This document shows positions 1 through 64,000 of a stretch of 64,000 nt of DNA, piece after piece. The stretch lies in the IMG/VR virus record IMGVR_UViG_3300023179_000012. One strand, 5' to 3'. Numbering within the stretch: position 1 is the stretch's first letter; the number at the start of each line of letters is the position of its first letter. The notes below the pieces were generated by a model, which did not search any database, was not told where the DNA came from, and saw only the letters and a program-made list of their open reading frames with translations. Made by a program: the position numbers and the translations under genes. The stretch is from a virus.

Positions 1-278
1 ATTCCTTACCATTAATCTTAACATACCAAGTAAAATCCCTCTGGTAAACCCGTACCGGGCTATACTGGTTAATCCTATCCTTAGTGGTAACAGTTTGCCA
101 ACCCCCACTATTAAGGGTATAGGTGCCATCATCCCGAATCTTTACAACGTATGTACTGTGCAACTTAATAGCCACAGTATTATCGCTCAGGATTTCCGCA
201 TAGGTATTATTACCAATCTTTCGGCTATCCTTATTCCGCTTGCCACGAACCATCTTAATCGCTTCGGCGTGTGTCATT
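1..278 (-). CDS. Hypothetical phage protein, truncated by the left window edge (not in ORF track)
   Basis: ATG at 278 preceded by AAGGAG and a sigma70-like promoter; reads MTHAEAIKMVRGKRNKDSRKIGNNTY...GGWQTVTTKDRINQY... with no stop before position 1. Confidence 0.7.
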
Positions 279-306
279 TTCTTTTCTCCTTACTTCTATT
301 ATCGGT

Positions 307-335
307 ATTTTACAGGCTAAACTTGAGAAAGTCAA
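307..335 (-). promoter_or_regulatory. sigma70-like promoter
   Basis: TTGACT-17 bp-TAAAAT on the minus strand, followed by a purine-rich leader with AAGGAG and the ATG at 278. Confidence 0.7.
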
Positions 336-378
336 GAAAATAATCCTGTGCCAAATGCGAATATTTTTTAGAATGTCC

Positions 379-456
379 TAAGTCCTTATGGGGCAAGTAC
401 TTACGCAAAAATCGCCACGGCCCCCGCGTCATAAGTCTTTACGCGGAAAGGCTTTA
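379..456. repeat. Paired 25-bp palindrome element, copy 1
   Basis: TAAGTCCTT-ATGGGGC-AAGTACTTA (379-403), 28-bp spacer, TAAGTCTTT-ACGCGGA-AAGGCTTTA (432-456). Confidence 0.9.
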
Positions 457-458
457 TG

Positions 459-740
459 TCAACTGTTCAACTGTTCAGCCATAACTTTACCCGGCTTGAA
501 TCGCACCACACGCCGCTGTCCGATCATCACGGCTTCGCCCGTGCGAGGATTGCGGGCCTTGCGAGGTGCGGTCACCTTTACGGTGAACACCCCGAAGTTT
601 CGCAGTTCGATGCGTCCAGTTTCGACCAGCGTTGCTATCATATTGTCCAGAGTAGCCTGCACGATCTCGCGTGCCTGCTGACCCGTAACGCCAACCCGCT
701 CCGCAACCTGTTCGACCATACCACGCTTCGTTCCGATCAT
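459..740 (-). CDS. IHF/HU-family DNA-bending protein
   Basis: 93 aa with GRIELRNFGVF, PRKARNPRTGE and VRFKPGK, the signature motifs of the HU/IHF family; SD GGAG upstream. Confidence 0.95.
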   Translation of the reverse strand: MIGTKRGMVEQVAERVGVTGQQAREIVQATLDNMIATLVETGRIELRNFGVFTVKVTAPRKARNPRTGEAVMIGQRRVVRFKPGKVMAEQLNS

Positions 741-766
741 TTCACTTTCTCCGTTGTGATGTTTCT

Positions 767-794
767 ATTCTACAGCCACTATTCTAAAAATCAA
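767..794 (-). promoter_or_regulatory. sigma70-like promoter of the IHF/HU gene
   Basis: TTGATT-16 bp-TAGAAT; the -35 box overlaps the stop codon of the upstream gene. Confidence 0.55.
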
Positions 795-967
795 GAGCAA
801 AAATCTGCTGGCTCGGGATACATTTCTTCCCACAACCCAGTCACTTCGGCATAATCAAACGGGTCGCAATCAACCTCGTCGATAGGTTCGACCATAGGCT
901 CGATCATACCATCGTCAGCGAGTTGAGAGAGGATAGCGTTGATGGTATCGGTGTCATCGAGGATCAT
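791..967 (-). CDS. Small highly acidic protein, 58 aa (below ORF-track cutoff)
   Basis: MILDDTDTINAILSQLADDGMIEPMVEPIDEVDCDPFDYAEVTGLWEEMYPEPADFCS; SD GGAG and its own promoter at 996-1023. Confidence 0.7.
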   Translation of the reverse strand: MILDDTDTINAILSQLADDGMIEPMVEPIDEVDCDPFDYAEVTGLWEEMYPEPADFCS

Positions 968-995
968 ATCGTTTCTCCGTTGGGGTGATGCGATG

Positions 996-1023
996 ATTCT
1001 ACAGTTATTATCGACAAATGCAA
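996..1023 (-). promoter_or_regulatory. sigma70-like promoter
   Basis: TTGCAT-16 bp-TAGAAT upstream of the ATG at 967. Confidence 0.55.
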
Positions 1024-1098
1024 GCCCACACCTTGAGAATAATCCTATGCCAAACTAAAAATATTTTCTGACACGGTATTTTCTTGGATCATTTTCTC

Positions 1099-1176
1099 TA
1101 AGTGCTTGTGCAGAAAGGACTTAGGAAAAATCCGGCCCGGCGTCCTCGCCGTAAGTCTTTACGGATCAAGGACTTG
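1099..1176. repeat. Paired 25-bp palindrome element, copy 2
   Basis: TAAGTGCTT-GTGCAGA-AAGGACTTA (1099-1123) and TAAGTCTTT-ACGGATC-AAGGACTTG (1152-1176); 53-bp period. Confidence 0.9.
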
Positions 1177-1259
1177 CGTCATTATTTAGATAACACGCAA
1201 TAACATAGGCCAACATAACTAATAATAAATGTAAGTGCAGCAAGCATTATAATATTCCT

Positions 1260-1448
1260 TTATTTGGCGTGAATAAATACGTTTTTACTAGCGGTCTGAT
1301 TTGTTACAGTCACAATCCAGTTTTTTCCGCTACCATCTTCCCGAAGAATACCGTTGATGATACCAACGTGTACATTACCCTTGGGATCAGTAACAGTGCC
1401 ATACTTTCCAGACCGCATAGCACTCATAATCTTATCAAGACTATTCAT
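1260..1448 (-). CDS. Hypothetical protein, 62 aa
   Basis: Co-oriented with neighbours, starts 15 nt after the upstream stop, natural composition with beta-strand pattern. Confidence 0.65.
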   Translation of the reverse strand: MNSLDKIMSAMRSGKYGTVTDPKGNVHVGIINGILREDGSGKNWIVTVTNQTASKNVFIHAK

Positions 1449-1462
1449 TATACTATAACCTT

Positions 1463-1663
1463 TCAGTTAGCGTTAGCAGGCTCAAAAATATCCAGAACAT
1501 TACACTTGTCAACATAGATTGAACGATATCCATGCTCACACTTGACGGTGAGAAGAATACGCTCTCCAAACTGACGCACCCTAGTCACAACGCCGTCAAC
1601 AACCTCTCCGTTGTTATACTCGGCATGAACAGCATAACCAGCCATGGGAACCTTACTCGTCAT
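1463..1663 (-). CDS. Hypothetical protein, 66 aa (SH3/Sm-like beta pattern possible)
   Basis: Purine-rich leader and promoter at 1696-1723; co-oriented with the array. Confidence 0.7.
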   Translation of the reverse strand: MTSKVPMAGYAVHAEYNNGEVVDGVVTRVRQFGERILLTVKCEHGYRSIYVDKCNVLDIFEPANAN

Positions 1664-1695
1664 TCTACCCTTTCTTTCTCTCTTCTATTATCGAC

Positions 1696-1723
1696 ATTAT
1701 ACAGGCGATTCTTTAGGTTGCAA
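1696..1723 (-). promoter_or_regulatory. sigma70-like promoter
   Basis: TTGCAA-16 bp-TATAAT followed by the shared leader GTCGATAATAGAAG. Confidence 0.65.
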
Positions 1724-1786
1724 GCAAAATCTTTGGATTTTTGTGTCAAGATTTTTTGACAAAACTTTTCTGTTTTTCGGTATGGT

Positions 1787-1803
1787 TTGGCATACCGTTT
1801 GCT
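1787..1803 (+). promoter_or_regulatory. sigma54-like -24/-12 motif
   Basis: TTGGCATACCGTTTGCT, GG-N10-GC spacing; starts 31 bp before palindrome copy 3. Confidence 0.55.
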
Positions 1804-1817
1804 GATGCGATTTTCCC

Positions 1818-1895
1818 TAAGTCGTTACGCTGTAAGTACTTACGTCAAATTCGCTGCGCCCATATCGTCGTAAGTCCTTACGCCGTATGGGTTTG
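1818..1895. repeat. Paired 25-bp palindrome element, copy 3
   Basis: TAAGTCGTT-ACGCTGT-AAGTACTTA (1818-1842) and TAAGTCCTT-ACGCCGT-ATGGGTTTG (1871-1895); 53-bp period. Confidence 0.9.
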
Positions 1896-1897
1896 CG

Positions 1898-2083
1898 TCA
1901 ACTCTGTCCCGGATAGATTCTTCCGCTCTTGAGTCGCTGTACAAGCGTATCGTAATCGTCAGTCGTGAACAGCGTATAATAAGCATCCCGCTCCTGCACG
2001 ATCCACTTGCGAGTGTATCCGTTCCACACACTAGCCACGACCACACCGAGAGAGTTAGCCAGAGATACGATTTCAGCATTCAT
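1898..2083 (-). CDS. Hypothetical protein, 61 aa (start moved from 2104 to 2083)
   Basis: MNAEIVSLANSLGVVVASVWNGYTRKW...; the ATG lies 2 nt after the upstream TGA, consistent with translational coupling. Confidence 0.65.
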   Translation of the reverse strand: MNAEIVSLANSLGVVVASVWNGYTRKWIVQERDAYYTLFTTDDYDTLVQRLKSGRIYPGQS

Positions 2084-2085
2084 TT

Positions 2086-2301
2086 TCAAGATACTCCCAT
2101 CCAAGATGCTTTTTCCACACAGTAATCATAGAATATATCGTTCAAAACTTCAAGATGGTTTTTTTCGGTCAAACGACGACGAGCAAGGATAGCATCGCAC
2201 TCTGCGAAAAACTTACCCGTGGACACTTCATATACAATCGTACACGCATACGATTCGCTTCCCCAAATCCTAGCCTTAACATCAACGAACTTCTTCAACA
2301 T
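2086..2301 (-). CDS. Hypothetical protein, 71 aa
   Basis: SD GAGGAG, promoter at 2335-2363, shared leader. Confidence 0.7.
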   Translation of the reverse strand: MLKKFVDVKARIWGSESYACTIVYEVSTGKFFAECDAILARRRLTEKNHLEVLNDIFYDYCVEKASWMGVS

Positions 2302-2334
2302 CTGTTTTCTCCTCTTCTCTCTTCTATTATCGAC

Positions 2335-2363
2335 ATTCTATCAGACTTTCTTCAACATTTCAA
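2335..2363 (-). promoter_or_regulatory. sigma70-like promoter with extended -10
   Basis: TTGAAA-17 bp-(TGA)TAGAAT followed by the leader GTCGATAATAGAAG. Confidence 0.7.
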
Positions 2364-2387
2364 GAGGGCAAAAAAGATTTTTGTAGC

Positions 2388-2404
2388 AGCAAATATCGTG
2401 CCAA
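2388..2404 (-). promoter_or_regulatory. sigma54-like -24/-12 motif
   Basis: Minus strand reads TTGGCACGATATTTGCT, a near-perfect match to the established YTGGCACGRNNNTTGCW consensus. Confidence 0.6.
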
Positions 2405-2407
2405 TCA

Positions 2408-2485
2408 TAAGTCGTTGTCTGATAAGCACTTAGGCACAAGTCGTGCCGCCGAGTTCGACGCAAGTCCTTACGCCACAAGGATTTA
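2408..2485. repeat. Paired 25-bp palindrome element, copy 4
   Basis: TAAGTCGTT-GTCTGAT-AAGCACTTA (2408-2432) and CAAGTCCTT-ACGCCAC-AAGGATTTA (2461-2485); 53-bp period. Confidence 0.9.
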
Positions 2486-2540
2486 CGTCGAATTGTTGTA
2501 CAGTAGTGTACAGGCTTATATCCCCATAATAGGGGGCTTA

Positions 2541-2864
2541 TTACCCCTCCCACCCAAAGGGGGATACTTCCTCACCGCAAGCCTGAATAGCGGCATACTG
2601 TTCGATTAGAGCCTCTACACGTTCACGCGATCCAGGTTTGCCAACCTTCACGATCATGGTATCCTCACCACCAACCATGCGAGAATCTACCTTCTCGCTC
2701 TTGCTCTTGCCGATATTCTTCAATGCGGTGCGATTGAACTTCAGCACCTTTTCGCTGCGAATCGTTCCACCATCTGCGTTAGTTTTGTCGCAAGGGATAG
2801 CGATACCAACGAAGCACATACGGGCAACTCGCTCAGCATCACGAACAATCTTAGGCTTTTTCAT
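2541..2864 (-). CDS. Hypothetical basic protein, 107 aa
   Basis: SD AAGGAG, tandem stop codons, co-oriented with the array. Confidence 0.7.
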   Translation of the reverse strand: MKKPKIVRDAERVARMCFVGIAIPCDKTNADGGTIRSEKVLKFNRTALKNIGKSKSEKVDSRMVGGEDTMIVKVGKPGSRERVEALIEQYAAIQACGEEVSPFGWEG

Positions 2865-2924
2865 TTTCTTTCTTTCTCCTTTGGATGATGGATCGTACTA
2901 AACTTTTCCCTGTGACGCAACCCC

Positions 2925-3173
2925 TCAAATGAGGGACGCTTCGCGCTCCTTGCGAAACTTGATGGCGTACAGTTCGTCCACAACAACGCGAACCACGGTA
3001 TCCATGCTGACACTCTTGTGGGTATAGTATCCACAATGGATAGCGAACAGGCTATACGTACCGGGAACACCGGATGGTATCGACCCCACACTGTGGGGGT
3101 GAAGGGTAAAACCCGCATTGTAAGCGTAACGGCGAATACTCTTGCGAATCGTTTCAATTTTTGGGATTCTCAT
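2925..3173 (-). CDS. Hypothetical protein, 82 aa (start moved from 3263 to 3173)
   Basis: MRIPKIETIRKSIRRYAY...; a promoter (3199-3226) and GA-rich leader lie inside the longer track ORF. Confidence 0.65.
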   Translation of the reverse strand: MRIPKIETIRKSIRRYAYNAGFTLHPHSVGSIPSGVPGTYSLFAIHCGYYTHKSVSMDTVVRVVVDELYAIKFRKEREASLI

Positions 3174-3198
3174 CTCTATCTCTCTTTCTCTTTCCAGT

Positions 3199-3226
3199 AT
3201 TATACCAAACTTTTTCGACAGCACAA
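3199..3226 (-). promoter_or_regulatory. sigma70-like promoter with extended -10
   Basis: TTGTGC-16 bp-(TGG)TATAAT. Confidence 0.55.
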
Positions 3227-3241
3227 CCCCCACAACGGGGG

Positions 3242-3418
3242 TCACCATCCGTTTCTCCGACACTCATCGGCCCAATCCCGATCCTCTTGACGGGTACGAT
3301 CATTATACCCGTATCCACCATAGGTAAGGTAGTTATCCTTCATGGCATCGTATCCATCATCCGAATCGTGAACATCGTCAAAATCTTCGTAATCGTACAG
3401 GGGGTCAGGGCAACTCAT
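3242..3418 (-). CDS. Small acidic, Tyr-rich protein, 58 aa (below ORF-track cutoff)
   Basis: MSCPDPLYDYEDFDDVHDSDDGYDAMKDNYLTYGGYGYNDRTRQEDRDWADECRRNGW; GA-rich leader, with a sigma54-like motif 31 nt upstream. Confidence 0.65.
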   Translation of the reverse strand: MSCPDPLYDYEDFDDVHDSDDGYDAMKDNYLTYGGYGYNDRTRQEDRDWADECRRNGW

Positions 3419-3449
3419 TTTTCACTCTCTCTTTCTTACCTCTATATAG

Positions 3450-3466
3450 TGCATGTTCTGTGCCAA
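3450..3466 (-). promoter_or_regulatory. sigma54-like -24/-12 motif upstream of the 3418 start
   Basis: TTGGCACAGAACATGCA, GG-N10-GC; the predicted +1 near 3439 leaves a ~20-nt leader. Confidence 0.45.
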
Positions 3467-3571
3467 AAGTCGAAAAATATTTTTGTGCGACTTTCTCGAC
3501 GATTTCCGCAGGCTGTCACCTTGGCACTATGTCATATTGGCAAAGTCTGCCATTTTTGGCTGCCGTATTGT

Positions 3572-3588
3572 TTGGCACGATATCTGCT
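3572..3588 (+). promoter_or_regulatory. sigma54-like -24/-12 motif
   Basis: TTGGCACGATATCTGCT; starts 31 bp before palindrome copy 5. Confidence 0.55.
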
Positions 3589-3602
3589 GTGGTCATTTGA
3601 TC

Positions 3603-3680
3603 TAAGTCGTTATGCCACAAGTACTTACGTCGAATCCGCGGCCGCGAATTTTTCGTAAGTCCTTACGCCGTAAGGGTTTG
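3603..3680. repeat. Paired 25-bp palindrome element, copy 5
   Basis: TAAGTCGTT-ATGCCAC-AAGTACTTA (3603-3627) and TAAGTCCTT-ACGCCGT-AAGGGTTTG (3656-3680); 53-bp period. Confidence 0.9.
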
Positions 3681-3807
3681 CATCAAGTCGTTGTACAGTA
3701 GTGTACAGGCGTACACCCCACTACAGTGGGGATGCACAAGCGTACACTGAGCCGAATGGTACGTTATGCTGATTAGCATATACTGAACGAGCATCCGCCC
3801 AATCCTT

Positions 3808-3824
3808 AGCAAGTACCATGCCAA
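3808..3824 (-). promoter_or_regulatory. sigma54-like -24/-12 motif
   Basis: Minus strand reads TTGGCATGGTACTTGCT; no ORF follows directly. Confidence 0.55.
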
Positions 3825-3869
3825 GGTAGAAATCATTTTCCGAATTGTAGATATAGTAGGTTTTCATGA

Positions 3870-4019
3870 TTAGGAGATCAGTTCCATATCCTCATTGTAG
3901 CACTCGTACTCATCTCCGTCAATCTCTACGTGCCACACATCACCCTCATCGAAATGCCAGCGAATGATTCGACCAATCTTTCCGTCAACCTTCACCTTAT
4001 CACCAAGAGCAAACTGCAT
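3870..4019 (-). CDS. Small protein, 49 aa, SH3-like beta pattern (below ORF-track cutoff)
   Basis: MQFALGDKVKVDGKIGRIIRWHFDEGDVWHVEIDGDEYECYNEDMELIS; SD AAGGAG, extended -10 TGATAGAAT (-10 at 4048-4053), leader nearly identical to that of the 278 gene. Confidence 0.7.
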   Translation of the reverse strand: MQFALGDKVKVDGKIGRIIRWHFDEGDVWHVEIDGDEYECYNEDMELIS

Positions 4020-4081
4020 TTTCTTTCTCCTTACTTCTTATATCGGTATTCTATCAAATATTTTTTAGATTATCTACCCCC

Positions 4082-4306
4082 TTATCGGGGGATCGTAATC
4101 AGATCACCAAAATGTGAGAACGTCAACTTGAGAACCCTATTCGGATATTTCTCATCGATATACTTCTGTGCAGTGCTTTTCCGATTATCGGTAGCACTCA
4201 CACCCTGTACAACTGTACCGTTCTCATCAATCACCTTCCAAACCTTCTTTTGAACGATACGCGGAAGGCTTTGGATGAAATCGTTGATATGAGTAACCTT
4301 TTCCAT
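4082..4306 (-). CDS. Hypothetical protein, 74 aa (start moved from 4507 to 4306)
   Basis: MEKVTHINDFIQSLPRIV...; the promoter at 4350-4377 and a GA-rich leader lie inside the longer track ORF. Confidence 0.65.
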   Translation of the reverse strand: MEKVTHINDFIQSLPRIVQKKVWKVIDENGTVVQGVSATDNRKSTAQKYIDEKYPNRVLKLTFSHFGDLITIPR

Positions 4307-4349
4307 TTTTCTTTCTCTCTTTCTTTCTTCTCTTTTCTCTTGTGCTTTC

Positions 4350-4377
4350 ATTATACAGTATATATCGGCCATTGCAA
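4350..4377 (-). promoter_or_regulatory. sigma70-like promoter
   Basis: TTGCAA-16 bp-TATAAT. Confidence 0.65.
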
Positions 4378-4431
4378 GCGAAATCTTTTGAAAAAATAAA
4401 AAATAATTCTGTGCCAAATCAAAAAAACTTT

Positions 4432-4448
4432 TTGGTATACCGTTTGCT
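4432..4448 (+). promoter_or_regulatory. sigma54-like -24/-12 motif
   Basis: TTGGTATACCGTTTGCT, one mismatch from the 1787 copy; starts 31 bp before palindrome copy 6. Confidence 0.5.
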
Positions 4449-4462
4449 CTCTCGATTTCTTC

Positions 4463-4540
4463 TAAACCCTTATACCACAAGCACTTACACGCTCTTCGGC
4501 GTGACAAACAAGACGTAAGTCCTTATAATATCAGCACTTA
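4463..4540. repeat. Paired 25-bp palindrome element, copy 6
   Basis: TAAACCCTT-ATACCAC-AAGCACTTA (4463-4487) and TAAGTCCTT-ATAATAT-CAGCACTTA (4516-4540); 53-bp period. Confidence 0.9.
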
Positions 4541-4669
4541 GAGAGAGGGGGTTTTTCTGTTTCTTCTCCAGTCTCAAAACCTCTGACCCTAAACCCGCGG
4601 TGGTCCAAACATAGTAAGCAAACCATATATAATTGGCCAGTTTAATGACAAGTTTCCCCATTATTAAAT

Positions 4670-4710
4670 AAAAAAACAGGCACCAATTATGAGTTGATGC
4701 CCGTTTCTTT
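4670..4710 (-). terminator. Intrinsic terminator after the 4733-4957 gene
   Basis: Minus strand AAACGGGCATCAA-CTCATAA-TTGGTGCCTGTTT followed by a T-run. Confidence 0.75.
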
Positions 4711-4732
4711 AGTATTCTACAGATTCTTTACT

Positions 4733-4957
4733 TCAAACGTCCGAAACCGACTCGACCTTTGGAGCTGATGGTCTACGACCTCTTGGCTTGGCAATTGACA
4801 ACTTTCGCCTCTGACGTCTAACCATTCCCACAGTAATTTGTCGGCTACCATCAATCTTGTTTAAATAAGTGGCAATTTCCTCGTCCTTCATATTTTTGCT
4901 GTTATTAGCAATAAAGTCTGTTTCTTCTTTTGTCCACTTTTTATAAGTTTTTGACAT
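4733..4957 (-). CDS. Small HTH/Myb-like DNA-binding protein, 74 aa
   Basis: KKWTKEETDFI...KDEEIATYL...ITVGMVRRQRRKL; GGAGG SD before the ATG at 4957; divergent from the late region. Confidence 0.6.
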   Translation of the reverse strand: MSKTYKKWTKEETDFIANNSKNMKDEEIATYLNKIDGSRQITVGMVRRQRRKLSIAKPRGRRPSAPKVESVSDV

Positions 4958-5011
4958 TTTATCCTCCTGCATAAGTTGCTTATTGTGTATCAAACATCTA
5001 TAATAGTATAA

Positions 5012-5224
5012 ATGTCACAAAATTCTGGTCAAGGTAAACCCATGAAAAATTCTAAAAACATACATACAATATCATCAACTTTAAAAACAGTTGCTAGCGA
5101 AAACCTTGTAACAGAAGCAGAGTTACAAAACCTAGACGATAAACCGCTAGAGGAACTACTTAATGAGCAAAAACAAGAAAACGCCCAAGAAAAAGACCAA
5201 TTTACCCAACAACATAACGGATGA
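5012..5224 (+). CDS. Possible small acidic protein (uncertain)
   Basis: Downstream of a GTGTAT motif at 4985, but overlaps the next gene by 62 nt and has no recognisable motif. Confidence 0.3.
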   Translation: MSQNSGQGKPMKNSKNIHTISSTLKTVASENLVTEAELQNLDDKPLEELLNEQKQENAQEKDQFTQQHNG

Positions 5225-5813
5225 AGAATTTATAACAGTATGGGAAAAAATTAGTAAAAAATTAGGCTATAAATTTAAGTTTGGGTATCATAGTCACGAG
5301 GATATGAAGCAACAGGCCGCCATATTCGCCTTGGAAGGACTTAAAAATTATGATAATAAAAGGCCCCTAGAAAATTTCTTATGGACCCACGTGAGAAATC
5401 GACTCTTTAATTACAAAAGAGATAACTATCAAAGGCCCGATAAACCCTGCTTCACCTGTCCTTTTTACAAACCAAATGATAGTGCTTGTTCTAGTGGTTG
5501 TTCAGAATTTAAAAACAAAAGTGATTGTGAATTATTCGCCTCATGGAGCAAACGAAACGATACCAAAAAAAATATTATGAAACCAGTTGGTATAGATAAT
5601 GTTAACGAAAATAGTACCGAAATAGTTGACTTTAATCTTCTGGACGCTATTAGTAACAAAGAAATTATTAAAATTATAGATAATAATATTAGTATTAAAA
5701 ATCGCCCCATATTTCTCAAATTGCTAGGAGGCAGCAAAGTTTCTAAGCTTGAAGTTAACAAACTAGTCAAAGAAATAAAAAAAATATTAAAAGACAATGA
5801 CATCAACTCCTAA
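5163..5813 (+). CDS. Phage RNA polymerase sigma factor (sigma70 region 2-like) with Cys-rich insert
   Basis: EDMKQQAAIFALEGLKNYDNKRPLENFLWTHVRNRLFNYKR follows the region 2 pattern; followed by CFTCPFY...CSSGC...DC. Confidence 0.75.
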   Translation: MSKNKKTPKKKTNLPNNITDEEFITVWEKISKKLGYKFKFGYHSHEDMKQQAAIFALEGLKNYDNKRPLENFLWTHVRNRLFNYKRDNYQRPDKPCFTCPFYKPNDSACSSGCSEFKNKSDCELFASWSKRNDTKKNIMKPVGIDNVNENSTEIVDFNLLDAISNKEIIKIIDNNISIKNRPIFLKLLGGSKVSKLEVNKLVKEIKKILKDNDINS

Positions 5814-6615
5814 AAAACGTGGACAACTCAGCTTGGATGAAGAAAAATACATCCGAGATAATATACAAACTCTTACTGTAGAACAAATTGCCGAAAGTTT
5901 AAATCGTAATGTTGCCCCGATTAAAAGATACATTAGCGAAACCAAGAACCTAGCCCCTTCTGCTGAAGACGATCTGCTAAAGCAAAAACTATATAGTAAA
6001 ACCTTTTGGTTTGAAATTAAAAAGCAGTTTGATGAGGATAGTGGCGAATTAGAATACTTTGAAAATATATGGATAAATTTAATGAAGCAATTTCGAGAGG
6101 ATGTGCTTCCTGCTGAAGAACTTCAGATCAAACAATTTATTACCATAGATATTCTTATTAATAGGAGTATGAAAGAACGAAAACGACATATTGCTGAAAC
6201 TGAAAAATTACAACGACTAGTTGATGCTGAATATGAAAAACCAGACGATCAAAGAGATGTTCCTCGATTGGCCAATCTTGAAACTCAATTAAGTTTCGCA
6301 CGAAATAGTATCGCTAATTACACTAACGAATATACCAAACTGCTTGGCGAACAACAAAAGATAAGTAAAGACTTAAAGGCTACCCGCGAACAACGTATTA
6401 AAAGAATAGAAGATGGTAAGAGTAGTTGGGTAGGATTAATTCGTATGCTTGAAGATGAGGATGTTAGAGAGAAAGAGGGTCGTGAGATGGAAATTATTCG
6501 TCTTGCCACAGACAAAGCACGAGAAAATCTAATGAGCTATCATGAATTTCAAGATGGTAAATTAGATATTCCACTATTAACCCCAGAATCAGTATTAAAA
6601 AATGAATCAACGTAA
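5797..6615 (+). CDS. Probable terminase small subunit (N-terminal HTH plus coiled coil)
   Basis: LSLDEEKYIRDNIQTLTVEQIAESLNRNVAPIKRYI is HTH-like; long heptad region; lies upstream of TerL. Confidence 0.45.
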   Translation: MTSTPKKRGQLSLDEEKYIRDNIQTLTVEQIAESLNRNVAPIKRYISETKNLAPSAEDDLLKQKLYSKTFWFEIKKQFDEDSGELEYFENIWINLMKQFREDVLPAEELQIKQFITIDILINRSMKERKRHIAETEKLQRLVDAEYEKPDDQRDVPRLANLETQLSFARNSIANYTNEYTKLLGEQQKISKDLKATREQRIKRIEDGKSSWVGLIRMLEDEDVREKEGREMEIIRLATDKARENLMSYHEFQDGKLDIPLLTPESVLKNEST

Positions 6616-6868
6616 CTATAACGATCCACAATATAAAAAGTGGAGAACCGATGTTTATAAAAGAGACAAATTCCAATGTCAGTGGCCAAATTGCACCTTC
6701 AAGAAAAAATTACATGCTCATCATATTTATAAATGGGCCGATTTCCCCGCTTTAAGATTCGTATTAGACAATGGCATATCTCTCTGCAAAATTCATCATG
6801 ACATGATTAAAAACCAAGAAGAAATATATGCTCCAGTATTTAGTAAAATTTTAGCGAGTAAAAAATGA
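6602..6868 (+). CDS. HNH endonuclease (packaging-associated position)
   Basis: CQWPNC...LHAHHI...DNGISLCKIHH motif. Confidence 0.9.
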   Translation: MNQRNYNDPQYKKWRTDVYKRDKFQCQWPNCTFKKKLHAHHIYKWADFPALRFVLDNGISLCKIHHDMIKNQEEIYAPVFSKILASKK

Positions 6869-7329
6869 TAGATAATGAATTTACTATTATTGTTGATACG
6901 CGAGAGCAAAAGCCTTGGAGCTTTGAGCATCATGCTAAAGCCGTTCATAAATTAGATACTGGAGACTATAGTATAGAAGGTTATCAGGATCTATTAGCCA
7001 TAGAACGCAAATGTAATGTTTCCGAATTCGCTAATAATATTACAGAAAGTCGATTTGTTGATGTTATAGAAAGACTTAGTAAAATTAAATATGCATTTAT
7101 ACTGTTCGAATTTGATATGAAACACGTTATGGATTATCCTATTGGCAGCAATATACCAAAACGATTATGGGATAAAATTCGTATTAGTCCAGCTTTTCTC
7201 ATTAAAAATATTGTAGATCTTCAAGTTAATCATAATATTAAAGTATTATTTTGTGGCAATAGTGAGAATGCTGAAAAGATAGCATTATCAATCATGAGGC
7301 GTGTTTACAAAGAGAATAAAAATGTATGA
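6865..7329 (+). CDS. ERCC4-domain (XPF/Mus81-like) nuclease
   Basis: IIVDTREQ, GDYS and AIERK match the ERCC4 VDxRE/GDY/ERK motifs. Confidence 0.85.
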   Translation: MIDNEFTIIVDTREQKPWSFEHHAKAVHKLDTGDYSIEGYQDLLAIERKCNVSEFANNITESRFVDVIERLSKIKYAFILFEFDMKHVMDYPIGSNIPKRLWDKIRISPAFLIKNIVDLQVNHNIKVLFCGNSENAEKIALSIMRRVYKENKNV

Positions 7330-9325
7330 TGATGCATGGCTAGGACTTGGTGAATTAGATAAAATAGTTATACCTTCTAATCCTATGATCAGAAGACACA
7401 AAAATGATATAGAAAGTCCTGATCGCCATCTTGTTAAACTACTCAAAGATCCAGCATATTTTGGAGCCACTTGTAAACTACTATTCGATATAGAATTGCA
7501 TCCAATCCAAATTGCTATTTTACAGGAATTTTGGATTCGTCCATTTCCAATGTTTGTGGCTAGTCGCGGTTTTGGTAAAAGCTTTATATTAGCTCTTTAC
7601 GCATTTTTGAAATGCATATTCGTACCCGGAACTAAAATTGTTATTGTTGGTGCGGCTTTTAGACAGAGTAAAGTTATATTTGAATACATGGAAACACTAT
7701 GGCGTAATAGCGCTATTATACGAAGCATATTTAATGGGAATGATGATGGTCCACGACGAGATGTTGATAGATGCACAATGAGATTAGGTACTAGTTGGGC
7801 TATCGCTATTCCTCTTGGTACAGGAGATAAAATTAGAGGTCTTAGAGCACACATCATTATCGCAGACGAATTTGCTTCTATATCTCCAGATATTTACGAA
7901 ACGGTAGTTTCTGGTTTCGCTGCTGTAAGTGCCACTCCAATACAAAATGTTAAGAAAGAAGCTAAAAAATTAGCAATGAAAGAGGCTGGCTTATGGAATG
8001 AAGATCTAGAAAATCTTAGTCAAAGTATGGGTAACCAAGCTATTATTGCTGGAACAGCAGACTATGCTTTTAAGCATTTTGCATCTTATTGGAAAAGATA
8101 TAAAACTATTATTGAAAGCAAAGGTGAACAACACAAATTACAAGAGATTTTTAAAAGTGAAGTTCCAGATAATTTTAACTGGAAAGATTATAGTATTATA
8201 CGAATGCCATACGAGTTAATTCCCAAAGGTTTTATGGATGATAAACAGGTTGCACGAGCTAAAGCTACTATTCATACTGGTATTTATAATATGGAGTATG
8301 CGGCTTGTTTTACAGAAGACAGTGACGGATTCTTTAGAAGAAGTCTTATCGAAAGTTGTGTAACAAAAGACTCAGCGCCCGTAGTTATTAATAATGAGCC
8401 AATTATCTTTGACGCTAAGATTAATGGTGATCCCAATTTAAAATATATTTATGGTGTTGATCCTGCTAGTGAAAAAGATAATTTTAGTATAGTGGTTCTA
8501 GAGTTACATCCTACTCATAGCAGAATAGTTTATTGTTGGACTACTAATCGTACTAATTTTAAAGAACGTCAAAAAGCCGGATTAATTAGTGATCATGATT
8601 TTTATGCTTTTTGTTCTCGTAAGATTCGTAATCTAATGAAAACTTTTCCTTGTGAACGTATTGGTATGGATGCTCAGGGAGGTGGTATTGCTATCGAAGA
8701 AGCTTTACATGATCCAGCTAAATTACAAGACGGCGAACATTTGATATGGCCAACGATAGAAGATAAAGCTAAAGATACTGATGATCAATCTGGATTACAC
8801 ATTCTAGAATTGGTTCAATTTGCTAAAGCAGATTGGACAGCTCAATCTAATCACGGTTTAAGAAAAGATTTAGAAGATAAAGTTTTACTATTTCCTCGAT
8901 TTGATGAGGTTAGTTTAGTATTAGCTCTTGATCAAGAAAATAGAAACATAGAAACCGCCGATTTGACTCCAATTTATGATAGTCTAAGCGAATGTATACT
9001 TGAGATAGAAGAACTCAAAAATGAGTTGACTACCATTGTTATGAGTCAGACCAGCGGTTCAGCAGGAGCAAGAGATCGCTGGGATACTCCGGATATTAAA
9101 ATGCCTAATGGTAAAAAAGGTAAACTACGAAAAGACCGTTATAGTGCTCTACTTATAGCAAATATGTTAGCTAGACAAATGAATAGATCTTTACAACACG
9201 TTACTTATGATATTATTGGAACAGATGCTTCTCAAGCCGTAAAAAATAATGGTCAAATGTATAAGGGACCAAAATGGTTTACAGAAGCTGCTAATGAGGA
9301 TATTTATATGGGAATACGCAAGTAG
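7322..9325 (+). CDS. terL: Terminase large subunit
   Basis: Walker A ASRGFGKS, Walker B IIIADEF, nuclease-domain GVDPA, GMDAQGGG and KDRYSAL; start 7322 overlaps the ERCC4 stop (the track start 7301 is also possible). Confidence 0.92.
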   Translation: MYDDAWLGLGELDKIVIPSNPMIRRHKNDIESPDRHLVKLLKDPAYFGATCKLLFDIELHPIQIAILQEFWIRPFPMFVASRGFGKSFILALYAFLKCIFVPGTKIVIVGAAFRQSKVIFEYMETLWRNSAIIRSIFNGNDDGPRRDVDRCTMRLGTSWAIAIPLGTGDKIRGLRAHIIIADEFASISPDIYETVVSGFAAVSATPIQNVKKEAKKLAMKEAGLWNEDLENLSQSMGNQAIIAGTADYAFKHFASYWKRYKTIIESKGEQHKLQEIFKSEVPDNFNWKDYSIIRMPYELIPKGFMDDKQVARAKATIHTGIYNMEYAACFTEDSDGFFRRSLIESCVTKDSAPVVINNEPIIFDAKINGDPNLKYIYGVDPASEKDNFSIVVLELHPTHSRIVYCWTTNRTNFKERQKAGLISDHDFYAFCSRKIRNLMKTFPCERIGMDAQGGGIAIEEALHDPAKLQDGEHLIWPTIEDKAKDTDDQSGLHILELVQFAKADWTAQSNHGLRKDLEDKVLLFPRFDEVSLVLALDQENRNIETADLTPIYDSLSECILEIEELKNELTTIVMSQTSGSAGARDRWDTPDIKMPNGKKGKLRKDRYSALLIANMLARQMNRSLQHVTYDIIGTDASQAVKNNGQMYKGPKWFTEAANEDIYMGIRK

Positions 9326-9326
9326 T

Positions 9327-9341
9327 GTGTATATTCTATTA
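9327..9341 (+). promoter_or_regulatory. Putative late promoter motif GTGTAT-N7-TA (portal)
   Basis: GTGTATATTCTATTA in the TerL-portal gap; the same motif precedes other late operons. Confidence 0.5.
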
Positions 9342-9370
9342 CAATCCTATTACAATACAAATGAAATATT

Positions 9371-11572
9371 ATGGCTAAAAAATATCCAAAAAGCGAAGCT
9401 ATTAACGATGCAGAATTGGCCAATCAGGAAGCTTATGTTACTTGGGGAGATGATCTTCAAAGCAAACAAGACGCTTTAAAACAAACTTCTGGATGTTTAG
9501 AGGAATTTGGCCTTTATCAAAGCACTGCTGGTTTTAGAAATCGCAGTAATGATTATAGCAATTTACTTCCTGGCGGTATTCACGGTAAACCCGGATTAAC
9601 TCGACGAGGATACGATTATTTTCGTCCAGACGAAGCTGTTCCAACAGAAATTAAATTAATTCTTAGAAGAGCAGATGATGTTTATCAAAGAGTAGGATTA
9701 GTAAAAAATGTTATCGATCTTATGGCAGACTTTGCTGTTCAGGGAATCAAGCCGGTCCATAAAAACAAAAGAATAGAAAGATTCTATCGCAAATGGTTTA
9801 AGAAAGTTAATGGAAAAGAAAGAAGCGAAAGATTTCTTAATAATATCTATAGAGTAGCAAATGTTGTTATTAATAGACAAACAGCAAAAATTAGTTTAAA
9901 AACCGCTGATGAATTTTTTAGATCAACAGCAGCCGCTGATACCACAGAACAAGATGATAATATTGTTAATGTTGATAAAAGAGAAATTCCTTGGAGATAT
10001 ACTTTTATTGATCCTGTTTATGTGAATGTTTCAGCGGGATCACTATCCTCATTCGTTGGTCAGAAAAGATACGAACTTATGATACCAACAGCATTGAGAA
10101 GAATTATAACAGCTCCTAAAACAGATAATGAAAAAGCTATTATAGCAGGATTACCCGCACAGATTTTAGAAGCCGCTAAAGTAAAGAAGCCATATCCATT
10201 AGATCCACAAAAAACACTAGTATTTCACTATAAGAAAGACGATTGGCAAAGTTGGGCCTATCCCATGATCTATAGCATTATGGATGATATTACAGTTATT
10301 GAAAAATTAAAACTTGCAGATATGTCCGCTTTAGATGGCGCTATCAGCAACATTAGAATTTTTAAGCTTGGTAATCTAGAACATAAAATTGCTCCTACCA
10401 AGGCTGCTGCTAGTAAACTATCTAATATTTTACAAAACAATGTGGGAGGCGGCACACTAGATTTAGTTTGGGGACCAGATATTGAATTAATAGAGTCTCA
10501 AACTAATGTTCATCAATTTCTTGGTGAAAGTAAATATATTCCACATATGAATAGTGTTTATGCAGGATTGGGAATTCCACCCACTCTTACTGGCACGTTT
10601 GGTGCTGCTGGTACAACAAATAATTTCATTAGCTTAAAAACTCTGACACAAAGACTTCAATATGGTAGAGACACACTAATAACATTTTGGGAAAAAGAAT
10701 TTGAACTAGTCCAAAAGGCTATGGGTTTTAAATATGCTGCTCGTTTAGAATTTGATAGAATGGATCTAAGTAATGAAGATGCTGAAAAAGCATTATTAAT
10801 TCAACTAGCAGACAGAAATATTATAAGCGATGAACTTATTCAAAGTAGATTTGGTTTTGATCCAGAAATGGAGAAAGTAAGACTAAACAGAGAAAGCAGA
10901 GAAAGAGATTCTAATCGCATGGTACCAAAAGCTGGGCCGTGGTATGATCCAATGTTTGAAGAGAGTCTTAAGAAGATAGCTCTACAAATTGGTTTAGTAA
11001 CCCCGAGTCAGGTTGGATTAGAACTCGAAAAGAAAAAAGGTGGCGAAAAAACAGCTTTGGAAATGAAAGTACCCTCGCTACCATTCGGTCAACAGCCAAC
11101 CGTTAAAGATTCGCCAGAATCTTTAAAAGGAGAACCACAGCAAGGTCGCCCCAAAAATTCTAAAGATACCATAAAAAGAAAGCCCAAAAAATTTAGTCCA
11201 CAGACCGGAGCAAAGTTACAGATATGGGCCGATTCAGCCCAAGACACAATATCAGAATTGATGAATCCAATCTTGTTAGATTTTTATAGCAAGAAAAATA
11301 TGAGGAGTTTATCAAGCGTTCAATATGATGAGGCAGAAGCCACGAAAACTAAAATCCTATTATCTGCATCACCTTTTGTTAATATTGATGATAGTTATAT
11401 CTTAGATACCTTTAATAGTGTACAAAGTGCTAATATTAATGAGCTATATAATTATTATCTTCAATTTTTGAATGGTATGAAATCTAGTCTAGCCAGAGAA
11501 TTAACAGTACAGGAATTAAAAAACATTAAATCCTATTTTTATTCTACGGTGTATGACACTTTAACCCAATGA
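9371..11572 (+). CDS. Portal protein
   Basis: 733 aa between TerL and the head protease; YQRVGLVKNVIDLMADF, AGLGIPPTL and RFGFDPEME are portal-like segments. Confidence 0.8.
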   Translation: MAKKYPKSEAINDAELANQEAYVTWGDDLQSKQDALKQTSGCLEEFGLYQSTAGFRNRSNDYSNLLPGGIHGKPGLTRRGYDYFRPDEAVPTEIKLILRRADDVYQRVGLVKNVIDLMADFAVQGIKPVHKNKRIERFYRKWFKKVNGKERSERFLNNIYRVANVVINRQTAKISLKTADEFFRSTAAADTTEQDDNIVNVDKREIPWRYTFIDPVYVNVSAGSLSSFVGQKRYELMIPTALRRIITAPKTDNEKAIIAGLPAQILEAAKVKKPYPLDPQKTLVFHYKKDDWQSWAYPMIYSIMDDITVIEKLKLADMSALDGAISNIRIFKLGNLEHKIAPTKAAASKLSNILQNNVGGGTLDLVWGPDIELIESQTNVHQFLGESKYIPHMNSVYAGLGIPPTLTGTFGAAGTTNNFISLKTLTQRLQYGRDTLITFWEKEFELVQKAMGFKYAARLEFDRMDLSNEDAEKALLIQLADRNIISDELIQSRFGFDPEMEKVRLNRESRERDSNRMVPKAGPWYDPMFEESLKKIALQIGLVTPSQVGLELEKKKGGEKTALEMKVPSLPFGQQPTVKDSPESLKGEPQQGRPKNSKDTIKRKPKKFSPQTGAKLQIWADSAQDTISELMNPILLDFYSKKNMRSLSSVQYDEAEATKTKILLSASPFVNIDDSYILDTFNSVQSANINELYNYYLQFLNGMKSSLARELTVQELKNIKSYFYSTVYDTLTQ
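11548..11563 (+). promoter_or_regulatory. Putative late promoter motif (protease operon)
   Basis: GGTGTATGACACTTTA, with the hexamer ~28 nt before the ATG at 11582. Confidence 0.5.
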
Positions 11573-11581
11573 GATTAAAAT

Positions 11582-13102
11582 ATGATTATTTATAGTCAAG
11601 AAATTAAAGATGGATTATTCCATCAAATACAATCACAAGCCAGTGTAACAACGGCTTCTGTTGCTTTTCCTGTTGAGGAAATTGGTAAACAGAATATTAA
11701 AAATATTAAAGCATTAGCCTCTTATGAGGATAGCGATCTTTATTATGTGCAATCGATTTTAGTAACATCATCTTGGAATAAAAATGATGATATATTTACT
11801 AAAGAAGAAGTTTGGGCAGCAAAAAATACTCCAGAAGACAAGCCCACCAACTTAGAACATGATGAAAATACTATTATTGGCCATATAGTTTCAAATTGGT
11901 CAATAACCGATGATGGTATTCTTATTTCCGATTCGACTCCGGTAGAAAATTTACCAGAAAAATTTCATATAGTTACTGGATCAGTAATATACAAAGCGTA
12001 TACTAATCCAGAACTAAAAGAGAGAACAGCTAAACTAATAGCGGAAATTGAAAATGGTAGTAAATATGTTAGTATGGAATGTATGTTTAAGGGATTTGAT
12101 TATGGCTTAATTAATGAAGCTACTGGAGAATATAAAATATTATCTCGTTCAGAGAATACTGCCTTTTTAACAAAACACTTAAGAGCTTACGGCGGAAGTG
12201 GTAAATATCAAGATCATAAAGTTGGTAGAGTTCTTAGAAGCATAACTTTTTCAGGTAAAGGTTATGTTGACAAACCAGCAAATCCAGATAGTATAATATT
12301 TAATAAAGAAAATTTTTCTGGCTTTTCTTATTTAAAAAATGCTGATAAATCTTTTTCGGGTGTATCAGATAGTAGACAAAATCCTATGGAGGTCAATAAT
12401 ATGAGTTTAGAAAAAGAAGTCGCTGAATTACAAGATAAGGTAGAAGCTATGAGCGATTGCGCTCAAGCTACCAAAGACGCATTTGCCCAGGTCAAAGAGC
12501 TACAAGACAAAATTGTTGCTTTAGAAACAGCAATTGCAGAAAAAGATAGTGAAATTGCTTCTAACAAAGCGGCTCTTGAAGAGTTGACCGCCCAAACTGA
12601 AGCTGCTAAAAAAATGACTGAAGAAGAAATGATGAAAAAAGAAGAAGAGATGAAAAAAGCAAAATCAGATCTTGATGCTGCTTTAGAAACTGTTGCGGTC
12701 TATAAGAGTAAAGAAGAAGAGATGATGAAGAAAGAAAAGAAGATGAAAAGAATGGCAACTCTCATCGAAAATGGCTTGGATACCGAACTTGCCACAAGCA
12801 CAGTTGATAAGTTCGAAAATCTAGATGATGCTTCTTTTGACAGCATGACAGAAGTTTTTGCTGCTATGATGCCAATGAAGAAAAAGAAAATGGAAGAAGA
12901 AGCAATGATTATGAAAAAAGTTAAGTCAAACGAAGAAACCGTTGCTGAAGAAGCACTAGAGAATGCCGAGCCAAGTAATGATATTGATCTAAGCGCTGGA
13001 AGTGATTCCAGTATTGCAGAAGAGGCTGTCAGTACAACTCGTGCAGCATTAGTTGATTTTGTATGTGCTAGACTAGGTAAAAAACTTACTAAGGGAGAAT
13101 AA
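11582..13102 (+). CDS. Prohead protease-scaffold fusion
   Basis: N-terminal domain with PTNLEHD, VSMEC and FSGKGYVDKPANPDS, typical of head maturation proteases; C-terminal acidic coiled coil. Confidence 0.75.
   Translation: MIIYSQEIKDGLFHQIQSQASVTTASVAFPVEEIGKQNIKNIKALASYEDSDLYYVQSILVTSSWNKNDDIFTKEEVWAAKNTPEDKPTNLEHDENTIIGHIVSNWSITDDGILISDSTPVENLPEKFHIVTGSVIYKAYTNPELKERTAKLIAEIENGSKYVSMECMFKGFDYGLINEATGEYKILSRSENTAFLTKHLRAYGGSGKYQDHKVGRVLRSITFSGKGYVDKPANPDSIIFNKENFSGFSYLKNADKSFSGVSDSRQNPMEVNNMSLEKEVAELQDKVEAMSDCAQATKDAFAQVKELQDKIVALETAIAEKDSEIASNKAALEELTAQTEAAKKMTEEEMMKKEEEMKKAKSDLDAALETVAVYKSKEEEMMKKEKKMKRMATLIENGLDTELATSTVDKFENLDDASFDSMTEVFAAMMPMKKKKMEEEAMIMKKVKSNEETVAEEALENAEPSNDIDLSAGSDSSIAEEAVSTTRAALVDFVCARLGKKLTKGE
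12401..13102 (+). CDS. Nested in-frame scaffolding protein, 233 aa
   Basis: Internal GGTGTAT motif (12359), GGAGG SD (12388-12392) and in-frame ATG at 12401, exactly where the coiled coil MSLEKEVAELQDK begins. Confidence 0.65.
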   Translation: MSLEKEVAELQDKVEAMSDCAQATKDAFAQVKELQDKIVALETAIAEKDSEIASNKAALEELTAQTEAAKKMTEEEMMKKEEEMKKAKSDLDAALETVAVYKSKEEEMMKKEKKMKRMATLIENGLDTELATSTVDKFENLDDASFDSMTEVFAAMMPMKKKKMEEEAMIMKKVKSNEETVAEEALENAEPSNDIDLSAGSDSSIAEEAVSTTRAALVDFVCARLGKKLTKGE

Positions 13103-13106
13103 TAAC

Positions 13107-13571
13107 ATGGCTCTTAAATCAGATCGTATCGAACTTTTAACTGATATTTCATTTTTCATGAACACAATAGCAGAACGCGGCGGCGTTGCCGGTATTGCTG
13201 TTAGTGGAACAGCTGGTTCTGGTGTTTCTATGGATGATGCCAATGCTGTTGTTGCTTATGTAGCAGCCGTATCAGGCACACGTCCAATCGGTGTTCTACT
13301 TAACGATGTTGTTAGTCTTGATCTGACAAGACAACACATCAACTGGCACAAAGATGAGGTGCAAGTTGGTGGTAAGGTAACACTACTACGAAACGGTCAA
13401 GTAACAACAAATCGTCTCGTATCTGGTATTACTCCAACAGCAGGCACTCCAGCATATGTTGGTGCTAGTGGCCTAGTTGGTACAAGTAGTACAAATGCTG
13501 TTCAAATCGGCACGTTCCTTAGTGGTAAGGACGCCGATGGTTACGCCAAAGTATCCGTCAATATCGCTTAA
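13107..13571 (+). CDS. Capsid decoration/stabilisation protein
   Basis: 154 aa, Gly/Ala/Val-rich beta pattern, between scaffold and MCP; SD GGGAG. Confidence 0.65.
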   Translation: MALKSDRIELLTDISFFMNTIAERGGVAGIAVSGTAGSGVSMDDANAVVAYVAAVSGTRPIGVLLNDVVSLDLTRQHINWHKDEVQVGGKVTLLRNGQVTTNRLVSGITPTAGTPAYVGASGLVGTSSTNAVQIGTFLSGKDADGYAKVSVNIA

Positions 13572-13589
13572 TTAAGGGAGAAAAATAAC

Positions 13590-14591
13590 ATGAGTAAAGC
13601 TTTTGTTCCAACTCCAGAACTTTCTGAACTTTTAGTTCGTTCTGGTTCATTAAATAAAGAGGAAGCTCTAGGTGCTAACGCAGAATTTGCCAAAGCTCTA
13701 GAACTACCACTTCGTCAGGGCATTCTAAATGGCGATATTCTAGATGGCATCTTTGAGCCAATTGCATTGAGCCAAGGCGCTACTCCAGAATTCCCATTAG
13801 ATTTTATCGCCCCAGGTACCGAGAAGGATTTTGTGGCCTACACAATTCCTAATCACGGTTATATTCCAGAGCGTCACGTTGAAGGCGATTATGTCATGGT
13901 TCCAACCTTTGACATTGGTGCCAGTATTGATTATCTTCTAAAGTATGCCCGCGATGCCCGTTGGGACGTTGTTGGTCGTGCTATGGAAGTAATGGAAGCT
14001 CAATTCGTTAAGAAGATGAACGATGACGGCTGGCACACACTTTTAGCCGCTGGTGTTGATCGCAATATCGTCGTGTTCGATAGCGATGCTAACGCTGGTC
14101 AATTCACCAAGCGTCTTGTTAGTCTCATGAAGACCGTTATGCGTAGAAACGGTGGTGGTAACTCGGCTAGTAATAATCGTGGTATGCTAACTGATCTCTA
14201 CGTTAGTCCAGAAGCGATGGAAGATATTCGTAACTGGGGTCTTGACCAAGTTGACGAAGTAACTCGTAGAGAAATCTATGTTGCTGCTGATGGTACTCTT
14301 AACAGAGTATTTGGTGTTAACCTTCATGATCGTGACGAACTTGGAGAAAGTCAAGAGTATCAACTATTCTATGCAAACACACTATCTGGTACTCTACCAG
14401 CCAGTGACTATGAATTAGTAGTTGGTCTTGATCTTCGCAAGAGAGACAGTTTCATAATGCCAGTTCGCCAAGAAGTTCAAATCTTCGAAGACGATACACT
14501 ACATCGTCAAAAGAGAGCTGGTTTCTATGGTTGGGCTGAACAAGGCTTTGCTGTTCTCGACAATCGTAGAGTACTCCTTGGTTCTCTCTAA
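13590..14591 (+). CDS. Major capsid protein
   Basis: 333 aa, position after scaffold and decoration genes, biased codons, strong terminator after it; LYVSPEAMEDI and GFYGWAEQGFAVLD are HK97-fold-like segments. Confidence 0.85.
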   Translation: MSKAFVPTPELSELLVRSGSLNKEEALGANAEFAKALELPLRQGILNGDILDGIFEPIALSQGATPEFPLDFIAPGTEKDFVAYTIPNHGYIPERHVEGDYVMVPTFDIGASIDYLLKYARDARWDVVGRAMEVMEAQFVKKMNDDGWHTLLAAGVDRNIVVFDSDANAGQFTKRLVSLMKTVMRRNGGGNSASNNRGMLTDLYVSPEAMEDIRNWGLDQVDEVTRREIYVAADGTLNRVFGVNLHDRDELGESQEYQLFYANTLSGTLPASDYELVVGLDLRKRDSFIMPVRQEVQIFEDDTLHRQKRAGFYGWAEQGFAVLDNRRVLLGSL

Positions 14592-14619
14592 TTTAGAGAT
14601 AACGGATACAATCAAAACT

Positions 14620-14647
14620 AGCCGTTCCTTTGGGGGCGGCTTTTTTT
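14620..14647 (+). terminator. Intrinsic terminator after the MCP
   Basis: AGCCGTTCC-TTTG-GGGGCGGCT followed by a T-run. Confidence 0.85.
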
Positions 14648-14655
14648 GTTTATTA

Positions 14656-14670
14656 GGTGTATAGTATTTA
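14656..14670 (+). promoter_or_regulatory. Putative late promoter motif
   Basis: GGTGTATAGTATTTA immediately after the terminator and before the ATG at 14697. Confidence 0.55.
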
Positions 14671-14696
14671 TATACAACAAAATATGAGGATACAAT

Positions 14697-15218
14697 ATGT
14701 CATGGCAAACAGAGTTGACCGCAATGGTAAGAACTTTAATTAACGATGCCACAAAACCATATCAATTTAGTGATGATAGAATCATACAAACTATATTAGT
14801 GGCTGGTAAATATCTTCAATTTGATGTTGTATTGGATCGTGCGTATACAATAAATGTTATTAATAAGACTATTACTCCAGATCCTACAGTTGATGATGAT
14901 GAAATTTTTATTATATTAGCCTCATTGAAAGCAGCCTGTTTAGTTGATCAAGGAATCCTGCGAACAAAAGCGGCTATGGAAGGCATTAGAGCCTCTCTTG
15001 GGCCTGCTAGTTTAAGTGTTGGCGGCTCTGCTGCTGGATGGGCTATGATTTTAGAACACGGACCATGTAAACTATATGATGATCTAGTTGAGCATTGGGA
15101 TGTTTCTAATGCTAGTGCTATTGCGGCTGTGCTTGGTCCATTTAGTGGTAATAAGTTTGATCCTGAATTTCAACACGATAGAAGTAGAAATAGCGACAGA
15201 AACGGTTTTTATTATTAA
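14697..15218 (+). CDS. Probable head-tail adaptor
   Basis: 173 aa, first gene after the MCP; VRTLIND...YQFSDDRI helical pattern typical of gp15/gp6-like adaptors. Confidence 0.6.
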   Translation: MSWQTELTAMVRTLINDATKPYQFSDDRIIQTILVAGKYLQFDVVLDRAYTINVINKTITPDPTVDDDEIFIILASLKAACLVDQGILRTKAAMEGIRASLGPASLSVGGSAAGWAMILEHGPCKLYDDLVEHWDVSNASAIAAVLGPFSGNKFDPEFQHDRSRNSDRNGFYY

Positions 15219-15230
15219 TGGAGAAATAAT

Positions 15231-15635
15231 ATGCCAGCAGGAAATTATAATTTTACTATAGAACAAGGGGCCTCTTTTGGTCTTAGCTTAACATATGCGG
15301 ATTCTAGTGGAGTACCAATAAATCTATCCGGATTCCAGTGTGCTAGAATGCAGTGGAACGCAAATAATAATAATACATATCAATTTACTACTACTAATAC
15401 AAATAGTGGTTTATATTTGTTTCAATTTGGATCACCATTAAGTAGTGGTATTATTAATTTTAAATTACCAGCTAGTATCACAGCAGGATACGACTTCACA
15501 TCGGCTAATTATGATATGGAATTAGAATCTTATGCTGTATTTTATAGTGGCGGAGGTCCGCAAGTTATAAGATTATTACAAGGCACAATTACTGTAGAAC
15601 CTGAGATTACGAAAATTAATTGTGCTGGTGCTTGA
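15231..15635 (+). CDS. Small beta-sandwich virion protein (fibre-associated)
   Basis: IEQGASF...PINLSG..ARMQ...YDMEL...RLLQG motif; paralogous to 27789-28184. Confidence 0.55.
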   Translation: MPAGNYNFTIEQGASFGLSLTYADSSGVPINLSGFQCARMQWNANNNNTYQFTTTNTNSGLYLFQFGSPLSSGIINFKLPASITAGYDFTSANYDMELESYAVFYSGGGPQVIRLLQGTITVEPEITKINCAGA

Positions 15636-18600
15636 TGAGTACTATTACGATAGTAACGCTTAATGGTGAAACACACACAATAAATATTGATCAACCAAAC
15701 TCAAATAATCTTGAGGTTGCAGAAGGTATTGGGTCAACTCATAATGTGTCTGTTTCTGAACTTGGCTCTGAAAGCCAAAATATATCATTAGATGATGCGG
15801 AAATTAATGTTGTTACTATACAACCAACAGAATCATCAACAATATCTGTTGCTACTACAGACATATCTAATTCTGTAGTAACAATTAACGAAGGACAACA
15901 AGGTCCTCCTGGAGCGGGCGCTCAAGGCATACAAGGTATACAGGGTCCTCAAGGAACAACTGGAATACAAGGATTTTATGGTATTCAAGGTGTTCAAGGA
16001 GTTCAAGGTCGTCAAGGGACTCAGGGAATCCAGGGGACTCAAGGAACTCAAGGAATTCAAGGAATTCAAGGGGTCCAAGGAACTCAAGGAGTACAAGGAA
16101 ACCAAGGAACACAAGGTACTCAAGGTGTCCAAGGCTCTCTTGGCATACAAGGCATCCAGGGAATACAAGGTGTTCAAGGTCGTCAAGGGACTCAGGGAAT
16201 CCAGGGGACTCAAGGAACTCAAGGAATTCAAGGAATCCAAGGAGCTCAAGGAATTCAGGGCAATACTGGTACTCAAGGATCTGTGGGAATTCAAGGAACA
16301 CAAGGTGTCCAAGGAAATATTGGAGCACAAGGTGCTCAAGGCAACCAAGGTATTCAGGGTGTTCTTGGTAACCAAGGAACACAAGGTACTCAAGGCAATC
16401 AGGGCACACAGGGAATCCAAGGTATATTTGGTATACAAGGAACTCAAGGAGTTCAAGGTAATCAAGGTACCCAAGGTATTCAAGGAACCACAGGTATACA
16501 AGGATCATTAGGTACTCAAGGAACACAAGGTATCCAAGGAGTTCAAGGTATCCAAGGAAATCAAGGCACTCAGGGTTTATTAGGTATACAAGGAAATCAG
16601 GGGACCCAAGGTACTCAAGGTACGCAAGGTATTACTGGTTCTCAGGGAACAACAGGAACTCAGGGATTAACCGGCTCTCAGGGCACACAAGGAACTCAAG
16701 GTATACAGGGTAGCACAGGTACTCAAGGAACTCAAGGCATCCAGGGAAACCAGGGAACACAAGGAACTCAGGGAACACAAGGTTTACAAGGAACTCAAGG
16801 TTTACAAGGAACTCAAGGTTTACAAGGAACTCAAGGTTTACAAGGAACAACTGGCTCCCAAGGAGCTCAAGGACTGCAAGGAACAACCGGTAGCCAGGGA
16901 ACACAAGGTCTACAGGGAACAACTGGTGGTCAAGGAACACAAGGCTTGCAAGGTTTACAAGGACTGCAAGGAACTCAAGGTCTACAGGGAACAACTGGTA
17001 GTCAGGGAACTCAAGGACTGCAAGGAACACAAGGTCTACAGGGAATCCAAGGAACTCAGGGAACACAAGGTCTACAGGGAACGCAAGGTCTACAAGGCTT
17101 GCAGGGAACAACTGGTAGTCAAGGAACTCAAGGACTACAAGGCTTGCAAGGCTTACAGGGAACAACTGGTAGTCAAGGAACTCAAGGACTACAAGGAACT
17201 CAAGGTATTCAAGGCAATCAAGGTATACAAGGTATTACTGGTAGTCAAGGTTCAACGGGTAGTCAGGGAAGTACAGGATCTCAAGGAGGTACTGGAAGTC
17301 AAGGATTTACAGGTAGTCAAGGTACTACAGGAAATCAAGGCAGTGTCGGAAGTCAAGGTACTACGGGATCACAAGGAATAACTGGAAGTCAAGGAACCCA
17401 AGGCATTCAAGGGACACAGGGGATTCAAGGTAACACTGGTACAAATGGTAGTCAGGGAACTCAGGGAATACAGGGTAATGCTGGTTCTAATGGAAGTCAA
17501 GGTACTCAAGGACCGCAAGGAACAACTGGTAGCCAAGGTACTCAAGGAACTCAGGGCACTCAAGCAACAATAACAATTACCAGCACCAATAATACAAGTA
17601 TTGGTAGTGTTGGTGGAGCGGCAGTTTTTACTTATTCTAATACGCCAAGTATTGGATTTGCTGTTGGCCAAAGAATAAGAGCTGCTGTAACAGCAAGTCC
17701 CACAACTAACTATATGGAAGGTATTATAACATTTGTTAGTTCTAGTAGTGTTACTTTTACTATTGATATTAGTGCCGGTAGTGGTAGTTATAGTGCTTGG
17801 ACTCTATCAATCACTGGACAAAGAGGCATACAAGGTATCCAAGGTAATCAGGGATTAGTAGGTTATTCTGGTAGTACTGGTAGTACTGGAAACCAAGGTA
17901 CACAAGGTATTCAAGGAGTTCAAGGAACTCAGGGATTACAAGGTTATTTTGGTATTACTGGAAACCAAGGTATTCAAGGCATACAAGGTTATTTTGGTAA
18001 TCAGGGTCTTCAAGGCATACAAGGTTTCGACGGATTACAAGGACTACAAGGCATACAGGGAAACCAAGGTACTTCTGGCACCAATGGTAGTCAAGGCGTT
18101 CAGGGTCTTCAAGGTAGACAAGGAACTCAGGGTATAACTGGAAGTCAAGGAGCATCGGGTAGTAACGGTAGTCAGGGTACTCAAGGAATAACTGGTCCGG
18201 TTGCTGGTAGTGCTAATCAAGTTGTATATAAGAATGGTAGTAATATTGCTTCTGGTACTTCAGTATTCACATTTACTGATACTACAAATACTCTAGCTAT
18301 TCAAAATATTAGCATAACAACTAACACAATTGGTGCTACTAATACTAATGGTAAACTAATTCTTGCTCCTAATGGAACCGGAGCGTTACAAAGAGATGGT
18401 GATGGAAACGCACGAGGACAATATGCTGTGGATTGGCAAACGGTTCGATCTACTGGAACTATGGTTGCTGGTGCTAATTATAGTGTTATTGGCGGTGGGC
18501 AGAATAACTCAATAATATCAGGAAGTGAATATAGTGTCATAGGAGGAGGAAACAACAATAATATTATTGCTTCTGGTACGAGTTATAATAATGTTATAGG

Positions 18601-19777
18601 CGGTGGAATTGGTAATAATATTAGTGGTTCTGGTATAAATGATCGTAATGTTATAGGCGGTGGAGCTAGCAATAATATAATTGGAACACATAGTTATTAT
18701 TGTACAATAGGTGGAGGAGGTAATAATACTATAAGTGGATTCTATAGTTACCGCAGTACTATATGCGGTGGATATAATAATCAAATTACTGGATACTATA
18801 CCTATTATAGTACCATATGTGGTGGATATCATAACTCCATATCAGGACAATCTTCTTACCATGGTAGTATAGGCGGAGGTTATAATAATACTATAGGTGG
18901 ATCAAATAGTACTTATTGTACAATAGGCGGAGGAAATAATCATGTTATAAGTGGAGATCAAAGTTATAATAGTACTATAGGTGGCGGAACATCTAATACT
19001 ATAACTGGAGAATACTCTTACTATAGTACTATAGATGGTGGATCAAATAATACCATAAGCGGATATGAGTGTTATTTTAGCACAATAGGTGGAGGAGGTA
19101 ATAATACTATAAGTGGATATTTTAGTAATAGTAGCACAATAGGTGGTGGACGTTTTAATACTGTGGTAGGAACTAATAGTCAGTATAGCACAATAGGTGG
19201 CGGAAATAATAATACTGTGAGCGGAAGTAGTAGTATGTTTAGTACAATAGGTGGCGGATATAATAATGCTGTGAGCGGAAGTAGTAGTATGTTTAGTACC
19301 ATACCTGGCGGAAGGGAAGCAGCAACCACAAGATACGGTGAATTGTCTCATGCCGCAGGTCGATTTTCTTCTAATGGTGATGCTCAACACACAATCCTCA
19401 TCGCTAGAAAAACAACATCAAATAATACAGCAAATCAAATTCTTTATTTAGATAATAGCGGCGCAATGCTTATATTACCAGCTAAAACAAGTTGGACATT
19501 TGAAATTAAATTAAGTGCATATAATGATACTGATAGTGCAGCAGCTGGATGGATATTCAGAGGTGTTATAAGACGTAACGGAAGTAATGGAACAGCACTA
19601 GTTGGTAGTTTAATAGAAGAAAACTGGAAAGATACAGCCATGAATAGCACAAGTGCCAGTGTGGTTGCTGATGATACTAATGAAGCTTTGCAAATTAGAG
19701 TAACTGGATTAACTAGTAAAAATATAAGATGGGTTGCGGTTGTGGATATTAGTCAAGTTAGTTATGGCACACCATAG
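15635..19777 (+). CDS. Collagen-like fibre protein with YadA-head-like repeats, 1380 aa
   Basis: Gly-X-Gln triplets at 15893-17563 and 17816-18202; STIGGGxNNxISG repeats at ~18470-19320; the ATG overlaps the upstream TGA. Confidence 0.85.
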   Translation: MSTITIVTLNGETHTINIDQPNSNNLEVAEGIGSTHNVSVSELGSESQNISLDDAEINVVTIQPTESSTISVATTDISNSVVTINEGQQGPPGAGAQGIQGIQGPQGTTGIQGFYGIQGVQGVQGRQGTQGIQGTQGTQGIQGIQGVQGTQGVQGNQGTQGTQGVQGSLGIQGIQGIQGVQGRQGTQGIQGTQGTQGIQGIQGAQGIQGNTGTQGSVGIQGTQGVQGNIGAQGAQGNQGIQGVLGNQGTQGTQGNQGTQGIQGIFGIQGTQGVQGNQGTQGIQGTTGIQGSLGTQGTQGIQGVQGIQGNQGTQGLLGIQGNQGTQGTQGTQGITGSQGTTGTQGLTGSQGTQGTQGIQGSTGTQGTQGIQGNQGTQGTQGTQGLQGTQGLQGTQGLQGTQGLQGTTGSQGAQGLQGTTGSQGTQGLQGTTGGQGTQGLQGLQGLQGTQGLQGTTGSQGTQGLQGTQGLQGIQGTQGTQGLQGTQGLQGLQGTTGSQGTQGLQGLQGLQGTTGSQGTQGLQGTQGIQGNQGIQGITGSQGSTGSQGSTGSQGGTGSQGFTGSQGTTGNQGSVGSQGTTGSQGITGSQGTQGIQGTQGIQGNTGTNGSQGTQGIQGNAGSNGSQGTQGPQGTTGSQGTQGTQGTQATITITSTNNTSIGSVGGAAVFTYSNTPSIGFAVGQRIRAAVTASPTTNYMEGIITFVSSSSVTFTIDISAGSGSYSAWTLSITGQRGIQGIQGNQGLVGYSGSTGSTGNQGTQGIQGVQGTQGLQGYFGITGNQGIQGIQGYFGNQGLQGIQGFDGLQGLQGIQGNQGTSGTNGSQGVQGLQGRQGTQGITGSQGASGSNGSQGTQGITGPVAGSANQVVYKNGSNIASGTSVFTFTDTTNTLAIQNISITTNTIGATNTNGKLILAPNGTGALQRDGDGNARGQYAVDWQTVRSTGTMVAGANYSVIGGGQNNSIISGSEYSVIGGGNNNNIIASGTSYNNVIGGGIGNNISGSGINDRNVIGGGASNNIIGTHSYYCTIGGGGNNTISGFYSYRSTICGGYNNQITGYYTYYSTICGGYHNSISGQSSYHGSIGGGYNNTIGGSNSTYCTIGGGNNHVISGDQSYNSTIGGGTSNTITGEYSYYSTIDGGSNNTISGYECYFSTIGGGGNNTISGYFSNSSTIGGGRFNTVVGTNSQYSTIGGGNNNTVSGSSSMFSTIGGGYNNAVSGSSSMFSTIPGGREAATTRYGELSHAAGRFSSNGDAQHTILIARKTTSNNTANQILYLDNSGAMLILPAKTSWTFEIKLSAYNDTDSAAAGWIFRGVIRRNGSNGTALVGSLIEENWKDTAMNSTSASVVADDTNEALQIRVTGLTSKNIRWVAVVDISQVSYGTP

Positions 19778-19825
19778 ATCTATTGAGTATAATAGATCAA
19801 GGACAAGAAATAACAGGAGAAAAAC

Positions 19826-20626
19826 GTGAAAAAGTTCTTTTTTATTAGCGGACTTCCGCGTTCAGGAAGCACATTACTTTGTAATATCTTAGCTCAAAAT
19901 AATGATTTATTTATTAGTAAAGCTACTAGTGGATGTCATGATGTTTTATTTGGAATTAGAAATCAATGGGATAAATTAATTGAACATCAAGCTGAAGGAG
20001 TAGATTATAATCAATTAAAAAGAGTATTAAATTCTATATTAAATAGTTATCATTCAACAGATAAAAGTATTATTATTGATAAAGGTAGAGGATGGCTTTC
20101 TTTGATAGAAATGGTTGAGTTCATAACCGGTGCTACTCCAAAAATTATAGTTCCTGTGCGAAATATTACAGAAATATTAAGTAGTTTTGAAAAACTATGG
20201 AAAAAAAGTACCGGTCAAAGTCAGTGGAACTTTGAACAAAACGATTATTTAAAAGCTCAGACTGTTGAAGGTAGGTGTGAAATATGGGCTAGTGCTGGCC
20301 AACCGGTGGGAATAGCATATAATAGAGTAAAAGATGCTATTAGTAGAGGCTATCAAAATAATCTTCTTTTTGTCGAATTTGACCAATTAACTAGCCAGCC
20401 AGCTCAGACCCTAAAAATGGTGTATGATTATTTACAACTACCCTACTATCAGCATAATTTTAATAATGTAGAACAATACACACAAGAGGATGATGAAGGA
20501 ATCCACAGAATCCCCAATTTGCATAAAATAAAACCAGTTGTTGTTCCTGTTCCTCATGATAGCAATAAAATATTAGGTAAATTTTTAGTAGATAAATATA
20601 GTAATTTAGAATTATGGAGAAAATAA
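19826..20626 (+). CDS. Sulfotransferase family protein
   Basis: FFISGLPRSGSTLL is the 5'-phosphosulfate-binding loop; IIDKGRGW, VRNITEILSS and FVEFDQL...PAQTL follow the sulfotransferase_3 pattern. Confidence 0.85.
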   Translation: MKKFFFISGLPRSGSTLLCNILAQNNDLFISKATSGCHDVLFGIRNQWDKLIEHQAEGVDYNQLKRVLNSILNSYHSTDKSIIIDKGRGWLSLIEMVEFITGATPKIIVPVRNITEILSSFEKLWKKSTGQSQWNFEQNDYLKAQTVEGRCEIWASAGQPVGIAYNRVKDAISRGYQNNLLFVEFDQLTSQPAQTLKMVYDYLQLPYYQHNFNNVEQYTQEDDEGIHRIPNLHKIKPVVVPVPHDSNKILGKFLVDKYSNLELWRK

Positions 20627-20627
20627 A

Positions 20628-20993
20628 ATGAGTATATTGGATCGTAATACACAACATTCCACAGTCTCTCCAGCTAAAATAGCAGCTAATCGCCTAGTTA
20701 ATATAACAAATCAAACATATCAACAGATGGTTCAAGCTTTTAATCAAGGAGCTAAAATATTTTGGGATAATGGTATGGGTATTAGCCCATCAGATATTGC
20801 TATTGAATTAGGACCAGACGCTAAAGAAGTTTTTGAATTACACTATAAACTTGGACAACTTATCTCTACTGTTAAACCAGAAGCTATTGCTGATGGAGCA
20901 TCTTTAGTGGGTAATTTTACAATGAATGAAGATGGTACGGTTACAATCATTCCAATACTAGCTGAAGAAAACACAATTTTATCTCCAGAGTAA
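20628..20993 (+). CDS. Hypothetical protein, 121 aa
   Basis: Tightly coupled ORF with natural composition. Confidence 0.7.
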   Translation: MSILDRNTQHSTVSPAKIAANRLVNITNQTYQQMVQAFNQGAKIFWDNGMGISPSDIAIELGPDAKEVFELHYKLGQLISTVKPEAIADGASLVGNFTMNEDGTVTIIPILAEENTILSPE

Positions 20994-21002
20994 GGATAAA
21001 CT

Positions 21003-23075
21003 ATGCCTATTGACTATGGTCTAAATAATATAACTAGTAGTGGTAATATTAATGTTAGTGGTATAGTTACTGCTACTAGTGGTGTATTTAGTAACTTAAC
21101 AATAGGTGGTTCTACTTTTAATAGTTCTGTTAGTGGATTATTACCTACTATAACTAATAGTGGAGATAATAGAATTCTTACCAGCACAGGAAGTACTGTT
21201 GGTATAAATGCTGAGTCGAATCTTACATTTGATGGAAATTTACTCAACATAACTGGTAGTGGAGCATTTTCTAGTAATCTTACACTAAGCAATCAAACAG
21301 CGAGTACAATCGCTAGTTTTGATAGTAGTAAAAATATAACATCTCTATCAACAGTAACATATCCTTCGTTAACAGAATTAAGTTATATGAAAGGTGTTAC
21401 GAGTGCGTTACAGACTCAACTTAACGCTAAACAAAACTCTCTTACCAATCCGGTTACAGGAACTGGTATTGCTAGTCATATAGCCTATTGGAATAGTTCT
21501 AGCGGTATAGTGGCAGATAGTGGTCAATTGTACTGGGATGCTACTAATGATAGACTTGGTATAGGAACATCATCCCCAGCTTCTTCATTAGAGGTTAGTG
21601 GCAATATTCAACAAACTTGGCTAGCCACAGATTTTAGAAATGGTACATTTTTTAATAATGATTGGAGAATGGGAATTAACTATGGTACCGCTCAAAGAAC
21701 TATCAATATTTTCTCCACATCTAATGATACTGGTGGACACATAGCTTTTTCTACCAGATTTGGATCGGGTGTCTCTAGCACAGACTATGGCACTGAACGA
21801 TTAAGAATTACAAATAGTGGATTGGTCGGAATAAACACATCAACTCCAACTAGTCGTTTACACGTTATTGGTAGTGGAATATTTAGTAGTGGAGTTACAG
21901 TAGGAGATAGTAGTACCAACGGATATATTTATGGTCCTTCCGGTAATGCTAGTATACAATTTAATGCTGCTGGTACTAATAGAATAGATGTTAATTCAAC
22001 TAATTTTTATTTATCAGCGGCTACTTTCTTGAATGGTGCTGCTACTTATGTTAATGGAACATTAGCTTTTCCTAAAGTTACTATCGCAACATCAACGGCC
22101 ACACAGAGCAATGGAAATGAAATACTCTTATACCATAGCTTATGGAATGGTTCATCAGCGTATGACGGATACAACACCTTAAGGTCTACTGCATCCACTA
22201 CTACTAATGGTGTTAGTAGATTTGCTATACTAATGAATAATGGAGACGGCACCCAAAATCGTACAGAAAGACTTAGTGTTTTAAGTAGTGGAAATATAGG
22301 TATTAATAATACTACGCCAGCATATACTCTGGATGTTACTGGATCTGGTAATTTTACTGGAGCAGTTACAGTTTCCGGCGATATAACAGCTTCGATGCTA
22401 GCATCATCTAATTCGGCTGGATCAGAAGGTGGAGAAATAAGATTAGCTAAAGCAGCATCAGGAACAACTCTTAATGGCACAACTATTAATATTGATATAT
22501 TCAATAATCAATTAAGAATCTTCGAAGGAGGCAGTCCAAATAGAGGTTATTTTCTAGATATGACAGAGGGTGGAGCTAGTGGTGGTACACAACTACGTCA
22601 AAAATCTTTAACATATTTTACCGCATTAAACAATCAACCACCAGCAAGTAATTTTGCAACATTAGATACAAGAAATAGTATTGCTGTTTTAGACTTTGAT
22701 GATACCACAGAAGAAAGTGCAGTATTTGTAGGAGTAATACCAGACAATGCTGTAACCTCCTCTGGATTATCTGTTAGAATTAACTGGATGGCAACTACTG
22801 CTACCAGTGGTAATTGTCGTTGGGGTGTACAGTTCGAAAGAATGAATACCGATGAAGATGCTGACTCATTTGACACAGCAACAGAAGCTCATTCTGCAAC
22901 TAACGGAACTGCTGGTATACCAACCACAACCACGTTAACTTGCACAACCATAGATTCACTAGCGGCTGGTGATTTTTTTAGAATGAAGATTTATAGAGAT
23001 GTTAGCGATACTACTAATGATACTATGACCGGAGATGCCGAATTAATAGCTGTAGAAATTAGAGGAGTCATATAA
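21003..23075 (+). CDS. Tail/head fibre-like protein, 690 aa
   Basis: Ser/Thr/Gly/Asn-rich; repeated RLGIGTSSP / ERLRITNSGLVGINTSTP / ERLSVLSSGNIGINNTTP fibre motifs; globular C-terminal domain. Confidence 0.75.
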   Translation: MPIDYGLNNITSSGNINVSGIVTATSGVFSNLTIGGSTFNSSVSGLLPTITNSGDNRILTSTGSTVGINAESNLTFDGNLLNITGSGAFSSNLTLSNQTASTIASFDSSKNITSLSTVTYPSLTELSYMKGVTSALQTQLNAKQNSLTNPVTGTGIASHIAYWNSSSGIVADSGQLYWDATNDRLGIGTSSPASSLEVSGNIQQTWLATDFRNGTFFNNDWRMGINYGTAQRTINIFSTSNDTGGHIAFSTRFGSGVSSTDYGTERLRITNSGLVGINTSTPTSRLHVIGSGIFSSGVTVGDSSTNGYIYGPSGNASIQFNAAGTNRIDVNSTNFYLSAATFLNGAATYVNGTLAFPKVTIATSTATQSNGNEILLYHSLWNGSSAYDGYNTLRSTASTTTNGVSRFAILMNNGDGTQNRTERLSVLSSGNIGINNTTPAYTLDVTGSGNFTGAVTVSGDITASMLASSNSAGSEGGEIRLAKAASGTTLNGTTINIDIFNNQLRIFEGGSPNRGYFLDMTEGGASGGTQLRQKSLTYFTALNNQPPASNFATLDTRNSIAVLDFDDTTEESAVFVGVIPDNAVTSSGLSVRINWMATTATSGNCRWGVQFERMNTDEDADSFDTATEAHSATNGTAGIPTTTTLTCTTIDSLAAGDFFRMKIYRDVSDTTNDTMTGDAELIAVEIRGVI

Positions 23076-23722
23076 TGGCTTATAATTTTGTTTCTACTAG
23101 CACTCAATATATAACTTCTAGTAGTCCATCTATGAGTGTTCATCCAACAACTATTTCGGCATGGATTTATGCAACCAGTAATACTGCTGCTATGACGGTT
23201 GTAAATTTTACCGAAACCACAAGTAATAATGCCGGTTTTCGTTTAACTCTAGCTGGCCAGGCTACTGGCGATCCTGTTCGAGCCACGTCTTTCGGATCCG
23301 CAAATGGTATTTCTTCAATTGGAGACACCGGACCTAGTGGATTTAATTTAAATACTTGGCATCATGTTTGTGGTGTATTTACTTCATCCACACTAAGAGT
23401 AGTATATCGAGATGGAGTTGCTGGAGCTACTAATACTGTTTTAGTTGATTTTACTAGCTTAACCACAATATCAATAGGAGCCCTTCGTTTAGGTGGCACA
23501 TTAATGGATGGATATATTAGTGATGTGGGAATATGGTCAGTAGCATTGAATACTGATGAAATAAATAGTTTAGCAAAAGGATTTTCTGCTAAAAAAATTA
23601 GACCACAGTCTTTAACATACTATGTTCCATTAATTAGAAATTTACAAGAAAATCGCGAAAATATTGCATTAACAAATAATAATACAGCGACCGTTATTCA
23701 ACATAATAGGATATACTCATGA
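23075..23722 (+). CDS. LamG/concanavalin A-like lectin domain protein
   Basis: TISAWIY...NTWHHVCGVF...VYRDGV...GYISDVGIWSVALNTDEINSL. Confidence 0.85.
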   Translation: MAYNFVSTSTQYITSSSPSMSVHPTTISAWIYATSNTAAMTVVNFTETTSNNAGFRLTLAGQATGDPVRATSFGSANGISSIGDTGPSGFNLNTWHHVCGVFTSSTLRVVYRDGVAGATNTVLVDFTSLTTISIGALRLGGTLMDGYISDVGIWSVALNTDEINSLAKGFSAKKIRPQSLTYYVPLIRNLQENRENIALTNNNTATVIQHNRIYS

Positions 23723-24138
23723 CGCTATATTATCATAAAGATAACTACGAAGTAAGAGATTTAGCTGATTCATTAATACAAGGTTGGATAGATAATAATA
23801 ATCCCAAAATAGATCAATGGGTATTATTGCCGCCACAGCCAAGCGAGAATCATTATTGGAATAATGGGAAGTGGATATTAGCGACTCCGACCGTACCAGA
23901 AAGCGTGAGTGCAAGACAAATAAGATTATGGCTAATTAATAATGGTATTCAATTAATTCAAGTAGAAAATGCTATAAATAATATACAGGATTTAATAATA
24001 CGAGAAACTGTTAAGGTTGAGTGGGAGTATGCTCCTTATGTTGAACGTAATCATCCAATGTTAATACCATTAGCTCAAGCACTAGGATTATCAGAAGCTC
24101 AAGTGGATCAGGCTTTTAGAGAAGCAATTAATATCTGA
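23719..24138 (+). CDS. Probable fibre assembly chaperone
   Basis: VPESVSARQIRLWL...VEWEYA...RNHPML..LAQALGLSEAQVDQAFREA, a pattern I recognise from genes next to fibres. Confidence 0.6.
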   Translation: MTLYYHKDNYEVRDLADSLIQGWIDNNNPKIDQWVLLPPQPSENHYWNNGKWILATPTVPESVSARQIRLWLINNGIQLIQVENAINNIQDLIIRETVKVEWEYAPYVERNHPMLIPLAQALGLSEAQVDQAFREAINI

Positions 24139-24188
24139 TACAATTGCATACGATCTTTCCTTAAACTATTATAGTCTAAGGAGCTAAT

Positions 24189-25181
24189 ATGATTAGTGAT
24201 ATAGGAAATTTTAGCAAAAAAGTAATTCTAGATGGCGGCAAAATTGTACCATTGTTAGTACAACCAGACAAAATGGTTGGACCATCACTGATGAATCCAT
24301 CAATACTAAATATAGATGGAAAATTATTAGTTAATTTACGCAATGTGAATTATGTTTTATATCACGCAGAAGATGGTGTTAACGAACACGTTTGGGGGCC
24401 ATTATGCTATCTTCATACAGAGCAAAATGCTGTTCTAGCCACACACAATATACTTTGTTTTTTAGATGATAATTTTAATATAGTTAATAGTTCTATAGTT
24501 GACACAACACAACTAGATCAAAAACCACTGTGGGAATTTATAGGATTAGAAGATGCTAGATTAACATATTGGAATAATAAATTATATTTAAGTGGAGTAC
24601 GACGAGACACCACCACCAATGGTCAAGGACGCATAGAATTATCAGAAATCACTATTGACGAAAATAATAACGCTAAAGAAATTAGTAGACAAAGATTGCC
24701 AGCACCACCACCAGACACCTCATACTGCGAAAAAAACTGGATGCCCATTAGCGATAGGCCATATCAGTACGTAAAGTGGACAAATCCAACAGAGGTTGTG
24801 GAATATGATCCAGCCACCAAAGAAACAAAAACTATTGTATTAACAGAATTTCAGAATCTTAATACCAGAGATTTACGCGGAGGATCTCAGGTTATACCAT
24901 ACGGAGATTATTACTTAGGATTATTACATGAGGTTGATTTGTTTAAGAGCGAGGCTGGTCGTAAAAATGCCACCTATAGGCACAGATTTGCATTATGGGA
25001 CCAGAGTTTTAATCTTTTAAGGGTGTCTCCGCGTTTTGATTTTATGAGCGGAGAGATTGAATTTGCTTGTGGAATGACCGAATATAATAATCAAATTTTA
25101 ATTACTTTTGGTTTTCAAGATAATGCGTCTTATCTATTAGTGATTAATAAATCTACTATAAATGAGTTAGTATCACTATGA
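24189..25181 (+). CDS. Five-bladed beta-propeller glycosidase-like protein (GH43/GH130-like)
   Basis: NPSI, GLEDARL, EKNWMP, RGGS and EFACGM blade motifs. Confidence 0.7.
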   Translation: MISDIGNFSKKVILDGGKIVPLLVQPDKMVGPSLMNPSILNIDGKLLVNLRNVNYVLYHAEDGVNEHVWGPLCYLHTEQNAVLATHNILCFLDDNFNIVNSSIVDTTQLDQKPLWEFIGLEDARLTYWNNKLYLSGVRRDTTTNGQGRIELSEITIDENNNAKEISRQRLPAPPPDTSYCEKNWMPISDRPYQYVKWTNPTEVVEYDPATKETKTIVLTEFQNLNTRDLRGGSQVIPYGDYYLGLLHEVDLFKSEAGRKNATYRHRFALWDQSFNLLRVSPRFDFMSGEIEFACGMTEYNNQILITFGFQDNASYLLVINKSTINELVSL

Positions 25182-27730
25182 AAGAACTATCAAACTATAT
25201 TAATGATCCAGAAAATGATTTGAATAATTTTAATTTAGGATTATTTTATGAGCAACAGAATCACTACTCTCCAGCATCAGGATACTATTTGAGGTGTGCT
25301 GAAAAAACTAAGAATCTGGATCTCAGATACGAATCATTATTAAGAATGTATTATTGTTTCAAACTATTAGGTGATAGAGATCATACTTGTGATAGTTTAT
25401 TAAAACAGGCCATTTGTTTGTGTCCACAGAAGCCAGAAGGTTATTTCTTATTAACCCAACACTATGAATCAAAATCAGATTGGCTAAATGTTTATACCTA
25501 TTCTTCTATAGCTTTGGATGTTTGTAAAGACGCATCATCATTCATATCAGATATAGATTATGCAGGATTATATTGCTTATTATTTCAAAAAGCAGCAGCA
25601 AGTTGGTGGATTGGCAAACCCAAACAATGCAGACAATTATATCAAACTTTGCTTAATGAATATATAAATCAACTATCAGATAATTACAAAGCTCTACTCG
25701 AAAATAATTTATCAAGAATAGCAAGTGGTCCAACATCTCAAGCAATTAGGAGATATACAAAAAATCTAAAAGATACCTTAAGATTCTCATTTGACGATGT
25801 GGATATTATTGAAGAAAATTATTCACAGGTCTATCAGGATATGTTTGTATTAACTATTTTAAATGGAAAGAAAAACGGAACCTATCTTGAAATAGGCTCG
25901 GCAGAACCTTTTAAAAATAGTAATACTGCTTTATTAGAGAAAAAATTCAGCTGGAAGGGGATTGGTATAGAACTTAATGAAAATTTTGTTAAGCAACACA
26001 AGGAGCATCGAAGTAATCCAGTACTCCCTGTTGATGTATTAATAATAGACTATAATAAACTATTAAATAAATATTTTCCGGATACAGATACTATAGACTA
26101 TCTACAACTAGATATAGAACCTCCAAGAAATACATTTCAAGCTTTACTAGCTATTCCTTTTGATAAATATAAATTTTCAATTATAACATATGAACATGAT
26201 TATTATGTAGATGTTTCTAGATCATACAGAGATAAATCTAGAGAATACTTGAGTAGTCTAGGCTATATATTGGTTGTTTCCAACGTATCTCCAGATAAAA
26301 ATAGTCCATTTGAAGACTGGTGGATTCATCCGGAGCTATTATGTCAAATAAATAATTATAGTTTAATTAATACTTTTAATAATCAAAATATTAATTTTAT
26401 AGAAGACGTTATGTTAAAAAAAAACAATAAACTAAACGCTTTACATAATATTAATTTTATTAGTATCGAAGAATCCTTCGATAGACAAGAAAACCTTAAA
26501 AAACAATTTTTGGACTATAACATAACAAATTTTACTCCAAATATCTTTAAAAGATACCAAGAGTATAATTATAAACTACATGGAGATCTGGTTTCAACTT
26601 TACACGAAAACAGTAAGGGTCCGGTTACTTCTCATATCAAATCAATTAAAAGATGGTACGATTTAACTAATGAAGAATATGGTTTTTTTTGTGAAGACGA
26701 TTTGTCTTTAGAAACAGTGCCATATTGGAATTTTACGTTTCAAGAATTTATAGATAACCTACCAGAAGATTGGGAGTGTGTTCAACTAACATGCGTTAGA
26801 CCAAATCCTATTGGTATAAAATTAAGAGAAAGATTAGATGATGACTGGAACGCGGCCGCATATTTGATAAAAAGAAATTATGCTAAAAAAATAATTGATA
26901 ATTATTATGTAAATGATAATGAATTTAATCTAAAAATTAATAATACAAATCAAATTCCAATAGTTGAAAATATATTATTTAGTAATATCGGTAAAGTTTA
27001 TAATTTTCCAATCTTTATAGAAGACATAGTTAATACAAAATCTACCTGTTTAGCTAACGATTTAGTTGAAGAAAATGGACAAGGACCATATCATTGGGAT
27101 TCATATTATTGGGTAATCAACTGGTGGAAGCAATTTGGACAATATCTTACAATACAAGAATTGATGAAAAAATTTAGTCATATTTATCAGCAAAACCAAT
27201 TTGGCGAGAACTGGTTCACCTATCCCGATCTTTATAGGTCTATGGTAGAAAAATTTCCTTCTGGTAGTAAATTTGTTGAAGTTGGATCATGGAAAGGTAA
27301 ATCTTCAGCATATATGGCTGTTGAAATTGCAAACTCAAACAAGAAGATAGATTTCTATTGTGTAGACACATGGGCTGGAAGCGATGAGCACAAAGATTTA
27401 GATACTACTAATATTTATGAAATATTCATGAATAATATGAAGCCTCTAGAAAAATATTATAAATCAATTAAATCCTTATCTGTTGAAGTGGCTAAACAAT
27501 TTGAAGATAATTCTCTAGATTTCGTCTTTATTGATGCATCACACGATTATGAAGATGTCAAAAATGATATCCTAGTATGGTTGCCAAAAATTAAACAAAA
27601 TGGAATATTAGCAGGACATGATTATTATGTTGATCAAATAGACTATTTTCCTGGAGTTAAGCGTGCTGTAAATGAGATTCTCAAAAATATCAAAACCCAG
27701 GAAAACTGTTTTATTTACGAAAAGATATAA
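25178..27730 (+). CDS. Multidomain TPR + FkbM-like methyltransferase + GT25-like glycosyltransferase + class I SAM methyltransferase
   Basis: TPR-like N-terminus; YSQVYQDMFV/YLEIGS/IDYLQLDIE; INFISIEESFDRQ/SHIKSI/FCEDDL/DWECVQL; FVEVGSWKGKS/FVFIDASHDYEDV/GILAGHDY. Confidence 0.8.
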   Translation: MKELSNYINDPENDLNNFNLGLFYEQQNHYSPASGYYLRCAEKTKNLDLRYESLLRMYYCFKLLGDRDHTCDSLLKQAICLCPQKPEGYFLLTQHYESKSDWLNVYTYSSIALDVCKDASSFISDIDYAGLYCLLFQKAAASWWIGKPKQCRQLYQTLLNEYINQLSDNYKALLENNLSRIASGPTSQAIRRYTKNLKDTLRFSFDDVDIIEENYSQVYQDMFVLTILNGKKNGTYLEIGSAEPFKNSNTALLEKKFSWKGIGIELNENFVKQHKEHRSNPVLPVDVLIIDYNKLLNKYFPDTDTIDYLQLDIEPPRNTFQALLAIPFDKYKFSIITYEHDYYVDVSRSYRDKSREYLSSLGYILVVSNVSPDKNSPFEDWWIHPELLCQINNYSLINTFNNQNINFIEDVMLKKNNKLNALHNINFISIEESFDRQENLKKQFLDYNITNFTPNIFKRYQEYNYKLHGDLVSTLHENSKGPVTSHIKSIKRWYDLTNEEYGFFCEDDLSLETVPYWNFTFQEFIDNLPEDWECVQLTCVRPNPIGIKLRERLDDDWNAAAYLIKRNYAKKIIDNYYVNDNEFNLKINNTNQIPIVENILFSNIGKVYNFPIFIEDIVNTKSTCLANDLVEENGQGPYHWDSYYWVINWWKQFGQYLTIQELMKKFSHIYQQNQFGENWFTYPDLYRSMVEKFPSGSKFVEVGSWKGKSSAYMAVEIANSNKKIDFYCVDTWAGSDEHKDLDTTNIYEIFMNNMKPLEKYYKSIKSLSVEVAKQFEDNSLDFVFIDASHDYEDVKNDILVWLPKIKQNGILAGHDYYVDQIDYFPGVKRAVNEILKNIKTQENCFIYEKI

Positions 27731-27752
27731 CGATAGACCAATTTACTTATAT

Positions 27753-27768
27753 GGTGTATAATATACTA
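27753..27768 (+). promoter_or_regulatory. Putative late promoter motif
   Basis: GGTGTATAATATACTA in the gap before the ATG at 27789. Confidence 0.55.
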
Positions 27769-27788
27769 TATCATATAAGGAGAATAAA

Positions 27789-28184
27789 ATGGCCGCTTTT
27801 TGTGTTACTCTTTTTGACAGCATAGAAAATCCTAGTGAGACCGATAGCTGCTTCCTTGCTGCTACAAAAAATATAACAATATCCAAAGGCACAGCATATA
27901 AAATAACATATCAGTTATATAAAGACGGATCTAATGCTGATTTAACAGGTTATTCATTAAGAGGCACAATAAAACCATCGTCATCATCTAATTTAGTTCT
28001 ATTATCTATGACATCAGCTAATCTGTTGTTATCTATTGATAATAGTAATAGTACAATTAGTATGAATCTCAAAGAAAGTTTTACTAGACGAGTATCATAT
28101 AGTACAGCGGTATATGATATTGAATTGGTCAATGGTGTTGGTGACGCATCTAAAATTATAACAGGACTAATAACATTTATATGA
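27789..28184 (+). CDS. Small beta-sandwich virion protein, paralogue of 15231-15635
   Basis: ISKGTAY...NADLTGYSLRG...YDIEL...KIITG aligns by eye with the 15231 protein. Confidence 0.55.
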   Translation: MAAFCVTLFDSIENPSETDSCFLAATKNITISKGTAYKITYQLYKDGSNADLTGYSLRGTIKPSSSSNLVLLSMTSANLLLSIDNSNSTISMNLKESFTRRVSYSTAVYDIELVNGVGDASKIITGLITFI

Positions 28185-28690
28185 ATATCATCACTAATGA
28201 TCTTAAAAATTTATACAAATCAATGATAGATGAGTTACTGCGAAGTGGCTCGTTATCTTTACCTTGTAAGCTAATTTATGAAGCATCATTTTTTAATAAA
28301 TGTTTAAATTGTAATTATGATCCTATATCTAACAAGTCTAGTAACACATACAAGAGCGGTGGACCACTAGTATTTGCAGACGGTCAAATATGTCCGTACT
28401 GCCGTGGTTTGGGAGGAACTTATGATCAGGCTTATGATATTAGAGATTTACTAGTAATATTTGATTATAAATATTGGGTTAATTTTAACAGTAAAATTCA
28501 TAGTCCAGATGGTCTTATTCAAACTATTAGTAAACTAGAAGATTATCCAAAGATCAACACCTGTAATAAACTTATTGTAGACACCAACATTCAAAATTAT
28601 ACTGAAAGCTATTATCAGCGTAACAGCGAACCTCAACCAGCTGGTTTTGGTGAAAGCTCATACTTTTTTACATACTGGAAGAAGATATGA
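28181..28690 (+). CDS. Probable head closure/neck protein with a CxxC...CxxC insert
   Basis: Position in the neck cluster; KCLNC and ICPYC. Confidence 0.5.
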   Translation: MNIITNDLKNLYKSMIDELLRSGSLSLPCKLIYEASFFNKCLNCNYDPISNKSSNTYKSGGPLVFADGQICPYCRGLGGTYDQAYDIRDLLVIFDYKYWVNFNSKIHSPDGLIQTISKLEDYPKINTCNKLIVDTNIQNYTESYYQRNSEPQPAGFGESSYFFTYWKKI

Positions 28691-29334
28691 ATGGTTTTGG
28701 ACTATCTGTTGATATTGTAGAATCTAATGCTGAAATTAGTAGCGAGATTGTAAAAGCCCTAGCTCCTGATGTAACAAAATATTTTAATACAATATTTAAT
28801 GAATTATCCGATATTATTCCTGATATTATTGTACAAAGTATAGTATCTCAACCAGAATATGATTCTCTTATGGGAGGAACTCTTCAATACGAGTTTGGTA
28901 TACCAGACCCGGCTTCTAGATTATCAGAAATATTAAATACCATAAGGAACGGTGCAGTTTTAACAAAAAAACCAGTAATATCAAAATCAAATAGCTTAAG
29001 TGGCGGTTTTAAAATTCAAATGATTAGAAAAGATTTTTCTGATTTGTTAGAGCTGGGAGCAGCATCGTTTACTACTGAAAAAGGATCCCAATTAAATTGG
29101 TTAGAATGGTTGCTACTAGAAGGAGATAGTGTTATTATATCAGATAACATATTCGTATTTGGTCCTAGTAAATATTCTAGAACCGGATTTGGTATCATGA
29201 GAGAAAGTCTGGGTGGTTTTTGGAGAGTTCCACCAGAATATGCAGGATCTATTAATAATAATTGGATAACCAGAGCTATTAATGATGTTTCTGATACCAT
29301 AGAACAAGAAATACAAAAACTACTAAAAGACTAA
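28687..29334 (+). CDS. Probable neck/tail completion protein
   Basis: Position between the head closure and tail terminator candidates. Confidence 0.45.
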   Translation: MNGFGLSVDIVESNAEISSEIVKALAPDVTKYFNTIFNELSDIIPDIIVQSIVSQPEYDSLMGGTLQYEFGIPDPASRLSEILNTIRNGAVLTKKPVISKSNSLSGGFKIQMIRKDFSDLLELGAASFTTEKGSQLNWLEWLLLEGDSVIISDNIFVFGPSKYSRTGFGIMRESLGGFWRVPPEYAGSINNNWITRAINDVSDTIEQEIQKLLKD

Positions 29335-29344
29335 GGAATTAACC

Positions 29345-30310
29345 ATGACATATGATCCAACTTTTATGGGTGTTGATAATATGGGTTCCACACTCATATT
29401 AAATGAATTAGAAAATAATTATAAGTCTTTTTTAAATTGGGGATTTCTTAATATAGGTGCTTTTACTAATGTTCGTATTCCCACACAAAACATATCTTCT
29501 TTTGATCTTCATATTCTTAAGCCCACAACAGACTCTAATCAGACTAGTCGCACAGTTTGGCAAGCGGCCAGAAAAGATTGGGTATATGAATCTGGAATAA
29601 GTTTTAATAGTGTTTCGCCCATTAATATTAGTGGCGTAGTTGTTAACTCCACATTCTATCCTGCTCCAACTGGTAACGCATCATTAGGTTATACAATCAA
29701 CTATCCCGAGGGCAAGGTTATCTTTAATAAAGCTATAGCAGCATCTAGTGTTGTAAAATTAGAATACTCTTATAGAAATGTGCAAATTTATAGAATGGAA
29801 GAGTTTCCATATTGGAAACAAATACAGTACAATAGTTTAGAAAATAAAACCGGCCTATCCTTATCAGACAAAGGAGACTTTTCTATAACATCAGAACATA
29901 GAGTTCAGTTACCAGCAGTTGTTATAGAACCAATAGCTCGATCAGATAATAAGCCGTTTAGACTAGGAGACAAATCGCTCATTATAGAACAAGATTTACT
30001 ATTCCATGTACTATCCGATCAACCGCGAGATAAAAATAATATTGTGGACATTTTTAGACTTCAAGAAGATCGAACAATATGGCTATATGATACTAATGAA
30101 GTTATTAAAAGCGGAGTTTATCCACTTAATTTTAATGGTAGTAAAAATATAAATGGTCAAAATTATAATTTAATTGTTAATAATGAAAGTTATAAGTGGT
30201 TAAGATGCAGAATGACGGATGTTACTATATCAGATATGAGCTTCACTAATATAAGAATGTATGGGTCTATTGTAAGGGTGTCAAATGAAATTATTTTTAC
30301 AGACTTCTAG
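29345..30310 (+). CDS. Probable tail terminator
   Basis: Directly upstream of the tail tube gene; RVQLPAVVIE segment typical of tail terminators. Confidence 0.5.
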   Translation: MTYDPTFMGVDNMGSTLILNELENNYKSFLNWGFLNIGAFTNVRIPTQNISSFDLHILKPTTDSNQTSRTVWQAARKDWVYESGISFNSVSPINISGVVVNSTFYPAPTGNASLGYTINYPEGKVIFNKAIAASSVVKLEYSYRNVQIYRMEEFPYWKQIQYNSLENKTGLSLSDKGDFSITSEHRVQLPAVVIEPIARSDNKPFRLGDKSLIIEQDLLFHVLSDQPRDKNNIVDIFRLQEDRTIWLYDTNEVIKSGVYPLNFNGSKNINGQNYNLIVNNESYKWLRCRMTDVTISDMSFTNIRMYGSIVRVSNEIIFTDF

Positions 30311-30316
30311 ATTTTG

Positions 30317-30332
30317 GGTGTATTTTAGTTTA
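30317..30332 (+). promoter_or_regulatory. Putative late promoter motif
   Basis: GGTGTATTTTAGTTTA in the gap before the tail tube ATG at 30370. Confidence 0.55.
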
Positions 30333-30369
30333 GAGCATTTCACAGTATTCTAATACGGAGACCAATAAC

Positions 30370-31269
30370 ATGCCAAATAATCGTATTTTTTACGCTAGCC
30401 ACGGTGTTAGTGTGGGTGGCACAACAGTACAAGGCGCCCAAAGTGTTGGCGTAACAACAAATTTTAATCTAGAACAAGCTTTCCAACTAGGTCAATTAGC
30501 TCTTTATGACAACATCGTTGTTGATCCCGAAGTTGAAATCACTCTAAATAAGGTTCTTGACGGCAGAGCTACTATCTGGAATCTAGCTACAGCCGGAGGC
30601 GGATCCTTAGTTAGTAATGCCAATGATAATTGCACAATAGTACTAGGTATTGGTGACGATACTGCTGCAACTTTAACAGGCACTAGCGGGGCTAGTGTAA
30701 CCTGCACAGGAATGTATGTTTCGAGTCTAACATATACTTTTCCAGTAGATGGTAATTTTACAGAAGATGTAACATTCGTTGGTAACCACAAAGCACTTAG
30801 CGGCACAGTCTCTGCTCCATCAGTAAGTGGTTCTAAGGTTCTACGTAGACAAAACTTTGCTAGTAGTACTTTACCAAGCGAAGTTAGTGGCAAGAATATT
30901 ACAAGTATTACAATTAGTGCTGATCTTGGAAGAGAAAGTATGTACAAGCTTGGTCAATATGCTCCATTCCATCGCTTCGTTAACTTCCCACTAGAAGTTA
31001 CCACAGAATTTGAAGTGTCTGCTACTACAAGAGACGGCGTTGTGGTCGATCTAGATTCTATCACTTGCACAGGCGGTAATTTGCCACAAGATCAACCGAT
31101 CACAATCAACCTTTGCGAAGGTACTGGAGGTACAACATATTATACTTTCAATATGGGAACTAAGAATAGACTACAATCAGTAAATTATACCGGTGGTGAT
31201 ACTGGTGGTGGTAACGTTAGTATTACATATAGCTACTCAACCTATAACGACTTAACTATTACTGGTTAA
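30370..31269 (+). CDS. Major tail tube protein
   Basis: 299 aa, Thr/Ser/Gly-rich beta pattern, own promoter motif, SD GGAG; two internally similar halves. Confidence 0.7.
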   Translation: MPNNRIFYASHGVSVGGTTVQGAQSVGVTTNFNLEQAFQLGQLALYDNIVVDPEVEITLNKVLDGRATIWNLATAGGGSLVSNANDNCTIVLGIGDDTAATLTGTSGASVTCTGMYVSSLTYTFPVDGNFTEDVTFVGNHKALSGTVSAPSVSGSKVLRRQNFASSTLPSEVSGKNITSITISADLGRESMYKLGQYAPFHRFVNFPLEVTTEFEVSATTRDGVVVDLDSITCTGGNLPQDQPITINLCEGTGGTTYYTFNMGTKNRLQSVNYTGGDTGGGNVSITYSYSTYNDLTITG

Positions 31270-31310
31270 TTCTTGGTTAGTAGTTAGTTACAAACTAAAA
31301 GGACAAGTTT

Positions 31311-32267
31311 GTGCCAGGACCTAATAAAAGAGTATATTTTCCGTGTCTGGGCATTGCGAAGTGTCCAGACACGTCTATTTATAACGAGGTTATTTCAGCG
31401 GAAGTTGGTGTTAGTCTAAACATTAATAATATTATCACTCCAGGATCGGTTACACCCGCTGGACAATACTCTGATATTCCAGAGTCTACATTTTCATATA
31501 CATCATACTTACAAACATTTACGCCTATAGCCGACGAAGACGGCGTTAATAATTTTGTTGGTTGGGATATGCTCGTTGGTTTAGATAGCGATACTAATCA
31601 AACTTTTGGTGGACTATTTAGTGGCACATCAACACTACTATCTGGCTCGGTTAATGGCTCTTCACCATATGATGGTATCAGATGCTCATTGTGTACATTA
31701 TCGTCAATTTCATACGATTTACCGGTTGATGGAAATTTTACTGTTAGTAGAACGTATCAAGGTTTTTCTAAAAAAGTTTTACCAAACGCTGGCGGCTACA
31801 CATTTACAGAAAGTACCGGTAAAGTTAAACGTAGACAATGTTTTCAAGGAACTCTTCCATCCAGAATATCTAATAATGCTATACAAAATATAAAAATTGA
31901 ATTCTCTATCAATAGAACACCAGTACCAGAATTTGCTACCAGAAAACCATATGCTGTTTATGTTAATTTTCCAATCGAAAGTACTATAACATTTGATATG
32001 ATAGTTCAACGATTAGATAAATATAATCTTGATGCTCTTCAAACCGCTTGTAAAAATATTGGAGTAACATCAGAAGATATTACTATATCTGTTGATGGGG
32101 CCGGATCTATAACATTAAAAAAAGCTTATGTCAATAGTATTCAATATAATGGTGGATCTGCAAACTCCAACGATAATCAAACAGTATCAGTAACATATAA
32201 AAGTTATGAACCAATAACAAACATAAAACCTGTTATCATAACACCGGACGAGGATCCTTGTTTATAG
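31311..32267 (+). CDS. Second tail-tube-like paralogue (GTG start)
   Basis: Collinear with 30370: SSISYDLPVDGNFT vs SSLTYTFPVDGNFT, VKRRQCF vs VLRRQNF, VNFPIE vs VNFPLE. Confidence 0.65.
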   Translation: MPGPNKRVYFPCLGIAKCPDTSIYNEVISAEVGVSLNINNIITPGSVTPAGQYSDIPESTFSYTSYLQTFTPIADEDGVNNFVGWDMLVGLDSDTNQTFGGLFSGTSTLLSGSVNGSSPYDGIRCSLCTLSSISYDLPVDGNFTVSRTYQGFSKKVLPNAGGYTFTESTGKVKRRQCFQGTLPSRISNNAIQNIKIEFSINRTPVPEFATRKPYAVYVNFPIESTITFDMIVQRLDKYNLDALQTACKNIGVTSEDITISVDGAGSITLKKAYVNSIQYNGGSANSNDNQTVSVTYKSYEPITNIKPVIITPDEDPCL

Positions 32268-32279
32268 TTTTAGGAATTT

Positions 32280-33335
32280 ATGACAACTATCGAAAAGATT
32301 TTATATAGAATATTATTAGGATATTATTATATTTATATTAATGATGAACAATATAAAGTAATTTATCCCACCCTAAGTATTAAATACGAAGCAGAATTAC
32401 TATATGAAAAAATATTAGAGGATAATAAATTTGATAAGATGTATCTAAATGATAATGAAATAAAAAACTATTTACATATGAATAATATATGGTTAAAAAA
32501 TGATGATGAGAAACTAAAGGACTGCGAGAAATTTCTTGAAGACTCTAAAGTTAATTTATATCTAAATTATAGTAATGAAAAAATGACCACCACTAATAAA
32601 AAAAATATTTCCAAAGCGCAAAAAGATCTTGAGACTCTTTTATCCAAAAAACATAGTTTTGATTATCTAACAATACATGAACACGCAACATCTGTTAAAA
32701 ATGAATTTATTCTTATGAATAGTATCTATGATCAACACAATAATTTAGTATTTGATTATCATAAAGATCATATTTTAGCCTATAATGATTTTCAGTCTTT
32801 TGTTAGAGAAATTTTAGAGACATCTATTAAACAACATGAATTAAGACGAGTGGCTAAGTCAGACTTGTGGAAATCCTACGCTGTTGCATCAAAAATAGAA
32901 AAAGATATCATTGATATGAATGATGACTATCGTCATCTGATTGGCTTACATAAGATGTATGATAATGTAAGACAGCATCCTGAGTGTCCATCAAATGAAA
33001 TTATAGAAGATGATGATGCTTTGGATGGATGGTTTATATACCAAAATAGAAAAGCTGAGAAAGAAAAGAAGAAGAACAGTATTATGAATAAGATTGGTAA
33101 TAAGTCCAAAGATGCTGGAGAAGTATTCTTAATAACAGACGATATCAAAGAACGAGATGCTATATACGCATTAAACGATGCTACTGCTCGTCAAAATATT
33201 AAAGAAATTATTAACACTGGTAAAAAACTAGAGTCCACAAAAGAAAATATGAAATGGCAGGATATTCCATTTGTACAAAGAGATTTGAGAAACCAGGCTC
33301 AGGAAAAGTTTAAGAATCATCAGAAGGGAAAGTAA
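32280..33335 (+). CDS. Hypothetical protein, 351 aa (tail assembly region)
   Basis: Helical charged ORF between the tube and tape measure genes. Confidence 0.6.
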   Translation: MTTIEKILYRILLGYYYIYINDEQYKVIYPTLSIKYEAELLYEKILEDNKFDKMYLNDNEIKNYLHMNNIWLKNDDEKLKDCEKFLEDSKVNLYLNYSNEKMTTTNKKNISKAQKDLETLLSKKHSFDYLTIHEHATSVKNEFILMNSIYDQHNNLVFDYHKDHILAYNDFQSFVREILETSIKQHELRRVAKSDLWKSYAVASKIEKDIIDMNDDYRHLIGLHKMYDNVRQHPECPSNEIIEDDDALDGWFIYQNRKAEKEKKKNSIMNKIGNKSKDAGEVFLITDDIKERDAIYALNDATARQNIKEIINTGKKLESTKENMKWQDIPFVQRDLRNQAQEKFKNHQKGK

Positions 33336-33336
33336 T

Positions 33337-33648
33337 ATGAAAAATAGAAAAAAGGGAATTATTAATCAAATTAATAAAAGATTTCAAACAACAATAATTG
33401 GCAGTTTAGCAAGATTCGAAGAAAATTTTGGATATTTATGGGGACATAATTCTGATAAAGAATTAACCGATAAACAAAAAGATTTTTTAGACTTGTGGGA
33501 ATTTACAAGAACAGCTATATTAAATCATGGTAATCATCAAATGAGGGATGCTGTTGATGATGTTATTGATTATATAGATCAAGAGAATAATTATTACCAT
33601 TATAATTTTATCATCAAAAATAAAGACCAAGAAGAAAATAGGAGCTAA
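33337..33648 (+). CDS. Hypothetical protein, 103 aa
   Basis: Tightly coupled ORF. Confidence 0.65.
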   Translation: MKNRKKGIINQINKRFQTTIIGSLARFEENFGYLWGHNSDKELTDKQKDFLDLWEFTRTAILNHGNHQMRDAVDDVIDYIDQENNYYHYNFIIKNKDQEENRS

Positions 33649-33651
33649 ATT

Positions 33652-34557
33652 ATGCTAACAGACAAATTTACGATGAGTGTTAATGGTGTTGATCAAGAAT
33701 TTCTAATCAAAACACCATCATTGGTTGATCAAAGAGAAGCCCAAAAGGTTTATAATCAAGCATTCTCTGATGCTGTAAAATCTGGTTGTATAGTTAGAGC
33801 CAGACTAGATGATCTATTAAAAGAGCAAGGACTATGGGATGATCAAAAACAAATAAAGTTCAACACCTTGCAACAAGAAATATTAGACGGTGAAAAAAGC
33901 TTGTCTAAGGGTGGTATTAGTCTTAAATCGGCTAAAGAAGTAGCTATTAAGATTAAAAGGCTACGCGATGAGATGAGAGATCTGATCAGCGTTAGAACAA
34001 ATCTGGACAATCATACGGCCGAGGGGCAGGCCGATAATGCTAGATTCAACTACTTAATATCATCCTGCTTGGTGTATTCTAGTAATAAAGACAGGTATTT
34101 CAAAACATATGAAGATTATCTTAGTAGAGCATCAGAACCAGTAGCTATCAGAGCTGCTCAAGTACTGGCCAATATGCTCTATGGCTTAGATAATGATTAT
34201 GAAAAGAAATTACCAGAAAATAAATTCTTGGTTAAGTATAAGTTTGTTGATGATAAACTTAGACTAATTAATAAAGATGGTCATTTGGTAGACATTGAAG
34301 GAAGACTAGTGGATGAGAACGGCAGATACATTAATGAGAAAGGCGAGTTTGTAGATAAGAATGGAGTACCAGTTGACGTTAACGGAGACTATATTACTGA
34401 TTTCCAGCCTTTCACAGATGATGACGGCAATCCAGTTGTTCTAGAGGAAAATAAGGAATCAAAGGTAGTAACCAATGAAACACCCAAAGAAGCAGACCAA
34501 CCAGTTGTCACAAACGATGAATCAAAAGAAACAACAGCATCCTCAACTGTTAGTTAA
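33652..34557 (+). CDS. Probable tail assembly chaperone
   Basis: Last gene before the TMP; helical N-terminus, 7-aa (V/I)(D/N)xxG repeats, acidic tail; SD GGAG. Confidence 0.45.
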   Translation: MLTDKFTMSVNGVDQEFLIKTPSLVDQREAQKVYNQAFSDAVKSGCIVRARLDDLLKEQGLWDDQKQIKFNTLQQEILDGEKSLSKGGISLKSAKEVAIKIKRLRDEMRDLISVRTNLDNHTAEGQADNARFNYLISSCLVYSSNKDRYFKTYEDYLSRASEPVAIRAAQVLANMLYGLDNDYEKKLPENKFLVKYKFVDDKLRLINKDGHLVDIEGRLVDENGRYINEKGEFVDKNGVPVDVNGDYITDFQPFTDDDGNPVVLEENKESKVVTNETPKEADQPVVTNDESKETTASSTVS

Positions 34558-34587
34558 TAGTTTTTTTAGCTTACCTATTTTTGATAT

Positions 34588-34622
34588 AAAGGGCATCATA
34601 GCATTATGGTGCCTTTTATTTT
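34588..34622 (+). terminator. Intrinsic terminator-like hairpin upstream of the TMP gene
   Basis: AAAGGGCATCATA-GCAT-TATGGTGCCTTTT followed by ATTTTT. Confidence 0.65.
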
Positions 34623-34650
34623 TATCGTTATCATAAATATAATATAAACT

Positions 34651-37600
34651 ATGGCCGCATTTAATTTAACAGCAGAAATTAATCTAAGAGGTCCTTCCAA
34701 TATTAGGAAGGTTGTTGGAGATATTAAAAGAGAGCTTGGTAATATAGAATCCCAGGTTACTCTTAAAATATCTAATAAAGCCGCCCAAAATATTAATAAT
34801 ATCACTAATAGTGTCAACATATTAAATGATGCACTTTTAAGAGCACAGGCAACCGCCGGAAACCTATCATCAACACTATCCTCTCTTGGTGTTTCCACGG
34901 GTAATGTTTCTAGCAGTCTTAAGTCAATTTCAAGTGGCACAGCAGAGTTAACATCTTCTGCACAAACTGTAGCCAAAGCAACATCAGAAGCGTCGTCCGA
35001 AATGGCAGAGTTCGGTAGACAATCTGCTCTTGCTGTGAGAAGATTTGCCGCTTTTAGTGTTGGTACAGCATCAATATACGGTTTAACAAGAGCTATTTCA
35101 TCTTCGTTTAGTGAATTTATTAAATTTGATAGACAACTAGTTAGACTAAAACAAACCACAGGAGATTTCAGTTCCGATATTGATAGTATCTCTAATGAAA
35201 TTTCGAGACTGTCCACAACTTTTGGTGTTAGTTCTGGTGATTTGGCGGAGGTTTCGGTAACACTAGCTCAGGCCGGTTTAAGTGCTGTACAAACCAAAGA
35301 CGCTCTAGAAGCATTAGCAAAAACCGCCTTGTCTCCATCATTTGAAAATATTCAAGATACTGCGGAAGGTGCTATTGCCGCCATGAGGCAGTTTAATATT
35401 TCAACCAAAGAACTTGATAGCGCTTTGAGTTCTATTAATGCTGTTGCTGCTGCGTTTGCTGTTGAATCAAGCGATATTATAGCTGCTATTCAGCGTACTG
35501 GTGGTGTGTTTGCAAGTTCTAGCAGAGGAGTTAGTGAAGGTAAAGACGCTCTAAATGAATTTATTGCTGTATTCACCAGTGTTCGTGCTACAACTCGTGA
35601 AAGCGCTGAAACTATCGCTACTGGTTTAAGAACTATTTTTACTAGAATTCAAAGACCAAAGACTATTGAAGCATTAAGAGAATATGGTATTGAATTAACA
35701 GACTTAAAGGGTAAATTCGTTGGAGGCTTTGAGGCCATAAAAAGAATTAGCGAAGGCTTGACCGGATTAGATACTAGAGATATAAGTTTTGCTAAAATTG
35801 TTGAAGAATTGGGTGGATTTAGACAAATCGGTAAAGTTATTCCATTAATTCAAGAGTTCGGCACCGCACAACAAGCATACAATGTTGCTGTACAAGGACA
35901 AGGCAGTTTAACCAGAAATGCTATTCAAGCTCAAGACGCTCTAGCTGTACAATTCTCTAAAACCAAACAGGAGTTTGATGCTCTTATTAGATCTGTCGGA
36001 GACACAGGAACATTCAAAAATATTATTTCTGGTGGACTAGGACTGACAAGAGTACTAATCAATCTTGTTGGAGCTTTTAAACCACTGTTACCCTATCTTG
36101 CTATTATTGGTGGACTAAAAGCTGGAGCAGCATTAACAGAATACGCAGGAGGATTTTTAGGTGGCCTGAAGAAAAACCAAAAAGGCTCTGCTCCTCCAGA
36201 AGATTTATTAGGCCCTCTTGGTGGTGGTGGTAATCGACCAAAGAGACCATCTTCTGGCGACACAATGGATACTAGTGCCTTAGAAGCATTTTTATCTGAT
36301 AATAGCACCGCTCTTAATAATGTAACAAATTCTTTAGCAGCTTTATCAAAAACAATATCAGACGGAGCATTAGCATCGTCAAGTGTTGATCTAACTAGTA
36401 TATCATCATTGATTGGTGGACTTGGCGATCAAATAGGAGAATTAAATAGTAGTTTACTAACTAGTGGCGATATTTTTAAATCATCAGCAGAACAAATCTC
36501 CACCTCGGTAATAAGCATGTCATCTATAATGACTGGGGTTGGAGATATATATAAAGCATCTACAGATAATGTTTCAACTAATTTATTAACATTATCAGGG
36601 GCTATTCAAGAACTATCAAATAAACTTAGTGGTACAACACCTCCAAATGAAAACTCTGGACCATCAGAAGGTCCAACTATGAAATCTGGTGGTGGAGTCA
36701 TTAGAAAATTTGCTAGAGGAGGTTATGTTCCTGGTTCTGGCAATAGAGATACTGTACCAGCAATGTTACAGCCTGGAGAATTTGTTATTCGTAAAAAAGC
36801 TGTTGATACTATAGGTGCTAATCAATTACATAGTATGAATAAATATGGAAGAGGAGGAATCGCTTCTAAATTTCGTTCTGGTGGTAAGATACAAAAATTT
36901 AAACAAGGCGGTGGAGTTGCAGATGTACAATTCACAGAGGGCTACGACGGAGATTCTTTCCATGTTAATTTCACACCAGCAGCTTCTCCATATGAAACAT
37001 TAACAAGACTAGAGGGTGCTGACGCATATGAAATTAAAGGAGCTGCCACCAGAAAAGGATATGATGCTAATGAGATCGCTAAGGGCAAGCAAGCTGCTGA
37101 AATAACTACAAGATGGGCGCAAACAGCAGGAAAAGACAAATTATTAAAATCATTCAAAGATTCTAATAAATATGATAATCTTGGCCGTCCAATGTTTAAG
37201 TCGGATGAATTAGTCGGTCTTCTAAAAGGTGCTGGTGTCCTTGATCCAGAAAGTAAATGGAATCAAAAATCATTAGGTGGATTAATACAAAAATTTGCTC
37301 GCGGCGGCAAAGCTAAAAAAACCGAGGATTCGCCTCCTGTTCGTCCGCCTCTAAATCTGCCTGATATTATACCAGGAACAACGCCAGAACTCGAAATAGC
37401 AATAGCAGATGCAAAAAAGAGAAACAGCACATACGCTTTAACAGATAGAAGAGATAATATAAAAAGCAGGCTTACTCAAGCATATAGAGGAATAATTTTT
37501 CCAGGACTAAAACCATCTACAGAAAAAATTACAGATGACACAATAATATCTCTTTATTCCGAAGAGACATCGGGCTATATTAAAAGATCGATTAAATCAT

Positions 37601-40600
37601 TAGAAGCCGATCTTAAGTATATAGATATGGCAACTAAAAAACCGGAGCAATTAAAAGCTACAAAAACACGTAGCATTAGTGATATGCTTGATGCTATTAG
37701 AGCATACCAAGCTTTCGGTTTAGACTCTACCTTAAACGAAGCTGCTGCTAATAATACTTTAGACGCTAAATTGGGCAGCATCTTAACTGAAGAAGATAAA
37801 AAAAGATACGCAGCAATAGCTGATAAACCCTTATCGTTTTTTGCAGAATCTTTGGATGATAGTATGCAGTTTTCGATGCCAAAAACATTATATGCGGGCT
37901 TGGGACAAAGCAAACAAAAATTATTGTTGGACTCCGCTGGAATAAAAATTAACGAAGAAAAAGATATACAAAAGCTTGTTGGCAAAACGGTTAGTATGCC
38001 ATCATTCTTATCTTCTTCAGAATTAGAGAGTGTTGGTTTGAGTTTTTCTAGAACCGGCTTAATGAAAATAGCAACAAATCCTAAACGCAAAGGTTTAAAT
38101 GTTAATTTAGCTAAAGAACAAACAGTTAACAGAGATGACATGGCGACCAGAAGTTCTAAAAATAGGCTTATTGATAATGAATCAGCATTTTTTAGCGAAG
38201 ATTTTGCTGATGATATGGATATTGAAAGCGAATATATTTTTCCTAGAAATAGTAAATTTAAGGTTTTAAAAACAGAAAGTAGCATATGGAATAGAAATAA
38301 ACCACCAGAAGATCCTTGGGCTATAAACTGGGATGTGCAAGAACTAGCTCAAGGAGGTAAAATTCAAAGAAAAGTTGGTTATATTGATTACGATGTAATA
38401 GCTAATGAAGCTAATGCTGCGGTAGTAGATGCTGGAATGAAACAGGCTGGGGTGAGTGGTCCTAGATTATATGCAGACTATCTTACAGATCTTGCTGTTA
38501 AAGCTAGAAAAGAAGAAAGCTTAGATAAATTAAGAGCAATTTATGGTGTTGCTGGTAGTGGTAAAACTACTCTTGCTCGTGGAGCCGGAACCGATATTGG
38601 CACCATGAGACAAACAGAAAGATTTCCAATATTAAGTCCAGAAGATATACAAAAGGCAACAGAAGTATTAATATTAACCAGTACTGTTTCTAAAGATAAA
38701 TTAGAAGGATTTTTGAGAGAGGTTGATAGGGCTTATACTCTCAGTTCAACAACACCAGAAGAACAACAAAGAATACTATCTCAAAGATCAAGCAGAGATA
38801 TTACTGGAATAGGACTAGAAGGCCGTCAACCCGGCGCCACAACTGGAGTTGGTACAGACACAGCTATCGGAGAAGCATTATTAGGCGATGCTCTTGGTAA
38901 AAAATCAGTTGTATTAGGAAGAACAGGGACTGGTAGACTAAGAGCTAAAAATAAAAATGAATTAGTTGATGTTATCAAGAAAAAGATTGGCTTCACATGG
39001 GGTGGATTTGCTCCAACAACAAGAGGACACGAATCTATTGTTGATGCTGCTGCTGCTTATGGTATACCACCAGAAGATTTTATAGCTTTAGTTGGATCCA
39101 ATGAGGGGATTAGAAATACTGATCCATCAAGTTATAGAACAGCAATTTTAGATCAAGACGCTAGAGTATTATTAGCTAAAGCTGGTTTTGGCGCAAAAGG
39201 AGCCACAGTATTACCAAAGCCAAGAGACTTTGAAGTTCCTCAAGGATTTGATATTAGTGAAGGAGGCAGAAGAAGAGTACTTTTACCCGGTGCTGGTAGC
39301 GCAACTTTCGTTGCCGATAAAGGAGAATCTGATACAGCTAAGTATAAAGCTGCTGGATATAATGTGGTTAATATTCCACGTACCGAAGGTATTAGCGGCA
39401 CAATGGTTAGAGACTTGATAGCATCCGGAGATATGGGTAGATTACAACAAGTATTATCTCCTGGTGTTTATGAGATGATATCCAATAATATTGGTAGGCT
39501 CCAAAATAGGGCTGGTATATTACCAGAATTAATACAACAAGCAAAAGCAAATGAGGCCGCATCACTACAATCGGTTGAAGAACAAATTAAAGCTGTTGGT
39601 ATTAGTCGTATAGATAAAAAGAGAGCAGAAAATGATCCAGAGTACGCTGCTCAAGTAGAGGTTCTTCAACAACTTAGAAAACACAGAGATAGAATTAAAA
39701 ATGCTGCACAATTTGAACCATATAGACTGTTAGATAGATTAGCTCAGGCTCAACCTGACAAATACGCTTTAGATTTTGCTACAAGAGCAGCTACAGCGGC
39801 TCCAAAACTAGGAACAATGGCTGGCGTTGAAGCTATGCCACAACAGAGCGCTCAAGAAAAATTAATTGAAGAAGTTACTGCTCTTGGACGAGTAGCCGGT
39901 ATTAAAAAACTTTTAGATTTACCAAAAGCAGATAGATCTCTGGATAGTTTATTGAGAATAGATAGAATTAAAACCTATCAACCAGACTCCCCAGAATTAC
40001 AACAGGCTATGGATGTTGTTCAAAAAGCTCTAAATGCGCAAGGAACCTCTAGCGCAGCAGAACAACAAAGAATAGCAGGATTAACTAAAGTTGGTGTTGT
40101 TGGATTATTAGATGATAGCGGCCAACTTGGATATAGTAAGAATTTTGAATGGGATTTAGATAGCGGCAATAAAGTTTATGCTTATGCCAGAGGAGTAAGC
40201 CAGCGTTATGAACCAGCTGTTCGTCAGATGCAAGCAGAATCAGCAGCATCCGCAGTTAAATTTGCTGAAAATATGCAATACGCTGATATCTTTACTGGTG
40301 AGCCATTAGCCTTTGATTTTGATGAAACATTGGTAAAAGGTGCCGATATACTAGGACCAAATGGTAAACCAGATATTCCAAGATATGGTGATCTTGATGC
40401 TGTTGCAGAATCTTTAAAGGGAGCATCGTTAACCTCATTAGGTGAAAAACTTAGAGATTTATTAAGAGTCAATCCAGACTTCAAAAAGAATACTAGAATA
40501 CTAACAGCCAGACCACAACAGTCCGCTGGATTATTAGCTCAATCATTACAAGGTTTTGGACTACCATATCAAAGTAGTGATATAACAGGAGTTAGTAATT

Positions 40601-43600
40601 TTACTGGAGGTAATACTTTAGATATTGTTGATCCAAATACTCAAAGATTAAACTCTACTAGAATAGCAACTGCTAAAGCACAAAATCTTGGAGCACTTGA
40701 AAAATTAATTGATGACAATCTTGATAATGTTATGGCCGCTAAAAAAGCTGGTAAAAAAGCATACTTATATACTGAACCAGCACCAAAACCAGAATTGGAT
40801 CTACTTATGGGTCAAGGAGCTATAGAAGGGGCTATTGTTGAAAAAGCATTAGCCTTATTAGGGGCTAATTTACCACCCATAGAACAATTAGAACAAAATA
40901 GAGCAATAGACTTTCCTGGTGGATTAGGACGAGCCGCACAGTTTTTTGATATTGACCCAAATATTCCAACAGAGGTTAAACGAACTCTTAATGGTAGTAG
41001 TTTTGAAAAAGCCAGAGAAGAATTTGCTAGAATGTATTCTGAACAAATGGTTGGATTATCTGGCGGTGGTATAATACAAAAATTTAGAAATGGTGGACAG
41101 GCTGAATATATCGAAAAATATAAACAAATTCTTAAGAGTATTCTTCCACCAGAATTTTTAAGTGATCAAGGTTTCTTAAAAACTCCATCAGGCAGATCAG
41201 AACCCATAGAAATTATTCCTCCTACTGATGTTCGTCAGTCTTCTATGGAAAAGATGATGTCGGTACTATTAGGCAAACCACAAAAAGAAAAGGGTGGAGC
41301 TAGCTATAGTGGAGGCTTAGTATACAAAATATTAAGAGATAATTTATATCAAGCTAAAGATAAGATATCTCCAGATGAATATAATACTTTAAGATCTTTT
41401 GTGGATCAAAATCTTTTATTTCATGGCGAAGACGATATTATCGATCTTGAAGAACAGAAAAGACCAGGAAGTTTTGCTCATGAAACTTTTCACGATATTC
41501 AAGGTTATTTATTAGACTATTATCCTGAAATTTATAAAAGATTACAGGGTGGAGTAGAAGGTCAAAGAAAAAATATAGAAGCATGGTATAGTGATCCAAA
41601 AACAGCTCAATGGAGAACTGCTAGAGACTATCAACTTACACATTTGTTTCCATCATCTTACGAAGAGAGTCCTTATAAATCAACCGCTGGAGCTATTGTT
41701 GGAGCCGGATATAAAAAATTCAAACGTTTTTCACCGTCGATTGAAGACATTGCAAAACAAACACAAATGGATTTGGGTCGAGCAGAAACTATTCCGGTAC
41801 TTATGGCAGCAGCAGCAGAAGGAGAAAGCTCTTCTCAACAAATCCTAAGTCAAATTTTTGGTAGTGCTGGTTTAAATCGTGATTTTTATAAGTCTTTACC
41901 AAAATTTGCTGATGGTGGAGTAGCAACACTAGATCAGATGAGCGATAAGGGTCTAGCTAAAAAATCTAAAGAATTTGGTAAAATTGGACTAAGAAATACT
42001 GGCTCTGAGATTACAGCAACATATTTCAAAAATGCAAATAGAGAAGGAATGGTAACAGCAAAAAGATTTGCTGATAATTTATTTACTGTTGGCTTGTCAA
42101 AAGCTACAGGTGGTTATGGCCCAAGATTGTATGACGCTGTTATGGAAGCCGCAACAGCATCTGGAGGAATGTTAACTTCTGATAGAAATCAGGTTAGTGA
42201 TGCCGCGAAGGCTGTTTGGGCTTATTATTTTCAGAATCGTGGAGATGTTAAGAAAACACCATTGGATCCATCTCAATGGACTAAAAATCAAAATTATGTT
42301 GATCCCAAATTATATGGTAAAAAAGAAACATGGCCACCATTTAGTGACCCAGCATGGATCTTACAGACTGGATATAGCAAAGCGCCAGATTTAATTAATA
42401 GTCCAGACATTATAGATATGAATGATCCTAAATATGCTGATTATATTAGACAGCAACAACTAGGATACATGACATCAGCGGTTCTTGCTGGCAATATGAG
42501 ACATAGTGGTGGAAGTATTAGAAAGTTTGCTAAAGGTGGAACATCAGAAGATACTGTTCCAGCATTATTAACCCCCGGCGAATTCGTTATTAATAAAAAA
42601 GCTGCTCAGCGTATAGGTTATGGACAGCTTAATAGATTAAACAAAGCTGATAAATTACAAGGATTTAATAAGGGTGGATCTGTTGGGATTACTAGATTTG
42701 CTGCTGGCGGCAAAGCTCCCGGAGATCAAGCTGCTGCTGTTGATGTGTTTGTGCAAAAGATTGTTGAATTAACATCGGCTATAGAAAGTCAAACCTATAA
42801 GGTTCGCAGATCAGAGGGCATGACTGCTCAAGAAGCTAAGAAAGAAGCTGATACAGAAGCCCAGTTTGCTGCTATTGATTTTGGCAGAATGCAAACATAT
42901 ATTGATCCGGCTAATGCAAAAATTATAGCAGAAGCTGTTGGTAGAGTTTTAGATTCTATAGTTGGTAAAATGAGTCCATTCAGCGAGGGCGGACCAAGAA
43001 AACCGGGCTACTTCGATAGACCACCTGTAGAAAAAGCCCCTATCCCAGAACCAAAACAAGATTATACAGGTCAGAGATTAACAACCGGTAATTTTGATCC
43101 TAATGATATTGTAACACCAGCTAGAATAGTAGAAAAATTTACTCTAGAAGCTGAAGCGGCAGGAATGACTTTGGATAAACTTACTGATCGCATTAAAAAA
43201 TTCACAGCTGATACTGCTATAGCTTATAAACAAACTGTTACAAAACAACAAAAATCAGCTGGTGCCGCTATCAGTACTGCTACAGATGTTAGAAGTGATG
43301 AATCTATTAAGCGTGCTCAAAGTGAAGTTACCAATCTATTTCAAGCATTTGATAGTAATATTCCAGAAGAACGCATGGGTCAAATCATGAATCAATTGGA
43401 GTCAGGTATCAAGAGTGGCATGAATTTTGATCAAATTAAGAGCAGCATACCCGAACTCGATAGTATTATTAGAGAGGTTATAGATAACCATAAAGCATTA
43501 GCATATGCAACCAGCGAAACTGTTAAAAAATTCGGTACATTAACTGAACAAATGAAAGTTAGTGAAAACTTAATTAAGGGAGTTGAATCTGGAAGATGGT

Positions 43601-46600
43601 CTGGAAAATCAATGACTGATATCGAGAGGCTTCAAACTTCATCAGAAAAAAATATAGACTGGGAAAAATTTGGAGGTAACAGATTTCCTGGGTTTGATAA
43701 ATTAAATCAGCAATCTCCAGAATTAGCTGCTAATATTGGTAGATGGGTAGAAAAATTAGGCGGATTTGTTGGTGTTATGGGTGCTCAAATGTTGGTATTT
43801 GCCAAGGGTTTACCAAGTATCTATACTGGTTTAGACAATTTATTGAAAACATCTCTTTCAACAAATGCTAGTATGAAAGGTTTGGCAAATGGGATTGCAG
43901 AAGCTGGAGGAGCGGCCAAAGGTTTTGCTCTATTAGCACAGCAAGCTGGGTTAGACGCTAAAGGAACCGCAATTGCTGGTGGTACTGGACTTGTTCTAGG
44001 TGGTATTCAAGGGGCTTTTGAAGGATATTTTAAACAAGAAGCTCAGAATTTTGCGGAAGCATTAGCTGCTACAACAGATAGATTAAAAACTCTTTATGAC
44101 CAATTAAAGCTTCCGGGTATTGATGCTCAAACAACAGAAGATATTAGATCTCAAATTGATGACGAAATTGGAAGATTATCTAAAGAAATAGGAAACATTA
44201 ATGAAATAACAACCCCAGATTGGAGCACCCTCTTCTACAATGTTGCCGCTTCAATCAAAGACGGTATAATTGCTGGACTAACATTTAAGGCTGGCATAGC
44301 ATCATTTAAAAGCTCTGGAGGCGTGGTAGGATACTATGACGATGGAGGAAGTATATTCAAGCCAAAGGGTACGGACACTGTGCCAGCAATGTTAACTCCT
44401 GGTGAATTTGTTGTTAATAAGAAATCCACAGCTAAAAATCAAGGATTATTAGAAAGTATTAATTCTGGTAATTATAAAGCTAGAGGAGGTGTTGTTTATG
44501 CTGCTGGCGGTGGAGTAACAGAAGAAGAACAAAAATATAGCAAGGGATTCACTCGCTTTATGGGAGCCTTAAAGGCTTTATCTGGCGCTTTAGAAGCAGC
44601 AAGTGGTACAGGTTTACTCGTCGCATCAGGAGCTGGAACAGTTTTAAGTGGTGGTGGTGCCGCCCCAGTATCAGTTCCTGGTATGGTTGCTGGTGGAGCA
44701 GTGGCCGCTCACGGTGGAGATAGATTTATTGCTGGTATGAGACAATTATTTACTGGAGAACAGAAAAGATCCATAACATCGCAAGGATTAGATTATGTCA
44801 CAGGAGACAAAGGTACTTCTGATGTTGCTGATGAAGTTTTGGGTGTTGTCGGCGGAGTTGGTAGTCAAATAGCAACTAAGGCTCTAGAAAAAGCTGCTAC
44901 AACGGCGGTCACAACAGCCGCCGAACAAGCTGCAAAATCAGCAGTTACTAATTTGCCCGGATCTGGAACACAGGTTGTTGGAGCCGGTACAACCGCTGCT
45001 GCTGCAACAGACGCCGCTGCTGCTGCAACAGACGCCGCTACTACTGCCGCAAACACAGCTACTGTCGGATCTATTGTTAAAAGTATCATAACTAAGATAG
45101 GTATCGGAGCTGCGATTACTGGCGGCTTTAGCATGATAGCATCTTTTATGGGTAGAAGTCCGTACTCAGAAAAAGAACAAAAAGCAGTAACCAAGATCGC
45201 GGATCTACAAGAACAATACTTCAAAAAAGCTGCTGAAACACTAGTGCCACTACAAGGATTTGAAAAAGCATTCAATATTGTTAGAGGAGCAAAAGGTCTC
45301 ACTGGAGACGCCAGAAATCAATATTTTGCAGGAGTTAGTCCGGTAACAGAGGCTGCTACTAGGACAGCATTAACTAATCAAGGTTTTGATATTAAAAATA
45401 ATCAATCTATTCAGGACTTTGTTGGTTCTTTGGATCAGGCCAGTCAAGCTAATGCTACTGCTGTTGTTGAACAAGCTAAAATAGATCAAATTAAAAATAC
45501 TCTAGTTGCCGATGAAATTCAAAGAGCAACAGCTAATGGCGATAGCAGAGAAGATGCTGTTGCTAGAGCCTCTAAATTGATAGCACCATTACAAGAATTT
45601 GGTACTGTTGCTGAGGCCCAAGCTGCTGCATTGTCAGATACCGATCTAGCCGCATTGCTTAAGAGAGCTATGGATGTTCAGGGTATACAGGCTCAATCAA
45701 TATATATGCAATATGTGATGGGTCAACTATCAAATAGGATTCAACAGTCTACTGATTTAACAATAGTTGCCATGAAACGATTCGAAGAAGGAATCACAAA
45801 ATTATCTGATAAAGCAAGTAATCTATCACAAGTATTGATACCAAATCTTGTTGGTAATAAAATGGGTGGTCCAACACCGACACTTAAAATTGACAGAAGC
45901 GCATTAATAACTCTCAATAATCTTGCTACTGCTAGTAATGAACAAATTGCTAGCGCTGTTGAACAGGTGGGCTCACAAATGGGTATGAGTAGTGTTGGAA
46001 CACAAAATTTTACTAGACAATTTCAGGCCCAAAGAATTGTAGAACAAAGACTTCCTCAAATTCTTGCAGAAATTAGTGATTCATTATCTGGCGCCGGAGA
46101 CAATGAAGAACCCAGAAAAACAGCAGAAGACCGTCTAAGAACTGAATTAAAGCCGCTTATAAGTAATGTTATGACTCCTGAGGAAACCAATGCAACAATT
46201 GATCAACTAGTTAAAGCATTACAAGCAGATAATAGAGAACAGGGTGGTATTAGCAGATATACTAAAGATATACCAGCCCTACAAGCTGTTATAAAAGGAG
46301 CTTTTGAATCAGCCGGAGCTTTTAAGAGAGCTGGTGTTAAAATAGCAGATTTTGGAGATACTTTCTATCAAATCGGTAATCAATATGCTGAGGCCCTTAC
46401 TCATTTAAATGAATTATCTACAAATTATGCAAAAACATTAGCAGAATCTACTATTTCATTAAAACAAGCTCTTGGAGAAAGCGTATCTGTTGACGAAGGT
46501 TCAAGACCATTTGAAAATATGATTCTTGGTAGAACTTTTGGTACAGCGATACCAGAAAGTGATAATCCATTACTTCGTCAAAATAGAAGAGGAACCACAG

Positions 46601-49600
46601 ATCCTAGAGTAATTGGATCCAGATTAGATGCTTTAGATCAAGAAAAAATTAGATTACAAAATGAGATCGAAGCGGCAAGAGGTAGTAGAAGAGCTGGTAA
46701 TCTTGGGGTCGGCATTAGTAAAGATGCTGGTGGTGATCTTAAGGCGCTTCAAACAAGATTAGCATTAGTTACTAGCGAAAGCGATAGATTAAACGGCGCA
46801 TTAAAAAGTTTAGCTGATAGCACTCAAAAAGCTTCGCTAATTCTTAATAAAATTCAAGAACTACAAAAAGTCAAAGAAGGTAAAGAAACAAATTTCCTTG
46901 GATTGCTCAAGAGCTTCTCTAATCCTGAAGAAATGATGCGTTCTGCTGAAAAAACTGCATCGCTGGCAGCGTTCAAGTCAGAGGGCGCTGGTGGACAGCC
47001 AGGACCAATAGGCGATCTTGCTACGGCAGTAAGACTGCTTCCACAAGCACTAGAAGCTATGGAAACTGCTACTAGTCAAATGACAGAGAGTGATAAGCAG
47101 GCATTTAGAGGAGATACTATCAAATCAATACTAAGTGTATTTGATAGAATTGCGCCAGATATTGGGGCACAATTAAGAGGATTATTTAGTAATCAAGCTA
47201 GCTCAGGAGCGTTTGGTATTGGACAAGATCCAAGAACAGCAGATTTAATTCAACAATTCTTAGCAGAACAAGGAGTTAGAGGAGCAGCAGCTGCTGAAAT
47301 TGAAAGAAGAATGGCTCAAGGAGCTGCCGATATTCAGAATGGCATGAATGCTGCGTCTCAAGATTTTCAAGCTGGAGTAAGAGAATCTGTACTATTAGAA
47401 GAAAAATTAAGAGCAGAAATTGCGCAAGCGGAGAAAAGAAGTAGAGAAGAAGCTCAAAGAATGGCAACCATACAAAGTTTGGGTGTTGTAAATTCTACTG
47501 GAAATGTTAATGCAACAGGACCTGTTACTATTGGTGTTGTTAATGTGCCAAATATGCCGGGTCCAAGACCACTCAATCCAAGATTCGGAGCACAACCCGC
47601 TGAGACTAATTCTAGAGGTGGAATGGTATATGCTAGCGATGGACAACATATTAACTTCAAACCAAAAGGTACCGATACAGTACCAGCGATGCTTACTCCG
47701 GGAGAGTTTGTGGTAAATGCTAAATCGACTAAACAAAATCTTGGATTATTAAAGACCATCAATAGTGGGTCTAAAGGATATAAATCTGGTGGAATAGTAT
47801 ACTTGGAAGAAGGTGGACAAGCTGAAGATCGCATTATACAAGGAGCTACTAGAAGTGGTCCCATAAGTTTCTATAATAAAGTATTAGGACAAGATCCAAG
47901 CACACAAGTTATGAATGGTAATACTGGGCCATATAATCTTAGTATGCGTCCTAGAGATAAATATGCTATTGGTTGGGGTGAAGATATTATTGATCCTGAT
48001 AGTATTCTTGGACTTAATATGAAATATGAACCCGATTTTGGAAATGATGCAGAAGTTAAAAAGCACTGGAAAGATAAACTCAAAATAGCTCGCTCATTAA
48101 TAAATTCTCGATTAAAATCGGGACAAAGTGTTGAAGGCGAACCATTATTACCAATAAATACTTCTTCATTTGATAAACGCTTAGATGAAGTACCAAGTAT
48201 AGCCAGCTCTATGGATAAGGCTATCGGATATAAATATTTACAATCAATAAATCAATTTAGATTAAGTCCATCAGAAATGATTGATGCAGAAAAAATTAAT
48301 GCTAAAAATAGTAGAGACTGGGCATGGACGGAAGGAAGAGACTGGGTTGATTATCTGGGTATACCAACAAATTCTGAATCACTTGCTGCTTGGACATACG
48401 GATTAACTAGTAAGATTATTCCTGGTATTCTTGGGGTTATTGGGGGTGGTATTGGATTTGCTGCTGGGGCACCACTAGGTCCTGGAGCCATATTAACTGG
48501 TGCTGGTGGTGGTATTGCAGGAGCTAAATTAGGTGAAGAAATAAATCAAGTTTTATATGATAATCTATTACCCAGTTGGTTAAAAACCGATATAGAAAAT
48601 AAACAAAAACAATTTCCAAAAGAATATGAGGGTGGTAAATGGGTAGGCTTTGCTAGCGAATTGGGTGGAGGAGCTGTTTATGGTAGAGTTATAGAACAAA
48701 CTACTAAAAGAGCAATTGCCGCAACACTAATGAAAGGCGGAAATATAGGAACGAGAGCTGCAACTGGAACAATTGTTCCAGAATCTTTTGGAGGCCACTC
48801 ATATCTAGGTATGACAGAAGAAGAGTTCAAACAAGGCGTAGCTAGATTAAAAGCTATGACAGAACAAAGTATAAATGATGGTACGCAGGCATCTACTAAA
48901 GTAAAAGCTATTCATGGTGGAGGCGTGGGATATATAGAAGAACAAGCCCAAAAAGCTAAGACCACAATGGGTGAAGCTGTTGATACTGCTCGTAATGTTA
49001 GATACGTATACGGTCCCGGTGGAGACCCATATAGACCAGGACAAGTAGGAATGGGTGGATTTAATCTTGGAGTGAACAGTGCTTTAGATCAAATGATCTA
49101 CACCAAAGAAAGTTATGATGAAGCTATAAAAGCTTTTATTAGTGGAAAAATGAAGCCAGAAGCCCTAAGATCTGTATTAAATAAATCTGGTTTTATGATA
49201 ACAGATCTAGAAACAGCCATGCTAGACGACTCTCTTGTTAAATTAATGGATAATGTTAGAGTAGAAAAACCAGAACTTTTTGAAAAAATATTAGGAAAGT
49301 TGAAAGATGACGGTTACTCAGACGTTTTTTCAACATTAACTGATGGCACAGAAAGAAAATGGTACGACACTCTTAATATACTGAGAGATAAATTTAAAAG
49401 CTTATCATTAGGAGATGACGCATTAGCAGAAAAGGCTTTCCAAGATTTTGCACAAAGCGTTGGAATCAAAGGAACTAGAGCACAGGCAAGTGTTATTAGA
49501 GGAGGTAAAGTTCCTGGGTGGTTAGGGGAATGGCTACCTCCAGGACAAGCTGAATTAACTGGAGATAGTGTTGCATTATTAACAAATAAAGTTTTAGGAG

Positions 49601-50475
49601 ATGCTAAAGCTGTTAAATTAAATGAAGTAACTAAATTTGAGGCAGAATTCAGAAGATTATTAAGTCTAAAGAATTGGGGTAATGAGGTGCTCTCAGATGC
49701 AGAAAGACGAGCTTTAGAAAAGGGATATAATGAAATTACAGGTGAAGGTGAAAAAGACCCTCATAACTTAGCAAACGGAGGTTTAATATATGCGAGCAAT
49801 GGTCAGTATGTGAACTTTAAGCCAAAAGGCACCGATACTGTTCCTGCTATGCTAACGCCAGGAGAGTTTGTGGTTAATAGAAAAGCTACTCAAAATAATC
49901 TTGGATTATTAAAGAGTATAAATAGTGGCCATTACAATAAGGGCGGCAGAGTATCTTATCTACAGAATGGCGGAATGGCCAATAGCTCTGGCTCTATTAT
50001 GAATGCTTTAAGCGGTGTATCTTTAAGTGTGGATTCTTCGTCTCTGAATAGTGCTTTTAGCACATTCCAAGAGCATGTTCAGAGTATGAAAGCTTCTTTG
50101 GATTCTTTTGGCGCAACTATTGGAGATATGAAAAATGGCCTATTTGACACTAAGAGTCTAAATGATGCTGGTATCAGGCTATCAACAGCAGCAGCATCAA
50201 TTAGAAATGCTAGTGATAATTTTGCTAATAATATTTTACAACTTAATAAAACACTATCAGGTTTAGAGACTAGTATAAATGCTATACCATCAGAAATATC
50301 GCTTAATGTTACAGGAGGAATTCCAGTGAATGTTACTGTAGATGTTAATGGTGGTGAAGGATTAGATAATAGGCTATCATCATTCAAAGACGAGATCTAT
50401 TCCGCAATAGAAAATAGCATAAGCGCAGCAACCCAAGGCAATCTTAAGATTGTTTTAAAGAGAAACATAAGGTAA
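34651..50475 (+). CDS. Giant tape measure protein (5274 aa) with inserted enzyme-like domains
   Basis: N-terminal TMP core (SEFIKFDRQLV...STTFGVSSGDLAE...LAQAG...FRQIG) at the canonical position; five DTVPA(M/L)L(T/Q)PGEFV modules; SNase, ART, P-loop, HIGH-NTase, HAD, HExxH and GNAT-like motifs. Confidence 0.9.
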   Translation: MAAFNLTAEINLRGPSNIRKVVGDIKRELGNIESQVTLKISNKAAQNINNITNSVNILNDALLRAQATAGNLSSTLSSLGVSTGNVSSSLKSISSGTAELTSSAQTVAKATSEASSEMAEFGRQSALAVRRFAAFSVGTASIYGLTRAISSSFSEFIKFDRQLVRLKQTTGDFSSDIDSISNEISRLSTTFGVSSGDLAEVSVTLAQAGLSAVQTKDALEALAKTALSPSFENIQDTAEGAIAAMRQFNISTKELDSALSSINAVAAAFAVESSDIIAAIQRTGGVFASSSRGVSEGKDALNEFIAVFTSVRATTRESAETIATGLRTIFTRIQRPKTIEALREYGIELTDLKGKFVGGFEAIKRISEGLTGLDTRDISFAKIVEELGGFRQIGKVIPLIQEFGTAQQAYNVAVQGQGSLTRNAIQAQDALAVQFSKTKQEFDALIRSVGDTGTFKNIISGGLGLTRVLINLVGAFKPLLPYLAIIGGLKAGAALTEYAGGFLGGLKKNQKGSAPPEDLLGPLGGGGNRPKRPSSGDTMDTSALEAFLSDNSTALNNVTNSLAALSKTISDGALASSSVDLTSISSLIGGLGDQIGELNSSLLTSGDIFKSSAEQISTSVISMSSIMTGVGDIYKASTDNVSTNLLTLSGAIQELSNKLSGTTPPNENSGPSEGPTMKSGGGVIRKFARGGYVPGSGNRDTVPAMLQPGEFVIRKKAVDTIGANQLHSMNKYGRGGIASKFRSGGKIQKFKQGGGVADVQFTEGYDGDSFHVNFTPAASPYETLTRLEGADAYEIKGAATRKGYDANEIAKGKQAAEITTRWAQTAGKDKLLKSFKDSNKYDNLGRPMFKSDELVGLLKGAGVLDPESKWNQKSLGGLIQKFARGGKAKKTEDSPPVRPPLNLPDIIPGTTPELEIAIADAKKRNSTYALTDRRDNIKSRLTQAYRGIIFPGLKPSTEKITDDTIISLYSEETSGYIKRSIKSLEADLKYIDMATKKPEQLKATKTRSISDMLDAIRAYQAFGLDSTLNEAAANNTLDAKLGSILTEEDKKRYAAIADKPLSFFAESLDDSMQFSMPKTLYAGLGQSKQKLLLDSAGIKINEEKDIQKLVGKTVSMPSFLSSSELESVGLSFSRTGLMKIATNPKRKGLNVNLAKEQTVNRDDMATRSSKNRLIDNESAFFSEDFADDMDIESEYIFPRNSKFKVLKTESSIWNRNKPPEDPWAINWDVQELAQGGKIQRKVGYIDYDVIANEANAAVVDAGMKQAGVSGPRLYADYLTDLAVKARKEESLDKLRAIYGVAGSGKTTLARGAGTDIGTMRQTERFPILSPEDIQKATEVLILTSTVSKDKLEGFLREVDRAYTLSSTTPEEQQRILSQRSSRDITGIGLEGRQPGATTGVGTDTAIGEALLGDALGKKSVVLGRTGTGRLRAKNKNELVDVIKKKIGFTWGGFAPTTRGHESIVDAAAAYGIPPEDFIALVGSNEGIRNTDPSSYRTAILDQDARVLLAKAGFGAKGATVLPKPRDFEVPQGFDISEGGRRRVLLPGAGSATFVADKGESDTAKYKAAGYNVVNIPRTEGISGTMVRDLIASGDMGRLQQVLSPGVYEMISNNIGRLQNRAGILPELIQQAKANEAASLQSVEEQIKAVGISRIDKKRAENDPEYAAQVEVLQQLRKHRDRIKNAAQFEPYRLLDRLAQAQPDKYALDFATRAATAAPKLGTMAGVEAMPQQSAQEKLIEEVTALGRVAGIKKLLDLPKADRSLDSLLRIDRIKTYQPDSPELQQAMDVVQKALNAQGTSSAAEQQRIAGLTKVGVVGLLDDSGQLGYSKNFEWDLDSGNKVYAYARGVSQRYEPAVRQMQAESAASAVKFAENMQYADIFTGEPLAFDFDETLVKGADILGPNGKPDIPRYGDLDAVAESLKGASLTSLGEKLRDLLRVNPDFKKNTRILTARPQQSAGLLAQSLQGFGLPYQSSDITGVSNFTGGNTLDIVDPNTQRLNSTRIATAKAQNLGALEKLIDDNLDNVMAAKKAGKKAYLYTEPAPKPELDLLMGQGAIEGAIVEKALALLGANLPPIEQLEQNRAIDFPGGLGRAAQFFDIDPNIPTEVKRTLNGSSFEKAREEFARMYSEQMVGLSGGGIIQKFRNGGQAEYIEKYKQILKSILPPEFLSDQGFLKTPSGRSEPIEIIPPTDVRQSSMEKMMSVLLGKPQKEKGGASYSGGLVYKILRDNLYQAKDKISPDEYNTLRSFVDQNLLFHGEDDIIDLEEQKRPGSFAHETFHDIQGYLLDYYPEIYKRLQGGVEGQRKNIEAWYSDPKTAQWRTARDYQLTHLFPSSYEESPYKSTAGAIVGAGYKKFKRFSPSIEDIAKQTQMDLGRAETIPVLMAAAAEGESSSQQILSQIFGSAGLNRDFYKSLPKFADGGVATLDQMSDKGLAKKSKEFGKIGLRNTGSEITATYFKNANREGMVTAKRFADNLFTVGLSKATGGYGPRLYDAVMEAATASGGMLTSDRNQVSDAAKAVWAYYFQNRGDVKKTPLDPSQWTKNQNYVDPKLYGKKETWPPFSDPAWILQTGYSKAPDLINSPDIIDMNDPKYADYIRQQQLGYMTSAVLAGNMRHSGGSIRKFAKGGTSEDTVPALLTPGEFVINKKAAQRIGYGQLNRLNKADKLQGFNKGGSVGITRFAAGGKAPGDQAAAVDVFVQKIVELTSAIESQTYKVRRSEGMTAQEAKKEADTEAQFAAIDFGRMQTYIDPANAKIIAEAVGRVLDSIVGKMSPFSEGGPRKPGYFDRPPVEKAPIPEPKQDYTGQRLTTGNFDPNDIVTPARIVEKFTLEAEAAGMTLDKLTDRIKKFTADTAIAYKQTVTKQQKSAGAAISTATDVRSDESIKRAQSEVTNLFQAFDSNIPEERMGQIMNQLESGIKSGMNFDQIKSSIPELDSIIREVIDNHKALAYATSETVKKFGTLTEQMKVSENLIKGVESGRWSGKSMTDIERLQTSSEKNIDWEKFGGNRFPGFDKLNQQSPELAANIGRWVEKLGGFVGVMGAQMLVFAKGLPSIYTGLDNLLKTSLSTNASMKGLANGIAEAGGAAKGFALLAQQAGLDAKGTAIAGGTGLVLGGIQGAFEGYFKQEAQNFAEALAATTDRLKTLYDQLKLPGIDAQTTEDIRSQIDDEIGRLSKEIGNINEITTPDWSTLFYNVAASIKDGIIAGLTFKAGIASFKSSGGVVGYYDDGGSIFKPKGTDTVPAMLTPGEFVVNKKSTAKNQGLLESINSGNYKARGGVVYAAGGGVTEEEQKYSKGFTRFMGALKALSGALEAASGTGLLVASGAGTVLSGGGAAPVSVPGMVAGGAVAAHGGDRFIAGMRQLFTGEQKRSITSQGLDYVTGDKGTSDVADEVLGVVGGVGSQIATKALEKAATTAVTTAAEQAAKSAVTNLPGSGTQVVGAGTTAAAATDAAAAATDAATTAANTATVGSIVKSIITKIGIGAAITGGFSMIASFMGRSPYSEKEQKAVTKIADLQEQYFKKAAETLVPLQGFEKAFNIVRGAKGLTGDARNQYFAGVSPVTEAATRTALTNQGFDIKNNQSIQDFVGSLDQASQANATAVVEQAKIDQIKNTLVADEIQRATANGDSREDAVARASKLIAPLQEFGTVAEAQAAALSDTDLAALLKRAMDVQGIQAQSIYMQYVMGQLSNRIQQSTDLTIVAMKRFEEGITKLSDKASNLSQVLIPNLVGNKMGGPTPTLKIDRSALITLNNLATASNEQIASAVEQVGSQMGMSSVGTQNFTRQFQAQRIVEQRLPQILAEISDSLSGAGDNEEPRKTAEDRLRTELKPLISNVMTPEETNATIDQLVKALQADNREQGGISRYTKDIPALQAVIKGAFESAGAFKRAGVKIADFGDTFYQIGNQYAEALTHLNELSTNYAKTLAESTISLKQALGESVSVDEGSRPFENMILGRTFGTAIPESDNPLLRQNRRGTTDPRVIGSRLDALDQEKIRLQNEIEAARGSRRAGNLGVGISKDAGGDLKALQTRLALVTSESDRLNGALKSLADSTQKASLILNKIQELQKVKEGKETNFLGLLKSFSNPEEMMRSAEKTASLAAFKSEGAGGQPGPIGDLATAVRLLPQALEAMETATSQMTESDKQAFRGDTIKSILSVFDRIAPDIGAQLRGLFSNQASSGAFGIGQDPRTADLIQQFLAEQGVRGAAAAEIERRMAQGAADIQNGMNAASQDFQAGVRESVLLEEKLRAEIAQAEKRSREEAQRMATIQSLGVVNSTGNVNATGPVTIGVVNVPNMPGPRPLNPRFGAQPAETNSRGGMVYASDGQHINFKPKGTDTVPAMLTPGEFVVNAKSTKQNLGLLKTINSGSKGYKSGGIVYLEEGGQAEDRIIQGATRSGPISFYNKVLGQDPSTQVMNGNTGPYNLSMRPRDKYAIGWGEDIIDPDSILGLNMKYEPDFGNDAEVKKHWKDKLKIARSLINSRLKSGQSVEGEPLLPINTSSFDKRLDEVPSIASSMDKAIGYKYLQSINQFRLSPSEMIDAEKINAKNSRDWAWTEGRDWVDYLGIPTNSESLAAWTYGLTSKIIPGILGVIGGGIGFAAGAPLGPGAILTGAGGGIAGAKLGEEINQVLYDNLLPSWLKTDIENKQKQFPKEYEGGKWVGFASELGGGAVYGRVIEQTTKRAIAATLMKGGNIGTRAATGTIVPESFGGHSYLGMTEEEFKQGVARLKAMTEQSINDGTQASTKVKAIHGGGVGYIEEQAQKAKTTMGEAVDTARNVRYVYGPGGDPYRPGQVGMGGFNLGVNSALDQMIYTKESYDEAIKAFISGKMKPEALRSVLNKSGFMITDLETAMLDDSLVKLMDNVRVEKPELFEKILGKLKDDGYSDVFSTLTDGTERKWYDTLNILRDKFKSLSLGDDALAEKAFQDFAQSVGIKGTRAQASVIRGGKVPGWLGEWLPPGQAELTGDSVALLTNKVLGDAKAVKLNEVTKFEAEFRRLLSLKNWGNEVLSDAERRALEKGYNEITGEGEKDPHNLANGGLIYASNGQYVNFKPKGTDTVPAMLTPGEFVVNRKATQNNLGLLKSINSGHYNKGGRVSYLQNGGMANSSGSIMNALSGVSLSVDSSSLNSAFSTFQEHVQSMKASLDSFGATIGDMKNGLFDTKSLNDAGIRLSTAAASIRNASDNFANNILQLNKTLSGLETSINAIPSEISLNVTGGIPVNVTVDVNGGEGLDNRLSSFKDEIYSAIENSISAATQGNLKIVLKRNIR

Positions 50476-50496
50476 AAATTAAATAAGGAATTATCA

Positions 50497-53286
50497 ATGA
50501 GTATTAAATATTTTGCAAATAGAGTAAAAGAAACTTCCACAACAACTGGTACTGGCAATTTTGTACTAGGCGGATCTGTTTCTGGATTTAAGACCTTTGT
50601 TAGCGCTATAGGATCAGACAAAAAATTAACCTACTATATTTACAGATTAGATACTAATACTGAATGGGAAATAGGTGTTGGTTATATACAAATTAGTGGT
50701 GGATTAAATATTCTTGTGAGAGAACAAGTTGTCTCATCGAGTAATTCTAATAACTTTGTATCTTTTGGTAGTGGAACCAAATTTCTTGAAACAATTATTA
50801 GCGAAGACAGAATTAATACATCATTATTAAATGTTGTAGAAAAATCTGGAAATTTTACCCCCGAATATATGCCAGCGATCTATGTTATTGATGCGTCGGT
50901 CTCTGGTGTGCAAGTTACATTACCATCTGTGGTTAGTAAAACAGATCCTATTAGTATAGGATTTTTACTTAGTAGAACTAGTGGTAATGTTTACAGTCAA
51001 CCCAATGCTGTATTATTAACACCAAGCGGTACCGAAACTATCAATAGTACTGGTACTTATAATTTATCTATAAGAAATGACTATATCGAGATTATGTCCG
51101 TACCATCTAAAAGTGGATGGTTAACTCTTGATCCAATACAGGATGCGACCAATCCTTATGGTGACAATGGATCTATTCAAATTAAATACGATAGTTCATT
51201 TAGTGGTATCAATAAATTTAATTGGGATTTTAATAATTCCGCATTATTAATTGGTGGCACTGGAAATATTTCAACAGCATCTGTTATTATTCCAACAAAT
51301 TCTGGTAGCACAATTGTTTTCAATGAACAATCACACCCAAATAGTTTTAGAGTTGAAGGAAGCGGAAATACTCATTTATTGTATGTTAATGGGGCTTCCA
51401 ATAAGGTTAGTATTAATACATCAAGCGCAAATGATAGCTTAATAATTAATAGTCAATATGGAAATGGTATAACAGTATATAGAAGTGGTGTTGGCCCCAA
51501 ATTAGTTTTAGGTAATACATCTGTAAGTGGATTAGCCACTGGTGGAGTCGTTGGTACAATAGTATTCTCTGGACTAAATGCTTCTGGTAATAATGTTGAC
51601 TATGGTAAAATTTACTCTAAAGTATTAGATACTTCTGATAGTTCAGAATTTTCTAGTATAGTTATGGAAATTATAAAAAATGGCAGTCTAGAAGAAGCTA
51701 TCAGTTTAACTTCTAGTGGTGTTTCTTTAGGCTTTAATAATACTAATCTAGACGGCATTGTTATTGGTGAAATATCTCAAAATGATGGTACCAATGTTGT
51801 TATCGGATATTATCATAACATATGTGGTGAGAACTGTATAGCCATAGGAAATAATTCCACATTAGCTTCTGGAACTTACGGAGGTACTATAGGCAGTTAT
51901 CACTCCTCTTCTGGTAATAATATTTGGATCATCGGTGGATCAGGGGTCAACACTAGTGGCAATAATCAAACACTATTAGCATTAAATAACAATAACTATA
52001 TTAAAGTTGCTGATTCTGGCGGGTTGAGCCACACAACATTCACCAGCGGCAATTCCGTATTCACCCTGCATAATCTATATGCACAATCTGGAACTAATAA
52101 TCAGTATTTTGTGTTTAAGTTTAATAATTCTGTAGATACAGCAAAAAGTGGAGTATTATTAGGTTCAAGAATATTAAATAGCACTAGCGGTTCAGAAAGA
52201 ACCAGACTATTTTCTCAGGTATTAACAAGTAGTGGACTAGTAGATATTTTAGCGCTAGATTCTCAAAATCTTAATATTGGTAATAGTAGCATCAGTGGAA
52301 ATAATATAGTCTATGGTCTTAATCATTCTGTTAGAGGAGTTAATAATAGTATATTTGGTAGTGGAATAAGTACTAGTGGTAATAATAATGTGCTTGTTGG
52401 TTACAATATCTCTATTCCTTCTGGAAGCAACTCTAGTATTTTTGGCACAACCAATGTTTGTGAGAATTCTGGTAATATTGGTATAACTATCTTTGGTGCG
52501 CAAAATGGTGCTGCCGAAGATTATACAACTGTGTTCGGTTACGCTAATTATGCTAGCGGACTGTACGCTTCTGCAATAGGTTACAATAATGGATCACATG
52601 GTGAATATTCTGTTGGAGTTGGAGCAGGAAATCTAATTCTTACTGACGCTGGTGTTTCTGTTGGTAATTCTAACACCCTAACTGCTCTTTCTATAGATTC
52701 TGCTGCTGTTGCTGTGGGAGCGAGTAATACTATCTCCACATATGGTACGGGTGTAGCTTTTGGATATTATAATAATGTATATGGTACTGGTGGATTTGTA
52801 CTTGGTAATAATATAGTATCTACTGGTAATAATAATACTATTTTAGGCAGTAATGTAAAGGTCACTGGCAATAATAATATTGTACTATCTCATAGCGCTA
52901 ATGCGTCTTTTAGTGGTAATAATCGTATTAGTTTATATGTGGATAGCAATAACTATATACAAGTCTCTAGTACAGGAACAATAATTAGAAGTACGTCTTT
53001 GGCAAGTTCCGGAACCTTTGTAACACCATTATATTTGACAGAACCAGATTCTGAGTATAAGTTCCTGTATCCAACAGGAGCAAGTTTTGTTTATCTACCT
53101 AACGGTACAGGGCTATATCTTGGTAAAAAATTCACTATAGCTAATATGGATTCCACATATAGTATAGTGGTTAGAAAATCTGGTTCAATCTCTAATATAG
53201 AAACGATTTTAGCTGGAAGAAATATGACTATAGTTCATGCTGGAAATAACAACTGGGTAAGAATTGTAAGTTCTGGCACTAATTAA
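50497..53286 (+). CDS. Tail fibre/adhesin-like protein, 929 aa
   Basis: FANRVKETSTTTGTG...EWEIGVG N-terminus typical of fibres; Asn/Gly/Ser-rich beta-roll repeats (AIGYNN, GVGAGN, VAFGYYNN). Confidence 0.75.
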   Translation: MSIKYFANRVKETSTTTGTGNFVLGGSVSGFKTFVSAIGSDKKLTYYIYRLDTNTEWEIGVGYIQISGGLNILVREQVVSSSNSNNFVSFGSGTKFLETIISEDRINTSLLNVVEKSGNFTPEYMPAIYVIDASVSGVQVTLPSVVSKTDPISIGFLLSRTSGNVYSQPNAVLLTPSGTETINSTGTYNLSIRNDYIEIMSVPSKSGWLTLDPIQDATNPYGDNGSIQIKYDSSFSGINKFNWDFNNSALLIGGTGNISTASVIIPTNSGSTIVFNEQSHPNSFRVEGSGNTHLLYVNGASNKVSINTSSANDSLIINSQYGNGITVYRSGVGPKLVLGNTSVSGLATGGVVGTIVFSGLNASGNNVDYGKIYSKVLDTSDSSEFSSIVMEIIKNGSLEEAISLTSSGVSLGFNNTNLDGIVIGEISQNDGTNVVIGYYHNICGENCIAIGNNSTLASGTYGGTIGSYHSSSGNNIWIIGGSGVNTSGNNQTLLALNNNNYIKVADSGGLSHTTFTSGNSVFTLHNLYAQSGTNNQYFVFKFNNSVDTAKSGVLLGSRILNSTSGSERTRLFSQVLTSSGLVDILALDSQNLNIGNSSISGNNIVYGLNHSVRGVNNSIFGSGISTSGNNNVLVGYNISIPSGSNSSIFGTTNVCENSGNIGITIFGAQNGAAEDYTTVFGYANYASGLYASAIGYNNGSHGEYSVGVGAGNLILTDAGVSVGNSNTLTALSIDSAAVAVGASNTISTYGTGVAFGYYNNVYGTGGFVLGNNIVSTGNNNTILGSNVKVTGNNNIVLSHSANASFSGNNRISLYVDSNNYIQVSSTGTIIRSTSLASSGTFVTPLYLTEPDSEYKFLYPTGASFVYLPNGTGLYLGKKFTIANMDSTYSIVVRKSGSISNIETILAGRNMTIVHAGNNNWVRIVSSGTN

Positions 53287-53315
53287 ATTTTAGTTTAGAG
53301 AAGAGGATCCAGGAC

Positions 53316-54818
53316 ATGAATATTACTATTGGAAGCCTACAATTAACAGACGCAAATGCGCCCAAAGTTACTGTTAAAACCGAATATTATAAAACTGATA
53401 CCGGCGTTATTATTGGTGGTAAAAAAAATATTACAGTATCCGGGGTAGTCTTTTATAAAGACGATGGATCATTAACAGCTTCAAGTGTAATGAAGCAATT
53501 AAAAAATATTAGAGATTTAGTTAGAGGAGAAGGAAAAACCTGTTTGAATGTTAGTATACCGAATGTTTATAGTGGTAATGCTAGAATTGCTAATATTGAT
53601 ATTGAACAGGGGTCTGATCCTACTTGGGTTAATGTTGGTGGTTTTACAATATCAATTGAGGCGCCATTAACTAGAATTCCACCAAATAATTTAGGTATAG
53701 TGGCCGAAGATTATGTAAAATCTTTATCGTTTGCAGAAAATATAAGTCTTGGTGAGGATGCTCATGGGTTTGTCTTAACTACAGATTTAAAACTATCCAA
53801 AGCTTTTGCTCGTTTTAATTTTCAAATGTCTGTTGAGGTTGACCCTATTTGTACAAATGTTAAATCATCAACCCTAATAGAAAGGCTAATTAAAAGACTA
53901 ATTAAAAGATTCCCCTCACATCCTTTGCTCGTCAAGTATCGATCATGGATACCATATTTACAGGACCGTAATTATACTTTTAATAATAATAATTCTGGAT
54001 CATTTAAATCAGATGTGGTGTTATTACACCCTAGTAGGGGCGGATTAAGCGCTTATGTAGATTTAAACTTTAAACATAGTAGAACATATGATGATAATCG
54101 AGAAATTAAAACGATTAGTGGTAATATTAAAGGATTAATTAATGTTCCTTGGGTAGATATTATTTATATTGGTTCAATCTCATCGTTATCTGCTCTTAGC
54201 AGTGCTGAAACTGCTCTAAATTATATAAAATCTAAATTTGTTGATTTGTCATCATGGACCGGTATAGAATACGCATTATTTCAATATGATTGTCCCCCAG
54301 CATCATATAATATTTGTTTGTTACCACCAGACGATAACAGTCAACAAGGATGCTATAAACCTTCTTCTTCCACCATAAGTAGAGCCAGAACAGAAGGATC
54401 AATAGACTTTAGTTTTGAGTGGATTAAAAATATTTGTAATAAAAGCGATCCTAATGTTACAAGTATAGAATATACTGTAGACGATAATTTAGAACAGCCA
54501 AGTATCGCTACTCATGAAATTCCAACTGGTGGAGTTTTATTGCAAGATCTGAATTGCTATACCGCTAGAAAGATTTCTTTTTCTAGTGTGGTATCTTTTC
54601 CCGAAAGTAATTGTTTAGACGAAGCATCTAGACCATTATGTGCTCAACCAAATATTCAAGATATATCTTTAAATAAATATATCTTTCAATATATGCTAGA
54701 TAATAGTTTAGATCCATTAGATTTTATGCTAATATCCCATTCATATAGTAGAAATAATAGAGCAAATACCTTATCTAAAGGATATATTAGTAAGTGTAGA
54801 ACCACTATAAGGACATAA
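53316..54818 (+). CDS. Tail tip/baseplate protein, paralogue A
   Basis: Follows the TMP cluster; shares RIANIDIEQ, ISGNIKGL, CPP..C and IEYTVDD with the next gene. Confidence 0.5.
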   Translation: MNITIGSLQLTDANAPKVTVKTEYYKTDTGVIIGGKKNITVSGVVFYKDDGSLTASSVMKQLKNIRDLVRGEGKTCLNVSIPNVYSGNARIANIDIEQGSDPTWVNVGGFTISIEAPLTRIPPNNLGIVAEDYVKSLSFAENISLGEDAHGFVLTTDLKLSKAFARFNFQMSVEVDPICTNVKSSTLIERLIKRLIKRFPSHPLLVKYRSWIPYLQDRNYTFNNNNSGSFKSDVVLLHPSRGGLSAYVDLNFKHSRTYDDNREIKTISGNIKGLINVPWVDIIYIGSISSLSALSSAETALNYIKSKFVDLSSWTGIEYALFQYDCPPASYNICLLPPDDNSQQGCYKPSSSTISRARTEGSIDFSFEWIKNICNKSDPNVTSIEYTVDDNLEQPSIATHEIPTGGVLLQDLNCYTARKISFSSVVSFPESNCLDEASRPLCAQPNIQDISLNKYIFQYMLDNSLDPLDFMLISHSYSRNNRANTLSKGYISKCRTTIRT

Positions 54819-54824
54819 TAAATT

Positions 54825-56342
54825 ATGAGTAGTAGATTTGATAGTATTATATTAGCTGGTAGATCTCTTAGACCAGCCCCATTTGTTAGTACTACTTATG
54901 AATATGTAAGATATAATAATTATGTAATTGGTGGACTTTTAATTGTCACATTGTCTGGTACTATTGTTGATGAAAATATTATGAGTAAAATTGAAGAGCT
55001 TAATAATCTTCAATATGATGAAAATTGTGCTTCTTTGACAATAGGATGTGCCGACACTGGGGGCAAAGATTTCTTAGATGGTTCTGGCAGAATTAGATCT
55101 ATAGATATTAATCAGAACGACCAACCATTCGTAGCATCATATACTATAGTAGTAGCAATAGAGACAATTAACGGTCAACCAGTGGTCCAACCAGATCCTG
55201 AATTTGCTAAATCTATCAATATACCACCAGAAGCTATTCCTAAGTTTCTTACCTCATATTCTGAAAGTATTACTATTGATGGTTCAGCAGATTTATTATG
55301 TGCTAATGATCAAGGAATGGGAATTTCTAAAGGATATATTAAAGCTAATGGTAGTATAGAGTTAGGTGTTAATAGTAATTTTATATGTGGATACCCTTCT
55401 TATGATCCTATGCCAGTAATAAATAATTTTTTACTATTAAGATCAGCATCAATTATTAACGGATATGGAGACGGCAATCCTCTAATTAATTATAGACTTT
55501 GGAACAAGTTTTTAGATACTAAAAGTTTAGAGATTAAAACAAATGGTAATGTATCATGGCAATTTACAGCATATGTAAAAGAAACTTCCGGCGGAACACC
55601 TTCTGCCTTAGTAACAGTTAACACAACAGATAATCTTGATCAAAAGACTAAAAAAAGAACTAGATCTATTTCTGGTAATATTAAAGGATTATCTTTAGCT
55701 ACAATTGGTGATCATATTGGTCATAAAGCTAATACTAATGAAAGAATTGGTAATGCTCAAAGTGCTTTTGATGCTTTGGATAGAGCCTTTTTACATAAAG
55801 GAGTGTGGCCCGGAGGAGAATATGTTACTCTTACTGCTCCTAAATGTCCTCCGGATCCAAATACTTGCGATACTCAATTTATTCCTCCTATTTGTTATCA
55901 GAGAAACTCTCACACAATCACAAAATCTATGGTTGCTGGAGAAATTACATTTGATATGGATTTTTCAGATATTGATGCTTGTAAATCTAAAGAATATGAA
56001 TTAGAAATTACCATAGATGATACTTTTCCGGCTCATAGATACCAAGAAATTATTATTCCCAATAGGGCTGTTAAAGGTTATCAAGCCTTTCCAAGATCTA
56101 TCATACAAAGAACAGGCGTCACATCTCAAAGCGTTAGAATAACTGTAAGAGCTTCATTAATTGGGTGTGATGCAAAAAAAATGGAAAAAATCATAGAATG
56201 TGCAAAAAATAAATTAAATTTTATCATAGCATCTCAATATAGTTCAATTAATGGATGGATTTATAAATCTCAAACCGTTAACAAAGGCACGTATTCGATT
56301 ACTATAACTCATGAACGTATTAGGTGTAACTATTATGCATAA
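54825..56342 (+). CDS. Tail tip/baseplate protein, paralogue B
   Basis: RIRSIDINQ, ISGNIKGL, CPP...C and LEITIDD are collinear with 53316. Confidence 0.5.
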   Translation: MSSRFDSIILAGRSLRPAPFVSTTYEYVRYNNYVIGGLLIVTLSGTIVDENIMSKIEELNNLQYDENCASLTIGCADTGGKDFLDGSGRIRSIDINQNDQPFVASYTIVVAIETINGQPVVQPDPEFAKSINIPPEAIPKFLTSYSESITIDGSADLLCANDQGMGISKGYIKANGSIELGVNSNFICGYPSYDPMPVINNFLLLRSASIINGYGDGNPLINYRLWNKFLDTKSLEIKTNGNVSWQFTAYVKETSGGTPSALVTVNTTDNLDQKTKKRTRSISGNIKGLSLATIGDHIGHKANTNERIGNAQSAFDALDRAFLHKGVWPGGEYVTLTAPKCPPDPNTCDTQFIPPICYQRNSHTITKSMVAGEITFDMDFSDIDACKSKEYELEITIDDTFPAHRYQEIIIPNRAVKGYQAFPRSIIQRTGVTSQSVRITVRASLIGCDAKKMEKIIECAKNKLNFIIASQYSSINGWIYKSQTVNKGTYSITITHERIRCNYYA

Positions 56343-56344
56343 GG

Positions 56345-58747
56345 ATGTTTATGAGTATAATTAACATAGGAAATAATGGATATATTGAATACTCTGTATC
56401 TAATCCAACTTGCTATGATGCAACAGATGGTTTGATCGATATTACCACTATAATTTTTGATAACTTATATTCTAACTTTATATCATACTCTATAACATGG
56501 GAATCGACTACAGCCCTAGACCCTAATCAGATTAGAGATAATGGCGCTTCGTTAATTAATTTATCCGCTGGTACATATTCTTTTACTATTGTTGGTTCAA
56601 CCACTCTTGGACCATATAACATATTAGTAGAATCACCAGATAAATTTGCTATTAAAAAAATAGATGCATTTAAATATTCATGCGGTGATAATGGTATTAT
56701 TTTTGTTGAAGTAAGCGGAGGAACACCCCCATATACTTTTAATAATAGCGAGCTTTCTGTACAGCAGAACGATACCAGTTACACATTTCATGGTTTATCT
56801 CAAGGCTTTTATACTATTACAGTAACAGACTATAATAGATGTGAAGCAATCAACGATACAGATATTGTCACTGGTATAGAGATCATGGACTCCACTATAT
56901 CTTTAACAAGCGATGAAGTTTTACCACCAGAAATTCTAGACAGCTTTGGATATCTAAAATTATCTGTACAAGGTTTTGGGCCTTTTGGATTTTCTTTTGT
57001 GGGACCATCCAATATAAATTTTGATAAGTTTGATACTTCTAATCTTTTGTCTTATGATCAAACCGATAATATTTATACATATCATTTTATTAATCAATTA
57101 TTACCAGGATCTTACAGCGTAACAATCACAAATAATTTAAATTGTTCCATTACTGAAACTATAGATATTCCAAATCTCTTACCAATTACAACAGCGATAA
57201 ATGTGGTTTCTGATACGCCAAATAATCAATTTCTTGTTCAAAATATGTTACCAATATTTGACACCATTTTTATTCCATATCACCATATTCAACAAAATTC
57301 TGAGACATGGCAAATTATACAACGCATACTAGAAAAAAACAAAATATCTCTTAAGATTGATGGAGTTATTGTTCAACAAATGATTATAAGAAAATTTTTG
57401 TCATCATATTGTATCGATGACACTATAGAAGTTGTGAGACTCGATAATAATAAAGAAAATTGGTATTTTGCTTTTCATATAGGTCCAGGTATTAATTTAT
57501 TAACACAACAAATACCTCAATCTATTTCAATTATTGATATGGAAAATAATACAGAGTATGAGTGTATTCTTGGTTTAGATAGCGATCAAAAAATTAGTAG
57601 TGAAAAACCAAGTTTATTAATAGGATCATCAATTATTACAGGAATTAATAATACATATTTTTCAGGTTCTGATGCTTATATTACAATATCATCATCAACA
57701 CCAACAGGATATAGCGAAGAGGACTCCTATATTAAAGATATAAAAATAGCATCATACTTTAATCTATATAATCTTGGGTTTGTAACAGCTGTATATTTTT
57801 TAGAAAATTTTAATGTGTTAACATCAAATTTAAATATAAATCAAACAGCGTGTTCTATAGATAATAATGATTATCAATATATTCTAAATATAAAAAAGCT
57901 TTTATTAGACATAAATAATATTAATAATTATAATTCTTTATATATTTACAATAAAACACTCAATACCCATAGTGGATCAATCTCGGTGTTTGCTAATGCT
58001 AATCCCACAATAACCAAAGACTTGCAACTTGTTGATAATTCTTATTCTATTGATTTTTTTGCTATTGATAATACCTCAGATAATTTATCTGTTTTTATTA
58101 AAAATAATCAACAACTATCTGGAGAAAATTTACAAAATATTCCTTTTGGTTATATTATAACTAGAATTAAAGATATTAATAATAATATTACCAGATATAT
58201 TTATACTAATAATACTACTATTAGTTATGATAGACATTTTACTGAAGCAAAAAATTTCTTACAAAAATATAATTATAAAATTAAAGATAAATTTCAATAT
58301 GGAGACATATTGTGTTATGTGAGATTATCAACAGACACACAAACAATAGTGCCAGACCTTATACCATCGTCAACAATCATTCAATCAAGTACTACTACAC
58401 AAACTATAACGCCAACACCTACAAATATCACAACATCAACATCTAATAAAACAATAAAACAAAGTGGCGATTCTACTAATACATCAACAATAGTCATTAA
58501 TCTCGTATTGACAGACTGTATATGTTATTTATTAGGTCCTAAAAATTATAAACAAAGATTTATAGGTTCAACAACTTTTGAAAATGTTGTGCCGGGTGTA
58601 TATACAATAATAGGAGATGAGGACTATTTATCTAGTAAGCTACTATATCAACAATCGACCAGAATAATTGTTGATAAAAACCAGATATATGATCTAAGTA
58701 TTAATTTTCAGAGCTATGGCGACAAAACATTTATTAGGACGGTATAA
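56345..58747 (+). CDS. Virion protein with SprB-like Ig repeats, 800 aa
   Basis: SNPTCYDATDGLID...LSAGTYSFTI and CGDNGIIFVEVSGGTPPYTF...LSQGFYTITVTDYNRC match the SprB repeat pattern; Thr-rich linker near the C-terminus. Confidence 0.65.
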   Translation: MFMSIINIGNNGYIEYSVSNPTCYDATDGLIDITTIIFDNLYSNFISYSITWESTTALDPNQIRDNGASLINLSAGTYSFTIVGSTTLGPYNILVESPDKFAIKKIDAFKYSCGDNGIIFVEVSGGTPPYTFNNSELSVQQNDTSYTFHGLSQGFYTITVTDYNRCEAINDTDIVTGIEIMDSTISLTSDEVLPPEILDSFGYLKLSVQGFGPFGFSFVGPSNINFDKFDTSNLLSYDQTDNIYTYHFINQLLPGSYSVTITNNLNCSITETIDIPNLLPITTAINVVSDTPNNQFLVQNMLPIFDTIFIPYHHIQQNSETWQIIQRILEKNKISLKIDGVIVQQMIIRKFLSSYCIDDTIEVVRLDNNKENWYFAFHIGPGINLLTQQIPQSISIIDMENNTEYECILGLDSDQKISSEKPSLLIGSSIITGINNTYFSGSDAYITISSSTPTGYSEEDSYIKDIKIASYFNLYNLGFVTAVYFLENFNVLTSNLNINQTACSIDNNDYQYILNIKKLLLDINNINNYNSLYIYNKTLNTHSGSISVFANANPTITKDLQLVDNSYSIDFFAIDNTSDNLSVFIKNNQQLSGENLQNIPFGYIITRIKDINNNITRYIYTNNTTISYDRHFTEAKNFLQKYNYKIKDKFQYGDILCYVRLSTDTQTIVPDLIPSSTIIQSSTTTQTITPTPTNITTSTSNKTIKQSGDSTNTSTIVINLVLTDCICYLLGPKNYKQRFIGSTTFENVVPGVYTIIGDEDYLSSKLLYQQSTRIIVDKNQIYDLSINFQSYGDKTFIRTV

Positions 58748-61700
58748 TGATTGAAGTTCCAGGACAAACAATATGTACTAATCCATATGCTCAATTTATA
58801 TTGAGAGATCTTAATACTGGAAATGTATATTTTAATGATACCGCAGTTAACTTAATGAGCTTTAATATTCAGTTTGGACTATCAGATAATGGTACAACAA
58901 ATTTAACACTCACTATAACTGGCGACCCTTTATGTGATGGCAATGTGATTGTTTCAGCGCCAGAGTTGGGTGTTCCGGTTATGTTTACTGCAACAAGTGG
59001 CTTTTATTTTGGTGGTATAGTTAATGAAATCACATATAACGAAAGTAATAGTGGTTTTAATTATGTATTAAAAATTATTGATCCTAAAAAATTATTAGAT
59101 AATGTAACAGTTCTTTTAAAGAGCTATTACTGTTCTATTATGGACTGTAATGGTGCTACAGCTAAAAATTTATTACACGCAGCATATTATCTTGAAGGAC
59201 AAGGACCAGGATGCAACAGAGAAGATTTTGAAAATTTTCCAAAAAATAATTGTGCTAACTTTGGAATTTCTGGAACGGAATTTAACGGTTTAACTTTAGG
59301 ACCAAGATCAAACGGCGTTTCTCTATTGAAAATATTCCAGGCTTTACAAAAAAATAATGCTACAATATTTACAACTAATAATAGACCGTTAACGTTTAAT
59401 TTTTCAGAATTGATTACAGCGTTAGACGCTAGGGGAAGATTTAGTAGATCTAGTGCTGATTTTGAATCTTTATCTAGTCTTATAGATCAGGCTGCTAGAG
59501 ACTGTGCCTGTGATTATCTAATAACCTTAGAAGCTGGTGCTGTAGTTAAAGTTTGGCTTATTGATAGATCTTCTGCCGCAGCAAATACTTCGTATGGGTT
59601 AGGCGCCGAAGGCGTGATTCCTTCTCTAATACAAAATCAAAAAATACAAGGACAAAACGTTACCACGTCCAATTTTGGTATAACAGAAGTTTATGAGCCT
59701 TCTAATTTAATTATTATTGGTGATAAAATTCATTATCTAAAAGAAATCGATGTTGATTTTACCGAAAAACAAGTTGATAAATCAAAAATTATGATGTTTT
59801 TTGGATACAAGGCTCCAGACGCTAATAATAATGTGGAGATGATAGCTGTAACACCAGCAGATTTTAAAGAAAATGGTGTGACAATAAATACTCTGCCATT
59901 AAAAGAACTACTTATAGCCTTGGGTGGAGGCAATGCTTTTCCAGAAACATTCAAAATATATGAAGAAGAAATTTTGATGTCAAAAAAGTTGGAAACATGG
60001 GTTTTTTATGGTCAGATGCCGGGGATGAAAGATACTTTATCATATAAATTATTAGATACATTAGGTCTGCTAAATCCTCAAGCAATAGAAGCCGCTATAG
60101 CTGCTTTTGCTGCTGCTGTTAACGAAGCTCCTCCGGGTGCTGGAGCCACACCAGAACAAAAAGCAGACTATAATAATAGATGGAAAATCATATATAATCG
60201 ACTATGTCACGTTTTAATGGCTGACCCTGCTAGAAAAGAAAAATTTGGTATTATGGAGGCGGCATGGAAATGGTTTGATAATTTTATTAATACTTATTAT
60301 GGTAAAGAATACCTAGTCCTATTAGATAATATTTGCATAACACCAAATCCTGTAGCAGCAGATAGAGTTATACCAGGAGCCTTGTCATTTAAGAAATCTG
60401 ATAGTAGTTTTTATGAATTATCTGATGTGCCTGTTGATGCTGGTTATCCTAGTAAAAATCAAATTCAGAATAATATTGTTGGTTTAGATTTTAATAATAA
60501 TAAAGAAACAGTATTATTTCAAGCTAATGATGGAAGATTATCAACCTTTGTGGTTTTTGATATTGCTCAAACTAGTCATATAAAAACTAGAGCTGGACAA
60601 AGGGCTGCTGGTCAAAGACCTCCAGCAAAAATTTGTACTCGTTTAGCGATACAAGATATTCAGTCAAATTCTATTTTTATTAAAAATCTTGCTCTTGGCA
60701 ATCAACAAAATATAAGGCCAAAGGGTACAGCATATCTGAAAACAGGCAATGATCAACAAGTATATTTATTAAATATCAAAGGCAAATACAGAGCATTTGC
60801 AAAATTAACACTAGAGAGTGTTATACAAATGATGCCCGATTTTTGCGCATCGCATCCTAATTGTCAGCCTATTGCTAATCTAAGCGAATGTTTGAAAAAA
60901 TTTATTAGCTCTGGTATTAGAACCTTTGGAATTCTTTTTGGAGATGGTAGATTGGCTGATAGGGCAAATGAGACTGGTAGTACTCTTGTCTCAACACTGA
61001 ATAGTATATTTAATATGAGGCAGCCTGCTGGTGTGTTTGATGATGTTGTTTTACCTATGAAAAGCAATATATACTCATATGGAAGAAACCCAGCTTCATG
61101 TAATAATATTAGAGGGCCATTTTTTGGCAGCAAAGGAATTGTTGGTAAAACCGATCTGAAAGTGATACCAGAATTGAACCCTTGGACATATGGTGGTTAT
61201 GCTGCTATGGAATCTATTGGAACTGCCCTAGCATTGGTTGGATTAAGGGGTTCAAACGTGCAAGAAAAAGGAAGTATGACTGTTGCAGAACCACCCGGAA
61301 GAGCTATTGGATACTATATATCCACATATGGATTATTAATAGATAGTATTAGTGTGGATTATGGTAATAATGGCGTTACATCTAATTATGTGTTTTCTAC
61401 CAGAACTTTAAGATTTGCTAATTATGCAGAAGCATTGGCTGAACAACTAAGAAAAATTAGGGCTTCTAGAGAAGAATCGATCAAGTCTATTAATAAATTT
61501 AAGACAGACACTTTGAATATGATTAATGGGGCTTTCCAAAAGGCTTTTGGTATTAGAATGCAATTGGTACAACCAGGATTATTTACAGAACAAACAACGC
61601 CGGTAGCTTTATTTATTGGTGGCTATTATGATATTAAAACAGAAAACTATACAGGATCTGGCGTTGCTCCAACTGGAGAAAATCCTACTCAAAGAGAGAT

Positions 61701-64000
61701 TAGTTGTGATGAACTATGTAAGGATCCAGAAGAACCAGAAAAGGCCACCGATGGTCATACTACAATTGATAGAATTTTTGATGTTGGTATAGATAAAGCC
61801 CTAGACGGTTCATTACAAATCTCATTTAGTGGAGACACTTATAGAACACAAGTAATAATGTCTGTTGATGGATTATTCAGCCCGGTATCAGTTAGTGGCA
61901 GAGTTGGCGATGATGACACAAGACCACGAGCATCTAGATATTTTACCAGTTGGAATCAGAGTGGAGTGTTTAACAAACCTCGTCCACCAATGCCTCCAAT
62001 TGATGAAGACTCATTACCAATTAATCAAAAATATTTGAATCCAATATTAAGTCGTGCTATACTTGAAACTTGGGATGACAGAAAAGGAAAAACCACTAGG
62101 GGTTGTAATATTAAAATACTGAGTTTTGACAATGAACCAACAGCAATTTTAGATTTAAATGACGAAAGAGAATCGTCTAAAGATTTCGGTTTTTATAGTT
62201 TGAAGGGACCATTGGTACTTCAATCTTGGGGATATGATACCGATGGTAAACCAATGCCAAATGCTGTTGATAGTCCGGACAATACCGAAAAGGGTATTTT
62301 TGCCAAAGAAGGACTTAAAAATAAGTTCATGAACAATTGGTTAAAAAATCCCATGACTTGGCCAGTTGGCCCAATAGATCTTAGATTCGATAGAGAAAGA
62401 GGAGTTTGGGTTTCTCCTGCTCAATCAGAAAGAATTGTTGTGGCACAGCTTGTATGCGATTTAAAAGCCTATGGCTCCGCCAAGGCTGTTTTATTGAACC
62501 CAACAGTTGCTGGTAAAAAGTATTTTGATAATTATGATATTTGGGGTAAAGATGGTGAAAAAATCTTCAATAATTTAAGAAACTATAAAATTACAGTTAA
62601 TGATTATCTTGGAAGATCATTATGTGCCCAGACCAGAATATATGCTGTGCATGTGGATGGCAAATATATAGTGTTAGAAAGTTCTATTGTTAATGACGAG
62701 ACTTGCGCTGGTGTGGCAAGTTCAAACGAGAGTATCGAGGCCGATCATTGCTGTGATTGTGGTAGTAGTAGTTCTAGTAGTAGTTCTAGCAGTAGCAGTA
62801 GTAGTAGTTCTAGTAGCAGTAGTAGTAGTAGCTCTAGTAGTAGCAGTAGCAGCAGTAGTAGTTCTAGTAGTAGCTCTAGTAGTAGCAGTAGTTCTAGTAG
62901 TAGCTCTAGTAGTAGCTCTAGTAGTAGCAGTAGTTCTAGTAGTAGCTCTAGTAGTAGCAGTAGTTCTAGTAGTAGCAGTAGTTCTAGTAGTAGCTCTAGT
63001 AGTAGCAGTAGTAGTTCCAGTAGTAGCTCTAGTAGTAGCAGTAGTTCTAGTAGTAGCTCTAGTAGTAGCAGTAGTAGTTCCAGTAGTAGCTCTAGTAGTA
63101 GCAGTAGTTCTAGTAGTAGCTCTAGCAGTAGCAGTAGTAGTTCCAGTAGCAGTAGTAGTACTAGCTCTAGTAGTAGCAGTAGCAGCAGTAGTAGTTCTAA
63201 TAGTAACAGTAGTATTAGTAGTAGTAGTTCTAGTAGTAGCAGTAGTAGTTCTAATAGTAGCAGTAGTAGTAGTAGTTCTAGTAGCAGTTCTACTAGCAGT
63301 AGTTCTAGTAGTAGTACATCTAGTGACTCTTCTAGTAGCGATTCATCCATTAGTAGTTCAAGCGAAGATTGTTCAATTTGTGTAGTAACTAATGTGAGAT
63401 TAGATCCTTGCAATGGTCTTATTTACGACAGAGTTAAAATTAAGTTACCAGATGATTACTGCAATCCAGAAACTTGCGAAGAAGTTATAATTCCAGTTGA
63501 TACTTGCGGTGAAGATTGTGATATCTCTAGTTCATCAAGTTCTAGTCTTGGTGAGTACGGAGATGTGATTCAAGCTGGTACAACTATAATGATGCCCGAA
63601 TTTATTTTCCCCAATCCCGCTGAACAAGCAGAAATTATAGCAATATTAATAGCTTTAGGTTATACTAATATATTTTATGATCCAGTTACTAACGGTTTCT
63701 ATTTTGTTTCCACTTTTGGTGATCCAGATTGTCAGGTTGTTAGAGAGATTTATATCTCATCTATATTAGAATATATAACAATCACATTCCTTACAGAGTG
63801 CAGTTCTAGTAGCACATCCACATCATCCTCGTCTACTTCTACATCTAGTACTAGCACTAGTTCTAGCAGCACTAGTACTAGTTCAACAAGTACCTCAAGT
63901 ACCTCAACTTCGTCTACTAGTACGAGTAGTACTAGTTCTAGTAGTACTAGCACTAGTTCAACCAGTACGTCTAGCTCATCTACTAGTACCAGTAGTACCA
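58747..64000 (+). CDS. Large tail hub/central tail protein with poly-Ser tracts, >1751 aa, truncated by the right edge (not in ORF track)
   Basis: ATG overlaps the upstream TAA; I read frame 1 from 58747 to 64000 without meeting a stop (MIEVPGQTIC...FYFGGIV...WPVGPIDLRFDRERGVW...DHCCDCGSSSS...). Confidence 0.85.
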   Translation, partial: MIEVPGQTICTNPYAQFILRDLNTGNVYFNDTAVNLMSFNIQFGLSDNGTTNLTLTITGDPLCDGNVIVSAPELGVPVMFTATSGFYFGGIVNEITYNESNSGFNYVLKIIDPKKLLDNVTVLLKSYYCSIMDCNGATAKNLLHAAYYLEGQGPGCNREDFENFPKNNCANFGISGTEFNGLTLGPRSNGVSLLKIFQALQKNNATIFTTNNRPLTFNFSELITALDARGRFSRSSADFESLSSLIDQAARDCACDYLITLEAGAVVKVWLIDRSSAAANTSYGLGAEGVIPSLIQNQKIQGQNVTTSNFGITEVYEPSNLIIIGDKIHYLKEIDVDFTEKQVDKSKIMMFFGYKAPDANNNVEMIAVTPADFKENGVTINTLPLKELLIALGGGNAFPETFKIYEEEILMSKKLETWVFYGQMPGMKDTLSYKLLDTLGLLNPQAIEAAIAAFAAAVNEAPPGAGATPEQKADYNNRWKIIYNRLCHVLMADPARKEKFGIMEAAWKWFDNFINTYYGKEYLVLLDNICITPNPVAADRVIPGALSFKKSDSSFYELSDVPVDAGYPSKNQIQNNIVGLDFNNNKETVLFQANDGRLSTFVVFDIAQTSHIKTRAGQRAAGQRPPAKICTRLAIQDIQSNSIFIKNLALGNQQNIRPKGTAYLKTGNDQQVYLLNIKGKYRAFAKLTLESVIQMMPDFCASHPNCQPIANLSECLKKFISSGIRTFGILFGDGRLADRANETGSTLVSTLNSIFNMRQPAGVFDDVVLPMKSNIYSYGRNPASCNNIRGPFFGSKGIVGKTDLKVIPELNPWTYGGYAAMESIGTALALVGLRGSNVQEKGSMTVAEPPGRAIGYYISTYGLLIDSISVDYGNNGVTSNYVFSTRTLRFANYAEALAEQLRKIRASREESIKSINKFKTDTLNMINGAFQKAFGIRMQLVQPGLFTEQTTPVALFIGGYYDIKTENYTGSGVAPTGENPTQREISCDELCKDPEEPEKATDGHTTIDRIFDVGIDKALDGSLQISFSGDTYRTQVIMSVDGLFSPVSVSGRVGDDDTRPRASRYFTSWNQSGVFNKPRPPMPPIDEDSLPINQKYLNPILSRAILETWDDRKGKTTRGCNIKILSFDNEPTAILDLNDERESSKDFGFYSLKGPLVLQSWGYDTDGKPMPNAVDSPDNTEKGIFAKEGLKNKFMNNWLKNPMTWPVGPIDLRFDRERGVWVSPAQSERIVVAQLVCDLKAYGSAKAVLLNPTVAGKKYFDNYDIWGKDGEKIFNNLRNYKITVNDYLGRSLCAQTRIYAVHVDGKYIVLESSIVNDETCAGVASSNESIEADHCCDCGSSSSSSSSSSSSSSSSSSSSSSSSSSSSSSSSSSSSSSSSSSSSSSSSSSSSSSSSSSSSSSSSSSSSSSSSSSSSSSSSSSSSSSSSSSSSSSSSSSSSSSSSSSSSSSSSSSSSSSSSSSSSSSSSSSSSTSSSSSSSSSSSSNSNSSISSSSSSSSSSSSNSSSSSSSSSSSSTSSSSSSSTSSDSSSSDSSISSSSEDCSICVVTNVRLDPCNGLIYDRVKIKLPDDYCNPETCEEVIIPVDTCGEDCDISSSSSSSLGEYGDVIQAGTTIMMPEFIFPNPAEQAEIIAILIALGYTNIFYDPVTNGFYFVSTFGDPDCQVVREIYISSILEYITITFLTECSSSSTSTSSSSTSTSSTSTSSSSTSTSSTSTSSTSTSSTSTSSTSSSSTSTSSTSTSSSSTSTSST
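62764..63363 (+). repeat. AGT/AGC/TCT low-complexity repeat encoding ~200 nearly pure Ser residues
   Basis: Tandem AGTAGTAGCTCT-type units in the frame of the 58747 ORF. Confidence 0.95.
63802..64000 (+). repeat. Ser/Thr low-complexity tract running off the window
   Basis: SSSSTSTSSSSTSTSSTSTS... in the same frame. Confidence 0.9.

Follow-up and report, generated by a model that had tools for sequence, protein, structure and literature searches.

A run of small early genes in a 64-kb stretch of phage DNA (hereafter, the window) is punctuated by a repeated, paired palindrome, which raises the question of what reads this element and how it bears on the expression of the genes around it. The source phage is uncultivated and long-tailed. 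In the initial annotation six such elements with a 53-bp period had been described, and had been taken to be either a phased nucleoprotein switch operated by a phage-encoded IHF or recombination sites of the lambda-Int type. Pattern, weight-matrix and nhmmer scans of the 64 kb all confirmed six 78-bp elements sited between early gene cassettes, each made up of two 25-bp quasi-palindromes with a period of exactly 53 bp. Specifically, the pattern TAAGTNNTT-N7-AAGNACTTA, with up to three mismatches allowed, gave 28 matches compared to 7.8 ± 3.6 in shuffled sequences, and those within 379–4540 included 11 of the 12 claimed palindromes (the one at 1871 exceeded the mismatch limit). The weight matrix recovered all 12 (379/432, 1099/1152, 1818/1871, 2408/2461, 3603/3656 and 4463/4516, all 53 bp apart), its sole extra match being a weak one at 55505, and nhmmer found the six elements and no further copy in the window.

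The true unit is slightly larger than had been annotated. The 25-bp palindromes stand, but each arm continues for approximately 6 bp (TTGACG / CGTCAA), such that the half-site in general is a 15-bp sequence, (T)TGaCG-TAAGTCCTT, which occurs four times per element, head-to-head twice. The extended arms leave an invariant 14-bp GC-rich gap at the middle of the element. In the half-site logo conservation is concentrated in the arms and flanks, and the 7-bp loops carry less than 0.2 bits at most columns (about 0.03–0.5 across positions 10–16). Measured between centres, the 53-bp period comes close to five turns of the helix.

Related phages carry the same element with its spacing conserved. We found approximately 570 copies in 118 IMG/VR loci (approximately 1 Mb of loci). 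Of 537 pairs of neighbouring palindromes, 523 have a period of exactly 53 bp, and only some 174 of these were selected by the search pattern itself. Each of four relatives that we mapped contains one array of 12–21 copies over 14–21 kb, almost all in the same orientation, and in five relatives scanned whole the clear matches are restricted to one region per record. The polarity derived from the element sequence agrees with the direction of the genes in 451 of 542 contexts and is uniform within each array. A 272-aa gene adjacent to the array is present in at least 416 IMG/VR contigs, and the phage family is abundant in metagenomes; it is a family without a cultured relative, the nearest large terminase among GenBank phages being 25.6% identical.

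Sister phages carry a different pair (CTGCCATTTTGGCAG; type B, as opposed to type A in the window), with a 29-bp period in 39 of 46 pairs. Type-B pairs occupy type-A slots, between orthologous genes of 70–97% identity, and the 14-bp GC-rich gap is common to both types, whereas the 53 bp of type A corresponds to an integral number of helical turns centre-to-centre and the 29 bp of type B does not. Type A alone is present at 114 loci and type B alone at 17. The types thus rarely mix, but their exclusivity is not absolute, because one locus (L355) is a true mosaic array and because type-A and type-B phages both contain some isolated palindromes of the opposite type. Homology of the window to a type-B sister phage begins at 4587, 47 bp past element 6. 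On backbone gene trees site type is scattered, with 7 changes for 8 type-B tips in the tree of the 272-aa protein. Judging from these sequence comparisons, site type behaves like a swappable specificity.

The elements are placed strictly with respect to the genes. The stop codon of the upstream gene most often ends 2–3 nt ahead of element position 1, and its TGA often falls inside the TTGACG flank; at element 3 this TGA lies at 1898–1900, within the TTGACG flank, and at element 1 it is the HU gene whose stop codon falls within a TTGACA flank. The downstream start codon follows some 80–110 nt past the element. As had been described, the minus-strand genes have near-consensus sigma70-type promoters, of which the window contains 26, mostly on the minus strand, compared to 10.1 ± 3.5 in shuffles. 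A promoter scoring at least 10.5 of 12.5 lies downstream of 299 of 483 elements, and the top score class holds 165 elements as against 1 in shuffles. The early promoters look intrinsically strong. The gap between element and −35 hexamer peaks at 20, 30–31, 41–42, 53 and 64 bp, that is, about one helical turn apart. This pattern is kept in 106 sequence clusters (Rayleigh z of 14–16 at periods of 10.5–12 bp), although the periodicity is dominated by the single 30–31 bp peak and partly reflects shared ancestry. In the window the gaps from element to promoter are 44–130 bp. With its proximal edge 20–90 bp from the −35, the element sits well upstream of the promoter core, a distance that is unusual for a simple repressor. 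Were the element a sigma54 enhancer, an upstream activating site for a bEBP, a −24/−12 promoter close by and an AAA+ activator would be expected. A sigma54-like motif adjoins 72 of the 483 elements, on the antisense strand; a search of the phages for a bEBP found none, with one generic AAA+ match (E = 0.0095).

Table 1 Coordinates of features in the window (type B is the palindrome type of the sister phages).
Feature	Position	Strand	Sequence, evidence or remark
Element 1	379..456; extended half-site flanks ~373-462	minus (gene-sense, canonical orientation)	scans
Element 2	1099..1176	minus	pattern, nhmmer and weight-matrix scans
Element 3	1818..1895	minus	nhmmer and weight-matrix scans
Element 4	2408..2485	minus	pattern, nhmmer and weight-matrix scans
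Element 5	3603..3680	minus	centre CGCGGCCGCG
Element 6	4463..4540	minus	first element of the array as transcribed; weakest match
Promoter, sigma70-type, downstream of element 1	307..335	minus	TTGACT-17-TAAAAT
Promoter, sigma70-type, downstream of element 3	1696..1723	minus	TTGCAA-16-TATAAT
Promoter, sigma70-type, downstream of element 4	2335..2363	minus	TTGAAA-17-TAGAAT
Promoter, sigma70-type, downstream of element 6	4350..4377	minus	TTGCAA-16-TATAAT
HU/IHF-family gene, 93 aa	459..740	minus	PF00216, E = 6e-28
Sigma54-like motif	1788..1802	plus (antisense)	TGGCAT-N5-TTGC; 15 nt before element 3
Similar sigma54-like motifs	3573-3587 and 4433-4447
Solitary type-B-like palindrome	3513..3527	plus	CTGTCACCTTGGCAC; between element 5 and the next promoter

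Does the element act on the unit that it follows or on the unit that it precedes? Abutment on the upstream stop, a single direction relative to transcription and many intergenic copies per genome fit the published description of stoperators (PMC6550527), and by analogy the element might be a protein-dependent boundary of transcription units, at which bound protein would form a polar roadblock to read-through from the upstream unit and would not act on the downstream promoter. We think this unlikely: some units of the window already end in CCCC-loop-GGGG hairpins ahead of the element, and the preference for certain distances to the next −35 suggests that the element is coupled to the promoter downstream. 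Stoperators of the Cluster A mycobacteriophages L5 and Bxb1 occur in tens of copies, mostly intergenic and mainly in one orientation, and are single asymmetric 13–14-bp sites for a monomeric repressor, distributed over the whole genome of temperate phages (PMC6550527, PMC9283540). The elements described here resemble them as many intergenic copies of one motif, predominantly in one orientation relative to transcription, that differs between related phages (types A and B). Unlike the asymmetric 13-bp sites, they are symmetric pairs of 78–90 bp with fixed geometry that are present in the early region only; no integrase was found in the relatives searched, nor was a repressor among the array genes and the adjacent regulator-like genes.

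The element is dyad-symmetric at two levels and sits directly after stop codons, and some copies have a GC-rich centre between A and T runs, one copy being terminator-like by score. These properties would suit a function in folded form, as single-stranded RNA or DNA: an intrinsic or bidirectional terminator, a stabiliser of mRNA 3′ ends, a hairpin promoter of the N4 type or a folded recombination substrate like attC or REP. We looked for compensatory change in three pairing schemes and found none. Watson–Crick frequency equals expectation; on 138 elements paired cells make up 67.9% compared to 67.6% in shuffles, and 66.2% compared to 66.6%, with no excess of pairing or covariation in any scheme and approximately one third of cells unpaired. 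Because compensatory change is absent from all three schemes, the element appears to be duplex DNA that is read by a protein and not a hairpin. Terminator-like sites are not enriched in the window (6, where shuffles gave 3.6 ± 2.6), and on the sense strand the centre of just one element qualifies, a scan that argues against an intrinsic terminator with GC-rich stem and U tract; an Rfam search gave no match to the element. Integron attC sites and REP, BIME and REPIN sequences act as folded single strands with conserved pairing; their length varies, and they depend on an integrase or a RAYT transposase. Like these, the elements are imperfect palindromes at the ends of genes or cassettes, with two inverted units around a variable centre. 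Unlike them, pairing is at the shuffled level, length is invariant in the 523 of 537 pairs and neither an integrase nor a RAYT-type transposase was found in the relatives searched. We therefore reject attC-type sites, and likewise REP/BIME/REPIN (no match to PF01797 in relatives, no covariation), and hold any folded-strand function to be highly improbable.

Inverted 9-bp arms around a 7-bp spacer, located at cassette boundaries, could also be core sites at which a site-specific recombinase excises or inverts cassettes. The profile for tyrosine recombinases (PF00589) had no match in four relatives rated 95–100% complete, whereas it matched 14 of 14 control genomes, and those for serine recombinases (PF00239) and Y1 transposases (PF01797) had none in the same four relatives, whereas control genomes were matched. 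Tyrosine recombinases require a spacer common to partner sites; the 7-bp ‘overlap’ differs between copies here, with spacer columns mostly below 0.2 bits, and there is no conserved strand pairing. Moreover, all copies have the same, direct orientation, and the slots that they occupy are fixed and shared between phages. Sites of the lambda-Int family, as the initial annotation had offered, are thus not supported by the elements compared and the four relatives searched, and we assign recombinase core sites of any kind a negligible probability.

Comparison of the genes between elements did reveal that array content and order vary between close relatives, with the differences bounded by elements (for example, the cassettes with the 58-aa and 92-aa genes are ordered differently in the window than in contig 3300042905_004368 and relative G006). 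Since cassette content and order differ at element boundaries, the elements may serve passively as borders for homologous exchange; each cassette has its own early promoter within a hypervariable region. The elements would then be linkers at which homologous exchange shuffles, inserts and deletes early cassettes, for which there is precedent in the PeSLs of T4-like phages, motifs that consist of an early promoter plus a terminator hairpin and are thought to act by homologous recombination (PMC2839356, PMC4122927). The two systems share arrays of small variable early genes with their own early promoters, a repeated intergenic motif and cassettes that differ between close relatives. However, in contrast to the promoter and terminator stem-loop of a PeSL, the repeat described here stands apart from the promoter, forms no conserved hairpin and is conserved by half-site, as is typical of sequences recognised by proteins. 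Under homologous exchange whole elements would become uniform, yet only the arms and GC core are conserved and the loops and spacer flanks are free; strict 53-bp geometry and half-site logic are needless for homologous recombination; and types A and B, unrelated in sequence, share no homology and yet occupy the same slots. Passive linkage is accordingly quite unlikely in our estimation.

An HU/IHF-family gene does lie inside the array (Table 1), and the element might be a binding array for an architectural protein of this type, either the phage HU homolog or host IHF, that wraps the early region into a phased switch. The model would be TF1 of phage SPO1, a phage-encoded HU homolog; TF1 and IHF are HU-family proteins with sequence preference. 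Shared with this model are a phage-encoded HU-family gene among early genes and the idea of a protein that marks early promoters; in addition, the best-conserved arm positions, TAA-N4-TTR, loosely resemble CAA-N4-TTR, and the period is close to five turns. However, the HU gene and the element are not conserved together: tblastn found no homolog in the 118 element-bearing loci, nor in G001, G004, G005 and G006 (rated 95–100% complete, three of them with full type-A arrays). In nearly all copies the half-site differs from WATCAANNNNTTR at its A, T and C positions: the logo shows C (84%) and G/C ahead of TAA, and a T (86%) in place of the C of IHF. More than 80% of half-sites thus have C, G/C and T at the positions that correspond to A, T and C in WATCAA, and IHF binding sites are rejected on this core. 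The GC-rich centre is unlike IHF sites, and type-B sites have no IHF likeness. The near-IHF arm at 1164–1176 that had been pointed out exists, but it is idiosyncratic and not the general half-site. On the genomes compared, the HU/IHF gene is an accessory cassette gene of the window phage and not a conserved companion of the element. Of the phased switch, then, duplex DNA, protein-scale geometry and a position upstream of early promoters survive, but the phage IHF/HU partner does not, and an IHF/HU array is very unlikely.

Taken together, our analyses suggest that the element most likely binds a putative regulatory protein that is neither the phage IHF/HU nor a recombinase. We observe directly the geometry of the elements, their conservation and polarity, where they stand with respect to stops and promoters, the lack of selection for a hairpin, and replacement in the same slots by a second type; the binding of a protein, the identity of that protein and the sign of its effect are what we infer. 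The best explanation, to which we give somewhat better than even credence, is that the elements are paired duplex-DNA operators for a swappable DNA-binding factor that coordinates early transcription. A sequence-specific dimeric protein, phage-encoded or host-encoded, would bind each element as two dimers or one tetramer, at some 12–21 sites in one orientation spread through the early-gene array, each site following right after the stop of one unit, with an A/T-rich stretch and the near-consensus sigma70-type promoter of the next unit just downstream of it. One factor could therefore control the whole early region together. The most likely output would be a timed shut-off, or immunity-like silencing, of the early promoters; alternatively, the factor may activate them by contacting RNA polymerase on one helix face.

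Paired palindromic operators bound by dimers of dimers are familiar from the C-protein operators of restriction-modification systems and from the phi29 p4 sites upstream of A2b/A2c/A3, with one or few sites per genome and a known binding protein. Those systems too have two inverted-repeat sites at a fixed distance, set in a defined position with respect to promoters, and are capable of repression as well as activation, but their sites are few per genome whereas here they are many. A search for the gene of the binding protein among the array genes and adjacent regulator-like genes gave no candidate that tracks the motif. Three conserved regulator-like genes adjoin the array, encoding proteins of 86 aa, 216 aa (sigma-like) and 272 aa; they cannot set specificity because close counterparts are present in type A and type B phages alike. 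Within arrays, no gene family is present throughout type A yet missing from type B, and a DUF932 gene does not segregate by site type. A bolder proposal, which we regard as doubtful but put forward tentatively, is that the invariant unit of two interchangeable palindromic operators around a 14-bp GC-rich gap constitutes a previously undescribed control system in which one swappable factor gates every early unit, and in which factor and sites co-diversify (A, B and perhaps more) because members of the family silence each other's early genes on co-infection, an immunity-like exclusion without integrase.

The element offers a sharply defined handle on the coordination of a 14–21-kb block of small early genes. 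Its rigid geometry, strict position between units and same-slot replacement of types suggest a specificity system that evolves like immunity regions, in a large phage and with no integrase in any relative searched. Finding the binding factor would open the study of early-gene control and of phage–phage competition in an uncultivated lineage, and would give synthetic biology two operator sets that are compact and orthogonal to each other.

The six paired elements that the initial annotation described in the window, each made of two 25-bp quasi-palindromes starting 53 bp apart (type-A elements), proved to be real, with a weight matrix, a profile search and a degenerate pattern in agreement. A weight matrix for the single palindrome recovered the 12 claimed palindromes as six pairs, each exactly 53 bp apart, with one further, weak match in the 64 kb scanned; a profile search of the window returned the same six elements and no others; and a degenerate palindrome pattern gave 28 matches, compared with 7.8 ± 3.6 in shuffled sequences, the clear ones all lying within 379-4540. 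The fixed spacing extends well beyond the window. Exact matches to the two inner arms at this spacing occur in at least 118 IMG/VR loci, many of them multi-copy, and a profile built from these loci found at least ~570 elements, 505 unique ones among them, in ~1 Mb. When the listed loci were scanned for single palindromes, 523 of 537 neighbouring pairs (<120 bp apart) were exactly 53 bp apart, and only ~174 of these 523 had been preselected by the search pattern. Five relatives were scanned whole and four of them mapped; each has a single array, which spans 14-21 kb and comprises 12-21 elements, and genomes of up to 238 kb showed no clear copy outside it. A literature search on the motif strings found nothing relevant.

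In bacterial genomes, arrays with several copies were confined to short contigs, from MAGs labelled as three different phyla; these are probably mis-binned phage contigs and so provide no clue to the host. We note that a 4.3-Mb gammaproteobacterial MAG (G011; CAVUSA010000003.1 and others; loci L331, L333 and L335) contains ~19 dispersed copies of TAAGTCCTTAT-N4-CCGGAATTTAC within a ~190-bp repeat. This repeat also contains, 28 nt upstream, AAAGGACTTA, which matches the inner arms, spacing and TTTACGTC flank of the phage element; the likeness may reflect either a shared binding factor or chance.

The elements punctuate a minus-strand (leftward) array of small genes that ends in window 1-4540 and has a G+C content of 44-46%. 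Beyond 4540 transcription is rightward and G+C is 29-45%, mostly ~34%; the fall from ~45% to ~34% is sharp, at 4540-4600, and homology to the sister phages with a second element type starts there (4587). The gene complement, including a 1385-aa protein in which collagen triple-helix repeats make up most of the length and a tape measure protein whose size implies an extremely long tail, indicates that the window derives from a large, very long-tailed phage. This phage has no close cultured relative: among GenBank phages, window 1-4700 had no DNA match and a 506-aa ORF no protein match, and the best identity of the large terminase was only 25.6%, to Microcystis phage MaeS. The 5274-aa ORF was considered as a crAss/N4-type virion RNA polymerase, which was ruled out because it is the tape measure protein (PF10145), and the idea of N4-style hairpin promoters was therefore dropped. 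Searches of solved structures with the 272-aa, sigma-like and 86-aa proteins yielded nothing useful.

Coordinates of features in the window and in sister phages (L128 and G006)
Feature	Coordinates	Strand
Type-A elements 1-6 (start positions)	window 379, 1099, 1818, 2408, 3603, 4463	minus
Rightward part, regulator/nuclease genes: sigma-like protein, 272-aa protein, HNH protein, ERCC4 nuclease		
Rightward part, virion genes: large terminase, portal protein, collagen-repeat protein, 5274-aa tape measure protein		
5274-aa tape measure protein	window 34651-50475	
1385-aa collagen protein	window 15620-19777	
Type-B paired palindromes (CTGCCATTTTGGCAG x2) in sister phages	L128:1-9000; G006:C1:137500-151000	
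Solitary type-B-like palindrome	window 3513-3527	
Sigma54-type motif TGGCAY-N5-YTGC	window 1788-1802, 3573-3587, 4433-4447	+ (antisense)
Conserved motif CCTGTACACTACTGTACAAC with perfect TGTA-N8-TACA (NtcA-box form)	window 2497-2520, 3692-3715	
CCCC-loop-GGGG hairpins	window 4082-4097, 3727-3743, 3232-3250, 2926-2940, 2528-2546	minus
Hydrophobic 21-codon mini-ORF (MLAALTFIISYVGLCYCVLSK)	window 1182-1246	minus

The half-site is longer than initially annotated, (T)TGaCG-TAAGTCCTT, and each element has four of them, alternating between forward and reverse with a forward copy first. Conservation is stronger in the inner than in the outer half-sites, the 7-bp palindrome centres vary almost freely, and the 14-bp gap between the extended palindromes is GC-rich with the core GGSSSSCC. 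The element is polar: an orientation assigned from sequence asymmetry alone places 6/6 window copies on the gene-sense strand and, in relatives, is uniform along each array, except that in two arrays one or two terminal copies are flipped. In 451 of 542 cases it matches the direction in which both neighbouring genes run. A function of the folded strand, to which we give small weight, would account for palindromic arms, and ought to leave compensatory changes. Complementary bases occur at the frequency expected from column composition in all three pairing schemes. Specifically, in 138 diverse elements compared with shuffles, paired cells amounted to 67.9% (shuffled, 67.6 ± 0.3%) for two separate hairpins and 66.2% (shuffled, 66.6 ± 0.4%) for one long nested hairpin, covariation scores equalled the shuffled mean in both hairpin schemes, and about one third of cells were unpaired (A facing C, or C facing A, in mid-arm, for instance). 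The array region shows no enrichment of terminator-like sites, and no Rfam family matches the element. Conserved arms, free loops and the lack of compensation are the hallmark of duplex DNA recognised by protein, and on this pattern of conservation we read the element as duplex rather than as a folded strand. Several array genes have, after the stop codon, a short CCCC-loop-GGGG hairpin that lacks a U tract; some of these genes also have an element behind them.

The position of the element relative to genes is stereotyped. Most often the upstream reading frame, stop codon included, ends 2-3 nt ahead of element position 1, because its TGA sits within the TTGACG flank, and the next start codon lies ~80-110 nt downstream; beyond the element come an A/T-rich stretch and then a near-consensus sigma70-type promoter. 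For 299 of 483 elements a downstream promoter reaches a score of 10.5 or more out of 12.5, and the top score class held 165 elements, as against 1 in shuffles. Elements seemingly between convergent genes are nearly all gene-calling errors, with a promoter downstream that often drives a tRNA. The gap from element to -35 hexamer peaks at 20, 30-31, 41-42, 53 and 64 bp; the first three of these persist after reduction to 106 sequence clusters (Rayleigh z 14-16 for periods of 10.5-12 bp), with one peak dominating, and the window's own gaps are longer, 44 to ~130 bp. An alternative in which a bound protein acts as a roadblock at unit boundaries would suit the abutting stop codons; we think it rather unlikely.

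Several other motifs accompany these junctions. In most early promoters of the sigma70 type, in the window (e.g. 296-303) and in many relatives, the sigma28/FliA -10 consensus GCCGATA is found within the spacer or directly after it; a conserved 5′ leader, CGATAATAGAAG, comes next. The sigma54-type motif occurs by 72 of 483 elements in relatives (2 in the shuffled control) and at all six elements sampled from locus L025; its last base lies 8-10 or 13-15 nt ahead of the element, and any transcription from it would run into the element and the upstream gene. No bEBP for these motifs was found in the phages. The NtcA-like motif lies just upstream (sense) of elements 4 and 5 and is rare in relatives (6/483). 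The hydrophobic mini-ORF is located between gene 1260-1448 and element 2, and a similar ORF is present in three type-A arrays.

The most informative result is that a second element type occupies the same slots. The closest relatives by adjacent backbone (272-aa protein 90% identical; DNA 79-80% from window 4587 onward) lack the type-A element and have instead CTGCCATTTTGGCAG, 14 GC-rich bp and CTGCCATTTTGGCAG (type B), the two palindromes being exactly 29 bp apart in 39 of 46 pairs. One complete 159-kb genome (G006) has 14 type-B copies in a single orientation over 13.5 kb. Its array orthologs are 70-97% identical to, and in the same order as, those of a type-A contig (3300042905_004368), and type-B and type-A elements, respectively, stand at the same gene junctions. 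Both types adjoin the upstream stop codon and keep the 14-bp GC-rich gap between operators, indicating that it is the edge-to-edge gap that is conserved, not the centre-to-centre phase. The types are nearly exclusive of each other: 114 loci have at least three type-A elements and no type B, 17 show the reverse, and the only clear mixture among ~290 loci is a mosaic array (L355) with type B at 270-313 followed by type A at 2316-2409 and 4077-4175, within 4 kb. Type is almost randomly scattered on backbone-gene trees, with 7 changes for 8 type-B tips on the tree of the 272-aa protein compared with a shuffled mean of 7.4. Further types, sought as perfect palindromes in untyped loci, were not found. 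Both kinds of phage also contain solitary palindromes of the opposite type; at L349:4279 and L371:4208, both in type-A phages, a single type-B palindrome, CTGCCATTGTGGCAG, overlaps the -35 of a promoter with a TATAAT -10, which is a classic operator position.

A protein matching this swap did not emerge when gene families were compared with element type in five complete or near-complete genomes. For each of the three conserved regulator-like genes next to the array, phages of either type encode a close counterpart. Within the arrays, no gene family is universal among phages of one type, and of 14 families for which trees were built none separates the types, save those with 2-3 tips of type B. 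Some families are common to the four type-A arrays and missing from G006; these were rejected, as they have no DNA-binding annotation and none was seen in the close type-A contig. A highly conserved 316-aa DUF932 protein (L100:5522-6472 and orthologs; identity 75-100% across 80 contigs) lies inside arrays with an element on either side; as a type-linked binder it was discarded, since copies 94-95% identical to that of G006 adjoin type-A elements.

The initial annotation had proposed either a phased DNA-protein device acting on the early cassettes through a phage IHF or sites for an Int-type recombinase. The general idea of such a device is the best supported; the named actors are not supported. 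Gene 459-740 is a genuine HU-family gene, and wrapping by IHF/HU would suit a phased arrangement; no homolog was found in the 118 element-bearing loci listed or in four relatives (95-100% complete), three of them with full type-A arrays, and the half-site lacks the conserved ATC of the IHF consensus. By this distribution the gene appears to be an accessory cassette rather than the element's partner, and IHF/HU wrapping retains small weight. Site-specific recombination, for which the 7-bp centres would serve as overlap regions, is likewise given little weight: profiles for tyrosine recombinases, serine recombinases and Y1 transposases had no match in near-complete relatives (control genomes matched), the putative overlaps are not alike between copies, and every copy is a direct repeat occupying a conserved slot. 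Gene content does differ among relatives at element boundaries. Compared with its nearest type-A relative, the window has three extra element-bounded units between the 107-aa and 92-aa genes, and the cassettes of the 58-aa and 92-aa genes are in reversed order. Such differences would fit homologous exchange like that at PeSLs, the promoter/stem-loop cassette boundaries of T4-like phages; that the elements are merely passive linkers seems improbable to us, however, as this leaves the half-site logic and rigid geometry unexplained.

Taken together, we lean towards the elements being paired operators for a putative specificity factor acting on early transcription and, within that reading, favour shut-off or immunity-like repression over activation. 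The swapping of types resembles that of stoperators, the repressor sites of Cluster A mycobacteriophages, and their repressors, in which a set of cis sites goes with a swappable trans factor; adaptation to differing host factors is compatible with it as well. The array is of a known kind, a multi-copy phage regulatory site array, and is unusual among such arrays in its invariant geometry, its shared GC-rich gap and its concerted replacement by a second type.

Follow-up and report, generated by a model that had tools for sequence, protein, structure and literature searches.

Phages are usually seen as bringing pre-made enzymes into the host from the head, as with T4 Alt, P1 Dar and the N4 RNA polymerase. 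T4 Alt, the T4 internal proteins and P1 Dar are ready-made enzymes, an ADP-ribosyltransferase (ART) among them, that are injected with the DNA. Tape measure proteins (TMPs) also leave the tail at infection. Outside phages, MARTX toxins carry a row of exchangeable effectors in one giant chain, the processing of which depends on a cysteine protease domain. The T4 and P1 enzymes, however, are made as proteins of their own, carry capsid-targeting signals and are packaged in the head; none is part of a tail ruler (partly PMC5512222). Polyvalent proteins, found in phages and conjugative elements, are mosaics in which a single chain, delivered along with the DNA, combines many effector-type domains of unrelated kinds (PMC5512222).

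Cleavage has been described for two TMPs. Lambda gpH (853 aa) has a single C-terminal module (aa 733–790) made up of FHFATGG (aa 733), GEFVFTKEATSRIG and YATGG (aa 778), as the initial annotation of the present locus had indicated. The protein is cleaved in a Gly-rich region near aa 690 (PMC12617516), just upstream of that module. T5 pb2 is cut after R1127, between FVPR and AEGG, which splits an enzyme (peptidase) domain from the rest (PMC10038345); this cut likewise lies just before a sequence of the form ...EGG...GEHGTEVV. The 5,002-aa TMP of Thermus phage P23-45, gp96, carries at its N-terminus a virion RNA polymerase, by which the pre-early genes are transcribed, and the same TMP–RNA polymerase fusion occurs in P74-26, G20c and TSP4 (PMC10770324).

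The window analysed here, a 64,000-nt stretch of the virus record IMGVR_UViG_3300023179_000012, encodes a TMP that can be set against each of these systems. Lambda gpH and T5 pb2 are each cut once and contain a single module, with no more than one small enzyme motif, whereas the window's TMP has five modules and about 13 joints around approximately 1,860 aa of enzymes. It resembles gp96, which belongs to an 800 nm tail, in being a giant cysteine-free TMP with an enzyme used at the start of infection, a use that is proposed for the window's TMP. However, gp96 shows no sequence similarity to it, has no gpH-type modules and only two [FYW]xxGG motifs, a chance-level number, and bears a single enzyme, at its N-terminus, where the window's TMP has an exchangeable set of several enzymes behind the core.

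The types of domain proposed for the window's TMP (ART, GNAT, zincin peptidase, nuclease and kinase in one polypeptide) recall the polyvalent proteins. The described polyvalent examples are head-packaged or transferred by conjugation, whereas the vehicle here is a TMP; the word ‘tape’ occurs 0 times in PMC5512222, the repeated GG-[FY]xxGG joint grammar is absent from the description given there, and no cargo block of the window scores above the Pfam cut-off for a polyvalent family. The comparison with MARTX is an analogy only. An exchangeable effector row in one giant chain is common to both, but translocation of the window's TMP is a presumption, its vehicle would be a phage tail where MARTX is a type I secretion substrate, and it has neither a cysteine protease domain, nor any Cys, nor any sequence relation to MARTX.

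Gene identity and genomic setting

The gene is a single uninterrupted ORF on the forward strand (34651–50475, 5,274 aa), open over 15.8 kb in the standard code, and its product is the phage's TMP, a tail-length ruler; both the extent and the identity are as initially annotated. The Pfam model PhageMin_Tail (PF10145) matched with an E-value of 6e-24 and 85.5 bits against a cut-off of 33.2, and 118 of 120 homologues contain the same domain. The gene follows those for terminase, portal and capsid, in what is probably the tail module. Weak matches were obtained for neighbouring genes, to Phage_tube_2 (E 0.044) upstream and to Ig_J (a J-type Ig domain) and SprB repeats downstream. The core contains a hydrophobic Gly-rich segment at aa 458–487, located by hydropathy. 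The expected tail length is approximately 0.5–0.8 µm if the cargo is excluded from the ruler length and 0.8–1.2 µm if it is included. The features of the gene are listed in Table 1.

Table 1. Features of the giant tape measure gene, in nucleotide positions of the window
Feature	Position	Strand	Basis or description
B0, N-terminal tape measure core	34651..36675	+	aa 1–675; PF10145 at aa 182–376
M1, first lambda-gpH-type module	36676..36915	+	GGVIRKFARGG, DTVPAMLQPGEFV, then tandem joints GGIASKFRSGG and GGKIQKFKQGG
B1, SNase-like cargo	36916..37275	+	aa 756–875; YDGDS, R-x4-D-x2-E, D-x3-R
Joint GGLIQKFARGG	37276..37308	+	motif; peak of homology breakpoints here
B2, helical N-terminal part and ART fold	37309..38349	+	ART = aa 997–1233
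B3a, P-loop NTPase/kinase-like part and HIGH-superfamily adenylyltransferase	38368..39816	+	P-loop motif; adenylyltransferase motifs and fold match
B3b front, alpha/beta part and HAD phosphatase	39817..40788	+	aa 1723–1872 (unassigned) and aa 1882–2042 (HAD; fold match)
EL, 90-aa element	40789..41061	+	GQGNIEGA, IDFP.GLG, IPTEVKRT
Joint GGGIIQKFRNGG	41062..41097	+	motif; pLDDT <50 in model
B4, zincin-like HExxH domain	41098..41910	+	HETFH aa 2277–2281 and downstream Glu; ends in half joint KFADGG
B5, GNAT-like domain	41923..42495	+	aa 2444–2574; invariant GYG..LYD motif (26-sequence alignment)
M2, module	42496..42741	+	motif
B6, ruler-type segment	42742..44292	+	hydrophobic Gly-rich stretch aa 3036–3057
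M3, module	44293..44541	+	motif
B7, long ruler-type segment	44542..47589	+	Ala/Gly/Ser/Thr-rich; hydrophobic stretch aa 3471–3501
M4, module	47590..47832	+	motif
B8, Trp-rich segment	47833..49749	+	hydrophobic stretch aa 4585–4611
M5, module	49750..49992	+	motif
B9, C-terminal tail, ~160 aa	49993..50475	+	position after M5

Modules and glycine joints

Five modules of the form DTVPA[ML]LxPGEFV begin at aa 700, 2634, 3242, 4342 and 5062 (36748, 42550, 44374, 47674 and 49834 in the window), exactly where the initial annotation had placed them. Ten strict joints, GG-x(3-8)-[FYW]xxGG, were located at 36688, 36853, 36880, 37276, 41062, 42508, 42673, 44317, 47788 and 49942. One shortened and two degenerate copies (near 44470, 47611 and 49768) bring the loose count to 13, and half joints lie at 38344 and 41905; the approximately 13 joints and two half copies first reported were thus recovered, with coordinates agreeing to within about 12 nt. 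Shuffled sequences give far fewer: 3.4 copies of [FYW]xxGG (maximum 9), 0.19 of the full joint and 0.008 of DTVPA, where the protein has 17, 10 and five, respectively. Across the family, 611 full joints were counted in 120 proteins, the 11-aa form being commonest, and the residues adjoining the GG pairs do not form a uniform protease-type site. In form, GG-x-[VI]-x-[KR]-[FY]-A-x-GG, the joints resemble the flanking parts of the gpH-type module. A profile search returned no solved structure for the module itself (best match E 0.12).

The modules were described at the outset as conserved in protein and synonymously diverged, which holds: the cores of M3 and M4 share 90% of their residues but 68% of their nucleotides, with the same codon at only 5 of 17 conserved degenerate residues. 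The further claim that enzyme-like domains start and stop at the linkers is borne out by the model of aa 1723–2615 (mean pLDDT 85.5), in which pLDDT falls below 50 internally only at aa 2135–2146 and 2421–2438. These two stretches are the joint at aa 2138 and the half joint at aa 2419, and this coincidence indicates that the folded domains stop at joints, as do the ends of cargo blocks across the family (see below). The joints separating cargo domains are accordingly predicted to be disordered in the model.

Enzyme cargo

The cargo, comprising approximately 1,860 aa of enzymes, lies between the first two modules, and no Pfam model reached its cut-off for any cargo block. Structure prediction matched three enzyme folds (ART, adenylyltransferase and HAD). 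Of the activities listed in the initial annotation, these three were therefore upheld as folds and the GNAT call was upheld at moderate strength; the HExxH, SNase and kinase calls are carried by conserved motifs only.

For B2 the ART fold was confirmed in the predicted structure. Fold matches (VIA) were 8za7_B with Z 13.9 (rmsd 2.7, 164 aligned), C3bot2 with 13.2 and VIP2 with 12.7, and Foldseek matched CDTa and C3 (E about 1e-6, probability 1.00). Its first motif is LY[S/T/A]G in place of YRG. At the position of the canonical NAD-binding Arg, the 37 family copies have S (30), T (5) or A (2) and never R, so this is a variant of the ART fold rather than a canonical R-S-E member. The remaining motifs are retained, with the first Ser of S-x-S in 37 of 37 copies, the third Ser in 36 of 37 and both Glu of E-x-E in all 37.

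B3a combines a P-loop (GVAGSGKTT, aa 1299–1307) with an adenylyltransferase at aa 1443–1625 that has the motifs TRGH and ISGTMVRD; GGFAPTTRGH and ISGTMVRD were invariant in seven sequences. The adenylyltransferase fold was confirmed in the model as NMNAT/PPAT-type, the NMNAT, NaMNAT and PPAT matches tying within 1 Z unit: NMNAT 1f9a scored Z 12.6 (rmsd 2.6, 154/164 aligned), followed by 3h05 (12.4), PPAT 4nah (12.4) and NadR 8x7f (10.1) (all VIA). Pfam scores were sub-threshold (CTP_transf_like, E 0.27; HIGH_NTase1_ass, 18.4 bits against 26.7), and a language-model search gave a lead to viral clusters of CTP_transf_like and Zeta_toxin/AAA_33 (0.85). The kinase part gave a poor structure model and is a putative kinase at motif level. 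The block is present in 97 of 120 homologues.

The HAD part of B3b has the motifs FDFDET, ILTAR and LIDDN. Its phosphatase fold was confirmed in the model as T4-Pnkp-like, with general HAD phosphatases scoring within about 1–2 Z units of Pnkp: the matches (VIA) were the T4 Pnkp phosphatase 5uj0_B (Z 10.1, rmsd 3.4, 128/142 aligned), 1ltq (10.0) and 4xrp (9.9). Foldseek gave matches with probability 1.00, and phage Pnk phosphatases were matched in BFVD.

The element that follows (EL) is single-copy in 120 of 121 family members, and an exhaustive search found it in 89 representative proteins, nearly all of 1,500–7,900 aa. Among 25 loci, D41 and K64 were invariant and E13, E18 and E62 were conserved at 90% or more; E62 was below 70% in the 120-protein alignment. 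This element, the nuclease of the initial annotation, has an E..D..ExK pattern of the PD-(D/E)xK type, but it matched no fold or family in Pfam or PDB, and its structure model shows a single clear strand, against the alpha-beta-beta-beta-alpha core of those nucleases.

In B4, H128, E129, H132 and E230 were invariant among nine homologous sequences. The HExxH falls in a predicted helix (552–568 of the aa 1723–2615 model) after three short strands, with the downstream Glu in a later helix. There was no Pfam or PDB sequence match, and the fold-match lists for the model containing B4 were filled by the HAD domain. As a lead only, its language-model neighbours (0.90) were LPD23 and LPD1, domains of the polyvalent proteins in PMC5512222. 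We consider B4 a putative zincin-like metallopeptidase at motif level. B5 also lacks a Pfam or PDB sequence match. Its sole GNAT fold match (VIA) was YjdJ 5i0c_A with Z 7.9 (rmsd 2.9, 83/89 aligned), and stand-alone viral clusters of about 200 aa aligned to it with TM 0.65, which gives moderate support from modelling for a GNAT-like domain.

B1 is weaker. Residues R31, D36, E39, D87 and R91 were invariant in five homologous sequences, and the spacing of R-x4-D-x2-E and D-x3-R corresponds to that of the catalytic residues of staphylococcal nuclease. Pfam SNase (PF00565) did not match the window's B1; against the B1 homologue of one relative it scored 17 bits (cut-off 21; E 4.4e-4 per genome). 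The structure model has pLDDT <50 across the block, and B1 is termed SNase-like on its motifs.

Family distribution and exchange of cargo

At least 431 related giant TMPs of 3,000–7,800 aa were found in metagenomic phages, on contigs of up to 241 kb; one of them is encoded by a 238-kb genome that is complete and has terminal repeats. No relative was found in 50,697 sequenced phage genomes by a DNA search with the whole gene and a protein search with the conserved cargo unit. This is a large TMP family of uncultured phages, some of them jumbo, with an array of enzyme domains that fold independently inserted between the first two module copies. The shared order is core, module, swappable cargo, module and ruler segments, and a graded size series runs from 1,900-aa members (core, module, EL, module and ruler) up to the giants.

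Exchange of cargo at the linkers, as foreseen in the initial annotation, was evident on comparison of these relatives. Similarity to the window's protein steps up or down at joints. For 56% of homology breakpoints a [FYWL]xxGG is no more than 25 aa away; random positions gave 22% (at most 41% over 1000 trials). Cargo between the first two modules differs in content, order and copy number: B5-B4 occurs as well as B4-B5, the ART may lie 5′ or 3′ of the kinase unit, and one chain has two ARTs. At most block ends, 80–100% of family copies have a joint no more than 30 aa away, against 12% for random positions; the proportion is lower, at 27–43%, at the B3a–B3b junction and downstream of B1 and B2.

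Cysteine content

The 5,274-aa protein contains no Cys, whereas Cys makes up 1.07% of the residues of 17 neighbouring proteins (P about 4e-25). Among relatives, 100 of 121 are cysteine-free and the maximum is four Cys. Cys is likewise missing from the TMPs of lambda, T5, P23-45, Nodularia phage 2AV2 and Brevundimonas phage Kikimora. The cargo is as free of Cys as ejected TMPs are, which suggests that the enzymes are under the same constraint.

Proposed delivery of the cargo

The explanation that we favour, at a probability of about 0.62, is that a cysteine-free TMP with an enzyme array is expelled into the host, where the enzymes act early. The whole chain would be stored in the tail, poorly folded and metastable. 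A difficulty is that folded domains of 20–35 kDa in three or six copies would be too big side by side for the tube lumen, so that they would have to be stored unfolded or elsewhere. Like other TMPs, the chain would leave the tail ahead of the DNA, and the enzyme domains would refold in the host and work before phage gene expression. Candidate activities are ADP-ribosylation, adenylylation of NAD- or CoA-type cofactors or healing of nucleic-acid ends, and dephosphorylation. By analogy with known ejected proteins, entry of the cargo into the host is probable. We infer that the joints serve chiefly as seams, flexible and tolerant of recombination. That proteolysis takes place at the modules or next to them, by analogy with the cuts near the module in lambda and T5, has somewhat less than even odds, and cleavage at every cargo joint seems doubtful.

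An intact TMP might instead form a conduit across the envelope, with the enzymes acting while attached at the point of DNA entry and the joints serving as spacers. In the P23-45 model the polymerase is active while fused to the pore-forming TMP (PMC10770324), and four segments of the window's protein each hold a hydrophobic Gly-rich stretch typical of membrane-inserting TMP regions; the predicted disorder of the joints would also suit spacers. However, hundreds of proteins retain an invariant aromatic and two GG pairs in the joint, for which a plain spacer would have no need, and soluble cofactor- or protein-modifying enzymes would gain little from tethering. We regard such a conduit as rather unlikely.

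Predicted disorder, together with a highly conserved and synonymously diverged peptide, would equally fit a cleavable polyprotein in which every joint is a protease site and free enzymes arise at tail maturation or after ejection, as in MARTX and viral polyproteins; this is the strong form of the initial annotation's proposal. Both known TMP cleavages, in lambda and T5, are at or just before the module, the T5 cut frees an enzyme domain, the chain holds a zincin-like HExxH+Glu domain, and polyvalent proteins have been proposed to self-process via such peptidases (PMC5512222). Against this, joint density is alike in members with the HExxH domain (0.86 per 1000 aa) and in those without (0.96), and 47 of the 89 members without it carry no HExxH motif at all, so that processing, if any, cannot in general be the work of this domain. 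The lack of a uniform protease-type site beside the GG pairs also counts against it, as do the T5 site, which is off the consensus (F-x4-E-GG rather than [FY]xxGG), and the lambda gpH cut, for which neither exact site nor protease is defined (PMC12617516). A polyprotein cut at every joint is therefore unlikely. Still less likely, in our judgement, is an extension of the same idea in which the module and its GG-[FY]xxGG flanks are a universal TMP processing-and-insertion joint, the determinant of gpH and pb2 cleavage, multiplied here into a cassette system; the enzymes, a kinase/NMNAT-type unit rebuilding NAD-type cofactors and a variant ART among them, would then be freed in the host before phage gene expression as a kit for counter-defence and takeover.

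The enzyme region could also remain undelivered, acting in assembly or the virion (on the phage's own DNA ends or the tail) or providing extra ruler length as selfish cassettes. Nodularia phage 2AV2 combines a 795-nm tail with a TMP of 3,404 aa that contains a single internal module, showing that very long rulers do serve as rulers, and the cassettes behave as mobile inserts. However, the copies have diverged and yet keep their catalytic motifs unchanged, a sign of selection for enzyme function; the cargo shares in the avoidance of cysteine; and TMPs are known to exit the tail at infection. We regard retention as highly improbable. Finally, a mis-assembled or mis-called ORF joining several genes has negligible probability, given a frame open throughout in the standard code and the recovery, from independent assemblies (JGI, ENA, NCBI and Logan), of a 4,652-aa fragment with 100% identity and of collinear giant TMPs by the hundred.

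Expulsion of the enzyme-bearing TMP into the host, our preferred reading, would extend what was already known from one Thermus phage with a polymerase fused to its tail ruler. What is new is an abundant clade of uncultured phages in which the TMP appears to be an exchangeable multi-enzyme carrier with a simple joint grammar and strict cysteine avoidance. These features supply a rule for spotting candidate delivered effectors in metagenomes, and the module or joint offers a specific candidate for the still undefined region in which lambda gpH is cut. The kinase/adenylyltransferase, the Pnkp-like phosphatase and the variant ART are candidates for immediate-early counter-defence chemistry, and the protein offers a natural scaffold, a tail ruler that tolerates insertion of folded enzymes.

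Ruler-type segments downstream of the cargo

Four ruler-type segments lie 3′ of the cargo, three of which hold one hydrophobic Gly-rich stretch each, followed by a module. An assignment of B7 as Aminopep was rejected, the Pfam score of 21.5 bits being under the 25-bit cut-off and no HExxH being present. B8 is rare, occurring in 6 of 120 family members. Family proteins typically stop approximately 180–200 aa past the last module.

Identity and genomic context of the tape measure protein

The tail module of the window contains a single uninterrupted ORF, and its product was identified as a tape measure protein (TMP) based on a Pfam PhageMin_Tail match above the cut-off (E 6e-24). Genes for terminase, portal, major capsid and a collagen-like fibre lie upstream, and the weak tail matches among the TMP neighbours comprised Phage_tube_2 (E 0.044) with an Ig_J domain and SprB repeats downstream; no sheath was recognised among these neighbours. 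Relatives of the protein are labelled as TP901-family tape measure proteins in the source databases.

The collagen-like fibre protein had very strong matches to PHROG tail fibres (E 4.5e-142), and a fusion in the virion module joined a glucosyltransferase-like part to a methyltransferase-like one (PHROGs 2835 and 2675). The four successive ORFs of similar size upstream of the TMP, with a weak tail-tube match in one only, could be paralogues with a tube or decoration role. The SprB repeats in the tail protein, which exceed the Pfam cut-off and accompany a lambda-J-type Ig domain, together with one relative labelled Sphingobacteriia, hint at a Bacteroidota host; freshwater Bacteroidota are the first candidates.

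Coordinates of the TMP, its segments and associated features (window positions unless a relative's locus is named)
Feature	Nucleotides	TMP residues	Length
Collagen-like fibre protein	15620-19777		1,385 aa
Glucosyltransferase-like/methyltransferase-like fusion	25178-27730		850 aa
Four successive similar-sized ORFs	29345-33335		299-351 aa
TMP	34651-50475 (+)		5,274 aa
PhageMin_Tail match		182-376	
ADP-ribosyltransferase-type (ART) fold, C3/VIP2/iota type		997-1233	
HIGH-superfamily adenylyltransferase fold		1443-1625	
HAD phosphatase fold		1882-2042	
Element EL	40789-41061	2047-2137	90 aa
GNAT-like fold		2444-2574	
B8, segment between modules M4 and M5	47833-49749		
Tail protein with SprB repeats and Ig domain	56345-58747		
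ART block of a relative	L017 16793-17743		
TMP of Nodularia phage vB_NpeS-2AV2	L007 4983-15197		3,404 aa

Modules and joints

The initial annotation had described the TMP as a polyprotein segmented by glycine-rich linkers (joints) and by five repeats around DTVPA[ML]LxPGEFV (modules M1-M5). A regular-expression scan placed all five modules exactly where they had been put, and near the proposed joints, all within about 12 nt, it found 10 strict copies of GG-x(3-8)-[FYW]xxGG, three shortened or degenerate copies and two half copies. The full joint occurred 10 times against 0.19 in residue shuffles (n=500), [FYW]xxGG 17 times against 3.4 (maximum 9) and DTVPA 5 times against 0.008. This anatomy of the window TMP is real. 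Across the family of related giant TMPs, 120 proteins contained 611 full copies of the joint, and its consensus was GG-k-[VI]-q-[KR]-[FY]-A-x-GG-x-V.

The alignment of the five modules is about 80 residues long, and 18 of its columns are invariant. As had been proposed, they are kept as protein and diverged as DNA: the cores of M3 and M4 are 90% identical in protein and 68% in DNA, and of 17 conserved degenerate residues only 5 use the same codon. This DNA divergence despite protein conservation argues that the modules are old copies held by peptide-level selection, not recent duplications.

When 50,697 phage genomes were searched by tblastn with one module, all matches were annotated tape measure genes, in phages of Nodularia, Erythrobacter, Brevundimonas, Burkholderia and Pseudanabaena. 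The module is internal in Nodularia phage 2AV2 (residue 1008 of 3,404) and lies about 320 residues before the C-terminus in the TMP of Brevundimonas phage Kikimora. The Nodularia phage has been cultured and carries one module; its reported tail of 795 nm corresponds to about 0.23 nm per TMP residue, above the alpha-helix value. The window TMP would predict a tail of about 0.5-0.8 um with the cargo left out of the ruler length, and 0.8-1.2 um with it included.

A single copy is also present in lambda gpH, as the initial annotation had stated, with FHFATGG at residue 733, GEFVFTKEATSRIG, and YATGG at residue 778 of 853 (NC_001416). The structure of gpH is resolved for residues 818-849 only and its cleavage falls in the Gly-rich region near residue 690 (PMC12617516), so the module lies just downstream of the cleavage region, outside the resolved residues. 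If the joints guide cleavage, the gpH cut would fall between about residues 690 and 739, at or shortly before FHFATGG. In T5 pb2 the cut is after R1127 and parts a peptidase domain from the remainder (PMC10038345); the surrounding sequence reads FVPR|AEGG followed by GEHGTEVV, and this region looks like a degenerate module start lying outside the [FY]xxGG consensus.

Family distribution and cargo mosaicism

At least 431 related proteins of 3,000-7,800 aa exist, the significant matches among just 1,175 candidates scored in a word-seeded search; they lie on contigs of up to 241 kb. The contig of one relative is a complete genome of 238,135 bp with terminal repeats. Among the 50,697 phage genomes no relatives were found by megablast with the whole gene or by tblastn with the kinase/adenylyltransferase block, and when stand-alone relatives of this block were sought by word matching, only fragments of giant TMPs came up.

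The general pattern in the family was a core, a module, variable cargo, a second module, two to five module-ended segments of about 1,000-1,600 aa and then about 190 aa. BLAST coverage of the window TMP by 119 relatives changed stepwise at the joints. Of these relatives, 12-29 carry the ART block, about 30 the HExxH block, about 55 the GNAT-like block and about 96 the kinase-to-HAD unit. Among 1,468 homology breakpoints, 56% fell within 25 aa of [FYWL]xxGG compared to 22% for random motif positions (maximum 41% in 1000 trials), an excess that is partly expected because the conserved modules themselves produce breakpoints. Family-wide, 80-100% of cargo-block ends lay within 30 aa of a joint compared to 12% for random positions; the exceptions were the abutting halves of the kinase-to-HAD unit (27% and 43%) and the downstream ends of the SNase-like (41%) and ART (29%) blocks.

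Cargo order also differed between relatives, with the HExxH block before or after the GNAT-like block, the ART block before or after the kinase unit and the halves of the kinase-to-HAD unit swapped. Copy number varied likewise, e.g. two ARTs per chain; a downstream or doubled ART block was seen in some relatives (table; P0006 and P0030). The coverage steps, the breakpoint excess and the varying order and copy number bear out the prediction that orthologous TMPs exchange cargo at joints, and demonstrate, at the sequence level, modular cargo exchange in the family. Smaller members recovered in an exhaustive search formed a graded series starting from a protein of 1,935 aa with the arrangement core-module-EL-module-ruler, a pattern suggesting a build-up of cargo at a single site in the TMP.

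EL was present in exactly one copy in 120 of 121 family members, with the motifs GQGNIEGA, IDFP.GLG and IPTEVKRT, and in an exhaustive search it was almost confined to proteins of 1,500-7,900 aa. It is commoner across the family than any enzyme cargo and stands alone between the first two modules in the smallest members.

Predicted functions of the cargo blocks

No cargo block was identified by Pfam or PDB sequence profiles. At E up to 1, Pfam scans of the whole window TMP and ten blocks yielded nothing beyond PhageMin_Tail, weak P-loop and HIGH-NTase matches and an Aminopep match; the Aminopep match at residues 3760-3892 was rejected, its score being under the cut-off and HExxH absent. Searches of PDB profiles with alignments of the module, EL and the ART, SNase-like, kinase-to-HAD, GNAT-like and HExxH blocks found nothing significant, and the sole sensible weak match, of the ART S-T-S region to Lmo0066 (E 0.088), was borne out later by the fold search.

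Alignments were built from 70 related loci, and two stretches were folded. The model of residues 1723-2615 had a mean pLDDT of 85.5 with internal dips below 50 only at 2135-2146, a joint, and 2421-2438, a half joint. The model of residues 756-1722 was weaker (mean 67.5), and pLDDT stayed below 50-60 across both the SNase-like block and P-loop part. Of the enzyme calls in the initial annotation, the ART, adenylyltransferase and HAD folds were confirmed, and four calls had only motif-level or moderate agreement.

The ART domain matched 8za7_B (Z 13.9, rmsd 2.7, 164 aligned), C3bot2 (13.2) and VIP2 (12.7), with a Foldseek match at E about 1e-6. In 37 family copies its first motif was L-Y-[S/T/A]-G, never Y-R-G, and S-x-S and E-x-E were invariant; judging from these motifs, the cargo ART is a variant kept across the family rather than a degenerated copy. 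The adenylyltransferase was closest to archaeal NMNAT (1f9a, Z 12.6), followed by NaMNAT (12.4), PPAT (12.4) and NadR (10.1). The Walker A motif GVAGSGKTT and the adenylyltransferase motifs TRGH and ISGTMVRD were invariant in the kinase/adenylyltransferase unit, which a language-model search, taken as a lead only, placed near viral CTP_transf_like + Zeta_toxin/AAA_33 clusters and NadR (0.85).

The HAD domain was closest to the phosphatase domain of T4 Pnkp (5uj0_B, Z 10.1, rmsd 3.4, 128/142 aligned; 1ltq, 10.0; 4xrp, 9.9); general HAD enzymes scored 1-2 Z units less. Foldseek agreed, and a viral structure library gave many phage polynucleotide kinase/phosphatases. Against the PDB, Foldseek with the model of residues 1723-2615 gave no match reaching E 0.001 (best 1.6e-3); its high-probability matches were nearly all HAD enzymes.

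The SNase-like block retains R-x4-D-x2-E and D-x3-R at SNase spacing, and the homologous block of a relative had a weak match to the Pfam SNase model (17 bits, cut-off 21). Homologues of the HExxH block share an invariant HExxH and an invariant Glu further on. Both lie in predicted helices following three short strands; in this prediction, the layout is that of the zincins described for polyvalent-protein peptidases, and no match came from fold search, PDB profile search or per-member Pfam scan. The GNAT-like block matched the GNAT protein YjdJ (Z 7.9, 83/89 aligned), and its matches in an ESM Atlas shape search were all hypothetical viral proteins that stand alone (about 200 aa, TM 0.65). The proposed nuclease corresponds to EL, where an E..D..ExK pattern is present and no Pfam or PDB profile matched. 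Per-member Pfam scans of the GNAT-like and EL alignments were likewise negative.

B8, with 12 Trp, is aromatic-rich unlike the remaining ruler segments. Just 6 of 120 relatives contain this segment, which could represent an additional cargo domain in the distal region of the TMP.

Comparison with known systems

The 5,002-aa TMP of phage P23-45, gp96, carries a virion RNA polymerase as its N-terminal part, an association called 'previously unsuspected' by its authors (PMC10770324); it has no sequence, module or joint in common with the window family. Domains of the same kinds have been described in giant polyvalent proteins packaged in the head or transferred by conjugation (PMC5512222); tape measure proteins are never mentioned in that paper. 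Full-text literature searches turned up neither a TMP with a multi-enzyme array nor an account of the joint. The window TMP can be placed with two known kinds of protein, the TMP-enzyme fusion and the polyvalent protein.

Possible processing and probable delivery

Identity of the joints with the T5 cut site was rejected, FVPR|AEGG being similar in flavour with no match to [FY]xxGG. The HExxH domain was also rejected as a general processing enzyme, because joint density is independent of it (0.86 per 1000 aa with the block compared to 0.96 without). The joints may be cleaved in the giant-TMP family, the one point in favour being that the lambda and T5 cuts lie near the module. Of 89 members lacking the HExxH block, 47 have no HExxH motif at all, so that cleavage, if it occurs, would need a trans-acting protease across much of the family.

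Delivery of the cargo into the host is likely. The window TMP has no Cys in 5,274 aa, compared to a mean of 1.07% in 17 neighbouring proteins (P about 4e-25), and since the cargo-bearing chain is included, the enzyme inserts are under the same constraint as the surrounding ruler. They would then share its fate of storage in a non-native state followed by passage through the tail and envelope. Cys was absent from 100 of 121 relatives, the others holding one to four (relatives P0002-P0192), and also from lambda gpH, T5 pb2, P23-45 gp96 and the TMPs of Nodularia phage 2AV2 and Brevundimonas phage Kikimora. Cys avoidance thus looks like a general TMP property that reaches the inserted enzymes too.
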